Source of the DNA: a virus
Lineage: Duplodnaviria > Caudoviricetes
DNA length: 52,284 nt
Virus record (IMG/VR): IMGVR_UViG_3300029258_001145
Location: 1-52,284 of that record
Strand: one strand, 5' to 3'
Positions 1 to 52,284 of the stretch are shown piece by piece. Within the stretch, counting starts at the first letter, position 1. Every line of letters starts with the position of its first letter. Below the pieces are notes generated by a model. That model was given only the letters and a program-made list of their open reading frames with translations, was not told where the DNA came from and searched no databases. Both the position numbers and the translations under genes were made by a program.

Positions 1-144
1 AGCTGCCTACAGCCCGTTGTGTCGCCGAGAAACAGGGTTCCTGAGAGCATCCACCAGCCTTCGTCTCTGACCTTCGACAGATCATGGCCCTTGGCTGGGC
101 CCCGGAACCAGTGGGCCCCAAAATCGACGCCCCTTTCGGCCAGT
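1..144. repeat. Terminal direct repeat, copy 1 (circular overlap)
   Basis: Bases 1-144 are identical to 52141-52284, and a gene reads in frame across the join. Confidence 0.97.
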
Positions 145-386
145 CCCTCGAAAAATCCCTCACAGTTCTCGTGAACGAAGGCATCTACGTCGATATATAG
201 CAGTGGGCCCGTGTGCTTCTGCCTCATCTCGCGCAGGAAAACCGGCTTGTACGCTGTGTTGTCGTACCAATCGCCCCGGCTTTCGATAGCCGTGATTTCA
301 TGTTCCATCCCGACCTGTTCAAGTGAGGCACGGAACAGTTCCGCCTCATGGGCGTAGTCCGGGGTATGAAAGGCGATGGTTAGCAT
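1..386 (-). CDS. 5' part of junction-spanning GT-A glycosyltransferase (nucleotide-diphospho-sugar transferase, GT77-like), 230 aa in total
   Basis: Manual translation from ATG 386 gives MLTIAFHTPDYAHEAELFRASLEQVG...WYDNTAYKPVFL...PLLYIDVDAFVH (DxD motif)...WWMLSGTLFLG; continues in frame into ORF 51834..52190 after circularisation (693 nt). Confidence 0.85.
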   Translation of the reverse strand, partial: MLTIAFHTPDYAHEAELFRASLEQVGMEHEITAIESRGDWYDNTAYKPVFLREMRQKHTGPLLYIDVDAFVHENCEGFFEGLAERGVDFGAHWFRGPAKGHDLSKVRDEGWWMLSGTLFLGDTTGCRQ

Positions 387-1201
387 GGAACCATGTGTTG
401 CACCGCACTCAGGACCGGCTCGGTCGAATACCACGAGTCATGCAAGAGCCGGATCGGTGAGTGTGTGTGGTTCGCTTCTCGGTAGCGTTCGATTTTGACG
501 GGCCAGTATTCCGGCTCCATCACCGTGCCGTGTTCGTCGGTCACGGGGCCCGGAGCGACAATGCCATTGGCGTGTGTAATCATCAGAAGAGGCCGACCAC
601 ACAACACGGCGAGATGCGCCAGACCCGCGTCGGTCGCCACCACCAGGTCCGCCGAGAGCATGGCCTCAATCGTCGCATCCAGGGGACGGTCATAGTCCCA
701 GGCTTTCTCACAGTCCACATCATAGGATGAATCTGGAGCCCCACCGGCAAAGACATCATATCCCTTCGCCCGGAGCCTGAGTGTTAGTTCTGGCCAGTGT
801 TCCCAGTTCTTCTCACTGCCGTATTGCCGCTTTCGGGGACAGACGACGATATCACAGGAGATGTCCTGGGTTACGTGCGGTTCGGGGATGAAACGCTTCT
901 TGGGCCATTTCGCGTCAGGTTTCACGATCTGACAACCCGGGATGTCTCGCATGGCCGCTCGTTCCATCCGTTCGACGTACTCTGCGTCTCGCGCATAGCG
1001 GTTCCGACGTTTCGAGTCGTCTTGTCGGTCAATCACAAGCCATTCTTCGGCACTCGGGTACAGTGCTTCCATACCCGGCTCGATGAACACGATCTTGCGC
1101 CCCGATACCGCATGAACGGCGGGCACATGCCACCACACGAGCATTCCAAACTCGGCGCGAAGGGCGGGGATGACGCTAGGCGGCACGGTCCACCCGTCCA
1201 C
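380..1201 (-). CDS. GT-B glycosyltransferase, GT9 (heptosyltransferase)-like
   Basis: KNWEHWPEL and ADLVVATDAGLAHLAVLCGRPLLMI match the GT9 K-x-W and D-S/T-G-x-x-H-L-A motifs. Confidence 0.75.
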   Translation of the reverse strand: MDGWTVPPSVIPALRAEFGMLVWWHVPAVHAVSGRKIVFIEPGMEALYPSAEEWLVIDRQDDSKRRNRYARDAEYVERMERAAMRDIPGCQIVKPDAKWPKKRFIPEPHVTQDISCDIVVCPRKRQYGSEKNWEHWPELTLRLRAKGYDVFAGGAPDSSYDVDCEKAWDYDRPLDATIEAMLSADLVVATDAGLAHLAVLCGRPLLMITHANGIVAPGPVTDEHGTVMEPEYWPVKIERYREANHTHSPIRLLHDSWYSTEPVLSAVQHMVPC

Positions 1202-1814
1202 AACGCTTCCAGTAGCGTTCCATATTCACCCGGTTTACACACGATCGGTGGTAGTGATCGGGACCACTCAACACCATGTTCTTGAGATCATCATACTGTT
1301 TACAGAATTTGCACGACCTCCAATCTGGGTTCCCGCAGGCATCCCGCGCCCTCTGTCGCGCATGGAGGAGGTGGTGGTAAGCATTGTCGGGACAAATCAC
1401 CAGGTTTTCGTCCCGGTTGTCCTTCCGGTCCCCATTCACATGATGAACCTGTTCGGGGAACCGGAGGGTACGCCCAAGGGCCTCCTCTGCAACCAAAATG
1501 TGTTTATGCACATAGCCGTTGCTGTGCGCCCTCGGGTGGACGGGCATCCATTCCATAATGTAACCGTTGTGCTCCACCTGCCCGACCGGCAGGCCAGACC
1601 TCTTGGCTCCGTGGCCCCTCACAAAACGCTTGGGTTCACCCTTGATCCAACCACGCGCCGCCCTCGTCTGCTCGGCGACTTGGGTTTCCTGCCCACACCC
1701 GCATTGGCAATAGCCATACGGAGTCGCCCCCCCGGCTTCAGCGGGAGTATCCGAAGCAGGCGGTGTGCTGCCAAGAACAGCACCATCGGGTCCCGGTCCA
1801 CCAGGGGGGTTCAT
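1176..1814 (-). CDS. HNH homing endonuclease with N-terminal CxCGCG zinc module
   Basis: HILVAEEALGR...VHHVNGDRKDNRDENL; YCQCGCG; start probably ATG 1814. Confidence 0.85.
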   Translation of the reverse strand: MNPPGGPGPDGAVLGSTPPASDTPAEAGGATPYGYCQCGCGQETQVAEQTRAARGWIKGEPKRFVRGHGAKRSGLPVGQVEHNGYIMEWMPVHPRAHSNGYVHKHILVAEEALGRTLRFPEQVHHVNGDRKDNRDENLVICPDNAYHHLLHARQRARDACGNPDWRSCKFCKQYDDLKNMVLSGPDHYHRSCVNRVNMERYWKRCGRVDRAA

Positions 1815-2191
1815 GCGCTCCTCCGATTCTTCCGCCTGCGGACCTCGTCGGTGTCCCACCTAACCCTCACGCCACCACTCAGGCGGTCGTACACGAAACC
1901 GTCTTTGTCGGTAACCACCTCATCGGCCGGACTCATCCGAAGAACCTCAACCCAATCATCGTCCAGGTCGTAGGCGACAACGTGTTCCAACTCCCGCCCA
2001 TGCCGAAAAATCTTGATCGGCTCGTGGCAGTTGTCGGGGTTGATCCGACAATCCAGCCGCCTGGGCACGGTGTCGTCAGAATGGAGCCATGACCGAAACC
2101 GCTCTAGCGGATTGTGGGACGCGAAGCCCGCCCAGAACCCACCGAGCGCAGACCACGAAGCCACACCCCGGACAAACTCTTTCCTGTTCAT
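1811..2191 (-). CDS. Hypothetical protein with Tat-like N-terminus
   Basis: MNRKEFVRG followed by a hydrophobic stretch; ATGA-coupled to both neighbours. Confidence 0.6.
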   Translation of the reverse strand: MNRKEFVRGVASWSALGGFWAGFASHNPLERFRSWLHSDDTVPRRLDCRINPDNCHEPIKIFRHGRELEHVVAYDLDDDWVEVLRMSPADEVVTDKDGFVYDRLSGGVRVRWDTDEVRRRKNRRSA

Positions 2192-2373
2192 GCCGCCCTC
2201 CTGACCAGTGCATCGAGTTCGGCGCCCTGTTTGTCTACCCGACCTAGCCTGCGCCAGCCACGGCCCTGGTAGACCACACCATCGGGTGTGATGCGGATAC
2301 CGCGTTTCCGCCGTGCCGCGATGTACCGCTTCGGGCGGATCTCACGCAGCTCTAGCGTTTTGCCATATGCCAT
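2188..2373 (-). CDS. Small basic protein (paralog of 6354..6542)
   Basis: SD GGGAGG before ATG 2373; RKRGIRITPDGVVYQGRGWRR. Confidence 0.65.
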   Translation of the reverse strand: MAYGKTLELREIRPKRYIAARRKRGIRITPDGVVYQGRGWRRLGRVDKQGAELDALVRRAA

Positions 2374-2977
2374 CCTGTGCCTCCCAGTGTTGACGTGCCC
2401 AGTTGTTTGGGGGCAGGTCTGAAAGTCTCGGTTTTCCATGGAAACAGACGACGGAATAACCCCTTGCGCCGTCTGCTAGATGATGGGCCTTGTACGATCC
2501 GATCAGGCCCGGGTAATAGACCTGTAGCCTGTCTGCCGTACTGAAGAGCGGGTCCAGGTAACGGTCACTACGCCCCTCAAATGGCGGCGGGTTGTTCTGT
2601 ATCCAGGCCCAGATGTTGCGTGTTGTCGAGCCGTCCCAAGCCAGGACACCCGTTGCCGTCAGGCTCGGGTGGAAAAAGTCGTCAATGCCCGCCAGATTGC
2701 CGTTGTAGTCGAACAAACATGAGGCGTCTCGGACAATGAGCGTGTCCAGATCGAAGAACACATTGCGACCCGTCAGGATGTCCGGTCTCCAGAGTTCGAG
2801 CTTCGACCAGAAACCGGGCCAGTCGTTCTCTAGCGGGATCGTCTCACAATCCAACTCAAGATCCGTCAGGCAGACGAAGTTGTGGGCGGGCAGGTAGCGG
2901 CTACACTGTGTCTGGAGTCGGTAGACCCATTCGGGGGTGAAGACACCACCAGACTTGAGCACACACGCGACGGTCAC
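2342..2977 (-). CDS. GT-A glycosyltransferase (GT8-like phage type)
   Basis: VACVLKSGG..YRL, FVCLTD, WPGFWSKLEL, FFDLDTLIV (DxD), VCFHGKP; GTG start 2977 overlaps the upstream TGA. Confidence 0.8.
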   Translation of the reverse strand: MTVACVLKSGGVFTPEWVYRLQTQCSRYLPAHNFVCLTDLELDCETIPLENDWPGFWSKLELWRPDILTGRNVFFDLDTLIVRDASCLFDYNGNLAGIDDFFHPSLTATGVLAWDGSTTRNIWAWIQNNPPPFEGRSDRYLDPLFSTADRLQVYYPGLIGSYKAHHLADGARGYSVVCFHGKPRLSDLPPNNWARQHWEAQDGIWQNARAA

Positions 2978-3129
2978 GGGATGCCGGGACCTTCCCACCG
3001 GACCGTGGGGCGCTTGTCCTCCAGTCCAGCACGTAGGGCCTCGACAGTTTCCTTGAGGTTGTCTTTCGTCGCCTCTGCCGTGGCCTCCCAGGTCACGTTC
3101 CCAACAACGCACCTCACGGTGACAGTCAT
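2974..3129 (-). CDS. Small hypothetical protein, 51 aa (not in ORF track)
   Basis: GAGG SD, MTVTVRCVVGNVTWEATAEATKDNLKETVEALRAG..., GTGA overlap with the next gene. Confidence 0.6.
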   Translation of the reverse strand: MTVTVRCVVGNVTWEATAEATKDNLKETVEALRAGLEDKRPTVRWEGPGIP

Positions 3130-3138
3130 GACTCTACC

Positions 3139-4917
3139 TCATATACGCAGGATCGAAATGGGGTTCGGTGCAAAGGTGAAGGCGGTATGGCACGTCCCGC
3201 CGATATTTGCCACTTCACTCGTGTACGGACTTCCTGAAATCGCCGTACCATCCAGGGTGATAGCAACCGAGTCCGTACCGCCAGACGTGGGGGTGTAGGA
3301 ACAGGTGTACGTGCCGTCCCCAACATCAGTCACGGTCGGGGTTGCGGTGTTCGCTCCTGTGACGGAGACGACGACCGTACAACCGCCGACGGTCAGATTG
3401 TTGCCGAAGATGTCCTTCGATTGGATCGTGATAGATGTGACCGCGCCAACCTCGCCCTCGGCCGGGACCGTGGCCGTCGAATCGGTGGCGCTCGGGATAA
3501 ACCTCTCTAGTGCGCTCTGGATATTAGACCACTGACCGGCTGTGAGATTGGTTCCGGCTGGTTTGGCTACACAAGCACCCTCAAGGAAGCCGGAGGCACC
3601 AGATCCGCCGCCACTATACGACATAATTGTCAGATCGAGTGCGTTTGTCGTGGAAGCAACATCTGCCGTTCCGGGAGAACCGGAGCCCGTGGTGTCAATA
3701 CTTACCTCCACCTCGTCCGCAGAGGCGTCCCGCTCTAAACCAAGGCAGTATCTTTGATACAGCGTAAGCGTGCCGTAAACATCTTCTGCCGAGGTAGCCC
3801 CATCTGAACACTTAGCATGAGCCGCGTCCGCGGCCGATTTCGCCAGTACAAGTCCTGGGTTTCCTGTCGCCGAACCGGCCTTCTTTGCTACCAACGCATC
3901 AGTACCCCCCGCTTCTGCGTTTGCAAATACGGCGGCCAACACCGCATCTTCGTCCGCAAAGTCGAGATCGCTGCGGTTGGGCACCACCACATAGTGACTT
4001 CCCGCACCCTGTAGACAGTTGCGGTTGATGATGTCCATGACGAAGCCGGAGGCACTTCGGGCCGGGGTCCAGTCTTTCGAATAGGCGTCGGTATAGGCCG
4101 ACGTCATACCCGGTGTGAAGTCCGTGGTATTCGTGAAATCGGCGTAGGCCACCGTGTCTACTGAGGGGGCGCCGCCATCGGTGTAGACGTCGATACTCTT
4201 GACGTACTTGTCATCGAAATTCGATTGGGCACCGCCCAGGACGAGGTTGCCGGAGCCGTCCGTCGTCTCTTCGCCCGTCGCCGTCGAATCGTCCATGTAC
4301 GTGACGGTGTAGTCGTAGGCCGTCGAATTGGAGAGCCCGGAAACCGTCCACGCATTGTCCGCCACACCAGAGGCCCAATAGACCTGGCCAGTGACCTCGT
4401 GGCAGACCGGGTCATTGGCGGTGGCTCCTGTAGCATTGATGGTGACGGTGAGGGCTGCATGAGACTCGGTAAAACTCGTGTCGCCCACAGAGAGGCCGGA
4501 GAACTCCAGCAGCGCCACCGTGTTTACGCTCGGGGCACCGCCATCCGTGTAGACATCAATCGTCTTGACCCAGACCCCATCGAACTCTGGTTGTGTGTTC
4601 CCCAGGACAAGATTCCCGGAACCGTCCGAGTCCTCCGTGCCGGTATCCGTCGTATCGTCCGAATACGTGACCGTGAAGTCGTAGGTGGTAGAATTGGAGA
4701 GCCCGGCTATCGAAACGTTGTTGCTCGCCGCACCGGGGAAATAACAACCCACGGTCCCCGACCAGCTTTCTGCCACAATACAGCGTTTCGCACTCCCAAA
4801 ATGTCCGTGATGACCGCCGAGTTCGCCTTCCCAGAACAGGCGCGATGAATCCAGCTTGTCTACATGGAGAAAGAGCTTGCTGACCGCATCGTCGATGACT
4901 TCCGAGTAGGCGCTCAT
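3139..4917 (-). CDS. Ser/Thr/Gly-rich putative virion surface protein with internal duplication and C-terminal filamin/invasin-type Ig domain
   Basis: Two copies of GLSNST.YD.TVTY.DD.T.TG.E..DGSGNLVLG...IDVYTDGGAPSV.TVA; C-terminal VTDVGDGTYTCSYTPT...ISGSPY. Confidence 0.75.
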   Translation of the reverse strand: MSAYSEVIDDAVSKLFLHVDKLDSSRLFWEGELGGHHGHFGSAKRCIVAESWSGTVGCYFPGAASNNVSIAGLSNSTTYDFTVTYSDDTTDTGTEDSDGSGNLVLGNTQPEFDGVWVKTIDVYTDGGAPSVNTVALLEFSGLSVGDTSFTESHAALTVTINATGATANDPVCHEVTGQVYWASGVADNAWTVSGLSNSTAYDYTVTYMDDSTATGEETTDGSGNLVLGGAQSNFDDKYVKSIDVYTDGGAPSVDTVAYADFTNTTDFTPGMTSAYTDAYSKDWTPARSASGFVMDIINRNCLQGAGSHYVVVPNRSDLDFADEDAVLAAVFANAEAGGTDALVAKKAGSATGNPGLVLAKSAADAAHAKCSDGATSAEDVYGTLTLYQRYCLGLERDASADEVEVSIDTTGSGSPGTADVASTTNALDLTIMSYSGGGSGASGFLEGACVAKPAGTNLTAGQWSNIQSALERFIPSATDSTATVPAEGEVGAVTSITIQSKDIFGNNLTVGGCTVVVSVTGANTATPTVTDVGDGTYTCSYTPTSGGTDSVAITLDGTAISGSPYTSEVANIGGTCHTAFTFAPNPISILRI

Positions 4918-5468
4918 CGGATGACCTCGACTTCCTTCTCCACGACCTCTTTCTCCACCCCTTTCGGCTTGAGTACTACATCAGGACAGGTCGCTACACG
5001 GAGGTCGGCGGGAGAGCCATTGGCTTCGACGACCTTGTCCAGCATGCTTTCGCCCTCACCGACCACAACGTCTTTGGCTTCGACATTCGGAGTGGGTTGA
5101 GTCTTGTCTTTCCTGGATTTCTGTACCTCGGCAGATAGCGCCCGAACGTCAATCTGCGAGTCCTCGGTCATAGGTGTCTTTTCCACGACCTTGCCGTTTT
5201 TCAGCTTCCACGCGATGCGCCCAACAATGTCCGGTGTAATCTTCGGATGGTCGTGGATTGCCACCTCGGCCTTGTCCCGGAGCATCACCGAATACGTCGG
5301 CTGCATACCCGTCTCACCAGCGAGGGGCGGACGGAAGAACAGGTGCCAGAGTTCCGGTTCACCAACGACCGAAAGCTCGGCCTTCTCCTCTTCGGACAGG
5401 GCTTTCAGCTTCGCAACGGGATATTCGAGAGACGCCATATCACCACCCCGGATCGGTGTCATAGACAC
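4914..5468 (-). CDS. Hypothetical protein
   Basis: 184-aa ORF in the operon, ATGA overlap with the downstream gene. Confidence 0.7.
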   Translation of the reverse strand: MSMTPIRGGDMASLEYPVAKLKALSEEEKAELSVVGEPELWHLFFRPPLAGETGMQPTYSVMLRDKAEVAIHDHPKITPDIVGRIAWKLKNGKVVEKTPMTEDSQIDVRALSAEVQKSRKDKTQPTPNVEAKDVVVGEGESMLDKVVEANGSPADLRVATCPDVVLKPKGVEKEVVEKEVEVIR

Positions 5469-6354
5469 GCAGATTGTCGAGCCCTACGGTCACGTCTTCG
5501 GGGAATCCGGGATTTGACCACCCAAAGATGTAGCCGTTCTGGAAGCCGTTCCTGCTTGGATCGGGGTGGAAGAAGCCCATCGGCCCACTCACGACCTTTG
5601 CGCCGTTCCACCACATCTCGAAAAGGCCGTCGCCCCAATCGTGAGAATGGAATGTGTCTTCGGGGGCATAGGTGCCGGTCTTGAAGTGCATCCTAAGCTT
5701 ATTCCATCGGCCTTTGTCGGCATCCGTGATGCCTGGTTCCCACGGCCTTGTAACCGCTGACATGGTGGGGGTATTCACATTGCTGAAAGATGCCCGGAGC
5801 ATTACCCCTGCGGCCTGCTGGAAGGCACCGACAAAGCAGGATACCGCACCCGCAGCGCCGCCCGGATAAGATCCCGAATCCCAGATCGCAAAAAACTTGC
5901 TGTTGCCACCACTCGCGTACTGGTAATTGGCCGGAATCCACAAGTCGTATTCGATCCAGATTTCTTCGTACAGGGACCCCAACGTGAAGTTGGCCTCGGC
6001 GCTCTGGTTCGGCCCTGCGGGGAAGTGGAAGGCTAGTGCGTCGTCATCGACGTACACAGCCGATCCTCCGTGCCGTCGTGTCCACCCAGGAGACGACACG
6101 AGAGTCTGTGGCCCCGCATTGTCAAACGTGTCTTCCCAGACCAGCCCTTCGCCGGACGGCTCAGGCTCTGGGTTCGGCTCGGGCTCAGGCTCGGGCTCGG
6201 GTTCCGGTTCTGGTTCGGGCTCGGGCTCGGGTTCAGGCTCAGGTTCAGGATGCACCGGATACTCGAAGTTGATTTTCTTGAAGGCGGCAATCTCCGCTTC
6301 CGCCGCCTCAATTCCCGCTTCTTTCGCCGCGATTACTTCGTCGAAGATGGCCAT
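5440..6354 (-). CDS. Protein with N-terminal helix, (PE)n linker and C-terminal polysaccharide lyase/lectin-like beta-sandwich
   Basis: About 14 PE repeats; LVWEDTFD, EIWIEYDLWIPANY, GNSKFFAIW, DGLFEMWWNG, LDNLRV resemble jelly-roll polysaccharide lyases. Confidence 0.6.
   Translation of the reverse strand: MAIFDEVIAAKEAGIEAAEAEIAAFKKINFEYPVHPEPEPEPEPEPEPEPEPEPEPEPEPNPEPEPSGEGLVWEDTFDNAGPQTLVSSPGWTRRHGGSAVYVDDDALAFHFPAGPNQSAEANFTLGSLYEEIWIEYDLWIPANYQYASGGNSKFFAIWDSGSYPGGAAGAVSCFVGAFQQAAGVMLRASFSNVNTPTMSAVTRPWEPGITDADKGRWNKLRMHFKTGTYAPEDTFHSHDWGDGLFEMWWNGAKVVSGPMGFFHPDPSRNGFQNGYIFGWSNPGFPEDVTVGLDNLRVYDTDPGW
6157..6250 (-). repeat. 6-bp tandem coding repeat (Pro-Glu linker)
   Basis: Degenerate GAGCCC/GAACCC/GAGCCT units. 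Confidence 0.9.
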
Positions 6355-6542
6355 TATGCCGCCTTTTTCCTTTGTACCCGCCTCCAGCCACGATCCGTGG
6401 CGTGGTAGACAGTGCCGTCCACACAGATACGGAAGTCCTGTTTTCGTGCCGGGATGTGTTTGACCGGACCGAGGGCCCGTAGATCAAGAACCTGCTGTTG
6501 TTCGGGTGTCACACCCCGGCCATTCCTGCCAATCTGGGTCAC
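6354..6542 (-). CDS. Small basic protein (paralog of 2188..2373)
   Basis: AAGGAG SD and GTG 6542 overlapping the upstream TGA; RKQDFRICVDGTVYHATDRGWRR. Confidence 0.6.
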   Translation of the reverse strand: MTQIGRNGRGVTPEQQQVLDLRALGPVKHIPARKQDFRICVDGTVYHATDRGWRRVQRKKAA

Positions 6543-6997
6543 AACCACTCCTTGGTCGGTGCGCCCAACAGTTCCCTGGTCCAACCACTCATTGAGCGCA
6601 CATTCACGAGTTGGTCTTTGTTCTGCTCCCACCACCCATGATGAGAGTCCGCAGGAAGCCACCCTCCTGGCCGCCTGAGGTGCGGGCGCTTGTCCATGGG
6701 CATCCCACACAGGACAACCTTGTCCGCGAGTTTCAGCGCCTCTAGCACGGCGGCCGCGCCCGACGATCCACCACATTCAGGCGCGACAATCGCCTCGTGG
6801 TCATCGTTGCCCGTCCGGTGCGAGCGCCACCAGTCCAGCTTTTCGCCGTGCATTGTGACCCAGACGTCGATATCGTGCGGGTAGAACACGCCCGTCTCGT
6901 TCACAACCACGACCAGCCCGTCCCACGGTCCGAGATCGGCCAGCCTCATCAGGTCGTCAGCCAGACAGTCGGCCGACCCCAGGACAGCCGCCTTCAT
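6539..6997 (-). CDS. Rossmann-fold putative sugar transferase (MAF/DUF115/sialyltransferase-like)
   Basis: AAVLGSA...VVVVN...DVWVTMH...GGSSGAAAV..ALKLADKVVLCGMPMD. Confidence 0.55.
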   Translation of the reverse strand: MKAAVLGSADCLADDLMRLADLGPWDGLVVVVNETGVFYPHDIDVWVTMHGEKLDWWRSHRTGNDDHEAIVAPECGGSSGAAAVLEALKLADKVVLCGMPMDKRPHLRRPGGWLPADSHHGWWEQNKDQLVNVRSMSGWTRELLGAPTKEWL

Positions 6998-8490
6998 GCT
7001 GCCTCCCGCTCAATCGGCACAATGTTCAACATTCCATCATTCGCGATTCTCTCCCGGACCAACTCACGGTCGAAGTTTTCGGGTAGCCACTCACCGGCAA
7101 CGAGCGCATCCCAGAACGTGTCCAGGTCGAGCTTGCCCTCACTCACCAAGAGAGAGAGCGCATTGACCTGTTCGGCGGTCATCTGTTGGGCATGGAAATC
7201 GCGGTTAAGCCTAATCGTGCCGGGCTCCGCTTTCCGCAGGAGGCCCACACTCATCAACTCGGCATGGGCCCCGAGCGCATTGTTTAGACAGTTTTCTTCT
7301 GCACTAACGGCCGTCATCAACGCCGAATCAGACTCTCCCTTCCGCAGCAGGTCACTCGTAGCCGTCTGTTGGTTACTGGTCTGCGGACTGGGCCTGGCCA
7401 TCAGAAGGGAGAGACCGAGTGTGGCCATTCTCTGTTCGGTGTCTCGTAGGTCTTCGCGGGACTCACTCAGCGCCTCACCCGAATAGACAACCCACTTCAT
7501 GTCGGCATCCGAACCCGTAGCACGGAATGCCTCTGCCTCTGAGACCTTGATCTCTTCGTCGTCAGGGAAGTCTTTCAGGAACAGCAGCGGGATGTGGGCA
7601 ATGGTCCTTGACTTCTCGCGTTCACTCTTGAGTTCGAAATGGCCGATATTCTCATAGGCCAGGTCGAGGAGTGGCGGTTCGGCCTCAAAAAAGCCTGTAC
7701 GCCGGAAGTAGAACGGGAACAACGGGATGTAGCTGAGCGACACATCGCCCCAGTCCACCATCTCCCAACGCAACGGGTCAGAGCGTTCTTGCCACACCTC
7801 GAATGAGCCCGGACGAAGGACGCGGTAACGTGTCACATCCTGCTGGCCATAGGCCCCAACAGGCTCGATCTCCGATTCCTTGAATACGGCCAGCGTCAGG
7901 ACGGGTGAGCCGTTTTGAATTTCCCACTGCCAGTTGATAAGGTCTTCGAGTTGAACATGAACCCAGAATGGCCGGATGTTCCCACGCTGGAGTGCGGCCC
8001 TCGACCTACGGGCACCATCGTCCCAGACCTGCGGATAATCGACATAGACAAAGCTGATGCCGTCCAGACCACCGGCCGTAAAGACATCCTTCGCAAAGGA
8101 CGCCAGGTCCCGGCCGGCCAGGTCGATGTTCTTGGTGTGCTCCAGGATGTCAGGACTCGTCTCCTCGGACAGGATCGGGTCCTTCCGGTAGACCATGCCC
8201 GTCAGACCGTCGGCCGTGCGGCGGGTCGCATTGAAAAGCCGTGCCTTGCCCAACCGCTTTTTGTAGCTGACTTCGCTTTCACGCTTCAGTCGGGGTAGAT
8301 AGGGTTCACCCTTTGTTCGCATGTGGGCCGTACCGCGATAGACGTCACGAACGACCTGAGCAAGCTTCCACTGGTTCTTGTGGGAATCGCATTCGTAGTC
8401 CGGTCGGTCGGCTTCGCCAATATTCGAGTCGACGACTACACGGGTCGCCTGATCGGCTTGTTTGTCTCGGAGATCCTGCGAGTACGGCAT
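6994..8490 (-). CDS. Portal protein (DUF4055-like)
   Basis: Directly after terL; YLPRLKRES...YKKRLGKARLFN, NIDLAG, PPLLDLAYENIGHF. Confidence 0.9.
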   Translation of the reverse strand: MPYSQDLRDKQADQATRVVVDSNIGEADRPDYECDSHKNQWKLAQVVRDVYRGTAHMRTKGEPYLPRLKRESEVSYKKRLGKARLFNATRRTADGLTGMVYRKDPILSEETSPDILEHTKNIDLAGRDLASFAKDVFTAGGLDGISFVYVDYPQVWDDGARRSRAALQRGNIRPFWVHVQLEDLINWQWEIQNGSPVLTLAVFKESEIEPVGAYGQQDVTRYRVLRPGSFEVWQERSDPLRWEMVDWGDVSLSYIPLFPFYFRRTGFFEAEPPLLDLAYENIGHFELKSEREKSRTIAHIPLLFLKDFPDDEEIKVSEAEAFRATGSDADMKWVVYSGEALSESREDLRDTEQRMATLGLSLLMARPSPQTSNQQTATSDLLRKGESDSALMTAVSAEENCLNNALGAHAELMSVGLLRKAEPGTIRLNRDFHAQQMTAEQVNALSLLVSEGKLDLDTFWDALVAGEWLPENFDRELVRERIANDGMLNIVPIEREAA

Positions 8491-9930
8491 CTAATAAATC
8501 TCCAAATGGCACGAGGAGGCGGTTTTCTTTTTGGTCAGAACGCGGTAGCGGACCTCATCGCCGACATGGTCTTCGGCGTCGGTGTCCACGTCATCAAGGT
8601 TCTTGTCCGAACGCGGAAGGGTCGGCACCGTGCGAATGAATTGCCGACACGTCTCGAAGACCCAAAGGCCGGGTTCCTCGGGACGGTCCTCTGATGCCGC
8701 CTGAAACATCCTGCGCATTGCCTGCCAACCCTGGACCCGGCTTCCGGGCCGCTTGTCCGAGGGCTCGAAGCGAGCGCCATTCGCGGCCAAAACAGCGGCG
8801 ATACTCTTGCCGCCGGCCTCTTCATTGAAAATCGAGGCATCGGCGGGTCCGGGTTTGACACGCTTCCGCCAACCCCAATCGGTTTCCCGTTCGACAATGC
8901 CCTGCGCAATTAGGGGGTCAGTCATACGGAGCCCCACATTCGGGTTCTTGCCGTCCCAGCCGTACCACTCGCCGATGCGGATGAGTGAGCCACGCGGGAA
9001 GAAAAGCGTTGTGCCGTCATCCCGGACCGCCACTGTCCCATCACTCTCGGCCCAGAGACCATAGGAAAACGGCTTAGTTGATCCCCAGTCGAAAGAGCGG
9101 TCGATGCGCCAGGATTGGGGGATCGGGAATGGCCGCAGGACATGCTTGTCATGGTCCCAGACATCATCGAACATGCCTCCGGCAACAATGTCCCAACTAC
9201 CATCGAGCCACGCCTTTTCCTGTTCTGGATTTGCTGCCGCTGCCGCGATCTTCTTCGGATAGTCGGGCTCCGCATCGAGCAGAATCTTGTTTTCTGACCA
9301 GTGCGCGTGGATGCGAACTCGCTTTAGACCATCGTCGCCCGTGACCACATGACCCGCAGGGGCCGGGTCGATGAAGTACGCCTTCACGACATTGTGGCCC
9401 ACGCCGTATGGGTTTGCTGTCCCCCTGTACTTTCTCGGGACATCTGGATGGGATGACCGATTGCAGGACTTGAGCATGTGGTAGAGATCGAGGCTGGGCC
9501 ATGTCGTCAATTCGTCCCAGCCAATGAACGGAAACTCGTGCCCGTGGTAATCCGTCCAATAGTCGGCCTCGCGTTTGATGTGGCGAAGCAACAACTCCTC
9601 GCCCTCGGGCCAGACCCACTTGTACTCCTGCGCCGATTCCTTGAAACGTGCCTCGGGAAAGATCCGGGAAAACCAACGTCGGCTCTTGACTACCAACTCG
9701 CCCAACGCCTTGTAACTCTGCCGAAAGATGACGCCACGCCACGCTGCACCGTATCCCGCCCCGCAGTGCTGGGCAAAGTCCATCAACAGACAATCGGTCT
9801 TGCCGGGACCGCGTGTCCCCTCGATCAATGCTTCGTAGATCGGGCAGGTTAGAAAAAGCTCTTGGCTGCCAGGCTGTGGTTGCCATACGACGTTAGGCCC
9901 CCTTGCCATTGCCACGTTTTCCGTTCCCAT
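8491..9930 (-). CDS. terL: Terminase large subunit
   Basis: WQPQPGSQ, Walker A GTRGPGKT, Walker B IGWDELT, TANP, RSFDWG, EDHVGDEVRY. Confidence 0.95.
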   Translation of the reverse strand: MGTENVAMARGPNVVWQPQPGSQELFLTCPIYEALIEGTRGPGKTDCLLMDFAQHCGAGYGAAWRGVIFRQSYKALGELVVKSRRWFSRIFPEARFKESAQEYKWVWPEGEELLLRHIKREADYWTDYHGHEFPFIGWDELTTWPSLDLYHMLKSCNRSSHPDVPRKYRGTANPYGVGHNVVKAYFIDPAPAGHVVTGDDGLKRVRIHAHWSENKILLDAEPDYPKKIAAAAANPEQEKAWLDGSWDIVAGGMFDDVWDHDKHVLRPFPIPQSWRIDRSFDWGSTKPFSYGLWAESDGTVAVRDDGTTLFFPRGSLIRIGEWYGWDGKNPNVGLRMTDPLIAQGIVERETDWGWRKRVKPGPADASIFNEEAGGKSIAAVLAANGARFEPSDKRPGSRVQGWQAMRRMFQAASEDRPEEPGLWVFETCRQFIRTVPTLPRSDKNLDDVDTDAEDHVGDEVRYRVLTKKKTASSCHLEIY

Positions 9931-10366
9931 TGCCCCCAGCTAGGACCGCCAGTCGGTTCCCTTGGGCATTCTTCGCCGTCTCTTCCCACGCCTCGCCCCG
10001 CTCTGGCACGACGAGCACACCCGTATCGACATGGCCGGAGTGCTCGACCTTATCCGTGAATGCGCCGAAGTGCTTGCCGAGCCAGGACAGTGCCGAGACC
10101 CGGGCGGCATGGGACGCTCCCTCGCCCTCCTTCGTGGCCTCGACCCACAGGCGGTCGATGACCATTTCCTGTGTGACCCCAACCCGTTCCGACCTCTTTT
10201 GCTTTTCGGTGGCAATAGCAGAGGCCACCCTAACATTTTCCAACAGCCTCGGTCCTTGGACGTGGGCTGTTTTTTGGCTGTATCCAGCACGAATCGCGGC
10301 CTGTGTCGCATTCAGGTCGATCAAGTACTCTTCAACGAATCGTGCCTGTTTGGCCGTAAGACTCAT
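9893..10366 (-). CDS. terS: Terminase small subunit
   Basis: LTAKQARFVEEYLIDLNATQAAIRAGYS is the Terminase_2 signature. Confidence 0.95.
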   Translation of the reverse strand: MSLTAKQARFVEEYLIDLNATQAAIRAGYSQKTAHVQGPRLLENVRVASAIATEKQKRSERVGVTQEMVIDRLWVEATKEGEGASHAARVSALSWLGKHFGAFTDKVEHSGHVDTGVLVVPERGEAWEETAKNAQGNRLAVLAGGNGNGKRGNGKGA

Positions 10367-10581
10367 GCCGCCCCCTTGAGTTCACGGACCAGGGCGCTTT
10401 CAAGGCTTTCGTTGGTGGAAACTTGGTAGGCTCTGCGTTCTGCGGGGATGACGATCAGACGACAGCCGGGGCGGTTGGATTTATGATGAACGAATGGGAC
10501 GGGGCCCGACGTCCGACTGAATGGGACGTCAATCTTCCGGTTACAAACCGGGCAAGTGATGTAGACCAGGTGTTCGTTCAT
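10363..10581 (-). CDS. Small zinc-ribbon protein (Com-like?)
   Basis: ITCPVCNRKI...HH...C; first gene after late promoter 1; ATGA-coupled to terS. Confidence 0.6.
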   Translation of the reverse strand: MNEHLVYITCPVCNRKIDVPFSRTSGPVPFVHHKSNRPGCRLIVIPAERRAYQVSTNESLESALVRELKGAA

Positions 10582-10592
10582 GGAGCCCAACG

Positions 10593-10639
10593 AAAAAAGG
10601 GCGACCCCCGCTTCCGTTGCGGAGTATCGCCCCACGGCG
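10593..10639 (-). terminator. Intrinsic terminator T1 in the late leader, with shared CGCYGTGGGGCG motif
   Basis: CGCCGTG-GGGCGATACTCCGC-AACGGAA-GCGGGGGTCGCCC-TTTTTT. Confidence 0.75.
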
Positions 10640-10655
10640 TGTCCATATTTTCAAG

Positions 10656-10690
10656 TTTCAAGTTAATAAGGCTCCCGTGTGGTGGTCAAG
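10656..10690 (-). promoter_or_regulatory. Putative late promoter P1
   Basis: TTGACC-17-TTAACT; CTTGACCACC-N14-TTAACTTGAAA is shared with P2. Confidence 0.7.
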
Positions 10691-10749
10691 ATTTAAGTAG
10701 CGCCTCAATACGGTCTGCGAGGAAGTAGAAGTTGCGCTGCGGAAACGGC

Positions 10750-10795
10750 TATTGGATTGTACTCGTATTGGATTGTACTCGTATTGGATTGTACT
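10750..10795. repeat. 16-bp tandem repeat, ~2.9 copies (TATTGGATTGTACTCG)
   Basis: Read directly from the sequence. Confidence 0.95.
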
Positions 10796-10869
10796 TGCCA
10801 TCGGGCACAACCTTGATTACCCACTGACCTCAACCCCTGGCGCTGTCAATCTCCGGTGCGTCCTGTCGG

Positions 10870-11118
10870 TTACCGCTCATTGGTCTTTGCTTTCGGTTGG
10901 GGGGCGCATCTGGAACACGGACGTTCGCCCGATGCGTACTCGTCGTATAGCTGTTGGAGGAAGTCGCGCATCTCTCGAACCTCCGGGATTGGGTGCTTCG
11001 CGAGAAAGCGGTCCATGTCCCTGATGCCCCAACCCAGGGCGCAGCACTCCACGCCATCCGTGCCAGAGTATAGCCATGTTCCGTCCACCGCGTCCGCTGC
11101 TGTGAATTTCTCAGCCAT
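10870..11118 (-). CDS. Hypothetical protein
   Basis: SD GAGG, 82-aa ORF, C-terminal CxxC. Confidence 0.6.
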   Translation of the reverse strand: MAEKFTAADAVDGTWLYSGTDGVECCALGWGIRDMDRFLAKHPIPEVREMRDFLQQLYDEYASGERPCSRCAPQPKAKTNER

Positions 11119-11245
11119 GATTACCTCTATTCGTCACTTTGTTGCCCCCTTGGCCTTGGCCGATAGTGCGGCGCCACCCGCGAGAGATGTCGTCCATTCG
11201 CAATCCTGAAAGCTTCACACCGCTCCTCGAACGTTGGTAGCGCGT

Positions 11246-11590
11246 TCATCCTTCCTCTCCTCTCAGTGCGCGGCCGATTTCCCTGTCAATGTCATCAAGT
11301 GGTGTGGTGAATTTCCATCCCGGACAGGACCGCACCTTGATCCGGATCTCCTCCAGGGCCTTGCGGTAGCGAAGGTTGTCTCCGATGGTGCTCACGTACT
11401 TTGCATTGGCGTCCGCAGCATCTTCGGTTCTGGCCCTTGCCTCCAGGATGAGGCGTCCGTTCTCCTCCCGCAGCCGCTCAATTTCGGCGAGGAGGTCTTC
11501 AAACTCCTGGTGTATATGGGCGTTAAGGATGTTGTTCTCGTCACGCCACTCGTGCCTCTTCCGAATCTCAGCCAGCCTCACATCATCCAT
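11246..11590 (-). CDS. Hypothetical coiled-coil protein
   Basis: SD GAGGAG; LLAEIERLREEN motif common in phage early genes. Confidence 0.7.
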   Translation of the reverse strand: MDDVRLAEIRKRHEWRDENNILNAHIHQEFEDLLAEIERLREENGRLILEARARTEDAADANAKYVSTIGDNLRYRKALEEIRIKVRSCPGWKFTTPLDDIDREIGRALRGEEG

Positions 11591-11810
11591 CGTTGGGCTC
11601 CTCGTGGGTGGTACGCAGGTCTACATGCTTGTGGAGGAACTCGCCGCACCTATAGTCCCACGGCACCGGGTTGGTTGGATATCCACCATCCCTGGGGTCA
11701 TCTGGTTCTGGGGACCACCGCTGACAGTTCATGTACCCACTGTCGATAAACGTGGCGTGGTCACAGTTCTCACACCTACGTTTGCTCACCCGTATCGTTC
11801 TCTCACTCAT
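11583..11810 (-). CDS. Small Cys-rich protein
   Basis: CENC...CQRWSP...YP...CGEF pattern. Confidence 0.65.
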   Translation of the reverse strand: MSERTIRVSKRRCENCDHATFIDSGYMNCQRWSPEPDDPRDGGYPTNPVPWDYRCGEFLHKHVDLRTTHEEPNDG

Positions 11811-11889
11811 CGGTACCCCCTTGATTAGACGTAACCTCGGTTTCCGTCTGATCTATTGGTCCACTCACCCTAGTCATCGGTCTCTCCCC

Positions 11890-12723
11890 CTATGCTGCTG
11901 TGTCGGTATAGTCCGATACGTCGATGTTGACTCGCTCGGGTTCCGTTGGCTTGCGCTCTGTGATTTCTGGCGTGTAGTCGCGTTTGAACTTCGGGTCCAG
12001 TTGCGGGCCACCCGGTGGTTCTTTCACAACTGCGCTTTCGGGGATGTGCCACGGTTCGGCCCACCACTCTTTAGGCCCGAGGAAGGTTGCCGGGTACTTC
12101 AGCTTCGTGTCCGTTGCCTTCGCCCACGCTAGGTAGCGGGCAAGGCCGGCCATCAGGTCTTCCTGACTCACACCCGCCCGCCTACGCGCCCGCCACTTCT
12201 CTAGCGCATCCTTCTTCCCAATCTTCAGCGGATAGGCTTCCCAGAACCCCAAAAACTCCCCCTCGAAGGGTGGTCGTTGGTCGTTGGTAGTAGGTCGTTG
12301 GTCCAAGATCGGAACGCTAGGGTCTCCCTCGGTTCTCGCTAGGCCCTCGCTAGAGTCTCCCGAGGGTTCCGTATCTCCCTGTGGTTCCACAACTTCCGGC
12401 GGTGGGGGTGGGAGGGTGTACTTGCTCGGGTTGTCCACACGCTGATGCTCTTCCCAATTGGTGATTTGGAGCAACCTTTGCCCGCTATCGGAGGTGTATC
12501 GAAGCACTCGCCCGAGTCTCGCGAGAGTCTCAAGAGACCCCGAGCAATCGTCGTCCGTGTCGGGGAAGAGTAGACCGTTCAGGAGGCGTATGTTGTCGTT
12601 CAGCCTCCCGGCGTCATCGGCCTGGGAGATGAGCCCGAGGAACACAAGGCGGTCGAGTGGGGGGAGTGGGGCAAGCTTTTCGTCCTGCCAGAACTCGGGC
12701 TTGATGGTGCGAATCCTAGCCAC
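11890..12723 (-). CDS. Phage replication initiator protein
   Basis: ARIRTIKPEFWQDEKL N-terminus; FWEAYPLKIGKKDA...KYPATFL C-terminal domain; GTG start 12723. Confidence 0.85.
   Translation of the reverse strand: MARIRTIKPEFWQDEKLAPLPPLDRLVFLGLISQADDAGRLNDNIRLLNGLLFPDTDDDCSGSLETLARLGRVLRYTSDSGQRLLQITNWEEHQRVDNPSKYTLPPPPPEVVEPQGDTEPSGDSSEGLARTEGDPSVPILDQRPTTNDQRPPFEGEFLGFWEAYPLKIGKKDALEKWRARRRAGVSQEDLMAGLARYLAWAKATDTKLKYPATFLGPKEWWAEPWHIPESAVVKEPPGGPQLDPKFKRDYTPEITERKPTEPERVNIDVSDYTDTAA
12270..12365. promoter_or_regulatory. Candidate replication origin (iteron-like repeats inside the initiator gene)
   Basis: TGGTCGT 7-mer repeats; three CGCTAG, two extended as CGCTAG(G/A)GTCTCCC. Confidence 0.45.
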
Positions 12724-12845
12724 GGGGAGGCTCCCAACAAAACGACCCACCCGAGCTTACTTGCGGCTGTCGCGCTTCCCTCCATCGGAGGTCGGCACCG
12801 CGTTCGACTGGGTGGGTCGGTTTCCGTTTTACCACGAAAAAAGCC
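12716..12845 (-). promoter_or_regulatory. Structured leader with 39-codon mini-ORF upstream of the initiator
   Basis: CGACCCACCC...GGGTGGGTCG stem followed by TTTTGTT; GTG 12835 to TAG 12716 overlapping the initiator start. Confidence 0.5.
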
Positions 12846-12861
12846 TTTCTGCTAAGTTCGG

Positions 12862-13827
12862 TCATTTGGTGTGGAACATTTCGCTTTGTTCGGTCCGGGT
12901 CCCGGTTACCGCCTCTCGGCAGTTTTTTATCGCCTGTCGGTAGTAAGTTTCCTTAAGCTCCACACCAACACCCCTCCGGCCCTGGACCACCGCCCCATAC
13001 ACCTCCGAACCCACACCCATGAACGGGGTGAATACAACCTCCCCAGGATTGCTCCACAAAACCACGGCTCGGTCAATCACGTCCAACTGAAGCGGGTGTA
13101 CGTGCTTCTCGTCCTCCTCGTCGCGGGCCTCGCGATACGGTAAAACCCGATCAATCCTCACATCGTCCCAGAACGCGCTTGCGTACTGTCTCCATATCCA
13201 ATGCGAATAGCGGTTCTCAATCTGGTTGCCCTTCCATTCGCGATACTGATACAGTTCGCGAGGAATTTGGCGTTCTCCAGCATATTCAAGTAGTCCGTTG
13301 GGATGGGATATCGGCACCGGATTTTCGCCCTTCTTGCGAAACATCAATAGGTAGTCGGCAGAAGCCACCGAACACCGCGACGAGTCGTCTACAATGGTTT
13401 TGTGGGCCAGGTTCTTGGCCATTGTTCGGTTACGGACCCCCAAGGGCTCCTTCCAAACACAATACCGGGCCACGTATACGAATCCGTGTTTTTCGTGGAG
13501 GCGGATAATGTCACCCGGAAAGTCGATAAGGTGGTCCTTGCCGGTATTGCTGGACGGGATGTCCATACAATGAACACCCGTCAACCGCCCCGTCATGGTC
13601 ATACGGGCAAGTTCTTCCACCACGAACCCATAGTGCTCGAAGAACTCCTCGTAACCACGGGCATTAGACAGGTCCCGCTCGGAACTGGAATAGTGGTAGA
13701 GTCCCCCGAATGGCGGAGAGTATAGAGAAAGGTGTATGCTCCCATCGGGGACCGTGGGCATAAGTTCCATACAGTCCCCGTGGTACAGTGCGTAGTGGTC
13801 GGTCACTACCTGATTCATCACAGCCAT
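12862..13827 (-). CDS. DNA amino-methyltransferase (N4-C/N6-A, beta class)
   Basis: YHGDC, YSPPF (motif IV), KHVHPLQ, PFMGVGSE (motif I), GVELK. Confidence 0.9.
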   Translation of the reverse strand: MAVMNQVVTDHYALYHGDCMELMPTVPDGSIHLSLYSPPFGGLYHYSSSERDLSNARGYEEFFEHYGFVVEELARMTMTGRLTGVHCMDIPSSNTGKDHLIDFPGDIIRLHEKHGFVYVARYCVWKEPLGVRNRTMAKNLAHKTIVDDSSRCSVASADYLLMFRKKGENPVPISHPNGLLEYAGERQIPRELYQYREWKGNQIENRYSHWIWRQYASAFWDDVRIDRVLPYREARDEEDEKHVHPLQLDVIDRAVVLWSNPGEVVFTPFMGVGSEVYGAVVQGRRGVGVELKETYYRQAIKNCREAVTGTRTEQSEMFHTK

Positions 13828-15194
13828 TTCGGGAGCCTCGCATCTAAATTATGGATATGTTCGGTTCGTTTGATCTGTAGGGCGTCTTTCATGTGGGCCA
13901 GTAGGGCGTCAAACATCTTGTCCGCTTGTTCCGACTTCCGTTTCAAATTTTCCACCACCCGCCTTTCGCCCTCGGTCGCTACAATATCCACGGTCACAGG
14001 CCGCTTCTGTCCAAAGCGCCAACACCTTCGAACGCCCTGGTAATACTGTTCGTAGGAATGGGATGGAAAAAACGTAACGTGGTTGCACTCTTGAAGGTTA
14101 AGGCCCCAGGCTCCTATCTTGGGTTTAGTTACAAGGACGGGTAATTCTCCATTGGCAAACGCCGTTAACCGCTCTTCTTTTTTCTCCACCGAGTCCGCAC
14201 CCTTGACCTGCCTTGCTCGCGGTATCAGTTCCTCCAGTAGGTCGCCCTCGTCATTTAGATGACACCAGATAAGGGCTTGGGCCGAATCCTCAACCATCTC
14301 CGCCACAAACTGACACCGCTCTTGAATCGTCCGCTTCCGCTCCTCGCGTTGTTCTTCCAAAGTCACGGCGGGTAGGTCGAACAACCACCCCTCACGGGTT
14401 GTTTTGGCGTCTACGATGTGTTCGTTCTCGGTGAGCTTCGGGAGAATAAAGCCGCTGTCCTCGTATCCGTAGTCTGAGGGCTTGCGAATCGCCCTGGCCC
14501 AAGAGGACACCCATTGCCAAAACGGCCCTTCCGCATGGCCCTTGAAGCGCCACTGTGCCGCCTTGCCATAGTACCGGCGCTCTGCCGAAACGCTGGAGGT
14601 TGTGGTCCGGAAGAATCTGGACAACATATCCATGTACCCCAATTCCCCGAGGGCCTCGGAACTAGTGCCCAATTCGATGTAGTCGTTGGGAGCGGCGGTT
14701 GCGGTGCAAAGTAGGCGATACCTGAGCGGCCGCATAAACTCTGTGACCACCGCCTTCCGCGCCCCATTGAAGTTTTTCAGGATACTGGACTCATCGGCCA
14801 CCATGCCCGCGAATTGAGTGTTATCAAACCGCTCAAGTCGCTCGTAGTTAGTGGTGACTATCCGCGCCCCGGTGGGGACCCTTCCGTCCGACACCCTCAC
14901 CGCCTCAATTCCAAACTTTTCCGCTTCCCCTATCAGTTGGTAGCCCACCGCCAGGGGGGTCGCAATTAGAACGGGCTTATTCGTTTCCCTGACCACGTTC
15001 TCGGCCCACACAAGTTGCATGGGGGTCTTACCCATTCCGCAATCCGCAAAGATCGCCGCCCGCCCCCTGCGTACCGCCCAATCCACGATGTCCCGCTGAA
15101 AACCAAACAGGAACTCTGGCAGGGTGTTGGGCTCAAAGCCATCGGCCACACCAATCTGAGATTTTTGGTTAAGGAATGCCTCATACTTGCCCAA
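13818..15194 (-). CDS. SNF2-like SF2 helicase
   Basis: ADCGMGKT, ADESS, TATAAPN, GLNLQ, YQGVRRCWRFGQ; probable TTG start 15194 after GGAGG. Confidence 0.9.
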   Translation of the reverse strand: MGKYEAFLNQKSQIGVADGFEPNTLPEFLFGFQRDIVDWAVRRGRAAIFADCGMGKTPMQLVWAENVVRETNKPVLIATPLAVGYQLIGEAEKFGIEAVRVSDGRVPTGARIVTTNYERLERFDNTQFAGMVADESSILKNFNGARKAVVTEFMRPLRYRLLCTATAAPNDYIELGTSSEALGELGYMDMLSRFFRTTTSSVSAERRYYGKAAQWRFKGHAEGPFWQWVSSWARAIRKPSDYGYEDSGFILPKLTENEHIVDAKTTREGWLFDLPAVTLEEQREERKRTIQERCQFVAEMVEDSAQALIWCHLNDEGDLLEELIPRARQVKGADSVEKKEERLTAFANGELPVLVTKPKIGAWGLNLQECNHVTFFPSHSYEQYYQGVRRCWRFGQKRPVTVDIVATEGERRVVENLKRKSEQADKMFDALLAHMKDALQIKRTEHIHNLDARLPKWL

Positions 15195-15495
15195 GAAAAG
15201 CCTCCACAGATTCAAAGATCGGAATACCAAGCCGGCCGGCCTTTTCGGTTTCCACATCGGCCCCGGCACTCTCACCGGGAAGTCTGACCACTGCTTCCGC
15301 AAACGGCAACCACGCCAGGTCAATTCGCATCCAATCTTCCCAGGGCCGTGGAAAGGCTAGGTCCTGGAAATGTGTCAGGAGTGGACAGAAAGGTTCGTGG
15401 CCAGCAGCAATAAGTTGGTCCATTGCCTTCATGGCGTTTCTGACATTCTCAGACCTGTCACCCTTGGTGTAGGGACCAGCAACATAGACTCTCAT
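15181..15495 (-). CDS. Nucleoside 2-deoxyribosyltransferase-like protein (DUF4406/DUF1937 type)
   Basis: MRVYVAGPYT...DLAWL...LPGESAGADVE...GIPIF. Confidence 0.75.
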   Translation of the reverse strand: MRVYVAGPYTKGDRSENVRNAMKAMDQLIAAGHEPFCPLLTHFQDLAFPRPWEDWMRIDLAWLPFAEAVVRLPGESAGADVETEKAGRLGIPIFESVEAFLGQV

Positions 15496-15520
15496 GTCAC
15501 CCTCATTGTACGTGCGAAGC

Positions 15521-16048
15521 TCATGCGGCCAACTTCGCTTTGAATCGCTGGGTTGCTGTGCCGGTGTACGGCCGGTCGGTTTTCCACATCAAATGCCACC
15601 TGTCACCGCCTGGCAATCTGCGCTCCATTTCCCGCTTGATAAGCTGCTGGGTAGGGGTGAGGACACGAGGCGTGTTACAGCGGGCACAGACCCGGTTCCT
15701 GGTCAACTCCTCGACGGCCGTCGGGGTGCCGCACTCTTTGCAGGGGGCCTGGACGATGGTTGTCTTCTTCGGGACCTTCTTCCATCCGCGTTTCGCGAGG
15801 TTGTTACTCACGGCAGTCCCCGAGAGCCCGCATTCCCGGCTCCATGCTGCCCAGGTCATCAGGCCACGTTGCTCCCAGATTTCGTCATCGGTCGGAAGGC
15901 GCTCCTCGATTTCGGCCGGCGTCGATGGGTTGGCCTTGTGAGCTACAGCAAGGACACAGTCCCGTGAACAACATGACCTTTGCCGTGGGCCAAGCTCTTT
16001 CCCACAATTCCGACACTTCCGCCCTGGTGGGTAGGTTGTTGGCATCAT
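15521..16048 (-). CDS. Zinc-finger/HTH protein
   Basis: CRNCG...CCSRDC, CKECG...CARC; possible HTH TWAAWSRECGLSGTAVSN. Confidence 0.6.
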   Translation of the reverse strand: MMPTTYPPGRKCRNCGKELGPRQRSCCSRDCVLAVAHKANPSTPAEIEERLPTDDEIWEQRGLMTWAAWSRECGLSGTAVSNNLAKRGWKKVPKKTTIVQAPCKECGTPTAVEELTRNRVCARCNTPRVLTPTQQLIKREMERRLPGGDRWHLMWKTDRPYTGTATQRFKAKLAA

Positions 16049-16836
16049 TCCACCTCGGAGCGGAGCCGGCCAGCAGCTATCCTATGTGATCCCTTTTGGG
16101 TTTCCAGCCAATCAGCGACAGCCAGGATGGCGGCATGGGCCGCGACGTGGTGTGCTGCATCACGGTCGTCGTGCTTTACCAGCTCTACGTGCCACGCCTC
16201 ACTCCATGCCGTTATCACCCCATCCACCAGCGACGATTCACACTTTTCCGCTGGTTCACTTTTTTGTGAATCCACCATGGGTTGCCGCTGTGTGTCAGTA
16301 GGGGTGGTTTTGCTGGCCGTATGAGCGCCTGATGACAAGCCACTATCCCGAACTACTGCTGGTTCTTGGTTCAGGCTGGCGAGGAAAAGGCCGATGTCTT
16401 GAATTAGAGCAAGTGACGACTCGATGGCATCCCACCTGTTGCACCCACACGTACAACTTGGCTCTGGTTGTTCGGTATCATGCAACCGTTCGTTGGCGGG
16501 TCCGTCACTGCCTACGCACATATGCGAATCGCAGTTTTGCGTACAACCACAAGCGGACGTTTTGTCCGGTTTCGTGCTAGTGGAGTCGGACGTCCCCGGA
16601 GGGGTGCCGTGGATTGGGCAGTTACGATTCTCTGCCCCAGGCCAGCACGAACACCCCCTCCGGGGCTCCGCTACGTCGGCCTCACCTCCAGTCTGTTGTT
16701 CGATGTCTTCCAGGATCGTCTCCAGTGCCGCAACCCGCGCCTCCAATGCATCCACCCGCCGCTCTAGCCGAAAGACGTTGATCTCCCGTATGGTAAGGTC
16801 TTTCGACTCGTCAATCCTGTCGCTTTCGTCGCTCAT
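16045..16836 (-). CDS. Hypothetical mosaic protein (coiled coil plus small Cys motifs)
   Basis: SD GAGGGCGGA before ATG 16836; RVDALEARVAALE; CSC..NCPIHG. Confidence 0.55.
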   Translation of the reverse strand: MSDESDRIDESKDLTIREINVFRLERRVDALEARVAALETILEDIEQQTGGEADVAEPRRGCSCWPGAENRNCPIHGTPPGTSDSTSTKPDKTSACGCTQNCDSHMCVGSDGPANERLHDTEQPEPSCTCGCNRWDAIESSLALIQDIGLFLASLNQEPAVVRDSGLSSGAHTASKTTPTDTQRQPMVDSQKSEPAEKCESSLVDGVITAWSEAWHVELVKHDDRDAAHHVAAHAAILAVADWLETQKGSHRIAAGRLRSEVE

Positions 16837-16936
16837 TCCGCCCTCATTTCGTCGGTTTCGGCGAGTTACCGACCGTGCAGATTCGTCAGTCTGTGTGTCA
16901 TTGTGGGAGAAAAACCGTGGTTCTCTGCACGGTCGG

Positions 16937-17335
16937 TCATAAATGTTTCGTCCTGTAGTAGAGGTCGGTGCGCCAGTCGTGGAGTAGGTTGCAGACCGTG
17001 AACCAGAGACGATTCGGCCAAAATGCGATGTCAGTCCAGCCCAACTCCTCGGGGTAGCCCCAGCGACCGAGGGCGCACACCAGATGACCCGCCGCGAACC
17101 AGAGCCACAGGTAGACAAGCACCGCCAGCGCGTGTTCATCGAAGGTCTTCCCGACCAACAAAGCAAACCCAACGAATAGCACGGGGCCGGGTAGTACCTT
17201 GAGCACTTTCTTCATTCGCCCTCTCCCAGGATGGCGCCTGTGGGTTCGGCCTCCGGGGGGGGTGCGCTGGTGTCTTCTCCCATAGTCGTTTTCACCTGGA
17301 CCGAAAATCCTTGGACCTTTCCACCCGTCACTCAT
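16937..17335 (-). CDS. Membrane protein
   Basis: Two hydrophobic segments; start at 17335 or 17215. Confidence 0.55.
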   Translation of the reverse strand: MSDGWKGPRIFGPGENDYGRRHQRTPPGGRTHRRHPGRGRMKKVLKVLPGPVLFVGFALLVGKTFDEHALAVLVYLWLWFAAGHLVCALGRWGYPEELGWTDIAFWPNRLWFTVCNLLHDWRTDLYYRTKHL

Positions 17336-17603
17336 GGCTCTCTGGCTCCTGGTAATAGTCGGGTCGTGGGAATCGGTCGGTGAATATCGCCTCGGAGTAT
17401 ACGCCCAAGTCCTCAACCTCCTCCGCATCCGGCCAAAAGCGTCCCATCTGATTTGGCCTCATGTAAGCCACCAGAATGGCCCGGCCATCGCACTCATGGC
17501 CGCTTACCCAATAGCAACAACCGACAGGTAGCGGCCACTCAATCGGCCTCGGGTCGTCGTCGTCCACGTAAAAACGTAGGCGGTGGATTAGGCTCTCACT
17601 CAT
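17328..17603 (-). CDS. Hypothetical protein
   Basis: AGGAG SD; RFYVDDDDPRPIEWP...YWVSG...IFTDRFPRPDYY. Confidence 0.7.
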   Translation of the reverse strand: MSESLIHRLRFYVDDDDPRPIEWPLPVGCCYWVSGHECDGRAILVAYMRPNQMGRFWPDAEEVEDLGVYSEAIFTDRFPRPDYYQEPESHE

Positions 17604-17618
17604 GGCTCTCTGGCTCCT
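17328..17618. repeat. Identical 23-bp direct repeats at gene junctions (17328-17350, 17596-17618)
   Basis: Minus-strand AGGAGCCAGAGAGCCATGAGTGA occurs twice. Confidence 0.95.
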
Positions 17619-17958
17619 CCGTCTGGGTTGCGAGGCGCTTTTCCTGCCAATTGAGCAGCTTTGTGGCGAGGTGAACGTATCCATCACTGCTCGTAACTTG
17701 ATCGTTGATGAAGCGCAGGCAGGTTAGGTAATTGGGCCAGGTGGTGTTGGCCTCAACCCTGTGGAAGGTGATGTCCACGCCATAGCGAGCACCGACGTGT
17801 AGGTATGCAAGATTCGACCACCACTCTATCCAACAGGTTCCTGTGGGCGTGTCAAACTCAATCGTTCGACTGAAGCCGCTGTCCCCGGCCTCTATCCAGC
17901 GTGGGTTTGTGCCAGCCACCTCCAAGACAGAAAACATCATCTCCTTGTCTTGCATCAC
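17596..17958 (-). CDS. Hypothetical protein
   Basis: GAGGGGAGGGA SD; coupled to both neighbours. Confidence 0.65.
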   Translation of the reverse strand: MMQDKEMMFSVLEVAGTNPRWIEAGDSGFSRTIEFDTPTGTCWIEWWSNLAYLHVGARYGVDITFHRVEANTTWPNYLTCLRFINDQVTSSDGYVHLATKLLNWQEKRLATQTEEPESHE

Positions 17959-18359
17959 TCCCTCCCCTCTATCCTGCCGAGTGGTTGGGAGACGTAGGTG
18001 ATGCCCTCCCACTCTGGGCCGACGTGTTTGTGCGCCCGCTCCGGGCTGTCGGTCAGCTCCTTGCCTATCAGCTTCCCGCCCTTCCACCACTCCAGCCGCC
18101 AAGCCACCACCTCGGGCTGGACGGGGGTGAGGTAGACGGGGACTTGCTTGATGGTGGCGCTAGTGGGGTGCTTTCCGAACCACACCTTGGTACGCCCGGG
18201 GGACGCCTCCTTGATTCTGGCCAATGAACCTTCGTCGATCCACCCCACCGGCTCGGCGTCTGTGATGAGAGCCAGGATTTCGTCGGCTCGTTCGTAGTTG
18301 TAGTCATCGGGTTCATCGTCGTCCCAAGATGCTATCAGCGCTGCTATCCACTCTCTCAT
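17955..18359 (-). CDS. Hypothetical protein
   Basis: GGAGGGAG SD; EPVGW and VVAWR motifs typical of phage early genes. Confidence 0.7.
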   Translation of the reverse strand: MREWIAALIASWDDDEPDDYNYERADEILALITDAEPVGWIDEGSLARIKEASPGRTKVWFGKHPTSATIKQVPVYLTPVQPEVVAWRLEWWKGGKLIGKELTDSPERAHKHVGPEWEGITYVSQPLGRIEGRE

Positions 18360-18459
18360 TTCTCCCTCCGTGTGTCACACCAAAGCATTAGGGCCCCGAG
18401 CCCAATCGCGAGCAGTGTAAAGCCCAACAGTGTGGCTATGATTTTCAGGACGGTCATAC

Positions 18460-18643
18460 GTCACACTCCATGTCACGGTAAAGCATTTTGTGACGGGGTT
18501 CCGGGGAGGTAGAACCTAAGGTTTTACGGGGGTCCTTGGAGGGTAAATCTGATCCGAAGTCAGGTACCCACCCCAGGAAATCCCTAGTGTTTACAGGCGG
18601 TTCAGTAGTTAATGTCACAGAACGCCGTCGAAAAATGGGTCAC
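18460..18643. mobile_element. Candidate attP
   Basis: Non-coding gap ~0.5 kb downstream of int; core CTGA-TCCGAAG-TCAG (18549-18563); GTCAC arm-like repeats at 18460, 18472, 18490 (inverted), 18614, 18639; similar CCTA..GTTT(T)A boxes on both sides. Confidence 0.5.
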
Positions 18644-18954
18644 TTCGCTTCCCACGCCAGGTGTCTTTCGTAGCACCGCCTGCCCCGACCCTCGCGGCAC
18701 TCTTTGCAGAAATCGTGAACGAGTGTCCCGTAGGGAAAGGTGCCTCGACAGTACGAGCAGTAGTCCTCCCGAACATTCCATTTTGGAGTCTTGTCCCGGG
18801 CCTCCGTGAACGAGCCACCGAACGACATGGACCCGAAGGGCACCGTCCAGCAGATCGGGCCGTGGCAGTGCGGACAGCGGGTGCCGTCCTCCACGGCCTC
18901 CTCGCAAGCCACCCGTTTCCCGCAGTGCGGACACTTTGGTTTGTGCTGATTCAT
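18640..18954 (-). CDS. Cys-rich zinc-ribbon protein
   Basis: CPHCG, CPHC, CSYC, CKEC, with its own upstream promoter. Confidence 0.65.
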   Translation of the reverse strand: MNQHKPKCPHCGKRVACEEAVEDGTRCPHCHGPICWTVPFGSMSFGGSFTEARDKTPKWNVREDYCSYCRGTFPYGTLVHDFCKECREGRGRRCYERHLAWEAK

Positions 18955-18966
18955 CGGTATGCCCCC

Positions 18967-19082
18967 AAAAACAAACCGCCCGACTCGTTGGGGTGTGACC
19001 CGGACTTCCCGAAGGAGTCTGGCCCCGTTGAATCGAGCGGTCTGTCAGTTTTCACGAAAAAACTCCTTCGGTTCCGGGTCAC
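18967..19082 (-). promoter_or_regulatory. Attenuator-like leader with alternative pairings and 34-codon mini-ORF
   Basis: 19062-19082 is complementary to 18995-19018; 19023-19041 pairs with 18975-18993 and is followed by TTGTTTTT. Confidence 0.65.
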
Positions 19083-19088
19083 GAGTAC

Positions 19089-19118
19089 ATGATACTAATG
19101 TGACATTTCCTGTGTCAA
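19089..19118 (-). promoter_or_regulatory. Sigma70-type promoter at the end of int
   Basis: TTGACA-18-TATCAT with overlapping TGACA-N7-TGTCA inverted repeat. Confidence 0.7.
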
Positions 19119-20236
19119 GGATTTTCTTTTCGCCTCTCTTCGAGCCCCCTCAACAGCTCTTCGGCTTGGGCACGGTCGAAGTGGACATACCGGCCATCAA
19201 GCATTTCCTCCGTCGTGCCCGCCTGGAATTTCCGACCCGGTAGGGCCTGGCTATCGGTGGCGAACGCTCGTTTCAGTGAGTGGTAGCCACGCTGTTTCTT
19301 CCGAGGTACTTCCGCCCGCCTCTCGGCTTCCCGGAGGAACTTGTAGAGCGGTGTCTTCGTGATCGGCCCGTCGGCCCCCGGGAACAAGTGCTCGCTTCCA
19401 TACGAACGGCAGCCTTCAATAAGGACCCGGACAGGCTCCGGTATTAAAGCCGCGCCCGCATTTCCGACCTTGTCCGTCTCGGGTGGGAAGTGAATCACAT
19501 TGCCGTCGATATCGTCCCAGCGGAGTTGCCGGATACTGGACATCCGTCTACCCGTCCAGTAGGCGATATGGGCGATGGTCCCGGCCCGCAGGTCTACCTC
19601 GACCAAGGCGGGGAGGAGTCGCGTCAGCTCGTCCCGAGAATACGCCTCGCGCTTCTGGTTGAGTTTCGGGAAGCGGAGTCCTTCGAGTGGGCTCTTGTCC
19701 AACCAGCCCTCGCGGACGGCCCAGGTCAATGCCTCTTTGATGTACCGCAGGTAGTAACGTTGGGTCGTAGCACCCCAGCCCTTCTCGGCTGTACCATCGG
19801 CCACACAGCGCCTCACAAGCGCCGGGGACACGGCGGTCAACACCTTGGCCCCCCCGAGCGCCGACGTCCACCACAGGCGGTAGTGGGCCTGCTCCTGACG
19901 GTATCTGTCCGACCATTCGGACTCCCGGTCTCGGTGAAGGGCCTTGAGTAGTTCGCCGACCGTCTTCCCGCCCTCATCCCGTACATAGTTGTCGGCATAC
20001 TCGCGCCAGGTCCGGCGATGTTCTGCGGCCACCTTGTCGGCCACCCGGCGGGCGAGCTTCCGGTCTTTCGCCGTCTTCGCCAGCATCGGGAAACCGAGAA
20101 TGGTGCGCGTCGAAACCTGGACCCGCTTCTTGCCCAGCCAGTACTCAATCTGGAGGATACCGCCGCGCTTCCGCTCGTAGATGACGACACGGTTTACACC
20201 CCGCTGGCCCGCTGAGTAGCGAAATAGGTCTGACAC
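19115..20236 (-). CDS. int: Tyrosine recombinase/integrase
   Basis: SAM-like core domain; TGRR, DK, YHSLKRAFAT, C-terminal RYVH. Confidence 0.85.
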   Translation of the reverse strand: MSDLFRYSAGQRGVNRVVIYERKRGGILQIEYWLGKKRVQVSTRTILGFPMLAKTAKDRKLARRVADKVAAEHRRTWREYADNYVRDEGGKTVGELLKALHRDRESEWSDRYRQEQAHYRLWWTSALGGAKVLTAVSPALVRRCVADGTAEKGWGATTQRYYLRYIKEALTWAVREGWLDKSPLEGLRFPKLNQKREAYSRDELTRLLPALVEVDLRAGTIAHIAYWTGRRMSSIRQLRWDDIDGNVIHFPPETDKVGNAGAALIPEPVRVLIEGCRSYGSEHLFPGADGPITKTPLYKFLREAERRAEVPRKKQRGYHSLKRAFATDSQALPGRKFQAGTTEEMLDGRYVHFDRAQAEELLRGLEERRKENP

Positions 20237-20400
20237 AGCTCGCGGTACCCCCTACCACAGTATTCGACGACAGCCTCGATAATCGCCTCATCATGTGGTG
20301 TGACATCGTCTGTGGCAAGCACTTCCCTTGCCAGCCGTTCTTTGACCTCGCTAGAGGCGTGTTCCCAGGCGTCTATCAGGATGCGGTCGATGGCGCTCAT
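20194..20400 (-). CDS. Hypothetical protein
   Basis: ATGA-coupled ORF upstream of int. Confidence 0.55.
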   Translation of the reverse strand: MSAIDRILIDAWEHASSEVKERLAREVLATDDVTPHDEAIIEAVVEYCGRGYRELCQTYFATQRASGV

Positions 20401-20645
20401 GCGGCACGCTCCTGCGCTGCCAGTTCTTTTTCGATTTCCCGGCGCATCACTTCGATCAGCACCTCTAGGTCGAACGTGTTGATAGTGATGTCCTTGGCCC
20501 TCATCACGGGGTCAATTCGCACGAACCGCTCCAAGGGCACGTCGATCCGGTCCATGCGCTCCATAAGGTCCTTGGGAAAGTTCTCCAGAAACACCCGCTC
20601 CATCGTTTCCAGCGCAGCGGCCATACGGCGTAGGTGAGCCCTCAT
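20397..20645 (-). CDS. Hypothetical protein
   Basis: GGAGG SD and ATGA coupling. Confidence 0.65.
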   Translation of the reverse strand: MRAHLRRMAAALETMERVFLENFPKDLMERMDRIDVPLERFVRIDPVMRAKDITINTFDLEVLIEVMRREIEKELAAQERAA

Positions 20646-20998
20646 GCCGCCTCCAGGATATCGAGTTCTACACGAGGTTCTTTGCGGTCGATGGTTTGGT
20701 AGTCGGCGCGATAGTCGATGTTCGCTGCCTTGTCATCGACGATGTAGTCGTGGCCCCGGAGCCAGTCGAGTATCCACTTGGCCCTAGCCCTAGCATTGTC
20801 TGGGTCCATCTTGTTCCAGACGTGCCAATGGAATGTGATGACAGCAGTTTCTAGGGGCTTCTCGGGTGGTTTCTCGATCTTACCGAGTGCCAGCAGGACA
20901 TTGAGCCCATCCCAATACGCCTTCTTTTTTCGGTTCTTCGCGGCCCAATGCAGACGTGCGTTCCCGAGATTGATGGGCAACGGCAGTACCAATCTCAT
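20642..20998 (-). CDS. RusA-like Holliday junction resolvase
   Basis: LPLPINLGN...MDPDN...KWILDWL...IVDD...EPRVEL. Confidence 0.7.
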   Translation of the reverse strand: MRLVLPLPINLGNARLHWAAKNRKKKAYWDGLNVLLALGKIEKPPEKPLETAVITFHWHVWNKMDPDNARARAKWILDWLRGHDYIVDDKAANIDYRADYQTIDRKEPRVELDILEAA

Positions 20999-21219
20999 GC
21001 TACATGCCTCCGTTCGGCTTGGTCTGCCCATCCTTCGAACTCAGTGAGATCATCCCGTATCTGGGCTGTTGTATTCCAGACTACGGGCTCGTCACACTCC
21101 ATTAGCCCTTCGATGACGGCATTCCGCTTCGCCTCGCGTCGCCGGAAAATGCAGCCCTCGACAATGCCAATGAGGGTGACAGCGAGACAGCCCAGCAACA
21201 GCTTGAGTGCGGTACTCAT
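20995..21219 (-). CDS. Small membrane protein
   Basis: GGAGG SD; N-terminal TM helix. Confidence 0.6.
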   Translation of the reverse strand: MSTALKLLLGCLAVTLIGIVEGCIFRRREAKRNAVIEGLMECDEPVVWNTTAQIRDDLTEFEGWADQAERRHVA

Positions 21220-21416
21220 TCCTCACCTCCAAACTGACAATGGACCGTCAACATACGACCACCATCTGCCGCAGGAAGGTCTGCCCTTACATAGCAGACG
21301 CGCTCTGTCGGTACTGGACACTCGGTTTCGGGTGCAGACAGTCGGCCCATCGCATAGACGGCGGCAACAACGAAGCACGCTACCAAAAGCATGGCCACCT
21401 TTTCGACGTCGATCAT
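21216..21416 (-). CDS. Small membrane protein
   Basis: AAGGAGG SD; N-terminal TM helix. Confidence 0.6.
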   Translation of the reverse strand: MIDVEKVAMLLVACFVVAAVYAMGRLSAPETECPVPTERVCYVRADLPAADGGRMLTVHCQFGGEE

Positions 21417-21435
21417 CGGGTCCCTCCTTTCGTAA

Positions 21436-21475
21436 AGCGGGTGCCGGACTCGAACCGGCACGCTGCCTGCCCGCT
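21436..21475 (-). ncRNA. tRNA-like minihelix (acceptor stem plus T-arm only)
   Basis: AGCGGG-CAGGCAGCGT-GCCGG-TTCGAGT-CCGGC-A-CCCGCT in an intergenic gap. Confidence 0.55.
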
Positions 21476-21872
21476 AGTCTGTGGCGTCCATAGTTTGCGC
21501 GAACCGTTTCCAAATGCCGTAGCCGGAGCCGTAGCCGAAGCCGGAGCCGGAGCCGTAGCCGTAGCCGTCGCCGGAGCCGTCGCCGTAGCCGAAGCCGGAG
21601 CCGTAGCCGTCGCCGGAGCCGGAGCCGTAGCCGGAGCCGGAGAGCCACCGCAAAGGGAGGTGGCCAAAAAATCGGACATTCAAACCGGCAGCCCGCACGG
21701 CCTCGGCCCAGGCTACGTCAAACTCCTCCCCAAGGACGATGCCCTGGGCCTCAGCCCACCCCAGGTCCCCCGAGGTGAGCGTCCGGAGGGCACGACCAAC
21801 CAGGTCGGGGCCAACGTTGTCACAGGCCCCGGCCAGAACGGCCCGGCCGACCTGTTCTCTCGTCAGCTCCAC
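21474..21872 (-). CDS. Gly/Ser/Tyr-repeat protein
   Basis: GTG start overlapping the upstream gene; C-terminal GSGYGSGSGDGYG repeats. Confidence 0.7.
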   Translation of the reverse strand: MELTREQVGRAVLAGACDNVGPDLVGRALRTLTSGDLGWAEAQGIVLGEEFDVAWAEAVRAAGLNVRFFGHLPLRWLSGSGYGSGSGDGYGSGFGYGDGSGDGYGYGSGSGFGYGSGYGIWKRFAQTMDATD

Positions 21873-22156
21873 GGGGCTTCCTCCCACTTCCGGGCCGCCG
21901 TCTCGGAGGCCGGGAATACCGCGGTGACCCCATACAGACGGGTCTCGCCGGAAACCTTCGCAGTGATCCTGCATGAGGCGTCGGGGCCCTTCGAGGCGAG
22001 GCCGAGAACCCCGCGCATCCCCTTGGACCAGTAGACGCACATCCGGATGCCTGAGACAGCGAGGGAATCTCCCTCGCCCAGAGTCTCGGGGACCCCGTTC
22101 TTGAGGTGTCCGAAGAACACGCCGCGATGCTTGGTGGTAATCACTGCTGGAATCAT
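21863..22156 (-). CDS. DUF6948-like small beta protein
   Basis: GGAGG SD; VITTKHRGVFFG...RMCVYWS..RGVLGLASKGP...WEEAPWS. Confidence 0.7.
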   Translation of the reverse strand: MIPAVITTKHRGVFFGHLKNGVPETLGEGDSLAVSGIRMCVYWSKGMRGVLGLASKGPDASCRITAKVSGETRLYGVTAVFPASETAARKWEEAPWS

Positions 22157-22197
22157 GTCTGTTTCCCTCCGTTGTTAGTTGGTCCCTCTAGTTGATT

Positions 22198-22322
22198 GGC
22201 TAGTGGGCTGGCCGGGCACCTACCATCCCATCCCGGCTACTCCTGGTAGACAGTGACCAGGCTGTTGCCTAAGCACGGCGCTGTCACTCGGGGTTTCATA
22301 CACTCGCCGCAGCCCACTAGCC
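22198..22322 (-). ncRNA. Candidate structured ncRNA (~125 nt, multibranch)
   Basis: Perfect 13-bp closing stem GGCTAGTGGGCTG/CAGCCCACTAGCC; internal AGTGAC/GTCACT and GCCGGG/CCCGGC stems; intergenic. Confidence 0.55.
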
Positions 22323-22616
22323 TCATGCTGCTTCATCCCTGTAGATCAAGCTTTTCCATACCCGGAGCGGTCTGCCATGAGAGCCGACCGGGATATGATG
22401 ACCGGTCCCAAAGATTAGACCACGTTTCTGGGCCACACGCATGACCGGCCCAATTGCACGGCGTTCGGTTGGATCGTCCTGGAGTCCGGCCCACACGTCA
22501 TTCGTGGTGAGTTCCGGTCGGCGAAGGGCAACCGTCTCAACCACCTTGACGGCCACCTCGATCCAGTCCTCGTGCCGCTCCTCCATTGAGCTGGAGTCCC
22601 ATAGGTCAGGCTGCAT
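22323..22616 (-). CDS. Hypothetical winged-helix-like protein
   Basis: LTTNDVW...RAIGPVMRVAQKRGLI...SHGRPLRVWKS. Confidence 0.65.
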   Translation of the reverse strand: MQPDLWDSSSMEERHEDWIEVAVKVVETVALRRPELTTNDVWAGLQDDPTERRAIGPVMRVAQKRGLIFGTGHHIPVGSHGRPLRVWKSLIYRDEAA

Positions 22617-22944
22617 CGGAACCCTCCAGGAAGTCCGTTTCTGCCCTTACGTAGTCGCGCCATCTGCGTTCGACTTCTGCCGCCTCTTCCCGGAGATCCA
22701 GGCCGAACCGCTTCTCGAAGGTTTTCCGCCCGCAGTTCGGGCCATGAATCATGCCATGATGAACAAAGCAGAGCGGTACGATGGTCGAGTAATGCGCCTT
22801 CATGCCCATGCCCCCGGCGCGGGTGTGGTGGTTCTCACACGGCCAGCCCTCACAGCCGGGGACGATGCAAGTCCAGTTCTGGACCCACTTCACCCGCTCT
22901 TCCGAGTGGTATTCGTAGGCGAACTTCCGGGGGTCCTTGGCCAT
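22606..22944 (-). CDS. HNH-like nuclease (DUF968/Ref-like)
   Basis: CIVPGC...ENHH...VPLCFVHH. Confidence 0.7.
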   Translation of the reverse strand: MAKDPRKFAYEYHSEERVKWVQNWTCIVPGCEGWPCENHHTRAGGMGMKAHYSTIVPLCFVHHGMIHGPNCGRKTFEKRFGLDLREEAAEVERRWRDYVRAETDFLEGSDAA

Positions 22945-23339
22945 TAGAAGGGCAAGTCCTCGCCGGGGTCTTGTGTCGGCTCGGGTCCACTCTCCGCTGT
23001 CACGCGCCCGTCACCACCCAGCATGATGAGTTCGTTGACCACGATATCCACCCAATACCTTGTGCCCCCGAAATCGTCCTGGGTGGTTGAGTACTCAATC
23101 CGACCCTCCACATAGAGCCTGTCGCCCTTGTGTATCCACTGCTCCGCGATGTCGGCCAGCCGACCGAAAAAGGTCAGCCGGTGCCACGCCGTCTTCTCTT
23201 GGTCATTCCCGGCCCGGTCCTGGTACGTGCGACTCGTGGCCAGTGAGAACTTCGCCACCTTCGAGCCGCTTGGTGTCATACGAATTTCAGGGTCCCCGCC
23301 CGCGTTCCCAATGAGGAACACCTTGTTCAGTGAACGCAT
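22944..23339 (-). CDS. ssb: Single-stranded DNA-binding protein
   Basis: SLNKVFLIGN...DPEIR...KGDRLYVEGRI; acidic DLPF tail. Confidence 0.97.
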   Translation of the reverse strand: MRSLNKVFLIGNAGGDPEIRMTPSGSKVAKFSLATSRTYQDRAGNDQEKTAWHRLTFFGRLADIAEQWIHKGDRLYVEGRIEYSTTQDDFGGTRYWVDIVVNELIMLGGDGRVTAESGPEPTQDPGEDLPF

Positions 23340-23989
23340 TCGGCAGCCTCCATTTCTGCGATGATTTCGGGACTCCACGGGCGGAGGACCCGGTGTTCGG
23401 CAAGCCGCTCTTTGTCGGCCTGTAGTTGTTCGATGAACGCATCAAGGACGGGGACTAGGGCAGCGAGGTATTCCTCGTCCCGCTCGATGCGGTGGATGAC
23501 CTTCGGCAGGTCGGGGTGGTAGGAAAGGATATCGGCCCACTTCCGGCCCGTCAGGTACATGTAACCCTGCACCTGGCCGATGTAGTCCGGGTCCTCTCCG
23601 AGCATGTAGCGAACATGCTGGGCGGGGCCGGGACACTTGATCTCCAGAATGCCGTCGTCCCCAACCAACCCATCGGGAGATCCACCCACCATCCCATCTG
23701 CCCGGACGATGAAGCCTACCTGCTCAACCTCCACATCCCGCTCAAAGACGTAGTACCTGCGAGCCTCCGCCTCCAACTCTGTGCCCCGGTCCATGTAGGC
23801 CGTTGTACCCCAGTCCAGCGGTTGGCCCATCAACCACTCGGCCAGAATCTCAGCGCGGTACGTCGCTCGGGAGGCGGAGGGCTTTCGCGACTTCGGTGTG
23901 ATGATGCGGTCGAACTGGCTGGCTGTTGGGATGCCCAACCGAGCATCGAGCCATTCGAGTGAGCCCTGTTCCACGTTCAGGATCTTCAT
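23327..23989 (-). CDS. YqaJ/lambda-exonuclease family nuclease
   Basis: EQGSLEWLDARLGIPTAS, GTELE, SPDG, LEIKCP, QVQG. Confidence 0.93.
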   Translation of the reverse strand: MKILNVEQGSLEWLDARLGIPTASQFDRIITPKSRKPSASRATYRAEILAEWLMGQPLDWGTTAYMDRGTELEAEARRYYVFERDVEVEQVGFIVRADGMVGGSPDGLVGDDGILEIKCPGPAQHVRYMLGEDPDYIGQVQGYMYLTGRKWADILSYHPDLPKVIHRIERDEEYLAALVPVLDAFIEQLQADKERLAEHRVLRPWSPEIIAEMEAAECVH

Positions 23990-24699
23990 TTGCGCTTCTT
24001 CTCCAGGGCTTGGACCGCCCGGGGGAGATCGCGTTTCGTGATGGCGGGGAGGTGTGCCACACCCAACCACTCACAGAACTTCACCTCATCGGCCCCGACC
24101 TCGGAGATCAGCGCCTCCAGATTGGCCAGGTCTTCTTCATCAACCAACTCGCCGGTCCCACCGCCGTCCGTATCTTCGTCAGCGGTTGTGATTCCGAGGG
24201 CAGCGATCAGCGAGTAGCGCATCCCGTAGGTCTGGGCAATCGCATACTTCTGTTGTGGCGACGCCCCGGCCTTGGAATCGAACGGCAGGGACACCGTGGC
24301 AGACTCAGAGTGGCCGTCTACGTGGAGGACTTTGCAGGTGACATGCATCAGGTCGCCCTCAACGCGAGTGTCCCATGTCCAGATGAGGCCGTGCGCCTCC
24401 GCTACGGGGCGAGCCACCCGGTCGATTTCCTCCAGGGGTGCATACTTGACGGGTTTCTTCACGCCACCCCTGGTTGTCTGGAACTGCGTGTTCTCCCGCG
24501 TCTTCTTGATTGGCGGACACTCGGCCCGGAATGCAGACAACGCGGACACGTAGGCCATTCTCGCGTCCCTATCCGTCACGCGCTCCTGGAGGGCAACCAG
24601 CCGCTCCAACACCTCGACGGAGTGTCCCTTCTCCAGCGCCAACTTTACCAGGCCAGAAGCCTCTTCCTGGCCGTTCGTCTTTACCACCTCGGTACTCAT
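23986..24699 (-). CDS. ERF-family ssDNA annealing protein
   Basis: KYAPLEEI, HVDGHSE, TYGMRYSLIAALGITTADEDTDG. Confidence 0.9.
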   Translation of the reverse strand: MSTEVVKTNGQEEASGLVKLALEKGHSVEVLERLVALQERVTDRDARMAYVSALSAFRAECPPIKKTRENTQFQTTRGGVKKPVKYAPLEEIDRVARPVAEAHGLIWTWDTRVEGDLMHVTCKVLHVDGHSESATVSLPFDSKAGASPQQKYAIAQTYGMRYSLIAALGITTADEDTDGGGTGELVDEEDLANLEALISEVGADEVKFCEWLGVAHLPAITKRDLPRAVQALEKKRK

Positions 24700-24953
24700 C
24701 CCGCCCTCCTCATGCCGCAAATGTCACCGGCAAATGCCACCATGTCGAAATTGCGTTCGCCGATCCGCGCCTCGGCTTCCGCGTCCTCGGCCCTTCCGTC
24801 CAGTTCGGCCATGGTCATGAGCCTCGTTCCGTGAAACGGACAGAACCGCCAGCCACAACCCGGGTCAAATCCAATCGGCGCACCATCCCACTCGTCCGAG
24901 CAGTCACAGTCCGGGCAGTAGGACGGTTCATCGAAATAGTCATCAGCTTCCAT
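24696..24953 (-). CDS. Small Cys-containing protein
   Basis: CPDCDC, FCPFHG; coupled to erf. Confidence 0.55.
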   Translation of the reverse strand: MEADDYFDEPSYCPDCDCSDEWDGAPIGFDPGCGWRFCPFHGTRLMTMAELDGRAEDAEAEARIGERNFDMVAFAGDICGMRRAG

Positions 24954-25121
24954 TGCTCATCAGCTCCTCGAATTCGGCCCGGATCTCGGCTTCCCTTTGA
25001 CCGTTCCGGGGCACGCGCATTTCTTCACAAACCAGCGCGACATAGACCCTGAGTACCATGTCAGGTGCATGGGGCACGAGTTTCAGGGTGTCCAAAAAGT
25101 CGCGCCTACGGGCCTCGGGTA

Positions 25122-25430
25122 TCATTTCAACCCGCCCTCACGGATGGCTGTGTAGAGAGCTGTGGCCGTCGCTTCATAGTAGGCTGCCAAGGCCGGGGCC
25201 GTCGCTTCCAGGTAGGCTGCCCAGGCCGGGGCCGTCGCTTCCAGGTAGGCTGCCCAGGCCGGGGCCGTCAGGAACCTTCTAGCGAACCAATCCAAGTCAA
25301 GCCCCAGGCGGGCAGCCTTTTTGATGGTGCGCAGAAGTGGACGGGCACCGTTAGGCCAGTGCTTGCGGAAGACCGCCACCTGATCCGAACATGCCCCACT
25401 TGCCTCCAACATCTCTGCTGTGATTTTCAT
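25122..25430 (-). CDS. Protein with 11-aa tandem repeats (ATAPAWAAYLE)
   Basis: MKITAEMLEASGAC N-terminus; 33-bp repeats at ~25170-25270. Confidence 0.75.
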   Translation of the reverse strand: MKITAEMLEASGACSDQVAVFRKHWPNGARPLLRTIKKAARLGLDLDWFARRFLTAPAWAAYLEATAPAWAAYLEATAPALAAYYEATATALYTAIREGGLK

Positions 25431-25432
25431 CG

Positions 25433-25630
25433 CTACCAAACCCGGTCGTACAATTCTTTGGCATCCCGGATCTTCACGTTCTTCCCGGTGACGGCCATCA
25501 TGTGCTGGCGGAGGACTCGCACCTCTCGGAGTTCCTGCGTCATGGAGTACCCACCCGAGTTCGCCAGCTTCACGCCGCGGGCGACTTCGTGTATCAGGTT
25601 GATAAGCGTTTTCTCTTGCGCCTCGTTCAT
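25433..25630 (-). CDS. Hypothetical protein
   Basis: GGAGG SD, ATGA coupling. Confidence 0.6.
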   Translation of the reverse strand: MNEAQEKTLINLIHEVARGVKLANSGGYSMTQELREVRVLRQHMMAVTGKNVKIRDAKELYDRVW

Positions 25631-25899
25631 TTTCCCTCCATCAGATCGTTGACCGTTTGGTGGTGGTCCCGGACGAGTTGCCGGATTTCTGCCAGCGATT
25701 GGGCTGCTGATTCGTGCAGGACCAGGCCGAGAAGCCCCCTCAACGCCTGATCGAAGGTTCCGGCGTGTTTCGGGTCGGGTATGCCCTCGACGTCCCTCTC
25801 AAGGCGCTTGTCCAAAGACATTTTCGGTTTGCCATAGACCCGACCACCGCCGGTATCAGCCTTGATGACGAAACCACCAATCGGGATGCGCGTGGTCAT
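25627..25899 (-). CDS. Hypothetical protein
   Basis: GAGG SD, ATGA coupling. Confidence 0.6.
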   Translation of the reverse strand: MTTRIPIGGFVIKADTGGGRVYGKPKMSLDKRLERDVEGIPDPKHAGTFDQALRGLLGLVLHESAAQSLAEIRQLVRDHHQTVNDLMEGK

Positions 25900-25990
25900 C
25901 GTGCCACCTCAACAGCAATCATCCCCAGAGCACAGAGTAGGGCCACAATCAACCCAACACGTATGCCCCATAGCGTGAATTGGGATTCGC

Positions 25991-26191
25991 TCATGCCGCT
26001 TTCCCCTGACTCATGGCCCTCAGGCAACCAGGGCACGTTACGGGTCGGTCGGTTTCTTCGGGTTTACCAGCAAAACGCCAGTCCCGGTCACAAAGCGTCC
26101 ATGCCATCGGATCTCCCCTGTGTGTAAGGACCGCTGGGATGATGTCTCCCCGGTGTACCTCGGTTCCCTGGCCGATTCGGAAGTTCTTCAT
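25991..26191 (-). CDS. Small zinc-binding protein
   Basis: VH...TLC...VTCPGC. Confidence 0.55.
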   Translation of the reverse strand: MKNFRIGQGTEVHRGDIIPAVLTHRGDPMAWTLCDRDWRFAGKPEETDRPVTCPGCLRAMSQGKAA

Positions 26192-26757
26192 TGGGCTAGC
26201 CACGCCTCTGTGCGGCCCCTGATCTCGTCTAGGTCCACCTCGCACCTGGCGTACTCCAACAGACGGACACACGGCCATTTGCGTTCGGCGGAATAGGCGG
26301 CGGAATAGGCGGCGGAATAGGCGGCGGAACGGGCGGCGGAATAGGCGTCGTCGTCAACTAACCCAAACGCATAGGCCCGTGACACCCAAACCGCTTTTAC
26401 GCTCCGGGGGTCGGGGTTGGCCACAGCCTCAAGTGCCCGTTCTGCACAGTCACAGGCAAAGAGACGGGCCGTCTGTTCGTTCCAACCGTCAAGGTGTTTG
26501 GTCAACCGCGCCTGACGAACAACCACCTTTTCTTGATTCTCAACGAGCCTGCCCTTGTGCTCGACCTCGTAGAGGTCTTGGGCAATCCAAACAGGCAGGT
26601 CTTCCTCGCGGCACAGGTGGATGCCATTACGACATGGCACCAACTCGCCCTTGACCTTCCACCACTTGCCGGGCTTGCCGTTCTTGGGTAGGCCCCACTC
26701 GCCAGAACCACCGTGGGCCGGTTTGTTCCCGGTGTTCAGCCACTTATAGAGTTTCAT
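26188..26757 (-). CDS. Protein with AYSA repeats and an Imm5-like helical domain
   Basis: PCRNGIHLC, RLFACDCAERAL...DPRS..A; 12-bp repeats at ~26285-26347. Confidence 0.7.
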   Translation of the reverse strand: MKLYKWLNTGNKPAHGGSGEWGLPKNGKPGKWWKVKGELVPCRNGIHLCREEDLPVWIAQDLYEVEHKGRLVENQEKVVVRQARLTKHLDGWNEQTARLFACDCAERALEAVANPDPRSVKAVWVSRAYAFGLVDDDAYSAARSAAYSAAYSAAYSAERKWPCVRLLEYARCEVDLDEIRGRTEAWLAQ

Positions 26758-26857
26758 CGAATGCTCCTCGCGACGTACCAGAGCACGGCCCTCCAGAAAA
26801 TCTCCCGTGCCCTACACGTACTTGAGTCATATAGACGGAGTGCTTCGGTTAGGGGGG

Positions 26858-27409
26858 TCATGTTCCCTCCGTGAGCCACTTGCGGAACTTCGCTTGCGCC
26901 CGCTTGGGGGCTTGCCGATAGAGGTTCTGAAGCTGCCAGACGAATCGGTCGCTCTTGTTGTCCGGAACTTCGCCGGATGGGGCCGGGGGCTCGGGGGGCT
27001 CACCGTCGATCAACTTGAGGATGCGCGTCTGGCGCACCTGTGACCGATGCTCGGCCCTTAGGATGTGCGGCCACACCTCGTCCCAATGGCGGGCAATCTT
27101 CCGGTAGCGCACAGCGGTCCTGGGGTGAACGTCAACCTGTGCATGCTCGCACAAGTCGGTTCGCTCCCCCTGCGTTACGTCTGGCCCCAGCAACACGCCC
27201 CTGCGGTACTCCACGATGCGAAGCGCCTTCTCGAACTCCACTACATCGCCGTCGAAGGATTCGATGTAGGAGGCCATGCCCATTAGCTGCGCCTCGGCCT
27301 CATCCAACTCATCCCAGGTAGCGGCCTCTATCAGGGGTGCGGCCACATCTGCAGCCCAACCCTTCGGGACCGGCTGTTGACGGGGGTCGGGGACGATGAG
27401 CGCGTTCAT
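26858..27409 (-). CDS. Hypothetical protein, partner of the ParB-like gene
   Basis: ATGA-coupled to 27406..28281; RRGVLL...QGERTDL motif. Confidence 0.65.
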   Translation of the reverse strand: MNALIVPDPRQQPVPKGWAADVAAPLIEAATWDELDEAEAQLMGMASYIESFDGDVVEFEKALRIVEYRRGVLLGPDVTQGERTDLCEHAQVDVHPRTAVRYRKIARHWDEVWPHILRAEHRSQVRQTRILKLIDGEPPEPPAPSGEVPDNKSDRFVWQLQNLYRQAPKRAQAKFRKWLTEGT

Positions 27410-28281
27410 GCGACCAGCAACTCTGGAACGGTCTTCACGGAGTCGGTCGAGAACGTCCGGCGCTTCGCCTGTTTGGCGTTCCACGCCCTAACCACATCCG
27501 CCGCCACCTTGGTCGGCCTCATGTCCTTGCCGTTCACCAGAAGGTGGTCGCGAAGCTTCTTCTCAATGGAGCGGGGACCGAGGTTGGCCCCGGTAGCCAC
27601 GGCCTCAAAGAACTCGGTGGCCCGGCCATTGGTCATCTGGTGGGCCACCACATACAGGGCGGCGATGGTGGATTGCTTCGGGAGGTGATTGGCGCTCAAC
27701 ATCTTGTACAGGCGCACACCCTCTTGGACGTCATCGGGACCGACCTCCAGGTAGTATCTGTACGTCTCTTCTGGGGTTTTGATGGTCGGGAAACCCGAAG
27801 AGCTTCCGCGATAGCCGTTGCTGTGGTAGACGTTGATCTGGCGGGTGATGGCGGCAGCCTGGGTATAGTTGGCGACTCCCTCCATCGAGAAGATGTCGCC
27901 GGGCGACCGCTTCTTTCCCCCGTCGTACTTGGGGAAGAGGGCCGGGTCTTCTCCGAACTTCACATACATCGGAATCGAAACACCAGACTCGACGATGGCG
28001 TGCAGCCTGTGCTGACCCTGTTGGCACAGCCCGTTCCAGTCAAAGGTGATGGCCTCAGGGAGCAGTGCCCACAGACCGTTACTCATCCTTCTGGCCAACT
28101 CACGAACCCATGACGGCGACAATGGACGCTGAAGCCTCTGTCCCTCACCGTCTTCGCCCTCTGTGTTGTAGGTGAGGGCCGCAAGGGCCATCTCGGGCGT
28201 CATGAGGACCAACTTGAAGTGGGCTGGGGCCTTCTTGATCCAACCGAGAAACGTGTTCGCTGATACTTCCTGCACTTTCAT
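27406..28281 (-). CDS. ParB-N/DGQHR-like domain protein
   Basis: MTPEMA...QRPLS..WV..LARRM..G.W...AITFDWNG...QGQHRLHAIVESG. Confidence 0.75.
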   Translation of the reverse strand: MKVQEVSANTFLGWIKKAPAHFKLVLMTPEMALAALTYNTEGEDGEGQRLQRPLSPSWVRELARRMSNGLWALLPEAITFDWNGLCQQGQHRLHAIVESGVSIPMYVKFGEDPALFPKYDGGKKRSPGDIFSMEGVANYTQAAAITRQINVYHSNGYRGSSSGFPTIKTPEETYRYYLEVGPDDVQEGVRLYKMLSANHLPKQSTIAALYVVAHQMTNGRATEFFEAVATGANLGPRSIEKKLRDHLLVNGKDMRPTKVAADVVRAWNAKQAKRRTFSTDSVKTVPELLVA

Positions 28282-28763
28282 TTGAAAACCCCCTCTTCGG
28301 TAAGACCGCGTGCTTCCATCTCGTCACAGACAGCCGCGAGTTCTTCGTCAATCGCGGCGTCTCTTCGTTTCATGTGGGCCCGGTCGCCCCAGGAAACCCC
28401 GCGCCTCATGTCAATGCAGTTATCCTCACCCTCCATGGTCTTTTCGAGTTCACGCAATTCGTGGAAGCGGGCGATGAGTTCGGCGTCGGAGAGCACTCGG
28501 ATCTCCTCCTGTTTGGCTACCGACTTCAGGTGGGCAATTGCGTAATAGTTCTGGGGTGAGATTCTGAAATGCCTATCGTATTGGTCCTGCGGGCTGCCGA
28601 ACCCATCGCACTTCCACTGGCGGACCCTTCGCTCCGAAACACCCATGAGCTTCGCCGTTTGGGGCGTGTCCGCCATCTTGTGGACCCTCGCGGCAGAACG
28701 GGCATATGAACCGCGCCTCCGAGGGTCATTTCCGGTTTCACCTTTTTCGGTAGTGACGCCCAT
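28278..28763 (-). CDS. HTH protein at a CII-like position
   Basis: TAKLMGVSERRVRQWK; second gene of the early operon. Confidence 0.6.
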   Translation of the reverse strand: MGVTTEKGETGNDPRRRGSYARSAARVHKMADTPQTAKLMGVSERRVRQWKCDGFGSPQDQYDRHFRISPQNYYAIAHLKSVAKQEEIRVLSDAELIARFHELRELEKTMEGEDNCIDMRRGVSWGDRAHMKRRDAAIDEELAAVCDEMEARGLTEEGVFK

Positions 28764-28844
28764 GTGTTGCCTCCTTATTCATTCCCGCATGGACAGAGCG
28801 AGAGCCCCACCATGCAGCACGTCTCCCGAATCATCCCCGACGTC

Positions 28845-29045
28845 CTACGCAGCCTGATTGAGGATGGCGCGGACCCTCAGCGCCTCGGCCAACACGTCCT
28901 CCAGCGAGTTCTGCCGGAGAAGCGTGCTCCGGTCGGTTCCCCGGACAGCAACCAGGAAATCGACCTCGGCCAACTCAGAGGGCGTGCAGGTGATTGTCAC
29001 CCGCTCTGACCTCGACTCTTGCGTCTTTGGTGTCTCAGTGGTCAT
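28845..29045 (-). CDS. Ribbon-helix-helix regulator at the Cro position
   Basis: RSERVTITCTPSELAEVD...RSTLLRQ; first gene after the early promoter. Confidence 0.65.
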   Translation of the reverse strand: MTTETPKTQESRSERVTITCTPSELAEVDFLVAVRGTDRSTLLRQNSLEDVLAEALRVRAILNQAA

Positions 29046-29050
29046 TTGGT

Positions 29051-29128
29051 ACCGTCGTATACTTGGTGGACAGTGGGACATCTGACACTTACGTAAGGAA
29101 GTATACGGTCCCGTCAGATCTAACGCAA
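29051..29128 (-). promoter_or_regulatory. Early lytic promoter and operator region
   Basis: TTGCGT(29128-29123)-17-TATACT(29105-29100); ATCTGAC/GTCAGAT and CGTATACTT/AAGTATACG inverted pairs; palindrome CTTACGTAAG. Confidence 0.75.
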
Positions 29129-29138
29129 GGGTTTTATT

Positions 29139-29588
29139 TTGACGACGTTCACGGAGCGGTTCGCGAAGGTGGTTGAAGCCAAAGGACCGGAGAAACAGGT
29201 CGTGGCAGAACTACTTGGAGTGGACCCGAATCAGATTAGCCAGTGGTTGGGGGGAAGGAAGCCCAGCCTCGAACACTTGAGCAACATGAGCAAGAAGCTC
29301 AACGTCTCCGGGCACTGGCTCCTGACCGGCGAGGGCACAATGGATGACACGCCCGAGGAGGCACAGAAGAAACTCGGGGAACTCGAACGGAAACTAGCTG
29401 AGGCTCAGGACATCATTTCTAGGCCATCAGACGCAGAGCCTGGTTCCGTGGATGTCCTCCGGCGCGCTGGATTGCTTCCCTCAGATAAAGAGCCGGACTC
29501 GGAGGACGAGAGTACACAAACCGAAGATGATGATGATGACCCAGAAGCCGAGCCATCTGGTAGCGATCCAGTTCCGGCCCGAGGATGA
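29139..29588 (+). CDS. XRE-family HTH repressor (CI-like, no peptidase domain)
   Basis: VAELLGVDPNQISQWLGGRKPS...NVSGHWLLTGEG; divergent from the early operon. Confidence 0.85.
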   Translation: MTTFTERFAKVVEAKGPEKQVVAELLGVDPNQISQWLGGRKPSLEHLSNMSKKLNVSGHWLLTGEGTMDDTPEEAQKKLGELERKLAEAQDIISRPSDAEPGSVDVLRRAGLLPSDKEPDSEDESTQTEDDDDDPEAEPSGSDPVPARG

Positions 29589-29730
29589 AGTCCTCACCAT
29601 TCAGCCAAACCGTATGGATGACCATTCTCTCTTCGGTGCGATGGCGATGAAAGACGAAATGGCTACCCCGAGGAATGTCGAGCTCCGGGAAATCCTCGGT
29701 AGCCTCCCAGACCGCGATCCAATTTCGCAC
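29419..29730 (-). CDS. Hypothetical protein overlapping the repressor 3' end in antisense
   Basis: Strong AAAGGAGG SD 4 nt before GTG 29730; 103 aa. Confidence 0.55.
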   Translation of the reverse strand: MRNWIAVWEATEDFPELDIPRGSHFVFHRHRTEERMVIHTVWLNGEDFILGPELDRYQMARLLGHHHHLRFVYSRPPSPALYLREAIQRAGGHPRNQALRLMA

Positions 29731-29919
29731 AACACCTCCTTTTGATGCCCCTGGGGAGGGCTCGAACAATCTACACACGTAACCCGCAAGGGGTCCACGG
29801 GAAACATCTGATATGACTAGAGAGTGGGTTATCGCAGTTGCCGCTATTATTGTTTTGCCAATCGCCTTTGGGGCACTACTGGCCTATTTCCGGGCAAACG
29901 CCGAACGGAGAAAAGACGA

Positions 29920-30153
29920 GTGAGATGGCTAGTGTTGGTGGCGTGTCTGTGGGCGTGCTCCGACTCGACGGGCCCGAAGTGTACAGAGCGTACGGAAACC
30001 ATCGAGGTCGAGTGGGGAAGTCTGATGGAGGACGTCCAGGAACAGCTTGTCGAGGTCTTCCGCGCCGAGGGTTGGACGTGCCGTTCCCAGCCGCTACGCA
30101 ATGCCTTTGGTACGCAGATAGGACTCGTCTACACCTGTACGATTTGTGACTAG
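29920..30153 (+). CDS. Lipoprotein (possible lysogen-expressed exclusion protein)
   Basis: GGAG SD; MRWLVLVACLWA-CSDSTGP lipobox. Confidence 0.7.
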   Translation: MRWLVLVACLWACSDSTGPKCTERTETIEVEWGSLMEDVQEQLVEVFRAEGWTCRSQPLRNAFGTQIGLVYTCTICD

Positions 30154-30392
30154 GCCACAAACTGATAGGCGCTGATCTTTTGGACCTGGCCGTCCATACG
30201 GGGACGGGCAGCGCGGGTCGGCTTCATTTTGCCCTGGCCTATCAGCAGTTTGATTCGCTTGCGGGCCAGTTCGACGGAGCAGCCCATCAGTTCGGCGATC
30301 TCGTTGGCTGTGTAGGCGTCGTCGGGGCCGGGATCGCCGAGTGCGGTCCTCAACTCTTCGAGTAGTTCGGCCTCGGTTATTTTGCCGTCCAT
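30150..30392 (-). CDS. Winged HTH protein
   Basis: YTANEIAELMGCSVELARKRIKLLIGQGKM. Confidence 0.7.
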   Translation of the reverse strand: MDGKITEAELLEELRTALGDPGPDDAYTANEIAELMGCSVELARKRIKLLIGQGKMKPTRAARPRMDGQVQKISAYQFVA

Positions 30393-31210
30393 ACTTTCCC
30401 CCGCGAAGGCTTGTGGATGTCTTTGTGGACCTCGTAGTTGTCACCGTCCACGACGATGGCGATACCACCGATATCTGCCAGGCTTTCGGGCACCCTCTTG
30501 TGGACGTAGGACGTCGCGAGCTGGTAGGCCGGGGTCTGTATCACCCGGCAACGTTGGGCGTCGTAGGAATCAGAGTGGCGGTGGTAGTGGCTACGGATGG
30601 CGAGGTCGGGTATGCGCTCATCGCCCTTGACGCGCTCCATCACGATTTGGGCGGCGAGCAGGTTGGTCGCGTTCCAGTGAGTCCACGGCCTGAGCCCCGT
30701 CCGACCGTGGTGGGTGAAGTCCAAGAACACGCCCTCGCACTCCATCATCAGGTGCCACCAAGAGAAGCGGCGTTCGTCCTCTGGCTCGACCGGCCAGTCA
30801 TCAGATAGCGCCTTGGCTATGCCCTCTTCCTGGGCCGCGCCCTTGCCGACATGCGATTCCGTGCCCCTAATCAAGAAGATGCGCTCTAACCCAAGATCAA
30901 GCGGTGTGTCCAGGACGTCACGAACGACCTCGCGTTCCATCGCGTTAGTGATGGCCGACGTCTGGTATGTTCCGTGATGGAGGGGGCCGTCGGTTAGGTC
31001 TCCGTTGTTGACCCACCACGCTTCTGCGCTGTGCTTGCCCTTCAGTCCGTCCACCATGTCCCAAAAACTCAACCAACAGTCCCAAAGCCAGCCCTGACCC
31101 TTTGAGGGTCCCAACCACTGGCCATCATCATGGTAGACGCCCTTGGGTGACATGAGCCCCACACTACTACCACAGTGCGTATCGGATGTTACTGCGATGA
31201 CTTTCGACAT
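30377..31210 (-). CDS. Calcineurin-like metallophosphoesterase
   Basis: SDTHCG, NGDLTDG, RGTESH, THHG, RSHYH. Confidence 0.85.
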   Translation of the reverse strand: MSKVIAVTSDTHCGSSVGLMSPKGVYHDDGQWLGPSKGQGWLWDCWLSFWDMVDGLKGKHSAEAWWVNNGDLTDGPLHHGTYQTSAITNAMEREVVRDVLDTPLDLGLERIFLIRGTESHVGKGAAQEEGIAKALSDDWPVEPEDERRFSWWHLMMECEGVFLDFTHHGRTGLRPWTHWNATNLLAAQIVMERVKGDERIPDLAIRSHYHRHSDSYDAQRCRVIQTPAYQLATSYVHKRVPESLADIGGIAIVVDGDNYEVHKDIHKPSRGKVWTAK

Positions 31211-31388
31211 TTAGCCCCCACAGAATGAGAAAAGCAGAGCGCAGAGGGCCGACAGCATGACAGCGATACTGATGAGCTTGCGTCTAGAGACGCGCCGTGG
31301 TGTTAGACCCTCAACGCTCATACCGTGACCAACACCCAAACGGCCAACAGAACCACCAGTACGACAATCTGGGCACGGCGGCAGGTGT

Positions 31389-31562
31389 TCATGCGGTGTT
31401 TCCGTTGTTCCAGCGTTCGACGAGCTTCATACCGAACCATCCAGACACAAGGGCCGGCGCGACGACGACGAACGTGTTTTTGTCCTTGAACCAGTCGAGG
31501 GCCGCTGCCAGTGTGGCGAGGTAGAGAACAATCCAGAACGACCGCGACAAGAACTTGTTCAT
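31389..31562 (-). CDS. Small two-TM holin-like protein
   Basis: MNKFLSRSFWIVLYL...; lysis region. Confidence 0.55.
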   Translation of the reverse strand: MNKFLSRSFWIVLYLATLAAALDWFKDKNTFVVVAPALVSGWFGMKLVERWNNGNTA

Positions 31563-31807
31563 AGCCAATTCATCGGTGGCTTGCCCAGCATGACCGGGAC
31601 AAGGCGGAAACCGAAGTGGACAAGGAGCCACAACAGAAACAACAGGATGGGTACACCAACCCACGGAGCACGCTGGACGACGGCAACGGTGTTTTCCGTC
31701 AGGCTCCAGTGCTTGCCTGCGCCAACGGCGTACATCTCAACCACGAGCAAGAGTATGAGGATGAGCATGTAGGTGCTGAACCAACCGACGTGCAACTTGT
31801 ACATCAT
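31559..31807 (-). CDS. Two-TM membrane protein
   Basis: Hydrophobic helices; lysis region. Confidence 0.6.
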   Translation of the reverse strand: MMYKLHVGWFSTYMLILILLLVVEMYAVGAGKHWSLTENTVAVVQRAPWVGVPILLFLLWLLVHFGFRLVPVMLGKPPMNWL

Positions 31808-32109
31808 CGCACCATCGCTTTCGCCCACATCTCCGTAACTACAAAGTGCTGCCGAAGGGCATCGCCCGAGAGCATGGCTTCGAGTTTCCTCGCCTCATTG
31901 GCAAGGGGCAGCATATCTGGCTTTGAGTAGGCGGGTGTGATGTAGACGGTATCGACCTCGGTGACGGGCGGCAGTGTGACCACCTCAAGGACGGGCGGCT
32001 TGGCCAGGGCTACATCACGTTCGACCGTAAGCCTGTCACACTCGCGAGAGAACATCATGGCTACGGCCGTCACGATGAGTATGACCAGGAGGTAGAGTGT
32101 GTCCTTCAT
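31804..32109 (-). CDS. Membrane-anchored protein
   Basis: N-terminal TM helix; GGAGGAAGGA SD. Confidence 0.6.
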   Translation of the reverse strand: MKDTLYLLVILIVTAVAMMFSRECDRLTVERDVALAKPPVLEVVTLPPVTEVDTVYITPAYSKPDMLPLANEARKLEAMLSGDALRQHFVVTEMWAKAMVR

Positions 32110-32642
32110 CGGATTATCCTTCCTCCGAGGTAACCTAGTCCTACGTAGACCCCGGCCTCGACCAACTCACGGAACCAGCCGAAACGGGGCTCACGGAAGA
32201 TCAGGTCGGGGTGCGTTCGGACGCTCCATCCTGGATAACTGTGGAAACGCAATTCTTGCAGACCCCCCACGGATGTGGGACCGAAAAGCGTGATGTTATC
32301 CCTTTGGAAAAACCACCCAGGATCGTGTACGACCGACCGCAGCAGATACACGGTATCCGCCGGAGCCCACACCGTGTCTCCCCGAACCACCTCAACCACC
32401 GTATCGGGACGGCAGAAATCTTCGACAACATCTGTCGCGCCGGATGGCTGTGTGATAGCCACTTCGGGTTCCCGGTCACGATATACAATGCGATCCACAA
32501 ACGTTCGTATCGTGTCGGGCTCTCCGTAGATGGTGTCAACGCGGAACTCCGTATAGGTGATGGGCTCGCGGTCCGGCAGTAGCACATAGAGTGCTCCCGA
32601 CCCGACAACCAGCCCCGCAACGAGAATCAGTATCTCTTTCAC
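32106..32642 (-). CDS. Membrane protein (possible spanin-like)
   Basis: N- and C-terminal hydrophobic helices, repeated DT(V/I) units; downstream of the endolysin. Confidence 0.55.
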   Translation of the reverse strand: MKEILILVAGLVVGSGALYVLLPDREPITYTEFRVDTIYGEPDTIRTFVDRIVYRDREPEVAITQPSGATDVVEDFCRPDTVVEVVRGDTVWAPADTVYLLRSVVHDPGWFFQRDNITLFGPTSVGGLQELRFHSYPGWSVRTHPDLIFREPRFGWFRELVEAGVYVGLGYLGGRIIR

Positions 32643-32651
32643 CGCGTCCTC

Positions 32652-32918
32652 CTATGCCACGGGCTTTAGGCCCGGATGTTCGGACGGGCGCACGAACCGT
32701 CGGAGGTCGTGGACCTGTCCACAAAACGCGCAAATGTGATAGGGGTCATTCGGGTCTACGGCTTCGGTTAGCATGTAGGCCGTCCCACATGCTGGACAGT
32801 GGAAGTGGTTCCCATAGACCAACTCGGGACGAACAGGTTCCGGGTTCCGAATAATCATCGGAACGCTTAGTACTGAACCATCGTCTGCATCTTCACGCTG
32901 CGTTTGCCATCGTCTCAT
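32652..32918 (-). CDS. Zinc-ribbon protein
   Basis: HCPACG...ICAFCG. Confidence 0.55.
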   Translation of the reverse strand: MRRWQTQREDADDGSVLSVPMIIRNPEPVRPELVYGNHFHCPACGTAYMLTEAVDPNDPYHICAFCGQVHDLRRFVRPSEHPGLKPVA

Positions 32919-33342
32919 CTCGGAGTCTCCTAACACCCAGGAGCCTCGACCTACTGAATGGGCGAACACTCACGGTATCGCCCTGATTGCCACCAAGGAG
33001 GAAGACGCTATCGGCGTCGTGGCCCGAGTAGAAGCCAACGTGCCCCGATTCCGGGTTCGGTGGGCGATCCAAAATCACCACATCGAAGCCGGGCCTCGCG
33101 TCATCCAACTCGACAGCGGCCCCCACGTCCAACCAGCTCCGAGCATTCAACCGCTTGCTCCTGGGCAGTCGCAGGAGCCAGCAGACGTAGTTCGCAAAAG
33201 CACTGCACCACGGCACCTCGTCATGTTGTGGCCACGGATCATCAAGCTTGAGCATGGCCAGGATTTGGGGATTATCCCCCGACCCCGGCACCTCAGGAAT
33301 GCCGATAAACCGTTGTGCCAATACGTGGGCCGTGATTTTCAT
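32893..33342 (-). CDS. Endolysin, TIGR02594/NlpC-P60-like cysteine peptidase
   Basis: GIPEVPG..DNPQIL, DEVPWCSAF, ARSW, SGHVGF, LLGGNQGDTV. Confidence 0.9.
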   Translation of the reverse strand: MKITAHVLAQRFIGIPEVPGSGDNPQILAMLKLDDPWPQHDEVPWCSAFANYVCWLLRLPRSKRLNARSWLDVGAAVELDDARPGFDVVILDRPPNPESGHVGFYSGHDADSVFLLGGNQGDTVSVRPFSRSRLLGVRRLRDETMANAA

Positions 33343-33415
33343 TGTTCCCCCAACCCGCCCACGCCCGGGCGGAGGCAACCCGGCAAAGACTCAGAGAGTA
33401 CGTGGGCGGGGGTGT

Positions 33416-33649
33416 TCATTGGCCACCATTGATAAAGAGGCATTCGGCCGGGTCGGTGTTTCTTATCTCATGCTCGGCCCAGCATTCGAGCATATCGACG
33501 GCCGGTTGCATCTCATCCAGCCGCTGTGTGTTTTCCTTGACCTGGGCGGGAAGGCCGATCCACGCACCGAGCGCCATACCCAAAAGGACAGCCGCCCCCA
33601 GGGCCGTGATAGCTTTGGCTAGCGGGTCCATCTTTTTCCACCAGGTCAT
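33416..33649 (-). CDS. Holin-like membrane protein
   Basis: Single TM helix directly upstream of the endolysin. Confidence 0.5.
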   Translation of the reverse strand: MTWWKKMDPLAKAITALGAAVLLGMALGAWIGLPAQVKENTQRLDEMQPAVDMLECWAEHEIRNTDPAECLFINGGQ

Positions 33650-33653
33650 CGGA

Positions 33654-34007
33654 TCATCTCACAATTGGGGGTAACTCAGACGGGTAATCGAGGGTGGTGG
33701 TCGCACTTCCAGCCTGACCCCACGCCGTGAAAACAAGGCGGGCTGGGACCCCCTTCGGGATGTACCAGCGGTGTCCAGCACGTACACCCGGTTCGGCCAC
33801 ACCCTCCCCAATGAGGGTGCCGTTCATTTTCAGCTCCCAGTACGTCCAATCGGGGGGCGTTTGGGTGGCGTGCGCCTGGAAAGCAAAGTCCGTTGACGGG
33901 TCGTAGGAGTACCGCTCCTCGGGCACGCCCTGGAACCACACGTCGAGAGAAGCGGGATCGGTCGGCGATGAACATCCGAGGACCAAAAAGAGGGCGAGCC
34001 AGCGCAT
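33654..34007 (-). CDS. Lipoprotein
   Basis: MRWLALFLVLG-CSSPTDP lipobox, after the tail genes. Confidence 0.7.
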   Translation of the reverse strand: MRWLALFLVLGCSSPTDPASLDVWFQGVPEERYSYDPSTDFAFQAHATQTPPDWTYWELKMNGTLIGEGVAEPGVRAGHRWYIPKGVPARLVFTAWGQAGSATTTLDYPSELPPIVR

Positions 34008-34741
34008 CAGAAGGCCGTCCTCATCTGGGCGAGTGTGCGTGTGCCGTGTGCGATTTTCAGTGCCCGGAAATCGGCATTCGTTCGGAGGGAACCATTCACG
34101 TTGCCGAGGTGCAGATAGTCTCCCGCCCACGCCGACTGGAGTGCATTCGCGGTCCCGGCACTATCCGTTTGTGCCGCACCTCCATTGATGGAAACTTCGA
34201 GGGAGACGCCACCATCGGCCTCAAGGACGGCTAGGATCTCTACACCATCCCCTACACTCGGCTCGGGCGACAGGCTGATAGAAACGAATCGGGTCGCCGA
34301 CCCGTTATTGTGCGCCGCCGAATAGGAACCCGACCCATTGTCGATACGGAAGTACGGGGCCGTCGAATACGTGGTCTCGTGACCGATCTGAAGAAATGGC
34401 CCACCACTAGCCGCCGTGAGTGCCGAACAAACAAAAGTCAGATAGACGGTCATCTCACACGGCAGAATATTCATTTCCCACTTGAGCTTTTCGACCCCGG
34501 CGGTTGTCATCCTCAGGGTTGTTACTTCAAGGCCATCGTCCCAGTGCCAGGTCGGCTGGTGGTCAACAGCACTGTAGGATGTGCCGACCGAATCATCACA
34601 TGCCGTGGTCGCACCCGTCTTCGCATACGTCGCTGTCTGGTCGGTTAGTGGATCGAGACTCAAATCAGCAGCCCGCCAATGAAAGATCAGTCCTGACAGT
34701 TTCGTTGTGATGACTTCTGAGATTGCTACCGGAAGGCTCAT
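34007..34741 (-). CDS. Tail-associated LamG/concanavalin-like protein (possible receptor binding)
   Basis: Last tail gene; FHWRAADL...LHLGN...FRALKI...TLAQM. Confidence 0.55.
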   Translation of the reverse strand: MSLPVAISEVITTKLSGLIFHWRAADLSLDPLTDQTATYAKTGATTACDDSVGTSYSAVDHQPTWHWDDGLEVTTLRMTTAGVEKLKWEMNILPCEMTVYLTFVCSALTAASGGPFLQIGHETTYSTAPYFRIDNGSGSYSAAHNNGSATRFVSISLSPEPSVGDGVEILAVLEADGGVSLEVSINGGAAQTDSAGTANALQSAWAGDYLHLGNVNGSLRTNADFRALKIAHGTRTLAQMRTAF

Positions 34742-35535
34742 CAGACACTCCAATTCCGGTGGTAGGCTATTGTCCCCTCATTCGTTGATACTTCAAGGGT
34801 CGGCCACGCGCCCCAACTCGGGCTTCCGTGGGATGGATCGAGGGTGAAGAACTGGCCAGAAGTTCGTATCGAGTCATCACGGGTCCGTGTGCCAGCAATC
34901 GACTTCGTGATAGTGCGCTTATCCAAATCGACCTCAAGGAAATCATCAGAAGTCAGTGCAATCGTGAAGCCCATTGTTTCCTTGGACTCCCCACTTGAAG
35001 CACGATAGGTCAGTGTTGGGTTTGTGGCCGCACCCATGATAGTGACCACACCACCGGAGGGCAGATCGCCAAGCGGAACCTCGGTCCTTGAGGTATCGAA
35101 ACTGATGATCTGGCCATAGCGGTCGAAGCGATACGGGCGAGGGGTCAAGAAGCTCAGATTGACAATCAGGCCAGGCTCGACAAACGAGTTGGCCGACGAT
35201 TCAGGGACCGCCGAAACATTCGTACAGATGGCCTCAAGGACCTTGTCGGGTTGGTCGGCAAAGCGGAGTTCAAGAAGTCCCTTCATCCGCCAAACGACTT
35301 CATTGATCTTGGATTCCCGATCGGTGAGCGATGTTGGCTTGAGTCGCGCCGACACGGAAAGTGACCCCGCCCCCACGGTGAAAGCCGGACTCGGCACACC
35401 ACCAATCGAGCCGGGTAGCGGTAGGGTCGGAACACTGAAACCCGGCCCCGTCATCCAACCCGGATGCCCCGTGACATGGAGATCCATGTCAGTCAACGGC
35501 ATATCATTAACGTACAGCACCTCGGATTCAGCCAT
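34741..35535 (-). CDS. Distal tail protein (Dit)-like
   Basis: LELRFADQPDK, LSFLTPRPYRF, GAATNPTL, LEVDLDKRTI, GQFFTLDP. Confidence 0.7.
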   Translation of the reverse strand: MAESEVLYVNDMPLTDMDLHVTGHPGWMTGPGFSVPTLPLPGSIGGVPSPAFTVGAGSLSVSARLKPTSLTDRESKINEVVWRMKGLLELRFADQPDKVLEAICTNVSAVPESSANSFVEPGLIVNLSFLTPRPYRFDRYGQIISFDTSRTEVPLGDLPSGGVVTIMGAATNPTLTYRASSGESKETMGFTIALTSDDFLEVDLDKRTITKSIAGTRTRDDSIRTSGQFFTLDPSHGSPSWGAWPTLEVSTNEGTIAYHRNWSV

Positions 35536-35537
35536 GC

Positions 35538-38270
35538 TCAGTACTCGGTTGGAGTCACCACACCACCCGTGGAATTGGCCGGTGCGACAGAGCGCCATGC
35601 GCCATCTTCGCGCACGGCCGGCCTGACCTCTGGCCCCGTCAACTCAGTCGTCTGGTCGGACTCTGGCCGCCGGATCGTATAGCGTGGGTTCATCAACTTT
35701 TTGGAGGCCAGGCGCACCGTCTTCTCAAGTACAACCTGGGTGTTCAGCGGGTCGGCAAAGTCGTAAGAAATGGCGATGATCCGCGCATCGACATCAATGC
35801 CAAGATCAGAATCCTCAATGGGGACTGTCGCCCCCAACACAAGTCTTTCGTCGGACGCATCAAAGCCGGGAACCTTCGTCAGGTCACGTAGCGATATCTG
35901 ATACGAAACCTCTGGAGACGAGACCACGGAAAGGCGGCTGTTCGCATCCTGCCAAAGCGTGTTGGCCAGCGAACCGGGTGTGATGGGTGGCTCGGTCTCA
36001 GGGCCCAGCCACACAGACACATAGCGGAGAGCCTGGAGGTACTCGGCCATCGTCCAAAGGATCTGTTTGGTTGACCCGCCAATTGACGCACGGAACGGAT
36101 AAACCTTACAGACCAGCTCCTTGTCTTCGGCAATCGTTATCGAACCACTGATATCGTGATGAGATTCCGCGTAGGCACTCGTGGTAATGTCGGAGTCTGA
36201 TGCGTAGAACGTGTCCGTGTCATAGGCACCCGCAGAACCGAGTTCCCTGGAGTCGAGTTCAATGCGGGCCATCTCGGTTGTTGACGAACTCTGGGCATAG
36301 GTCTTCCCGTCGTTCCACAAGGTGAAACCGGCCCCCACGTACACACTCGCCTTGCCCGGCACATACCGGACAGCGATTCCAGGGAAACTCAGGTATTGGC
36401 TGTCAAACGGATCGTGGGCAACCAGGACATAATCACCCACACTCACGGCCCACGTATTGGGATCGCCCGGATAGGTCAGCCACGCGGCACTCCCATCACT
36501 CGCAGCATTGCCCAGTGTCGAGTTCTCGAAATGCACCCGGGCAGCACCCGAGCCGTCTGTCACAAAGCCACAGGCACCCGTCTTAACGCGGTCTGTAGCC
36601 GTATTGTCGGTGAAGTTGACCCTGAACCCGGGCGGGAAGTATGTCGATGCGGACAGGCCCGTTATGTCGATGTAGCGGACCGAGGTTGTGAGGTGGTCGC
36701 CATCTACCGTACCCACCAAATCGGAGGGCCAACCATCAGCGGCACTGAGTGGATAGCCAAGGGCATATTTGTCGGCAGCTTGGCCCGTATCGAGAGAGCC
36801 GAGCGAGCAGAGGTCCGACCCACCAAGCGTCGGCCATCCATCAACATCACCCGATATGTCGATGCCCGTGACCAATAACAACAGCTCGCCGTCCGATGCC
36901 GTGATGGCTGAGTCAATGGTTACTGTTGCATCGCCCGAACCATCGGCAGTGTCACCAGACGAAACCGCGAAATCCCAATCGGCGGCAGAGGCATTATTGA
37001 AATAGCCCGATGAGGTTTGGTGAATCAGTGCATCAGTGCCAACGACGAGGCCAACAGGTAGGTCCTTCAGGTTCAGCGTCGTGGTTGAAGAATGGACACC
37101 ATCAACCGTCGCTGCGACTAGCCTGGTTGTGACATCGCCCCAGCCTGTCAACTGGGAGAGTGTGCCACCAGGAGCATAGTTCCGTGATGTGGGCTGGTCG
37201 GGCCGATCGAAGATACCGACCCTACGACTGTAGGCCGTGATGGCCGACGGAGATGGGAGTTCGGAGAGTAACGATCCACTGGAATCGCGAACGACTCTGA
37301 CCAAGTCACCAACCGCAAAGTCTGATGGCGTCGAGGCCATGGTACAAATCTGTGTAGACTCAACGGAATCACTAATCTCTAGCCGTGTTGTTTCTGTCGC
37401 AGATTCGAGATAGTAGCCATTCAACTGGTCATCTTCGCCTATTGGCCCATCGCCACCAAGCGGATCGGCAAGGGTCAGATCATCGCCGCTCTTCGCCGTT
37501 ATCTCCCAGGCATTGTCGCCGATATCACCAAATTCGAGGGCACCCGAAGGCACCCGCCCGCGTGGTACGATGACCGACGCAAGGCCAGTCGTAGATACCG
37601 CCTTCTTGACGGTCAGAAGGTTGCGCCCAAACTCAACGGGCGCTGTCGTTGTGCCCGACCCTGTTTCGGCAATATCAATGCGGTAGTCTGTCGAACCGTT
37701 CCTACGCAGCCTGAGTTCGTAGTCGGGGAACTTGGCCGTCAGGTCCCTGAGTAGTTCGAGTGCCGTATAGCCATCCCACGCGAGTTCGACCCAGTCCGTA
37801 GGTGTCACGGTTCCGCGAACAATCCAGGATGGACAGTTCGTGTTGCCTATGACGTAGGTGTCAATAATTTGGTGCGCCGTCAGCCGGATTGCCCCAAGAT
37901 TCCGGCGCATTGTACCGCCAGAAGGCTGATATTCGACCAGGAAGTTTTTCAGGTCCCAAAGGAGCGGGTCACCAACAATAGAAAGAAAGGCATGGCCGTT
38001 ATCGGCCCTGACCTCATTGATACCCGAAACCCGCCACTCCCAGACATCATCTGTGTCCGAATCCTCAATGCGGATAATGGTGTCAATGGCTAGGTCATCG
38101 TACCACGCCCAATCGTTGCCCTCAGAATCGAAGCGGGTTGCTGTCAATTCAAGGGTTTCATCGGCAGCCAATGATGTTTTTTGGAGCCCCGCGACCACAC
38201 CAACAATTACCGATTGGCGAGTGCCAGAATCACATTCCGGCGCATCCCAAATCTCGAAATGGTACGCCAT
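35538..38270 (-). CDS. Tail tip/hub protein (Tal-like) with central insertion
   Basis: VEFGRNLLTVKK...VIVPRG; C-terminal PEVSYQISLRDL...LVLGATV...DSDLGIDVDARIIAISYD. Confidence 0.75.
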   Translation of the reverse strand: MAYHFEIWDAPECDSGTRQSVIVGVVAGLQKTSLAADETLELTATRFDSEGNDWAWYDDLAIDTIIRIEDSDTDDVWEWRVSGINEVRADNGHAFLSIVGDPLLWDLKNFLVEYQPSGGTMRRNLGAIRLTAHQIIDTYVIGNTNCPSWIVRGTVTPTDWVELAWDGYTALELLRDLTAKFPDYELRLRRNGSTDYRIDIAETGSGTTTAPVEFGRNLLTVKKAVSTTGLASVIVPRGRVPSGALEFGDIGDNAWEITAKSGDDLTLADPLGGDGPIGEDDQLNGYYLESATETTRLEISDSVESTQICTMASTPSDFAVGDLVRVVRDSSGSLLSELPSPSAITAYSRRVGIFDRPDQPTSRNYAPGGTLSQLTGWGDVTTRLVAATVDGVHSSTTTLNLKDLPVGLVVGTDALIHQTSSGYFNNASAADWDFAVSSGDTADGSGDATVTIDSAITASDGELLLLVTGIDISGDVDGWPTLGGSDLCSLGSLDTGQAADKYALGYPLSAADGWPSDLVGTVDGDHLTTSVRYIDITGLSASTYFPPGFRVNFTDNTATDRVKTGACGFVTDGSGAARVHFENSTLGNAASDGSAAWLTYPGDPNTWAVSVGDYVLVAHDPFDSQYLSFPGIAVRYVPGKASVYVGAGFTLWNDGKTYAQSSSTTEMARIELDSRELGSAGAYDTDTFYASDSDITTSAYAESHHDISGSITIAEDKELVCKVYPFRASIGGSTKQILWTMAEYLQALRYVSVWLGPETEPPITPGSLANTLWQDANSRLSVVSSPEVSYQISLRDLTKVPGFDASDERLVLGATVPIEDSDLGIDVDARIIAISYDFADPLNTQVVLEKTVRLASKKLMNPRYTIRRPESDQTTELTGPEVRPAVREDGAWRSVAPANSTGGVVTPTEY

Positions 38271-41200
38271 CAGACGAACACCCTGCCCGCAGCGATCTCT
38301 TGTTTGACCACCGCACCACCAAGTCCAGCATCCAGACCACCACCCGTATTCCTGACAATGGCGCGGTTACTCCCGGCGATATCCTGAAGCACGGCAAGCG
38401 AAGACAGCAGAATCGCATTCATCTGCATCCCGGCTGTTTCAGATAGGCCCGCCGCTGTCGAGTGGTGAACTGTTGAGCCTGTAGGTGTTGTGACATTCGG
38501 TGCTGCGGCCGACCGTGGTTCGTCGGGCGGATACAGCAGGTCCCAGAGGTTTTGATATTCTCGGGTCTGGAGTTCCTTTAGCCGCTCAATGACCCCCCCG
38601 GTGACACCGGCTTCAATGGCCTCATTCAATGCCTGTTGCTGGCGAATCTGTAGTTGGAGTAGGCGGGCCTCTTCATCGAGTCCTGCGGCATAGAGTTCCC
38701 TGACCCGAATGTCCTCAATGAGCGAAAGCTGGTAGCGTTCCTGTGCTTCAGCGGCGAGTTCGGCAGCCTCGGCGATCTCCTCAAACAGACCTGCGAGTTC
38801 GGCTTCCTGGAGCGCCTTCAGTGCCTCGACGAGATCGTCTGATGCGCCATCCTCAATGGCTTCATTCAACTCCCTTTGGTGCTTGAGTTGGAGTTGAAGG
38901 ATCTCGTAGCCTTCATTCATGCCCCGCACCTGGAGTGTGCGTAGCCTGATGTCCTCTTCAAGCGCGGTCGGGTCGTATATCGTCTCGACAACCTCATTCA
39001 GGCCATCAATGAACTGATCCCATTCAAGCCCCAGGATCTCGCGGAGTGCGGCAAGCTGGTCCTCTGACCACCCATCCTCGATGGCCTTGTTTAGTTCGTT
39101 GCGTTGTTCGATCTCCTTCTGGCGCATCTCCAGTTCGTCGCCCTGGAGGCCGATCAGTGAACGGCGATCTTCGAGTGAGAGGTCTATCGCTGCAGCTTCT
39201 TTCGCTAGGCGTGCCGCTTCCTTGGCCGCCTTCGCCTCTTCCTCCCTGGCCCTGGCCAACTCTTCTAGTGCCTGGATCTCCGCTAGACGGGCACGGGTTT
39301 CGACGTCCCAACCGGCGGCCTCTGCGGCGGCCAGTTCCTTGCGATTGTCAATCTCGCGCCGTAGTGCCTCGGACTCTTCGGTCAGGCCCAGGGCCGCCAG
39401 TTCCCGCACGTCCAGGCTTTCGTGATACAGCGCCGTGACCTCGGCCATCTTGTCGGCCAAGAGTTGTTCGAGTTTCAGGCGTTCGGCTTCGATCTCTAGC
39501 GGATCGGTGGTGCGCGGTTGGGCTGTACGGGTCAGGGCATCTAGTTGGGCATTCAGGTCCTCGAACCACGCAGTCAGGCTTGACGGCGTTCCACCAACGG
39601 CATCCTCGAATTGTTCGACCGATTCTTGGAAACGCTCAGTCGCCTCGCGTTCTCGGTCGAGGCGGTCAAGCTCCATCTGCTGGTGACGTGCGCGGCTGGC
39701 CGCATCCTCTTCAAAGAGGCCCCTGATGCCGCTTACCATACTCCCGATAAGCGGAACAACAGCACCCTGGAATGCGGTGGCATTGAGTTGGGCGGGGGAG
39801 AAGCCTACGCCCCCCTCGCTTTCGGCGGCCTCACGAACCGCTGCCCACGCATCAGCGGCATCCCAAACGACACCCGCAGTCAGTCCAATTGTGCGGTTGA
39901 CCTCTTCCAGGGCCGAGCCGACAGCCTGGAGGCCCTCGTGCCAGTCAGTTGTTTCGTCGGCGACGTACTCTAGGCTGCCGGCCACCCCGGCCAATTCGGT
40001 ACGAACAGGCGCGAGATCCAGCCCGAGCCACGGACTGATGCCGGACAATCCACCGCCACCGGCACCCGACCAGCGGTCGGCAGTCGATTGGATGAATGCC
40101 TGTTCGGCCTGTTCTTTCGCCGCCTTGATGGCTTCCGTGAGTTGTTCGTAGGCGGTCTTGGTGTCTTCAACATCTTTCTTTACACCCTGCTGCTCCTTCC
40201 GCCATTTCTCCATGAACTCGTCAAGAGTCGGCGGAAGCGTGATGGCCTCCATCTCGTCGCCAGTGCCCCTCACCAGTTCAAAGACGTCGGACCATGTTTC
40301 TTTCAGATCAGAAAAAGCGCCCTTCGGGTCTAGTTCATAGATTGCCTTGTCAATGGCATTGAGGGTCTTGAGGATACCGCCGAAAATGGCCGCAGCCTCG
40401 GCCGCCTTCTCTGCCGTCTGCCGGAAGTCTTCCATTGACTCCCTGGCCTCATCGACGTCCGGGATGAACTCCTCGATTACGGGCAGAAACTCAGTGGCGA
40501 CAATCTCTTTGGCTTCGCGGAACATCGCGCCGAGTTGGCGGGTGGTTCCCTGCGTTGTGTCAAGCGTCTCTTCAAGGTTGCCGACCTGTACACCGGCCCG
40601 GTCGTACATCAGCGCCACAGCGGCCAGCGCCTTCTCTTCGCGGGTTACCTCGCTGATGTGGTTCTTCTTGGTATCGAGCAGAACTTGCTCTTTGAGGGCT
40701 GCTTCGTCGTAGTACAGGCCGAGCCGTTTCAGCGCCTCACGCTCTCCCGTGAGTGCCGATGTGAGGGCGTGTAGAACCTGCTCGGTGGGAAGATTGTTGA
40801 ATGCCGCCACGTCACCAGCGAGCCGGACGATCTGTTCCGACATTTCGGCCGACGCCTTGGCCGATGCACCCATACCCTGCGCCACGACCGCCGTGGTGGC
40901 CATCATCTCACGGGCTTCTGTGACCGTGAGCCCCATCTTGTTGGCGTACTCGCCCAAGAACTCATCCGCCTCTTTGATGGCGGGCCCGAGGGCGATACGG
41001 AACTTGTCGGCGGTCTCCTGGACCGCAGCACCCGTCTCAAGTACGAACTGCGTGAACTTGATCGTGCCCGCCACGGCAGCAGCACCGGCCACAGCAGCAT
41101 ACGCCGACTTCAGGGAATGAAGGCCCTGTGTAAGCTTGTTGGTGCTTTTCTTTTGGGTCTCGTTCGCGCCCTCTTGTTCGCGCTGCGCTTTGGCTACATC

Positions 41201-41290
41201 ACGAAGGGCTTTCGAGATTAACGCTAGGTCGCTCTCGGCATTGCCGGTATGTACGCCTACTTTCAGGCCAGCATCTTCGTGGGCACTCAT
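38270..41290 (-). CDS. Tape measure protein
   Basis: 1006 aa, Ala/Glu-rich and helical, follows the tail chaperones; LAGDVAAFNN...ALTGEREALKRLG. Confidence 0.9.
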   Translation of the reverse strand: MSAHEDAGLKVGVHTGNAESDLALISKALRDVAKAQREQEGANETQKKSTNKLTQGLHSLKSAYAAVAGAAAVAGTIKFTQFVLETGAAVQETADKFRIALGPAIKEADEFLGEYANKMGLTVTEAREMMATTAVVAQGMGASAKASAEMSEQIVRLAGDVAAFNNLPTEQVLHALTSALTGEREALKRLGLYYDEAALKEQVLLDTKKNHISEVTREEKALAAVALMYDRAGVQVGNLEETLDTTQGTTRQLGAMFREAKEIVATEFLPVIEEFIPDVDEARESMEDFRQTAEKAAEAAAIFGGILKTLNAIDKAIYELDPKGAFSDLKETWSDVFELVRGTGDEMEAITLPPTLDEFMEKWRKEQQGVKKDVEDTKTAYEQLTEAIKAAKEQAEQAFIQSTADRWSGAGGGGLSGISPWLGLDLAPVRTELAGVAGSLEYVADETTDWHEGLQAVGSALEEVNRTIGLTAGVVWDAADAWAAVREAAESEGGVGFSPAQLNATAFQGAVVPLIGSMVSGIRGLFEEDAASRARHQQMELDRLDREREATERFQESVEQFEDAVGGTPSSLTAWFEDLNAQLDALTRTAQPRTTDPLEIEAERLKLEQLLADKMAEVTALYHESLDVRELAALGLTEESEALRREIDNRKELAAAEAAGWDVETRARLAEIQALEELARAREEEAKAAKEAARLAKEAAAIDLSLEDRRSLIGLQGDELEMRQKEIEQRNELNKAIEDGWSEDQLAALREILGLEWDQFIDGLNEVVETIYDPTALEEDIRLRTLQVRGMNEGYEILQLQLKHQRELNEAIEDGASDDLVEALKALQEAELAGLFEEIAEAAELAAEAQERYQLSLIEDIRVRELYAAGLDEEARLLQLQIRQQQALNEAIEAGVTGGVIERLKELQTREYQNLWDLLYPPDEPRSAAAPNVTTPTGSTVHHSTAAGLSETAGMQMNAILLSSLAVLQDIAGSNRAIVRNTGGGLDAGLGGAVVKQEIAAGRVFV

Positions 41291-41644
41291 CTATTCAGTC
41301 TTCCTTCGGACAGCCTTCATATAGGCCGTGTCCATAGCGCGGATCAGGGTGCGGAACGTCTGTGTCTCCGTGATGCCCTCCGTCTGGATGAAGTCCGAGA
41401 CTGATGCCCGTGGAATCGGGGCCATACCGCCCATGGAAATCGGGCGGTCGGTGGTCAGATCCCAAAAGGCATCGGTCAGCCATGTCAAATGGTCCGGTAG
41501 TGTCGGGTGGCCTTGGTGTTCTTTGCCATCAGCATCTAGCCAGTAGTCCCAGCCTTCGGTTCGGTGTCCTCCTTCGATTCGCTCTTGGATGGCTTTGTTT
41601 CGGAGGAAGTCGCCGTATCGGACTCGCCACTCAATGATTTTCCC
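41291..41644 (-). CDS. -1 frame extension of the tail assembly chaperone (G-T type)
   Basis: Slippery GGGAAAA at 41644-41638; the -1 frame is open to TAG 41291 (IEWRVRYGDF...LTWLTDAFWDLTTDR). Confidence 0.8.
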   Translation of the reverse strand, partial: GKIIEWRVRYGDFLRNKAIQERIEGGHRTEGWDYWLDADGKEHQGHPTLPDHLTWLTDAFWDLTTDRPISMGGMAPIPRASVSDFIQTEGITETQTFRTLIRAMDTAYMKAVRRKTE

Positions 41645-42054
41645 AGGCGGTCCGTGGCCTCCTTGAGATCATCAAAGCGGAAGAGTTCCTTGTCGCGCCC
41701 CTTCCTGCGGACGGCCTCACGGAAGTCGGGAACCTCAAGCATGAGATCCACAGCACCGTCTTCGGAAAACGGGATTGGGCGGGCCTCGTAGGACAACTCC
41801 CAATCGACCAGTACGGTGCCAGCCAGGACGCGGGCCCACGCCTCGCCGATCTCTTCCTCTGAAAGCGTCTGTTCCTGTTCCTGGAGAAGCGGCTTGATGT
41901 GTTCGAGGACGCGGTTTTTGAACGCCTTCGAATGCCGCTCACTGGCGATCCTGACCGGGATCTCTACATCACCGACCAGGACCGTTGTCCACACGCCTTC
42001 TGCCCCCTTGGCGCGGTCTACACCACGCTTGAGAACATCCTTCAAATCCGCCAT
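41536..42054 (-). CDS. Tail assembly chaperone
   Basis: Between tail tube and TMP; EGVW...LAGTVLVDWE...IPFS. Confidence 0.85.
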   Translation of the reverse strand: MADLKDVLKRGVDRAKGAEGVWTTVLVGDVEIPVRIASERHSKAFKNRVLEHIKPLLQEQEQTLSEEEIGEAWARVLAGTVLVDWELSYEARPIPFSEDGAVDLMLEVPDFREAVRRKGRDKELFRFDDLKEATDRLGKSLSGESDTATSSETKPSKSESKEDTEPKAGTTG

Positions 42055-42072
42055 CAGTTTGCCTCCTGAAGT

Positions 42073-42092
42073 GGGGGCCCCGAAGGGCCCCC
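42073..42092 (-). promoter_or_regulatory. GC hairpin with UUCG loop after the tail tube gene
   Basis: GGGGCCC-TTCG-GGGCCCC; no U-tract, so a stabiliser or weak terminator. Confidence 0.5.
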
Positions 42093-42099
42093 GGTTGGT

Positions 42100-43248
42100 C
42101 TATGCAGCCATCTTCGTTATGTGGACCGTGTAGCCGGTCGTCGCGTCCTTCGACGCCTCCCACTTCACGTTTTCCATGATGTCCGAGTCGATGCCCGGCG
42201 TCTTCGTGTCATCGTCCGCGAAGTAGATGCAGGGCAGGTGGACACCATAGGCATTGCCCGCCGTATCCTGGAACGCGAAGAACAGTGCTGACTGCGTGTG
42301 GGCCAGCCACTTCGTCTTGATGTCATTGTTCGCGAAATAGAGGCTGATCGTGCCCTCGGCCGTGACCGTGCCAAGCCCGATATCGTTCGGATCAGTCGAG
42401 CCACAGACGTCCTGGCTACGCAGCGGATTCGTGATGTTGATGGTTGCGCCCGTCACCGTGACATCGGCGGGCGTAGTGCCCTCCCCCACAATGACTAGGT
42501 TTGAGACCGCATTCATGATCTTCGTTGAGGTCGCTGCCGTGGGAGACCCCGTTCCAATCGTTGAAGAGTCAACGTTTTCGGTGTTGCCCATGAATGGGAA
42601 CGAGACCGAAACCTTGTCTTTTGCCTTGAACGACAGGTCCATCCCCCCACACCGGCAGCCTAGCCAGTTGGAAAAGACGTTCGTGAGGTCGGTATGTTCG
42701 CGCTCGAACGAGAACGACCGAGTCTCTGTGCCGTTCTTCACGACAGCACCCGAGATGGTCACACTTTGACCGGCACTCTCGGTCGTTGCGGGATTCGGGT
42801 AGACGCCGAGTGCGCCAGCGGCGGCGGCCTCGACGTAGTAGACGCGGTTCAGGCTCGACGCACTGAAGCCGCTGACCTTGACGAACTGGCCGACCTCGAA
42901 CGAGCCGAGGCCACTACCCGAGTCGGTTAACTCGGTGGCCGTTGCGGCAATCGACGTGTCGGTCACCGAGGTCTCGGCCCCGAAGTCGGCCGACCGAATT
43001 GCAGACGTGATGAACTCGTCATACGTGCCGAAACTCAACTCGCCCGGCAGCTCACCGACCGAACCATAGCCAGTCTCGATGATGTCACCACGCTGGGCAT
43101 CACCAACGAGTTCGGCACTCTTCATGGTGCTCTTGGTGCCCTTAAACCCGTCACCCGTGGTACGAAGAATCTGAAGGGCCGATGCGGGCGTAGTGCCCCT
43201 GGTTACCTCTTCGATGTACCGGAAGGCCACAGAAGAACTGTCAGCCAT
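42100..43248 (-). CDS. Major tail tube protein
   Basis: AAGGAG SD; YIEEVTRGTTP, ELSFGTYD, RSFSFE, GTISLYF. Confidence 0.9.
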   Translation of the reverse strand: MADSSSVAFRYIEEVTRGTTPASALQILRTTGDGFKGTKSTMKSAELVGDAQRGDIIETGYGSVGELPGELSFGTYDEFITSAIRSADFGAETSVTDTSIAATATELTDSGSGLGSFEVGQFVKVSGFSASSLNRVYYVEAAAAGALGVYPNPATTESAGQSVTISGAVVKNGTETRSFSFEREHTDLTNVFSNWLGCRCGGMDLSFKAKDKVSVSFPFMGNTENVDSSTIGTGSPTAATSTKIMNAVSNLVIVGEGTTPADVTVTGATINITNPLRSQDVCGSTDPNDIGLGTVTAEGTISLYFANNDIKTKWLAHTQSALFFAFQDTAGNAYGVHLPCIYFADDDTKTPGIDSDIMENVKWEASKDATTGYTVHITKMAA

Positions 43249-43283
43249 GTTCCTGCTCCTTTTTGTGGCCTCTTACGGCCCAG

Positions 43284-43330
43284 AAGAAAAAGGGGCGGCA
43301 CCTCCGACATTGGAGGCCCGCCCCACGGCG
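43284..43330 (-). terminator. Intrinsic terminator T3 upstream of the tail tube gene, with shared motif
   Basis: CGCCGT-GGGGCGG-GCCTCC-AATGTC-GGAGG-TG-CCGCCCC-TTTTTCTT. Confidence 0.8.
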
Positions 43331-43347
43331 CTCTTTCGCTATGTTTC

Positions 43348-43788
43348 CTAGACTACCGTGAACTGCTCATCATATTCGTAGGGAACCTCAACGTCGGTCT
43401 GGAACCAGTTCCCCACGGGCCCAATGGACCGGATTGTTGGCGTCCGATACTGCACACTCGCAGCACCGGACTCCTCTTGTTTGCCACGGAACGCGGCGGC
43501 CACCGTCACGGCCCTAGACGTTCCAGCCCCCGCCCCCAGGTGGCGAAGTGTGAACAGCGACAGAATCAGTAGGCCGGGGTGTCTGTACAGGTTCGTTCCG
43601 GCCCCAACATCAGCCTGGAACGCGCTTTCCGTCGCCGTGGCATAGGTCACAACCATATACCCGTCTACGTTGTCTGTATCTGGATCGGGCACCTCGGTTG
43701 CTGTATTCGCCCAAAGCACGTCAAAGCCCGTCGGCTTGTTCGTGTTCACACGAGCCTCAATGAGGGCGCGGGCCGTCGTCTCACTCAC
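43348..43788 (-). CDS. Tail terminator/completion protein
   Basis: Position; YRHPGLL...GAGAG...AAAFRG...WFQTDVEVPY. Confidence 0.75.
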   Translation of the reverse strand: MSETTARALIEARVNTNKPTGFDVLWANTATEVPDPDTDNVDGYMVVTYATATESAFQADVGAGTNLYRHPGLLILSLFTLRHLGAGAGTSRAVTVAAAFRGKQEESGAASVQYRTPTIRSIGPVGNWFQTDVEVPYEYDEQFTVV

Positions 43789-44273
43789 TTGAACCTCCCG
43801 GCCCGGAGCATCGACTTGACGGCCTCAACGGACGCCCTCACAAAGCCGGTACCAGACTTGATCGACCCGGCCCGCATTGTACTTCCGCCGGACCTCGAAC
43901 TCGTGCCTGTCACGACGCCGTACTCCAGCGCCTTGGCATAGGGGACATTGTTTGATAGGCCGATGTATTTGGGGATCAACTGAAACTCGCCCTTCAGGGC
44001 GTCCATGGCATTGTTGGCCCGATTTCTCGACTGTGCTTCTGCCGCCCGCCGGGTTCCCGGACCCTCACCAAATTCCCAGGACGAAAAATGGTCGAGGCTC
44101 ACATCCCACGACCCAACGAAGCGCCCGGTATCAACGGGGCTCGCGGTCATTATCATTCGAAGAAGCTGGAAAACCACCTTCCGCAGTCGGTCGTTGTAGG
44201 CGCCTGTCACGCCGTCATTGATCCACTTGTCGGCCAACGCCTCAAATCCGGCAGAATCGACAATCTTCGTCAT
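43785..44273 (-). CDS. HK97 gp10-like neck protein
   Basis: SPVDTGRFVGSW, SNNVPYAKALEYG. Confidence 0.85.
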   Translation of the reverse strand: MTKIVDSAGFEALADKWINDGVTGAYNDRLRKVVFQLLRMIMTASPVDTGRFVGSWDVSLDHFSSWEFGEGPGTRRAAEAQSRNRANNAMDALKGEFQLIPKYIGLSNNVPYAKALEYGVVTGTSSRSGGSTMRAGSIKSGTGFVRASVEAVKSMLRAGRFK

Positions 44274-44662
44274 CCGCCAATCCTCAGGTGCGCCTGCCAG
44301 GACACGATTTCATTGCCGGTGCCGTGGTCTACGAGGCCGACAATCTTCCATTGTGCATTCGCGCGCTCGGTCGAAAACTCGATGACATCACCCTTCCGGG
44401 GGTCATCTGGCAAGCCATCATTCACGATGATCCCGAAGCGGTCTCCCGGCTGGACCGCCCCGTCGTTCCTGAGTTGGTCCGCCGTCGCACTCCACCACGC
44501 CATAGTCATGGTGTGAGGGAATCCGGCGGGTTCGGACGGTGTGAGCGCCTGGGTCGTGGTGCTGTACGTCCCGTCCGTCAGACGACGGAACAACACATCG
44601 GCCTCGGCCACCTTCGCCGCCGCCTTCACGGCCCGGGTCAACTTGCCATCGAGGAGACCCAC
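44270..44662 (-). CDS. Head closure/head-tail joining protein
   Basis: Position; DGAVQPGDR...PRKGDVI. Confidence 0.7.
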   Translation of the reverse strand: MGLLDGKLTRAVKAAAKVAEADVLFRRLTDGTYSTTTQALTPSEPAGFPHTMTMAWWSATADQLRNDGAVQPGDRFGIIVNDGLPDDPRKGDVIEFSTERANAQWKIVGLVDHGTGNEIVSWQAHLRIGG

Positions 44663-45012
44663 TAGACGTAGCCTTCAACCGCCAGGAACGGCGTCTCACC
44701 ATTCGTGTACGGCATGAAAAACACGTCTTCGTGGCCCCACGAATACGTCTGGCCGGATGCGCCTTCGGGCACATAGATTCGGCCTTGCTGCTCGCCGTCC
44801 GGTGTAGCTTCAACCAGTGCTTTGGTCCGGGCGATATAGCACGCCTTTGAGGCATAGCCGATCTTGACAAACGACACGGCGACCCCGGCACCGGCCCCAT
44901 CATTGAACGTCTGGGTTTCCGAGCCGGAGAGCACCTTTTCGCCCGTACCATCGCCGGCCGAGTGTGTGAGTTCGTTGGTATAGGGCGGTGCGCCCGTAAT
45001 TCCCTTACTCAT
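44662..45012 (-). CDS. Hypothetical virion-region protein
   Basis: GGAG SD; inserted among the connector genes. Confidence 0.65.
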   Translation of the reverse strand: MSKGITGAPPYTNELTHSAGDGTGEKVLSGSETQTFNDGAGAGVAVSFVKIGYASKACYIARTKALVEATPDGEQQGRIYVPEGASGQTYSWGHEDVFFMPYTNGETPFLAVEGYV

Positions 45013-45022
45013 GTCATCTCCA

Positions 45023-45526
45023 TTAGCCGCGAACGAGTGATACGGTCGAACGGCTTGTTATCAGCCAGAGTCGTAGGTCGCGCCTGACTTCCGCCGGAAG
45101 CTCACCGGCAGTCCGACCGTGGCGCGGCTCCACACTGATTGGCCCGACCCGAACACTTTCGAAGCCTTCAAGGCCGGTATCGACCAGGAGATCATCAGAG
45201 TCCAGAGCCAAGGCCAGCTTGAATTGTGCGTTCTTGATTCGTTGGGGGATGACGTCATTGTCGAGTGAGTTGCCATCCTCATCATAAAGCCCGTCTCGCG
45301 GGAACTTCATGGCCTGGTCGGCATCACTCTTGACAGCCTTGTAGTTCTCCTGGTCGATACGATCCGCCGCCGTAATCAAAAGCCGGTTTTTCGTGTCATC
45401 CGCTTTCGCGTCCAGGGTTGCAGCAGCAGCATCCGACCGTTCATCGAGCCAAGCATCAAACTCAACCAACGTGCCGTAGCTGTTGGAATCTTCGCCCCCA
45501 ACGGTTGCGTCAATCGTCGCTGCCAC
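45023..45526 (-). CDS. Head-tail adaptor protein (DnaT-like family)
   Basis: SNSYGTL, LITAADRID, QAMKFPR, IPQRIKNAQFKLA, RVGPISV. Confidence 0.8.
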   Translation of the reverse strand: MAATIDATVGGEDSNSYGTLVEFDAWLDERSDAAAATLDAKADDTKNRLLITAADRIDQENYKAVKSDADQAMKFPRDGLYDEDGNSLDNDVIPQRIKNAQFKLALALDSDDLLVDTGLEGFESVRVGPISVEPRHGRTAGELPAEVRRDLRLWLITSRSTVSLVRG

Positions 45527-45989
45527 CAGTCATCTCCATGTAATCCGCCCATGCCGCATTTTCGGCGGCCTCTCGTTTGTGGCCGGCTTTCAGCTCCCGG
45601 CCATCCGGCGAGACGGGCCTGTGCCAGGTGCCACGCTTCTCGATCCGGTAACCCGGCGGAAGTGTCGGGTCCTGATGTTCTTTCAGGTTGGGAAGGCCCG
45701 GCATGGGCTGGGGCGCATCGGCCAGGATACGGACATTGAAACCCGCTTCCTGGAGAGGTGGAACAACCCTCATGGCCGCTTCTGTGACAAAGACCAGATC
45801 CACATCGGCACCACCGACCTGGAACTCGAAATCGCCATCAAAGCGGGCTGCATTTCTAGGCAGCACCCGCCCATCGAAGTCGCCAATCAACCGCAACGCC
45901 TGGTCCGTTTCCCTGGTCCTGCAATACAACAGTGCCAGCATGGCAAGCCTCCAGAGTGGGGCAGGGCCAAGCGGCCCCGCCCCTGTCAT
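45510..45989 (-). CDS. Hypothetical protein after the capsid gene
   Basis: In-operon ORF; start uncertain. Confidence 0.55.
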   Translation of the reverse strand: MTGAGPLGPAPLWRLAMLALLYCRTRETDQALRLIGDFDGRVLPRNAARFDGDFEFQVGGADVDLVFVTEAAMRVVPPLQEAGFNVRILADAPQPMPGLPNLKEHQDPTLPPGYRIEKRGTWHRPVSPDGRELKAGHKREAAENAAWADYMEMTGGSDD

Positions 45990-45992
45990 TGC

Positions 45993-46991
45993 CTACCGGG
46001 TCGTAACGATGACGCCGGGCAGCAGCTTGTTGTCCGCTACGACGGTGTCCCAATTCGTAGCCGTGGCAACGTTCGTGTTGGTCGGGTTGACTCCACCATT
46101 CGTGGTGTCCCACTGACAGCCCAGCAGCCCGAGGTTGTAGGCGTACTCGGCCTGCCACCGGAAGAACAGGTTCTCCGATCCAGTCAACGGACCCTCCATA
46201 ACCGCGATGGGCGGCTCGGAGATATCGACCTGGATGGCTCCCTTGCGGAGGCCGAGAATCGAGTACTTGTCCTGGGCCGAACTCACCCCACCCGTCTCAA
46301 CCAGCGAGGTCGAGTCGATGACCAGTGTGGGCCGGTTCAGGGTGTAGGGGTTGGCCTCATAGAGCGTAGCACCGATATCGGTGGAGCCCCAGATCGTGGC
46401 CGTCGAAGCGAACTGTGCGGCCATCAGATCGAAGTACTGAGCCGAGTGCATGACCCAGAGCACGACTCCGCCAGCCGAATCCCCAGCCTTTTTCAGGCCA
46501 TTTATCATCGCGGCATTCGTGATGGTGGACGCCGTGTTGTCGTACTCCAGTGCGGCAATGCTGTCGAGCTTGGCTTCGCAGGCGGCGAGACCCCGGTCGA
46601 TCATCTCTTTCGGTACCGCAACGGCGGTCTGTTGACCGATGACACGACTGAAGCCCCTCGGATCGAAGCCCTTCTTGCGCTGGGCGTCGATGTTGACCTC
46701 GTAAGGGCCATTCCGGCGGTTCAGCTTGACACTGATGAACTCGTCCTGCGTCAGTGCAGTCGCAGTGACGGTGTCCGAGGACTGTTTGGAGATGTCCCGC
46801 CTGGCGATGGCACTCACCTCATCCCACATCGCCTCCTTCTCGTAGTGCCCGAGAAGGGAGCGGGTGTTCAGGGTGATCGCGCCAGCGGAAGCGGCGTTGA
46901 ATGCGGAAACATTCTGGGCAAGCGTCTCGATGAACCCGCCCTGGAACTGTTCGTCAACAATGACGTAGTTGGCATAGGTAGAGGTAGCCAT
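45993..46991 (-). CDS. Major capsid protein
   Basis: AGGAG SD; follows the scaffold; NVSAFNAASAGAI, WVMHS, C-terminal NPT..ATATNW...PGV. Confidence 0.92.
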   Translation of the reverse strand: MATSTYANYVIVDEQFQGGFIETLAQNVSAFNAASAGAITLNTRSLLGHYEKEAMWDEVSAIARRDISKQSSDTVTATALTQDEFISVKLNRRNGPYEVNIDAQRKKGFDPRGFSRVIGQQTAVAVPKEMIDRGLAACEAKLDSIAALEYDNTASTITNAAMINGLKKAGDSAGGVVLWVMHSAQYFDLMAAQFASTATIWGSTDIGATLYEANPYTLNRPTLVIDSTSLVETGGVSSAQDKYSILGLRKGAIQVDISEPPIAVMEGPLTGSENLFFRWQAEYAYNLGLLGCQWDTTNGGVNPTNTNVATATNWDTVVADNKLLPGVIVTTR

Positions 46992-47024
46992 CTGTGGTCA
47001 GTCTCCTGATTGGAGACCGAGGCG

Positions 47025-47813
47025 CTACTGTCCGTATTCGGCAGCAATCAGTTTCCGAAACGCTTCCTCACCATGCTCTTCGGTGTAGGCGATCTTTTCG
47101 GCCTCGGTCATGTCTTTAAGTGCTTTCGACCGAGCGCCCCTAGCGCCCTTCCGACCGGGGGACCCGCCACCAGTCGCGTCCGAACCCTTGAAGAGGCAGG
47201 CATACTTGGGTACACCACTCATCTCTTCGATCAGTTCGGCCATAGTCATGTCGTTGCCGTCCTTGTTCAGTCGGCGTTCGCCATGCTCATCGACAACGAT
47301 CACCCGCTCTTCGCCGCCCTCCGTAATCGTCTTGGTCTGACCCATGACGTGGGGCAGGGCGGCATCAACAAAGGCATCGGCCTCGTTTAGGTGGGTGACC
47401 GCCGCATTCTTCCTCAGCACGGTATCGAGCTGCTGTCGCAACGAACTGTTTTTCTCTTGTTCCGCCGCGATTGCGCTCTCGTGCGCCTTCTGCTGCTTCT
47501 CGCGCAGCTTCTCCCATTCGCCCTTCTCTTCGGCCTTCTGGGTTTCGCGTTCCTCGCGTTCCTTCCTGAGTTCGGCGAGTTCGGCAAGATCCGTCTCGGG
47601 ATCAAAACCCTCGGGCAAAGAGGACAGTCGCTCCATTGCAGACCGCCGCTTGTCCTTCTCCTTGGCGAGGGCCGATTTCAGACCGGAAACCTCGCCTTCG
47701 GGGACAAACCCCTTGATGGGCCTTAGGTGAAACCCACCGTCCCGCTCTTCGTACAGCTCGTGTAGTGCTTCCGGCACCGTCTCCAACGATTCCAGTGTCA
47801 CTTCGAGATCCAT
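47025..47813 (-). CDS. Capsid scaffold protein
   Basis: LESLETVPEALHELY...GLKSAL.KE coiled coil; C-terminal MTEAEKIAY.EEHG. Confidence 0.85.
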   Translation of the reverse strand: MDLEVTLESLETVPEALHELYEERDGGFHLRPIKGFVPEGEVSGLKSALAKEKDKRRSAMERLSSLPEGFDPETDLAELAELRKEREERETQKAEEKGEWEKLREKQQKAHESAIAAEQEKNSSLRQQLDTVLRKNAAVTHLNEADAFVDAALPHVMGQTKTITEGGEERVIVVDEHGERRLNKDGNDMTMAELIEEMSGVPKYACLFKGSDATGGGSPGRKGARGARSKALKDMTEAEKIAYTEEHGEEAFRKLIAAEYGQ

Positions 47814-47863
47814 ATGTGCGCCCCTCCAGGGCGTGTGTTTCTGCGGCCTAGACCCGCTAAACC

Positions 47864-47912
47864 GGAAAAGAAAAAAGGGGCGACCTCTCCGAAGAGAAAT
47901 CGCCCCACAGCG
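47864..47912 (-). terminator. Intrinsic terminator T2 upstream of scaffold/capsid, with shared motif
   Basis: CGCTGT-GGGGCGATTTCTC-TTCG-GAGAGGTCGCCCC-TTTTTTCTTTT. Confidence 0.85.
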
Positions 47913-47953
47913 AAACCGTTTGAATTGTTGGCGGAGCCCTCGGGCCCCTATTC

Positions 47954-47988
47954 TTTCAACTTAAATTAACCGCCCCCAGGTGGTCAAG
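47954..47988 (-). promoter_or_regulatory. Putative late promoter P2
   Basis: TTGACC-17-TTAAGT; CTTGACCACC-N14-TTAAGTTGAAA matches P1. Confidence 0.7.
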
Positions 47989-48184
47989 GTTTCTCGTCGT
48001 CAACCAAACCAGCGACGGGCCCAAAAAGTTGGCGTTGTAGATCCGCAACTCGTCTATCTGCAAGCTCTGGTGGATAACCAAGCCTGACGAGTTGTTCGAA
48101 GAACCCGACCAAGATGGGTGCGAGTTCTTTACAGTGTGCGGCCAGTTGTTCTGTCGCGTGCGTCATTCGGGGGTCCACAGCCAT
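47984..48184 (-). CDS. Small hypothetical protein
   Basis: MAVDPRMTH...; fills the gap after the head morphogenesis gene. Confidence 0.5.
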   Translation of the reverse strand: MAVDPRMTHATEQLAAHCKELAPILVGFFEQLVRLGYPPELADRRVADLQRQLFGPVAGLVDDEKP

Positions 48185-48192
48185 AGGACAAT

Positions 48193-49227
48193 TTACCCCT
48201 TCGCCCGCAATTCTTCTACCCTGACGGTTGAGCCGTCCGAGCGGACCATATCCCGCAAGGACACCTTGCCAGAGCGGAACAGTTCGGCACGGCCCTTCCC
48301 GAGGATTTCCACCTGTTTGGTTTTCGATTGCTGTTTCAGCCATTGTTCATAGTTGATACCCGCCTTGACGGGGCCCGTCTCGGTTGCCCGCTGGCCGTAA
48401 CCCGAATCATCGACGCCAGACACAACGGGGACAATCCGACTCCTACAGCCCCAATGCTGGGGTGGGCGTTTGGCGTTTGGGTCATCGAACTCGAACTCTT
48501 GCCCATCCAGTGCCATACAGATCGGCGTTGTCCTTGAATCGAGGGTCGCATCATAGCGGTAGCCATCGAGGATATCCTTGTTTGCCTCGAAGCACCGGAA
48601 ATGCGCCCCACCAACCACATGACTGGTCGCCGTCCTGACCAGGCTCGCAGCGTCCCGGGTCGATATCTGCATCACACCACCCTCATAGACGCCCCGCCTC
48701 ACATACCGTCCCCGGACCCGGCGGATCATGTCATCTATCGTTTCGCCGTTCGCGATGCCGATACGAATTTGCTGGGCCGCCCGCCTCGTGACCTTTTCGC
48801 CCTGCTCTTTCCAGAAGTCCTTCAACAACCCACCCTGCACGAAATCAGTATCAATGACCGACTTCATGATATTGATGCCCGTGGGACCCGCTCCAATCGC
48901 CACACCGACCCCCGAAAGATCCCGTAGGTAACTGGCGGCCCACTCTCCCTGGAGTACACCAATTTCCGCCAGTTGCTGTCGGACCTCGCGATGAATGACC
49001 TTGAACGCCTCGCGTGAATCGGCCCTGATCAGCTTCAGCCATTTCGCGACCCGTTCATCACGCCAGCGTTTCGATTTGGGCGCTGTCGGGTCGATCTTCG
49101 CGAGCTGCGCCACCATCTCATCAATCAGGTCTCGGATCAGAGCAGAGGCATCCGCCACAACGCCATTCTGGAGACGTTGCACATTGAGCAGGTTGCGGAC
49201 GTAGGTCTCGGCAGGGTCGTTAGCCAT
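48193..49227 (-). CDS. Head morphogenesis protein (Mu gpF/SPP1 gp7 family)
   Basis: VRTAT, ATLDSRTTPICMALDG, PPQHWGCRS. Confidence 0.93.
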   Translation of the reverse strand: MANDPAETYVRNLLNVQRLQNGVVADASALIRDLIDEMVAQLAKIDPTAPKSKRWRDERVAKWLKLIRADSREAFKVIHREVRQQLAEIGVLQGEWAASYLRDLSGVGVAIGAGPTGINIMKSVIDTDFVQGGLLKDFWKEQGEKVTRRAAQQIRIGIANGETIDDMIRRVRGRYVRRGVYEGGVMQISTRDAASLVRTATSHVVGGAHFRCFEANKDILDGYRYDATLDSRTTPICMALDGQEFEFDDPNAKRPPQHWGCRSRIVPVVSGVDDSGYGQRATETGPVKAGINYEQWLKQQSKTKQVEILGKGRAELFRSGKVSLRDMVRSDGSTVRVEELRAKG

Positions 49228-49315
49228 CAGTCATGTTCCCTCAAAATCTCTGCCGCGAATAGCCCGAAAGCAAAAGCCACCAACCCCCATGCAAGGAGCC
49301 ACCAAAGGTCAGGCG

Positions 49316-49735
49316 TCATGCCGCTTTCTCCATCAGGGAATGGGCTAGGTCACAGACCGCGCCCTCCATAGCGATCCGCCAGTTCTCTTCGACCAGTTCC
49401 TTAAAGGGCACATTGTCCGTACAGGCCACACTGTCCAAGAGAACACAGCGCATCGGTGCTATCGGGATGTGTAGCAGTTCGTGGACCACGGCCTCTTCGC
49501 GGTTCCGGTCATCACGTTCAAGCCAAGAGCCAGCCACCCGGATGCGGGCCCCTCGGTACTCGGGGACCGTGCTGTTCGAGGCATAGGCATCGGGCTCCTC
49601 GCCAATCACGCCCTCGTAATGGACGTGCAATTCGTGACACCATGTCGGTACGAGCCAGAGCCACTTATCGACCAACGGCGCCAGGGACTCCAGCACTTCT
49701 ACCGGAATCTTCTCATCATACCGGGTGCGGGTCAT
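49316..49735 (-). CDS. HExxH metallopeptidase-like protein
   Basis: EEAVVHELLHI...E. Confidence 0.65.
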   Translation of the reverse strand: MTRTRYDEKIPVEVLESLAPLVDKWLWLVPTWCHELHVHYEGVIGEEPDAYASNSTVPEYRGARIRVAGSWLERDDRNREEAVVHELLHIPIAPMRCVLLDSVACTDNVPFKELVEENWRIAMEGAVCDLAHSLMEKAA

Positions 49736-49911
49736 ACCCCCACCCAAACCGGCCCGTCTTCTTCGTCCGTTGCCGGGATCTCCAGGAGGTCAACACGCCG
49801 GGCAGACTCCCCACAGTCATTGCATGGCACCTCATCGGGAACCACGTCAGGATCGAACAGCCGATACGTACTGTGACCGTTCTTGCACACAAACTCGAAG
49901 ACCTCTTTCAT
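49732..49911 (-). CDS. Small zinc-ribbon protein (FmdB-like), 59 aa (not in ORF track)
   Basis: MKEVFEFVCKNGH...PCNDCGESARRV; ATGA overlaps on both sides. Confidence 0.6.
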   Translation of the reverse strand: MKEVFEFVCKNGHSTYRLFDPDVVPDEVPCNDCGESARRVDLLEIPATDEEDGPVWVGV

Positions 49912-50273
49912 TGGTATCCCTCTCGTTCAATGACGTCCGCTAGTTGGATGCGGAACCATTCCTTCTGGTGGGGCGAAAGCACGGAACCGAGGCCGGCACT
50001 CAGCCGGCCAGAGCGTACCGCCTCCTGTCCAAAGGCCAGGAACGCGAGACCAAGCCGTTCACCGTTCTTCTCGCTGTCTGGTGGGCGCTTCTCAAGCCAT
50101 TTCTTTCTGATAAAGTTTTCCGGGTGCAGGCTGATCCAGTGGTCGAGTCTGCCGGGAACCATCCAGCCGACTTTATTGATGGCTATCGTCACGACAGGTC
50201 CCGAATAGAGCTTCCGGAACGCCTTGACATCGTCCCAGACGCAGACAGCACCACCGTAGATCAGGCCGACCAC
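49908..50273 (-). CDS. Paralog of 6539..6997 (N-terminal half only; possibly truncated or fused)
   Basis: GLIYGGAVCVWDD...IAINKVG...LDHWISLHPE aligns with AAVLGSADCLADD...VVVNETG...IDVWVTMHGE. Confidence 0.55.
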   Translation of the reverse strand: MVGLIYGGAVCVWDDVKAFRKLYSGPVVTIAINKVGWMVPGRLDHWISLHPENFIRKKWLEKRPPDSEKNGERLGLAFLAFGQEAVRSGRLSAGLGSVLSPHQKEWFRIQLADVIEREGYQ

Positions 50274-51274
50274 ATCAGATCCTTCAGCCAATCAACGGCC
50301 ATACAACGCTCACGAAACAGTTCACGCTCCGCGTCAAGTCGCTCTGTGACCGAATCGCCCATAGGCTCCATATCCAGATTCGGCGCAATCTCGTCGCGGC
50401 CCATGATCTGGACTGTGGCATGGCCCTCTAACCCCAGCCGCTCGATAGCTACATCCATGGTCTCGGCCTTGTCGGTCGGATAGATCAACTGGGCTGCTGC
50501 ACCATGGACGACCGAAGGCACAAATCCATGAATCCGTGTGCCGATGTAGTAGCGGCACCGCGAATAGAGCTGGTACATATCCCGGTAGTCTGACGAACAG
50601 TAGACGTATTCGGGACCGAACAATTCCTCTGCGGCGCGGATCTCGCGGTTATCGTGGACCGTCACGACCTTTGGCCCGTCCATTGCCTCGAACGCCGCGA
50701 CCATCGCATCATCGAGTTGCTTGGACGGTCCACCATCCCGCAGAACGTGGTGGCGGTTGCCATCATTCGGCCCGAGTCCCATGCCGCGATAGCCGATAAT
50801 GTTCAGGTCACGGTCGCCCCCCAACGGCTTGCAGAACAACGCTGGATCGCACATGGTCACGGAGTCGATGCCCCAGGCGTCAAGATAGCGAGGCGCGATG
50901 TTGTCTCTCGTGATGGCAATATCAACGATTCCGGCCCGCGCCACCGCAGCCATCAGCGTCGAGTGCTCGTCGTTCAGGAAGCCGCCCGTCCGACCGACGC
51001 CTAACAGTGCAATAGGCTTCTGGGCCGACATGCAATGCCGATAGATGGCCTCATTTCGGTCGATCCACTCAGGAGTACCGGCCATGATGATGTAGTCGGA
51101 CAACTCCAGGTTGACCTTCAGGGAGTTGGCGAACATCGACCGGATACCCCAGCCACGGTTCCACCACAGTGTCCGTACATCGGGCTTCAGATTCAGGCAT
51201 CGTAAAAGCCCCTCCCGAATCCAATCATCGCCACAGTTCCATAGCGAAGAAGTCGAGAGTAGGACGGTTCTCAT
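50261..51274 (-). CDS. Polysaccharide pyruvyltransferase family protein
   Basis: N-terminal NCGD, LLGVG, ITRD, CDPA, IGTRIHG. Confidence 0.8.
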   Translation of the reverse strand: MRTVLLSTSSLWNCGDDWIREGLLRCLNLKPDVRTLWWNRGWGIRSMFANSLKVNLELSDYIIMAGTPEWIDRNEAIYRHCMSAQKPIALLGVGRTGGFLNDEHSTLMAAVARAGIVDIAITRDNIAPRYLDAWGIDSVTMCDPALFCKPLGGDRDLNIIGYRGMGLGPNDGNRHHVLRDGGPSKQLDDAMVAAFEAMDGPKVVTVHDNREIRAAEELFGPEYVYCSSDYRDMYQLYSRCRYYIGTRIHGFVPSVVHGAAAQLIYPTDKAETMDVAIERLGLEGHATVQIMGRDEIAPNLDMEPMGDSVTERLDAERELFRERCMAVDWLKDLMWSA

Positions 51275-51837
51275 ACGTATCTCAGCCTCACCATCATAGC
51301 ACCACAGATGTCCCAGAATGTCCGCTTGTGGACTTCCGACCAGTCGTCATAGACCGGGAATGCGTGTGCCGACACGTTGGCCGGTTGTAGACGTTCGCGC
51401 TCCCACTGTACCATGTTCACTGTTTTGGCACCCAATAACGTGGCGCACAGTTTGAAGGCATCGAACTCCTGGATTAGGTCTTCAAGGCGGAACCTATGGG
51501 TGTCGGGTATATCACGCATCATCTTTTCGTTACGCTTGGTCCACGTCGTACACGACTGCTCAAATGGCCAATCGGGTATGTCTACCTTCCTTGTCATTAC
51601 GCTGCGCAGTACCTTGCGACCATCACGCACCTGATGTACCACAGCAACACCGGGATAGGTGTGGCGTAGAAGACTGGAGTCTCTCCAAAAGTTGCCATTA
51701 GATTCGACACCGCCAAAACTCTGACCCAGGCTTTTCCCCATCGACTCATGCCGTGCATCTAAATCGGTACAGGCCGTAAGGGCGCGGGCTATCCAGGTCG
51801 TACCACTCCGACCGTGTGCCAAAACAAAGCCTTTCAT
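51271..51837 (-). CDS. Sulfotransferase
   Basis: PAPS loop GRSGTTW, RHES, HQVRDGRKVLRS, FRLEDL. Confidence 0.85.
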   Translation of the reverse strand: MKGFVLAHGRSGTTWIARALTACTDLDARHESMGKSLGQSFGGVESNGNFWRDSSLLRHTYPGVAVVHQVRDGRKVLRSVMTRKVDIPDWPFEQSCTTWTKRNEKMMRDIPDTHRFRLEDLIQEFDAFKLCATLLGAKTVNMVQWERERLQPANVSAHAFPVYDDWSEVHKRTFWDICGAMMVRLRYV

Positions 51838-52284
51838 GCTACCAGCTTTCGTAACCCCATGATATAGTTGCGCCGCGTTTGGTTCACGCGCCCGTGGAAG
51901 GGGCCGACATGGTTGGTCGGTGGTCTGTGCTCCCGACTCGCTATCGAGTGCTCAATGATGACCGGCTCATCCGTATCGTAGGCCCACGGCTTGTCGAACA
52001 CCCTACAATAGCAGCCCGGCAACCGTTCAACCTTCAAGTGTTCAAGACACGTCACGAGGTACCAAAGATTCTTCTGGCCGCCGCCCTGTGTGACGCCGAT
52101 CTGACGCATGAAGCGGTTGAACATGACCCATGTGTCGAGGAGCTGCCTACAGCCCGTTGTGTCGCCGAGAAACAGGGTTCCTGAGAGCATCCACCAGCCT
52201 TCGTCTCTGACCTTCGACAGATCATGGCCCTTGGCTGGGCCCCGGAACCAGTGGGCCCCAAAATCGACGCCCCTTTCGGCCAGT
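51834..52284 (-). CDS. 3' part of the junction-spanning glycosyltransferase (starts at 386)
   Basis: LSGTLF...WV...QKNL...LPGCYCRVFD...IIEHSIASR. Confidence 0.85.
   Translation of the reverse strand, partial: LAERGVDFGAHWFRGPAKGHDLSKVRDEGWWMLSGTLFLGDTTGCRQLLDTWVMFNRFMRQIGVTQGGGQKNLWYLVTCLEHLKVERLPGCYCRVFDKPWAYDTDEPVIIEHSIASREHRPPTNHVGPFHGRVNQTRRNYIMGLRKLVA
52141..52284. repeat. Terminal direct repeat, copy 2
   Basis: Identical to 1-144. Confidence 0.97.

What the first reader, a model, noticed from the sequence alone, without database searches (positions are those of the whole stretch)
10593..47912. Three terminators with a shared 12-nt motif gate the packaging, capsid and tail modules: candidate sequence-specific antitermination system
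Seen: T1 (10593-10639, before terS/terL), T2 (47864-47912, before scaffold/MCP) and T3 (43284-43330, before the tail tube) all begin CGCYGTGGGGCG. The CGCYGT part lies 5' of the stem and is unpaired, so hairpin pairing does not explain its conservation, while the loops differ completely. T1 and T2 lie just downstream of near-identical promoters, so transcription would stop before any structural gene unless the hairpin is blocked. No Q- or N-like antiterminator is recognisable. Inference: a phage protein or antisense RNA uses CGCYGU as a toehold to open the terminators and switch on all late modules together.
Basis: partly seen in the sequence, partly recalled or inferred. Interest (0 to 1): 0.82.

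Follow-up and report, generated by a model that had tools for sequence, protein, structure and literature searches.

The report
Shared box at three phage terminators
Three transcription stop signals that sit in front of the packaging, capsid and tail genes of an uncultured temperate phage carry the same short sequence at their foot, and related phages keep it too, which suggests, without proving, that a phage factor opens these stops to switch on late genes.

Summary
CGCYGTGGGGCG occurs exactly three times (0.08 expected). All three copies are on the coding strand, each at the 5' foot of one of the three strongest hairpin-plus-U-tract terminators in this complete 52-kb phage genome. T1 and T2 follow twin TTGACC-N18-TAAsTT promoters, and no room for another promoter lies between terminator and gene.

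New here:
- A relative, G001 (54% capsid identity), has the same two promoter-hairpin cassettes. Its two feet share 16 of 16 bases while the upper stems differ.
- A third phage, G007, has a T1-type terminator.
- All six feet read CGCY-NN-GGGGCG, with only NN varying.
- CGCY can pair with GGCG of the terminator's 5' arm, so the flank is not simply "unpaired". Statistical support for this small hairpin is only moderate.
- A conserved 72-aa zinc-ribbon gene of no known family directly follows T1 in all three phages.

No Q, N or AlpA relative was found in 63 ORFs, and no trans-encoded complementary RNA. No RNA data exist.

Verdict: these are real late-operon gate terminators with a selected foot box. 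Box-directed antitermination is the best reading (about 0.4), and Q-like processive antitermination is the main rival.

The parts
10660..10690 (-). Late promoter P-T1: CTTGACC (-35, 10689-10684), 18-nt spacer, TAACTT (-10, 10665-10660)
   Evidence: The same TTGACC-N18-TAnnnT layout stands before the equivalent genes in L006, L007, L008, L010, G001 A/B and L199. No transcript data exist.
10628..10639 (-). Foot box of T1, CGCCGTGGGGCG (flank CGCCGT plus the first six stem bases)
10593..10633 (-). Terminator T1: hairpin 10633-10599 and U-tract 10598-10593
   Evidence: -23.7 kcal/mol; UUUUUU
10363..10581 (-). 72-aa CPxC...H...C zinc-ribbon ORF, first gene after T1. Its stop overlaps the terS start (ATGA). 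Candidate trans factor.
   Evidence: Homologues sit in the same position in G001 (43% identity), L199 (42%) and G007 (51%). The family has 98 representatives. No Pfam family. AF2 model pLDDT 93 with no fold match.
47958..47988 (-). Late promoter P-T2: CTTGACC (-35, 47987-47982), 18-nt spacer, TAAGTT (-10, 47963-47958). The -35 overlaps the stop of ORF 47984-48343.
47933..47948 (-). First leader hairpin of the T2 leader, GGGGCC-CGAG-GGCUCC
   Evidence: A comparable first hairpin is predicted in the leaders of L006, L007 and L008.
47901..47912 (-). Foot box of T2, CGCTGTGGGGCG
47871..47906 (-). Terminator T2: hairpin 47906-47877 (13 bp, UUCG loop) and U-tract 47876-47871
   Evidence: -24.1 kcal/mol; fold z-score -3.2
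43319..43330 (-). Foot box of T3, CGCCGTGGGGCG, 17 nt after the stop of the tail terminator gene
43287..43324 (-). Terminator T3: hairpin 43324-43292 and U-tract 43291-43287. No promoter of the P-T1/P-T2 type lies upstream.
   Evidence: -27.6 kcal/mol. G001 has only a 12-nt gap at this position.

Best explanation
Shown by sequence: T1, T2 and T3 are intrinsic terminators that gate the late operon of a temperate siphovirus. T1 and T2 are leader terminators 15-40 nt downstream of twin sigma70-type promoters. T3 is an internal gate before the major tail gene.

Inferred: the promoters fire constitutively and transcription stops at the gates unless termination is suppressed.

Shown by comparison: the shared 12-mer is a selected 'foot box', CGCY-NN-GGGGCG.

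Most likely role (inferred): the box addresses these terminators to a phage factor. Its 5' half (CGCY) can pair with GGCG of the terminator's 5' arm, forming a 4-bp hairpin that forms first on the nascent RNA. Alone it is too weak to stop the terminator from folding. A protein that clamps this hairpin, or the single-stranded box, would keep the foot of the terminator stem from closing and let polymerase read on. Bacterial BglG/LicT and ANTAR proteins work this way on antiterminator hairpins.

Best candidate factor (speculative): the conserved 72-aa zinc-ribbon protein encoded immediately after T1. Leaky read-through of T1 would then feed back positively and open T1, T2 and T3 together.
For: 1. 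The three box-bearing sites are the only canonical terminators in the genome, and the box occurs nowhere else.
2. Genes begin 12-50 nt after each U-tract with no promoter in between.
3. G001 has promoter-hairpin cassettes at the same two places: after the replication genes and before the Zn-ribbon ORF and terminase, and before the scaffold gene. Its two feet share 16 of 16 bases (GCCGCCCAGGGGCGGC; only 2 copies in 60 kb). Spacers, leaders and upper stems differ. This is the conservation footprint of a functional element, not of a recent whole-unit copy.
4. Six feet from three phages align as CGC-Y-NN-GGGGCG: 9 invariant columns, one C/U column that keeps a G-U pair, and two free columns that would be loop.
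5. Terminators of other phages of this capsid family do not share feet within a genome: maximum 7 of 12 in 74 pairs, and no twin hairpins in the five further whole records G002-G006.
6. The small hairpin is the predicted nascent fold in T1 and T2; in T3 the fold predicted for the nascent RNA pairs the box with a complementary stretch about 30 nt upstream instead. It is stronger in G001 (-11.2 kcal/mol). Among 127 terminators of the wider family, the two best flank/arm hairpins belong to the close relatives L008 and L007.
7. The Zn-ribbon ORF is the only small non-structural protein shared by the window and G001 at tblastn E<1e-4, although their terminases are not homologous. It follows the T1-type cassette in the window, G001 and G007.
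8. The box-plus-terminator pattern is not a common feature of bacterial genomes: at most 5 matches per genome in 802 genomes of two classes, and most matches are not hairpins.
Against: - There is no transcript or binding evidence of any kind. No RNA run holds this phage.
- The small hairpin has only 4 bp. The terminator is 7-14 kcal/mol more stable and the predicted barrier to displacement is about 5-6 kcal/mol.
- Shuffling each site's own flank gives p of only 0.01-0.18.
- In the six-sequence alignment, three of the four core pairs never vary and one varies on one side, so there is no compensatory covariation, and the shuffle control is not exceeded.
- L006 (72% capsid identity), L007 and L008 have pre-scaffold terminators without the box. 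L199 (75% TerL identity) has the promoter and the Zn-ribbon ORF but no terminator.
- L086/L087 carry CGCCGTGGGGCGG at a hairpin foot, but no Zn-ribbon homologue was found in the DNA held for them.
- The Zn-ribbon protein has no family or fold match that would indicate RNA binding. One of 41 members gives a sub-threshold hit to Mu Com.
- Its gene lies downstream of the gate it would open.
- The box is also a partial DNA palindrome, perfect 7+2+7 in G001, so a DNA-level reading is not excluded.
Confidence: 0.4

Rival explanations
1. Processive antitermination of the lambda Q / AlpA / Xp10 p7 kind. An unrecognised phage protein modifies RNA polymerase at or near the twin promoters, and the modified enzyme ignores all downstream terminators. 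The foot box is not the recognition site. It is kept for terminator efficiency or by descent.
For: - A constitutive-looking promoter followed at once by a terminator, placed at the early/late boundary, is the lambda pR'-tR' layout. PMC7547250, PMC9388147 and PMC7969949 were seen as search listings with the start of each abstract only.
- Pre-scaffold terminators without any shared box occur in 25 of 82 non-identical related loci.
- Pseudomonas-type prophages have a promoter-leader-terminator before their late genes and a promoter-less double terminator before the scaffold gene. This fits a polymerase-borne mechanism.
- Q families are mutually unrelated and small antiterminators are easy to miss. 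An 82-aa Cys-rich ORF (10870-11118) sits in the 'Q position' just upstream of P-T1.
Against: - No Q, N or AlpA-like family was found in 63 ORFs scanned. The 82-aa ORF has no informative look-alike and no tblastn match in G001.
- A processive mechanism does not explain why flank and foot are identical within each of two genomes while upper stems diverged.
- The promoter spacers, where lambda Q binds, are not conserved between P-T1 and P-T2.
Confidence: 0.3
2. Unregulated leaky attenuators or insulators. The terminators always stop a fixed share of polymerases. This insulates late modules from early read-through and sets stoichiometry. The flank is a built-in competitor hairpin that tunes the leak, and no trans factor is involved.
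For: - The flank/5'-arm hairpin is predicted as the nascent fold.
- Its strength differs between lineages: -3.4 to -5.9 kcal/mol in the window and -11.2 in G001.
- Attenuators inside late operons are common; 16 of 82 relatives have a terminator right after the MCP gene.
Against: - The gates lie before, not after, the most abundantly needed genes (scaffold/MCP, major tail).
- A temperate phage needs its late genes off in the lysogen, and the promoters look constitutive.
- A pure structural role would need complementarity only, not the same sequence at every gate and in three phages.
- The computed barrier is low.
Confidence: 0.15
3. Repeated regulatory cassette kept alike by recombination (concerted evolution) or by recent copying. 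The promoter-terminator unit is a mobile or recombining module boundary and the flank has no function of its own.
For: - T3 is absent from G001, so it was gained in the window's lineage with the same foot.
- The cassette plus Zn-ribbon ORF sits at a mosaic junction: the window and G001 share it but not the terminase genes.
- Promoter/stem-loop cassettes at module junctions are described for T4-type phages. This is recalled; no paper was consulted.
Against: - Identity is confined to 12-16 nt at the 5' foot and about 10-19 nt at the 3' foot and tail, split by unrelated upper stems. This holds in two separate lineages. Conversion tracts would be contiguous, and such short identities are poor substrates for recombination.
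- The box is also conserved between genomes whose Zn-ribbon proteins are only 43-51% identical.
Confidence: 0.08
4. DNA-level site. The box is an operator for a dimeric DNA-binding protein that acts as a roadblock or loading site, rather than an RNA signal.
For: The box is a partial palindrome: CGCC-N4-GGCG in the window and a perfect 7-2-7 inverted repeat GCCGCCC-AG-GGGCGGC in G001.
Against: - In all six cases the site is locked to the 5' foot of a terminator hairpin, at variable distance from the promoter (about 15 to 45 nt).
- T3 has no promoter.
- The box occurs on the transcribed strand only.
Confidence: 0.07

Closest known systems
Lambda late control: pR' promoter, tR' terminator, Q antiterminator (also Q21, Q82)
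   Same: A promoter at the early/late boundary is followed within tens of nucleotides by an intrinsic terminator. All structural genes lie behind it, and further terminators lie inside the late operon.
   Different: - No Q-family protein was found.
- There are two promoter-terminator cassettes instead of one.
- The terminators share a conserved foot sequence, which Q (bound to DNA at the promoter and riding on the polymerase) does not need.
- The comparison rests on listings and abstract starts of PMC7547250, PMC9388147 and 10.1101/651190 and on textbook knowledge.
AlpA of Pseudomonas aeruginosa (small DNA-binding processive antiterminator)
   Same: A small regulator lets polymerase bypass an intrinsic terminator placed just downstream of a promoter of lysis-type genes (PMC7969949, abstract start only).
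   Different: AlpA loads at a DNA element by the promoter. No AlpA-like family was seen here, and the conserved element here is at the terminator.
Protein-stabilised antiterminator hairpins of bacteria (BglG/SacY/LicT with RAT; ANTAR regulators). Recalled, no paper consulted.
   Same: A short alternative hairpin overlaps the 5' arm of a leader terminator and would need a bound protein to win against the terminator.
   Different: The element here is only 12 nt with 4 bp. No CAT/PRD or ANTAR domain was found in the ORFs scanned. Such a system is not known to me for the late genes of a phage.
Mu Com, a 62-aa zinc-finger protein that binds mom mRNA next to a hairpin and changes its fold
   Same: A very small phage zinc-binding protein acts sequence-specifically on RNA beside a stem-loop (PMC6483171, abstract start only).
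   Different: Com activates translation, not read-through. Similarity to the Zn-ribbon family here is one sub-threshold hit in 41 members (E 0.0077), so this is an analogy and not membership.
HK022 put RNA (cis-acting, protein-free antitermination). Recalled.
   Same: Structured RNA sits directly downstream of promoters. T2-type leaders have two successive hairpins.
   Different: In put, both hairpins act on the polymerase and the terminators lie further downstream. Here the second hairpin is itself a terminator with a U-tract. No Rfam family matched.

Membership tests
Intrinsic (Rho-independent) terminator | GC-rich stem-loop directly followed by a U-tract, on the transcribed strand | tested here: met
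   stems of -23.7 to -27.6 kcal/mol followed by 5-6 U. These are the three best sites of the genome.
Intrinsic (Rho-independent) terminator | RNA 3' ends form at the U-tract | not testable with these tools
   No RNA holder was listed. The DNA contigs laid cannot show RNA ends.
Sigma70-type promoter | -35 and -10 hexamers at 16-19 nt spacing, kept in relatives while the spacer varies | tested here: met
   TTGACC-N18-TAAsTT at both sites. TTGACC/TTGACA/TTGCCC-N17-18-TAnnnT stands in L006, L007, L008, L010, G001 A/B and L199. The tool's own stricter consensus scan did not list them.
Lambda Q-type late antitermination | A Q-family protein (Q-lambda, Q21 or Q82 type) encoded by the phage | tested here: not met
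   63 ORFs were scanned, with PHROGs for about 57 of them and with Pfam for 20; no Q, N or other named antiterminator family matched, and most small early ORFs had PHROGs only. About 25 structural and glycan-cluster ORFs were not scanned.
Lambda Q-type late antitermination | Q-binding element and sigma-dependent pause element at the promoter | tested here: inconclusive
   The spacers of P-T1 and P-T2 are unrelated. A shared GAAA...ATAGG/ATATGG after the -10 could be a pause element, but this rests on inspection only.
Protein-stabilised antiterminator hairpin (RAT / ANTAR type) | An alternative hairpin that overlaps the terminator's 5' arm | tested here: inconclusive
   The hairpin is present and is the predicted nascent fold. 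However, own-flank shuffle p is 0.01-0.18 and there is no compensatory covariation.
Protein-stabilised antiterminator hairpin (RAT / ANTAR type) | CAT/PRD or ANTAR RNA-binding domain protein | tested here: not met
   None among the families returned. Pfam itself was run on only 20 window ORFs and on the Zn-ribbon alignment.
Mu Com-like zinc-finger RNA-binding proteins | Match to the Com zinc-ribbon family at its curated threshold | tested here: not met
   1 of 41 family members matched, E 0.0077, below threshold. There was no fold match in PDB or BFVD at E<=0.001.

The most novel reading that the evidence does not exclude
A self-reinforcing, terminator-addressed late switch. A new family of about 70-aa zinc-ribbon proteins is always encoded as the first gene behind a leader terminator. 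The protein binds the CGCY-NN-GGGGCG foot box on nascent RNA and prevents the terminator stem from closing. The first leaked transcripts therefore open every gate (packaging, capsid, tail) at once. This would be a sequence-specific, RNA-directed antitermination system for phage late genes, distinct from the N, Q, put, p7 and AlpA mechanisms.
Probability: 0.2. Interest if true: 0.85.

Novelty: new variant of a known kind. Interest (0 to 1): 0.6.

Why it matters
Late-gene control by antitermination is a textbook mechanism, but it is known mainly from polymerase-borne factors (N, Q, p7, AlpA).

If the foot box is a recognition site, this phage group would show a different logic in which the terminators themselves are addressed. 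That logic would come with a compact protein/RNA pair (a 72-aa protein and a 12-nt box) that could be tested in a few reporter constructs and reused as a small orthogonal switch.

Two results stand even if the mechanism turns out to be processive:
- The comparative pattern is a clean, testable case of selection on the 5' flank of intrinsic terminators, which is normally regarded as unconstrained. The foot is identical within genomes, the box is conserved across three phages, and the upper stems vary freely.
- A protein family without annotation (98 representatives) is pinned to a defined regulatory position.

Tried and rejected
- Chance: rejected.
- Host convention for terminators: the pattern CGCCNNGGGGCG-N8-30-CGCC-N0-2-TTT matched 2 times in five bacterial genomes, against 2 for the reversed control. 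It matched in 30 of 401 and 61 of 401 genomes of two classes, never more than 5 per genome with overlapping matches counted, and most matches are not hairpins. I did not total the control columns. The count 61 includes one match in the unpublished genome G652, and no other claim rests on that genome.
- Trans-encoded antisense RNA: no complementary copy exists in the genome.
- Link to the candidate RNA at 22198-22322: the 8-mer count is at chance.
- Known RNA families: none; there was one sub-threshold miRNA hit elsewhere.
- Expression data: no RNA holder was listed.
- Strain variation at the box: X1 and X3 are identical to the window. The roughly 96-97% identical contigs of X5 do not cover T2 or T3, so nothing was learned.
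- Close relatives: there is no megablast match in phages. The best cultured capsid relative has 40% identity, and the best in bacterial genomes 44%. The host remains unknown.
- The 82-aa ORF in the 'Q position': the Atlas gave nothing usable.
- Zn-ribbon homologues: the word-index search found only the query itself, and the first locus scans found nothing new. The exhaustive search did find the family, but its genomic contexts could not be fetched.
- Wider scan for the box terminator in viral contigs: 2 hits for the strict pattern (L086/L087). For the GGGGCGAT type there were 7 hits, of which only G007 is a terminator.
- TerL relatives: no box-type hairpin lies upstream in 45 loci scanned.
- Supplements of papers were not consulted. 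All papers cited were seen only as search listings with the start of the abstract.

Full report
**What the window is.** The window is a complete IMG/VR virus record with a 144-nt terminal repeat. It has 59% G+C, and nearly all genes lie on the - strand. PHROGs and Pfam identify a CI-like repressor on the + strand (29139-29588). They also identify an early/middle operon with Erf, exonuclease, SSB, RusA, integrase, helicase, methylase and a replication initiator (about 29000 down to 10870). Behind it lies a late operon: small ORF, terS, terL, portal, a glycan-enzyme cluster that wraps across the window ends, MuF-like protein, scaffold, MCP, connectors, tail terminator, major tail, chaperones and tape measure. 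It is a temperate siphovirus with no close cultured relative. The best capsid identity is 40% among cultured phages and 44% in bacterial genomes. It is held by sediment and seawater metagenomes. The host is unknown.

**The observation.** On the - strand all three sites read CGCYGT-GGGGCG, followed by a hairpin and 5-6 U.
- The exact 12-mer occurs 3 times against 0.08 expected, with 0 of 100 shuffles reaching 3. It occurs only on the - strand.
- A scan of both strands for hairpin+U-tract ranks T3, T2 and T1 first, at -27.6, -24.1 and -23.7 kcal/mol. Everything below is irregular and lies in coding sequence. Every canonical terminator of the genome therefore carries the box.
- T1 and T2 are preceded by CTTGACCACC, a spacer, and TTAAsTTGAAA, which reads as TTGACC-N18-TAAsTT.
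- The distances from U-tract to the next start codon are 12, 50 and 35 nt, with no promoter-like sequence between. The genes behind can therefore only be transcribed by read-through.
- As an empirical control I scanned about 190 related loci. In 74 within-locus terminator pairs from 37 loci, the best identity over 6 flank + 6 stem bases is 7 of 12, against 11-12 of 12 here.

**Relatives.**
- The capsid family is large, with 254 proteins at E<=0.001. Only fragments are closer than 60% identity.
- Upstream of the scaffold gene, L006 (72%), L007 (62%), L008 (56%) and L009/G001 (54%) all have a TTGACC-type promoter with an 18-nt spacer and a TAnnnT -10, followed by a strong hairpin.
- In the wider family, 25 of 82 non-identical loci have a hairpin+U-tract before the scaffold gene, and 16 of 82 have one right after the MCP gene.
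- Pseudomonas-type prophages have a promoter-leader-terminator before their first late gene and a promoter-less double terminator before the scaffold gene.
- A gate before the head genes is thus recurrent but not universal. L006, L007 and L008 do not carry the box.

**The decisive comparison.**
- The whole record of L009, called G001 (60 kb, 67% G+C), holds two promoter-hairpin cassettes. One lies after a DnaB-like gene and before a small ORF plus the terminase genes. The other lies before the scaffold gene.
- Their feet share GCCGCCCAGGGGCGGC, 16 of 16 bases, with only two copies in the record. The 3' foot and tail are also alike. Promoter spacers, leaders and upper stems differ.
- This is the pattern of the window repeated in a lineage with 54% capsid identity and non-homologous terminases.
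- G001 has no T3; the gap there is 12 nt.
- Five further whole records show nothing similar.
- A third phage, G007, was found through the small ORF. It has a promoter-like site, a leader, and CGCCCG-GGGGCGATCACTCC...GGAGTGCTCGCCC-TTCTTT before that ORF.
- Aligned, the six feet read CGC-Y-NN-GGGGCG, with NN = GT, CA or CG.
- The closest TerL relative, L199 (75%), keeps the promoter and the small ORF but has no terminator.

**What the flank can do.**
- CGCY is complementary to GGCG of the 5' arm. CGCC-GUGG-GGCG has -5.9 kcal/mol, and -3.4 with the U of T2, where a U-A pair extends it. It is the predicted fold of the nascent RNA of T1 and T2 before the 3' arm exists; for T3 the predicted nascent fold instead pairs the box with an upstream complementary stretch.
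- In G001 the equivalent hairpin has 6 bp and -11.2 kcal/mol.
- The variable NN positions fall in the loop, and the only variable stem position changes C-G to U-G.
- L007 (GGCC-UGAA-GGCC) and L008 (GCGGG-N7-CCCGC) have analogous hairpins. These are the two strongest among 127 terminators of the wider family, whose overall distribution equals that of shuffled flanks.

This evidence is moderate only:
- Shuffling each site's own flank gives p from 0.0095 to 0.18.
- The six-sequence alignment has no compensatory change and does not exceed its shuffle control.
- The full terminator is 7-14 kcal/mol more stable, with a predicted barrier of about 5-6 kcal/mol.

Unaided, the small hairpin would not prevent termination. 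It would need a clamp.

**Candidate factors.**
- No Q, N or other known antiterminator family appeared in 63 ORFs.
- The last early ORF (10870-11118, 82 aa, four Cys) sits where lambda has Q. It has no informative relatives and no match in G001.
- The 72-aa ORF right after T1 (10363-10581; CPxC...H...C) is conserved in G001, L199 and G007 at 42-51% identity.
- It is the only small non-structural protein shared by the window and G001.
- It belongs to a family of 98 representatives, 33 of them at E<=1e-10.
- It has no Pfam family; one of 41 members gives a sub-threshold hit to Mu Com.
- Its model is confident (pLDDT 93) and matches nothing in PDB or BFVD at E<=0.001.
- Many gene calls of the family carry N-terminal extensions that translate a G-rich...C-rich-UUU stretch.

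**Reading.**
- The anatomy (shown) says promoter, gate, genes. Regulated read-through is the natural inference for a temperate phage.
- The comparative footprint (shown) says that the 5' flank and foot are selected, identical within genomes, and conserved as a box across three phages.
- A polymerase-borne antiterminator explains the first point but not the second. A factor that reads the box explains both, and the small hairpin gives it a mechanism with bacterial precedent.
- I therefore rank box-directed antitermination first (0.4) and Q/AlpA-like processive antitermination second (0.3). Unregulated tuned attenuators (0.15), concerted evolution of a cassette (0.08) and a DNA operator (0.07) follow.

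**Novelty.** Leader terminators with antitermination are known. A conserved terminator-foot box tied to an unannotated zinc-ribbon family in phages was not found in the two literature searches on antitermination that I made. This is not proof that it is unpublished. I rate it a new variant of a known kind.

Noticed in passing
window 10750-10795: A perfect 16-nt tandem repeat, 2.9 copies (GTACAATCCAATACGA on the - strand), lies about 60 nt upstream of the -35 of P-T1 in the gap after the last early ORF. It could be iterons, a regulator site or a packaging signal.
   Followed up: no
window 1-144 and 52141-52284: An exact 144-nt direct terminal repeat, so the unique genome is 52,140 nt and is probably a circular assembly. 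The late operon runs across the window ends.
   Followed up: partly
window 10870-11118 (-): An 82-aa ORF with CC...CxxC is the last gene before P-T1 (the 'Q position'). It has no family, no match in G001 and a low-confidence Atlas model.
   Followed up: partly
L196:5459-5570 and L196:18695-18815 (G001 25459-25570, 38695-38815): G001's two cassettes also share the sequence after the stem, TTTCGCGTYCAG. Their U-tracts are short (3-4 U). In this 67% G+C phage the hairpins may be weak or non-canonical terminators.
   Followed up: partly
L086:9531-9574, L087:5354-5398: Two related viral contigs carry the exact box CGCCGTGGGGCGG at the foot of a 7-bp hairpin after a gene end, with a U-run 10 nt further on. 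No Zn-ribbon homologue was found in the DNA held. Their relation to the window's phage is unknown.
   Followed up: partly
L169, L170, L172, L039, L046 (about 1826-2300 and about 9152 in locus coordinates): Pseudomonas/Bowmanella-type prophages have TTGACA-N17-TAGTAT, a leader with a small hairpin, and a terminator directly before the first late (lysis-like) gene. A double terminator stands before the scaffold gene. The two stems resemble each other (AGCCYYGGC...GCCGGGGCT) but the flanks do not.
   Followed up: partly
window vs G001: The window and G001 share the Zn-ribbon ORF, portal, MuF, capsid and glycan-cluster genes, but not terS/terL. The promoter-terminator-Zn-ribbon unit therefore sits at a mosaic junction.
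   Followed up: partly
window 42215-49745 (run X5): An aquaculture metagenome holds short contigs of a strain about 96-97% identical, with mostly silent-looking transitions. None covers T2 or T3.
   Followed up: yes
window 47933-47948; L006, L007, L008 leaders: T2-type leaders begin with a separate GC-rich hairpin right after the presumed start site, before the terminator. This two-hairpin leader is kept by structure and not by sequence in four lineages.
   Followed up: partly
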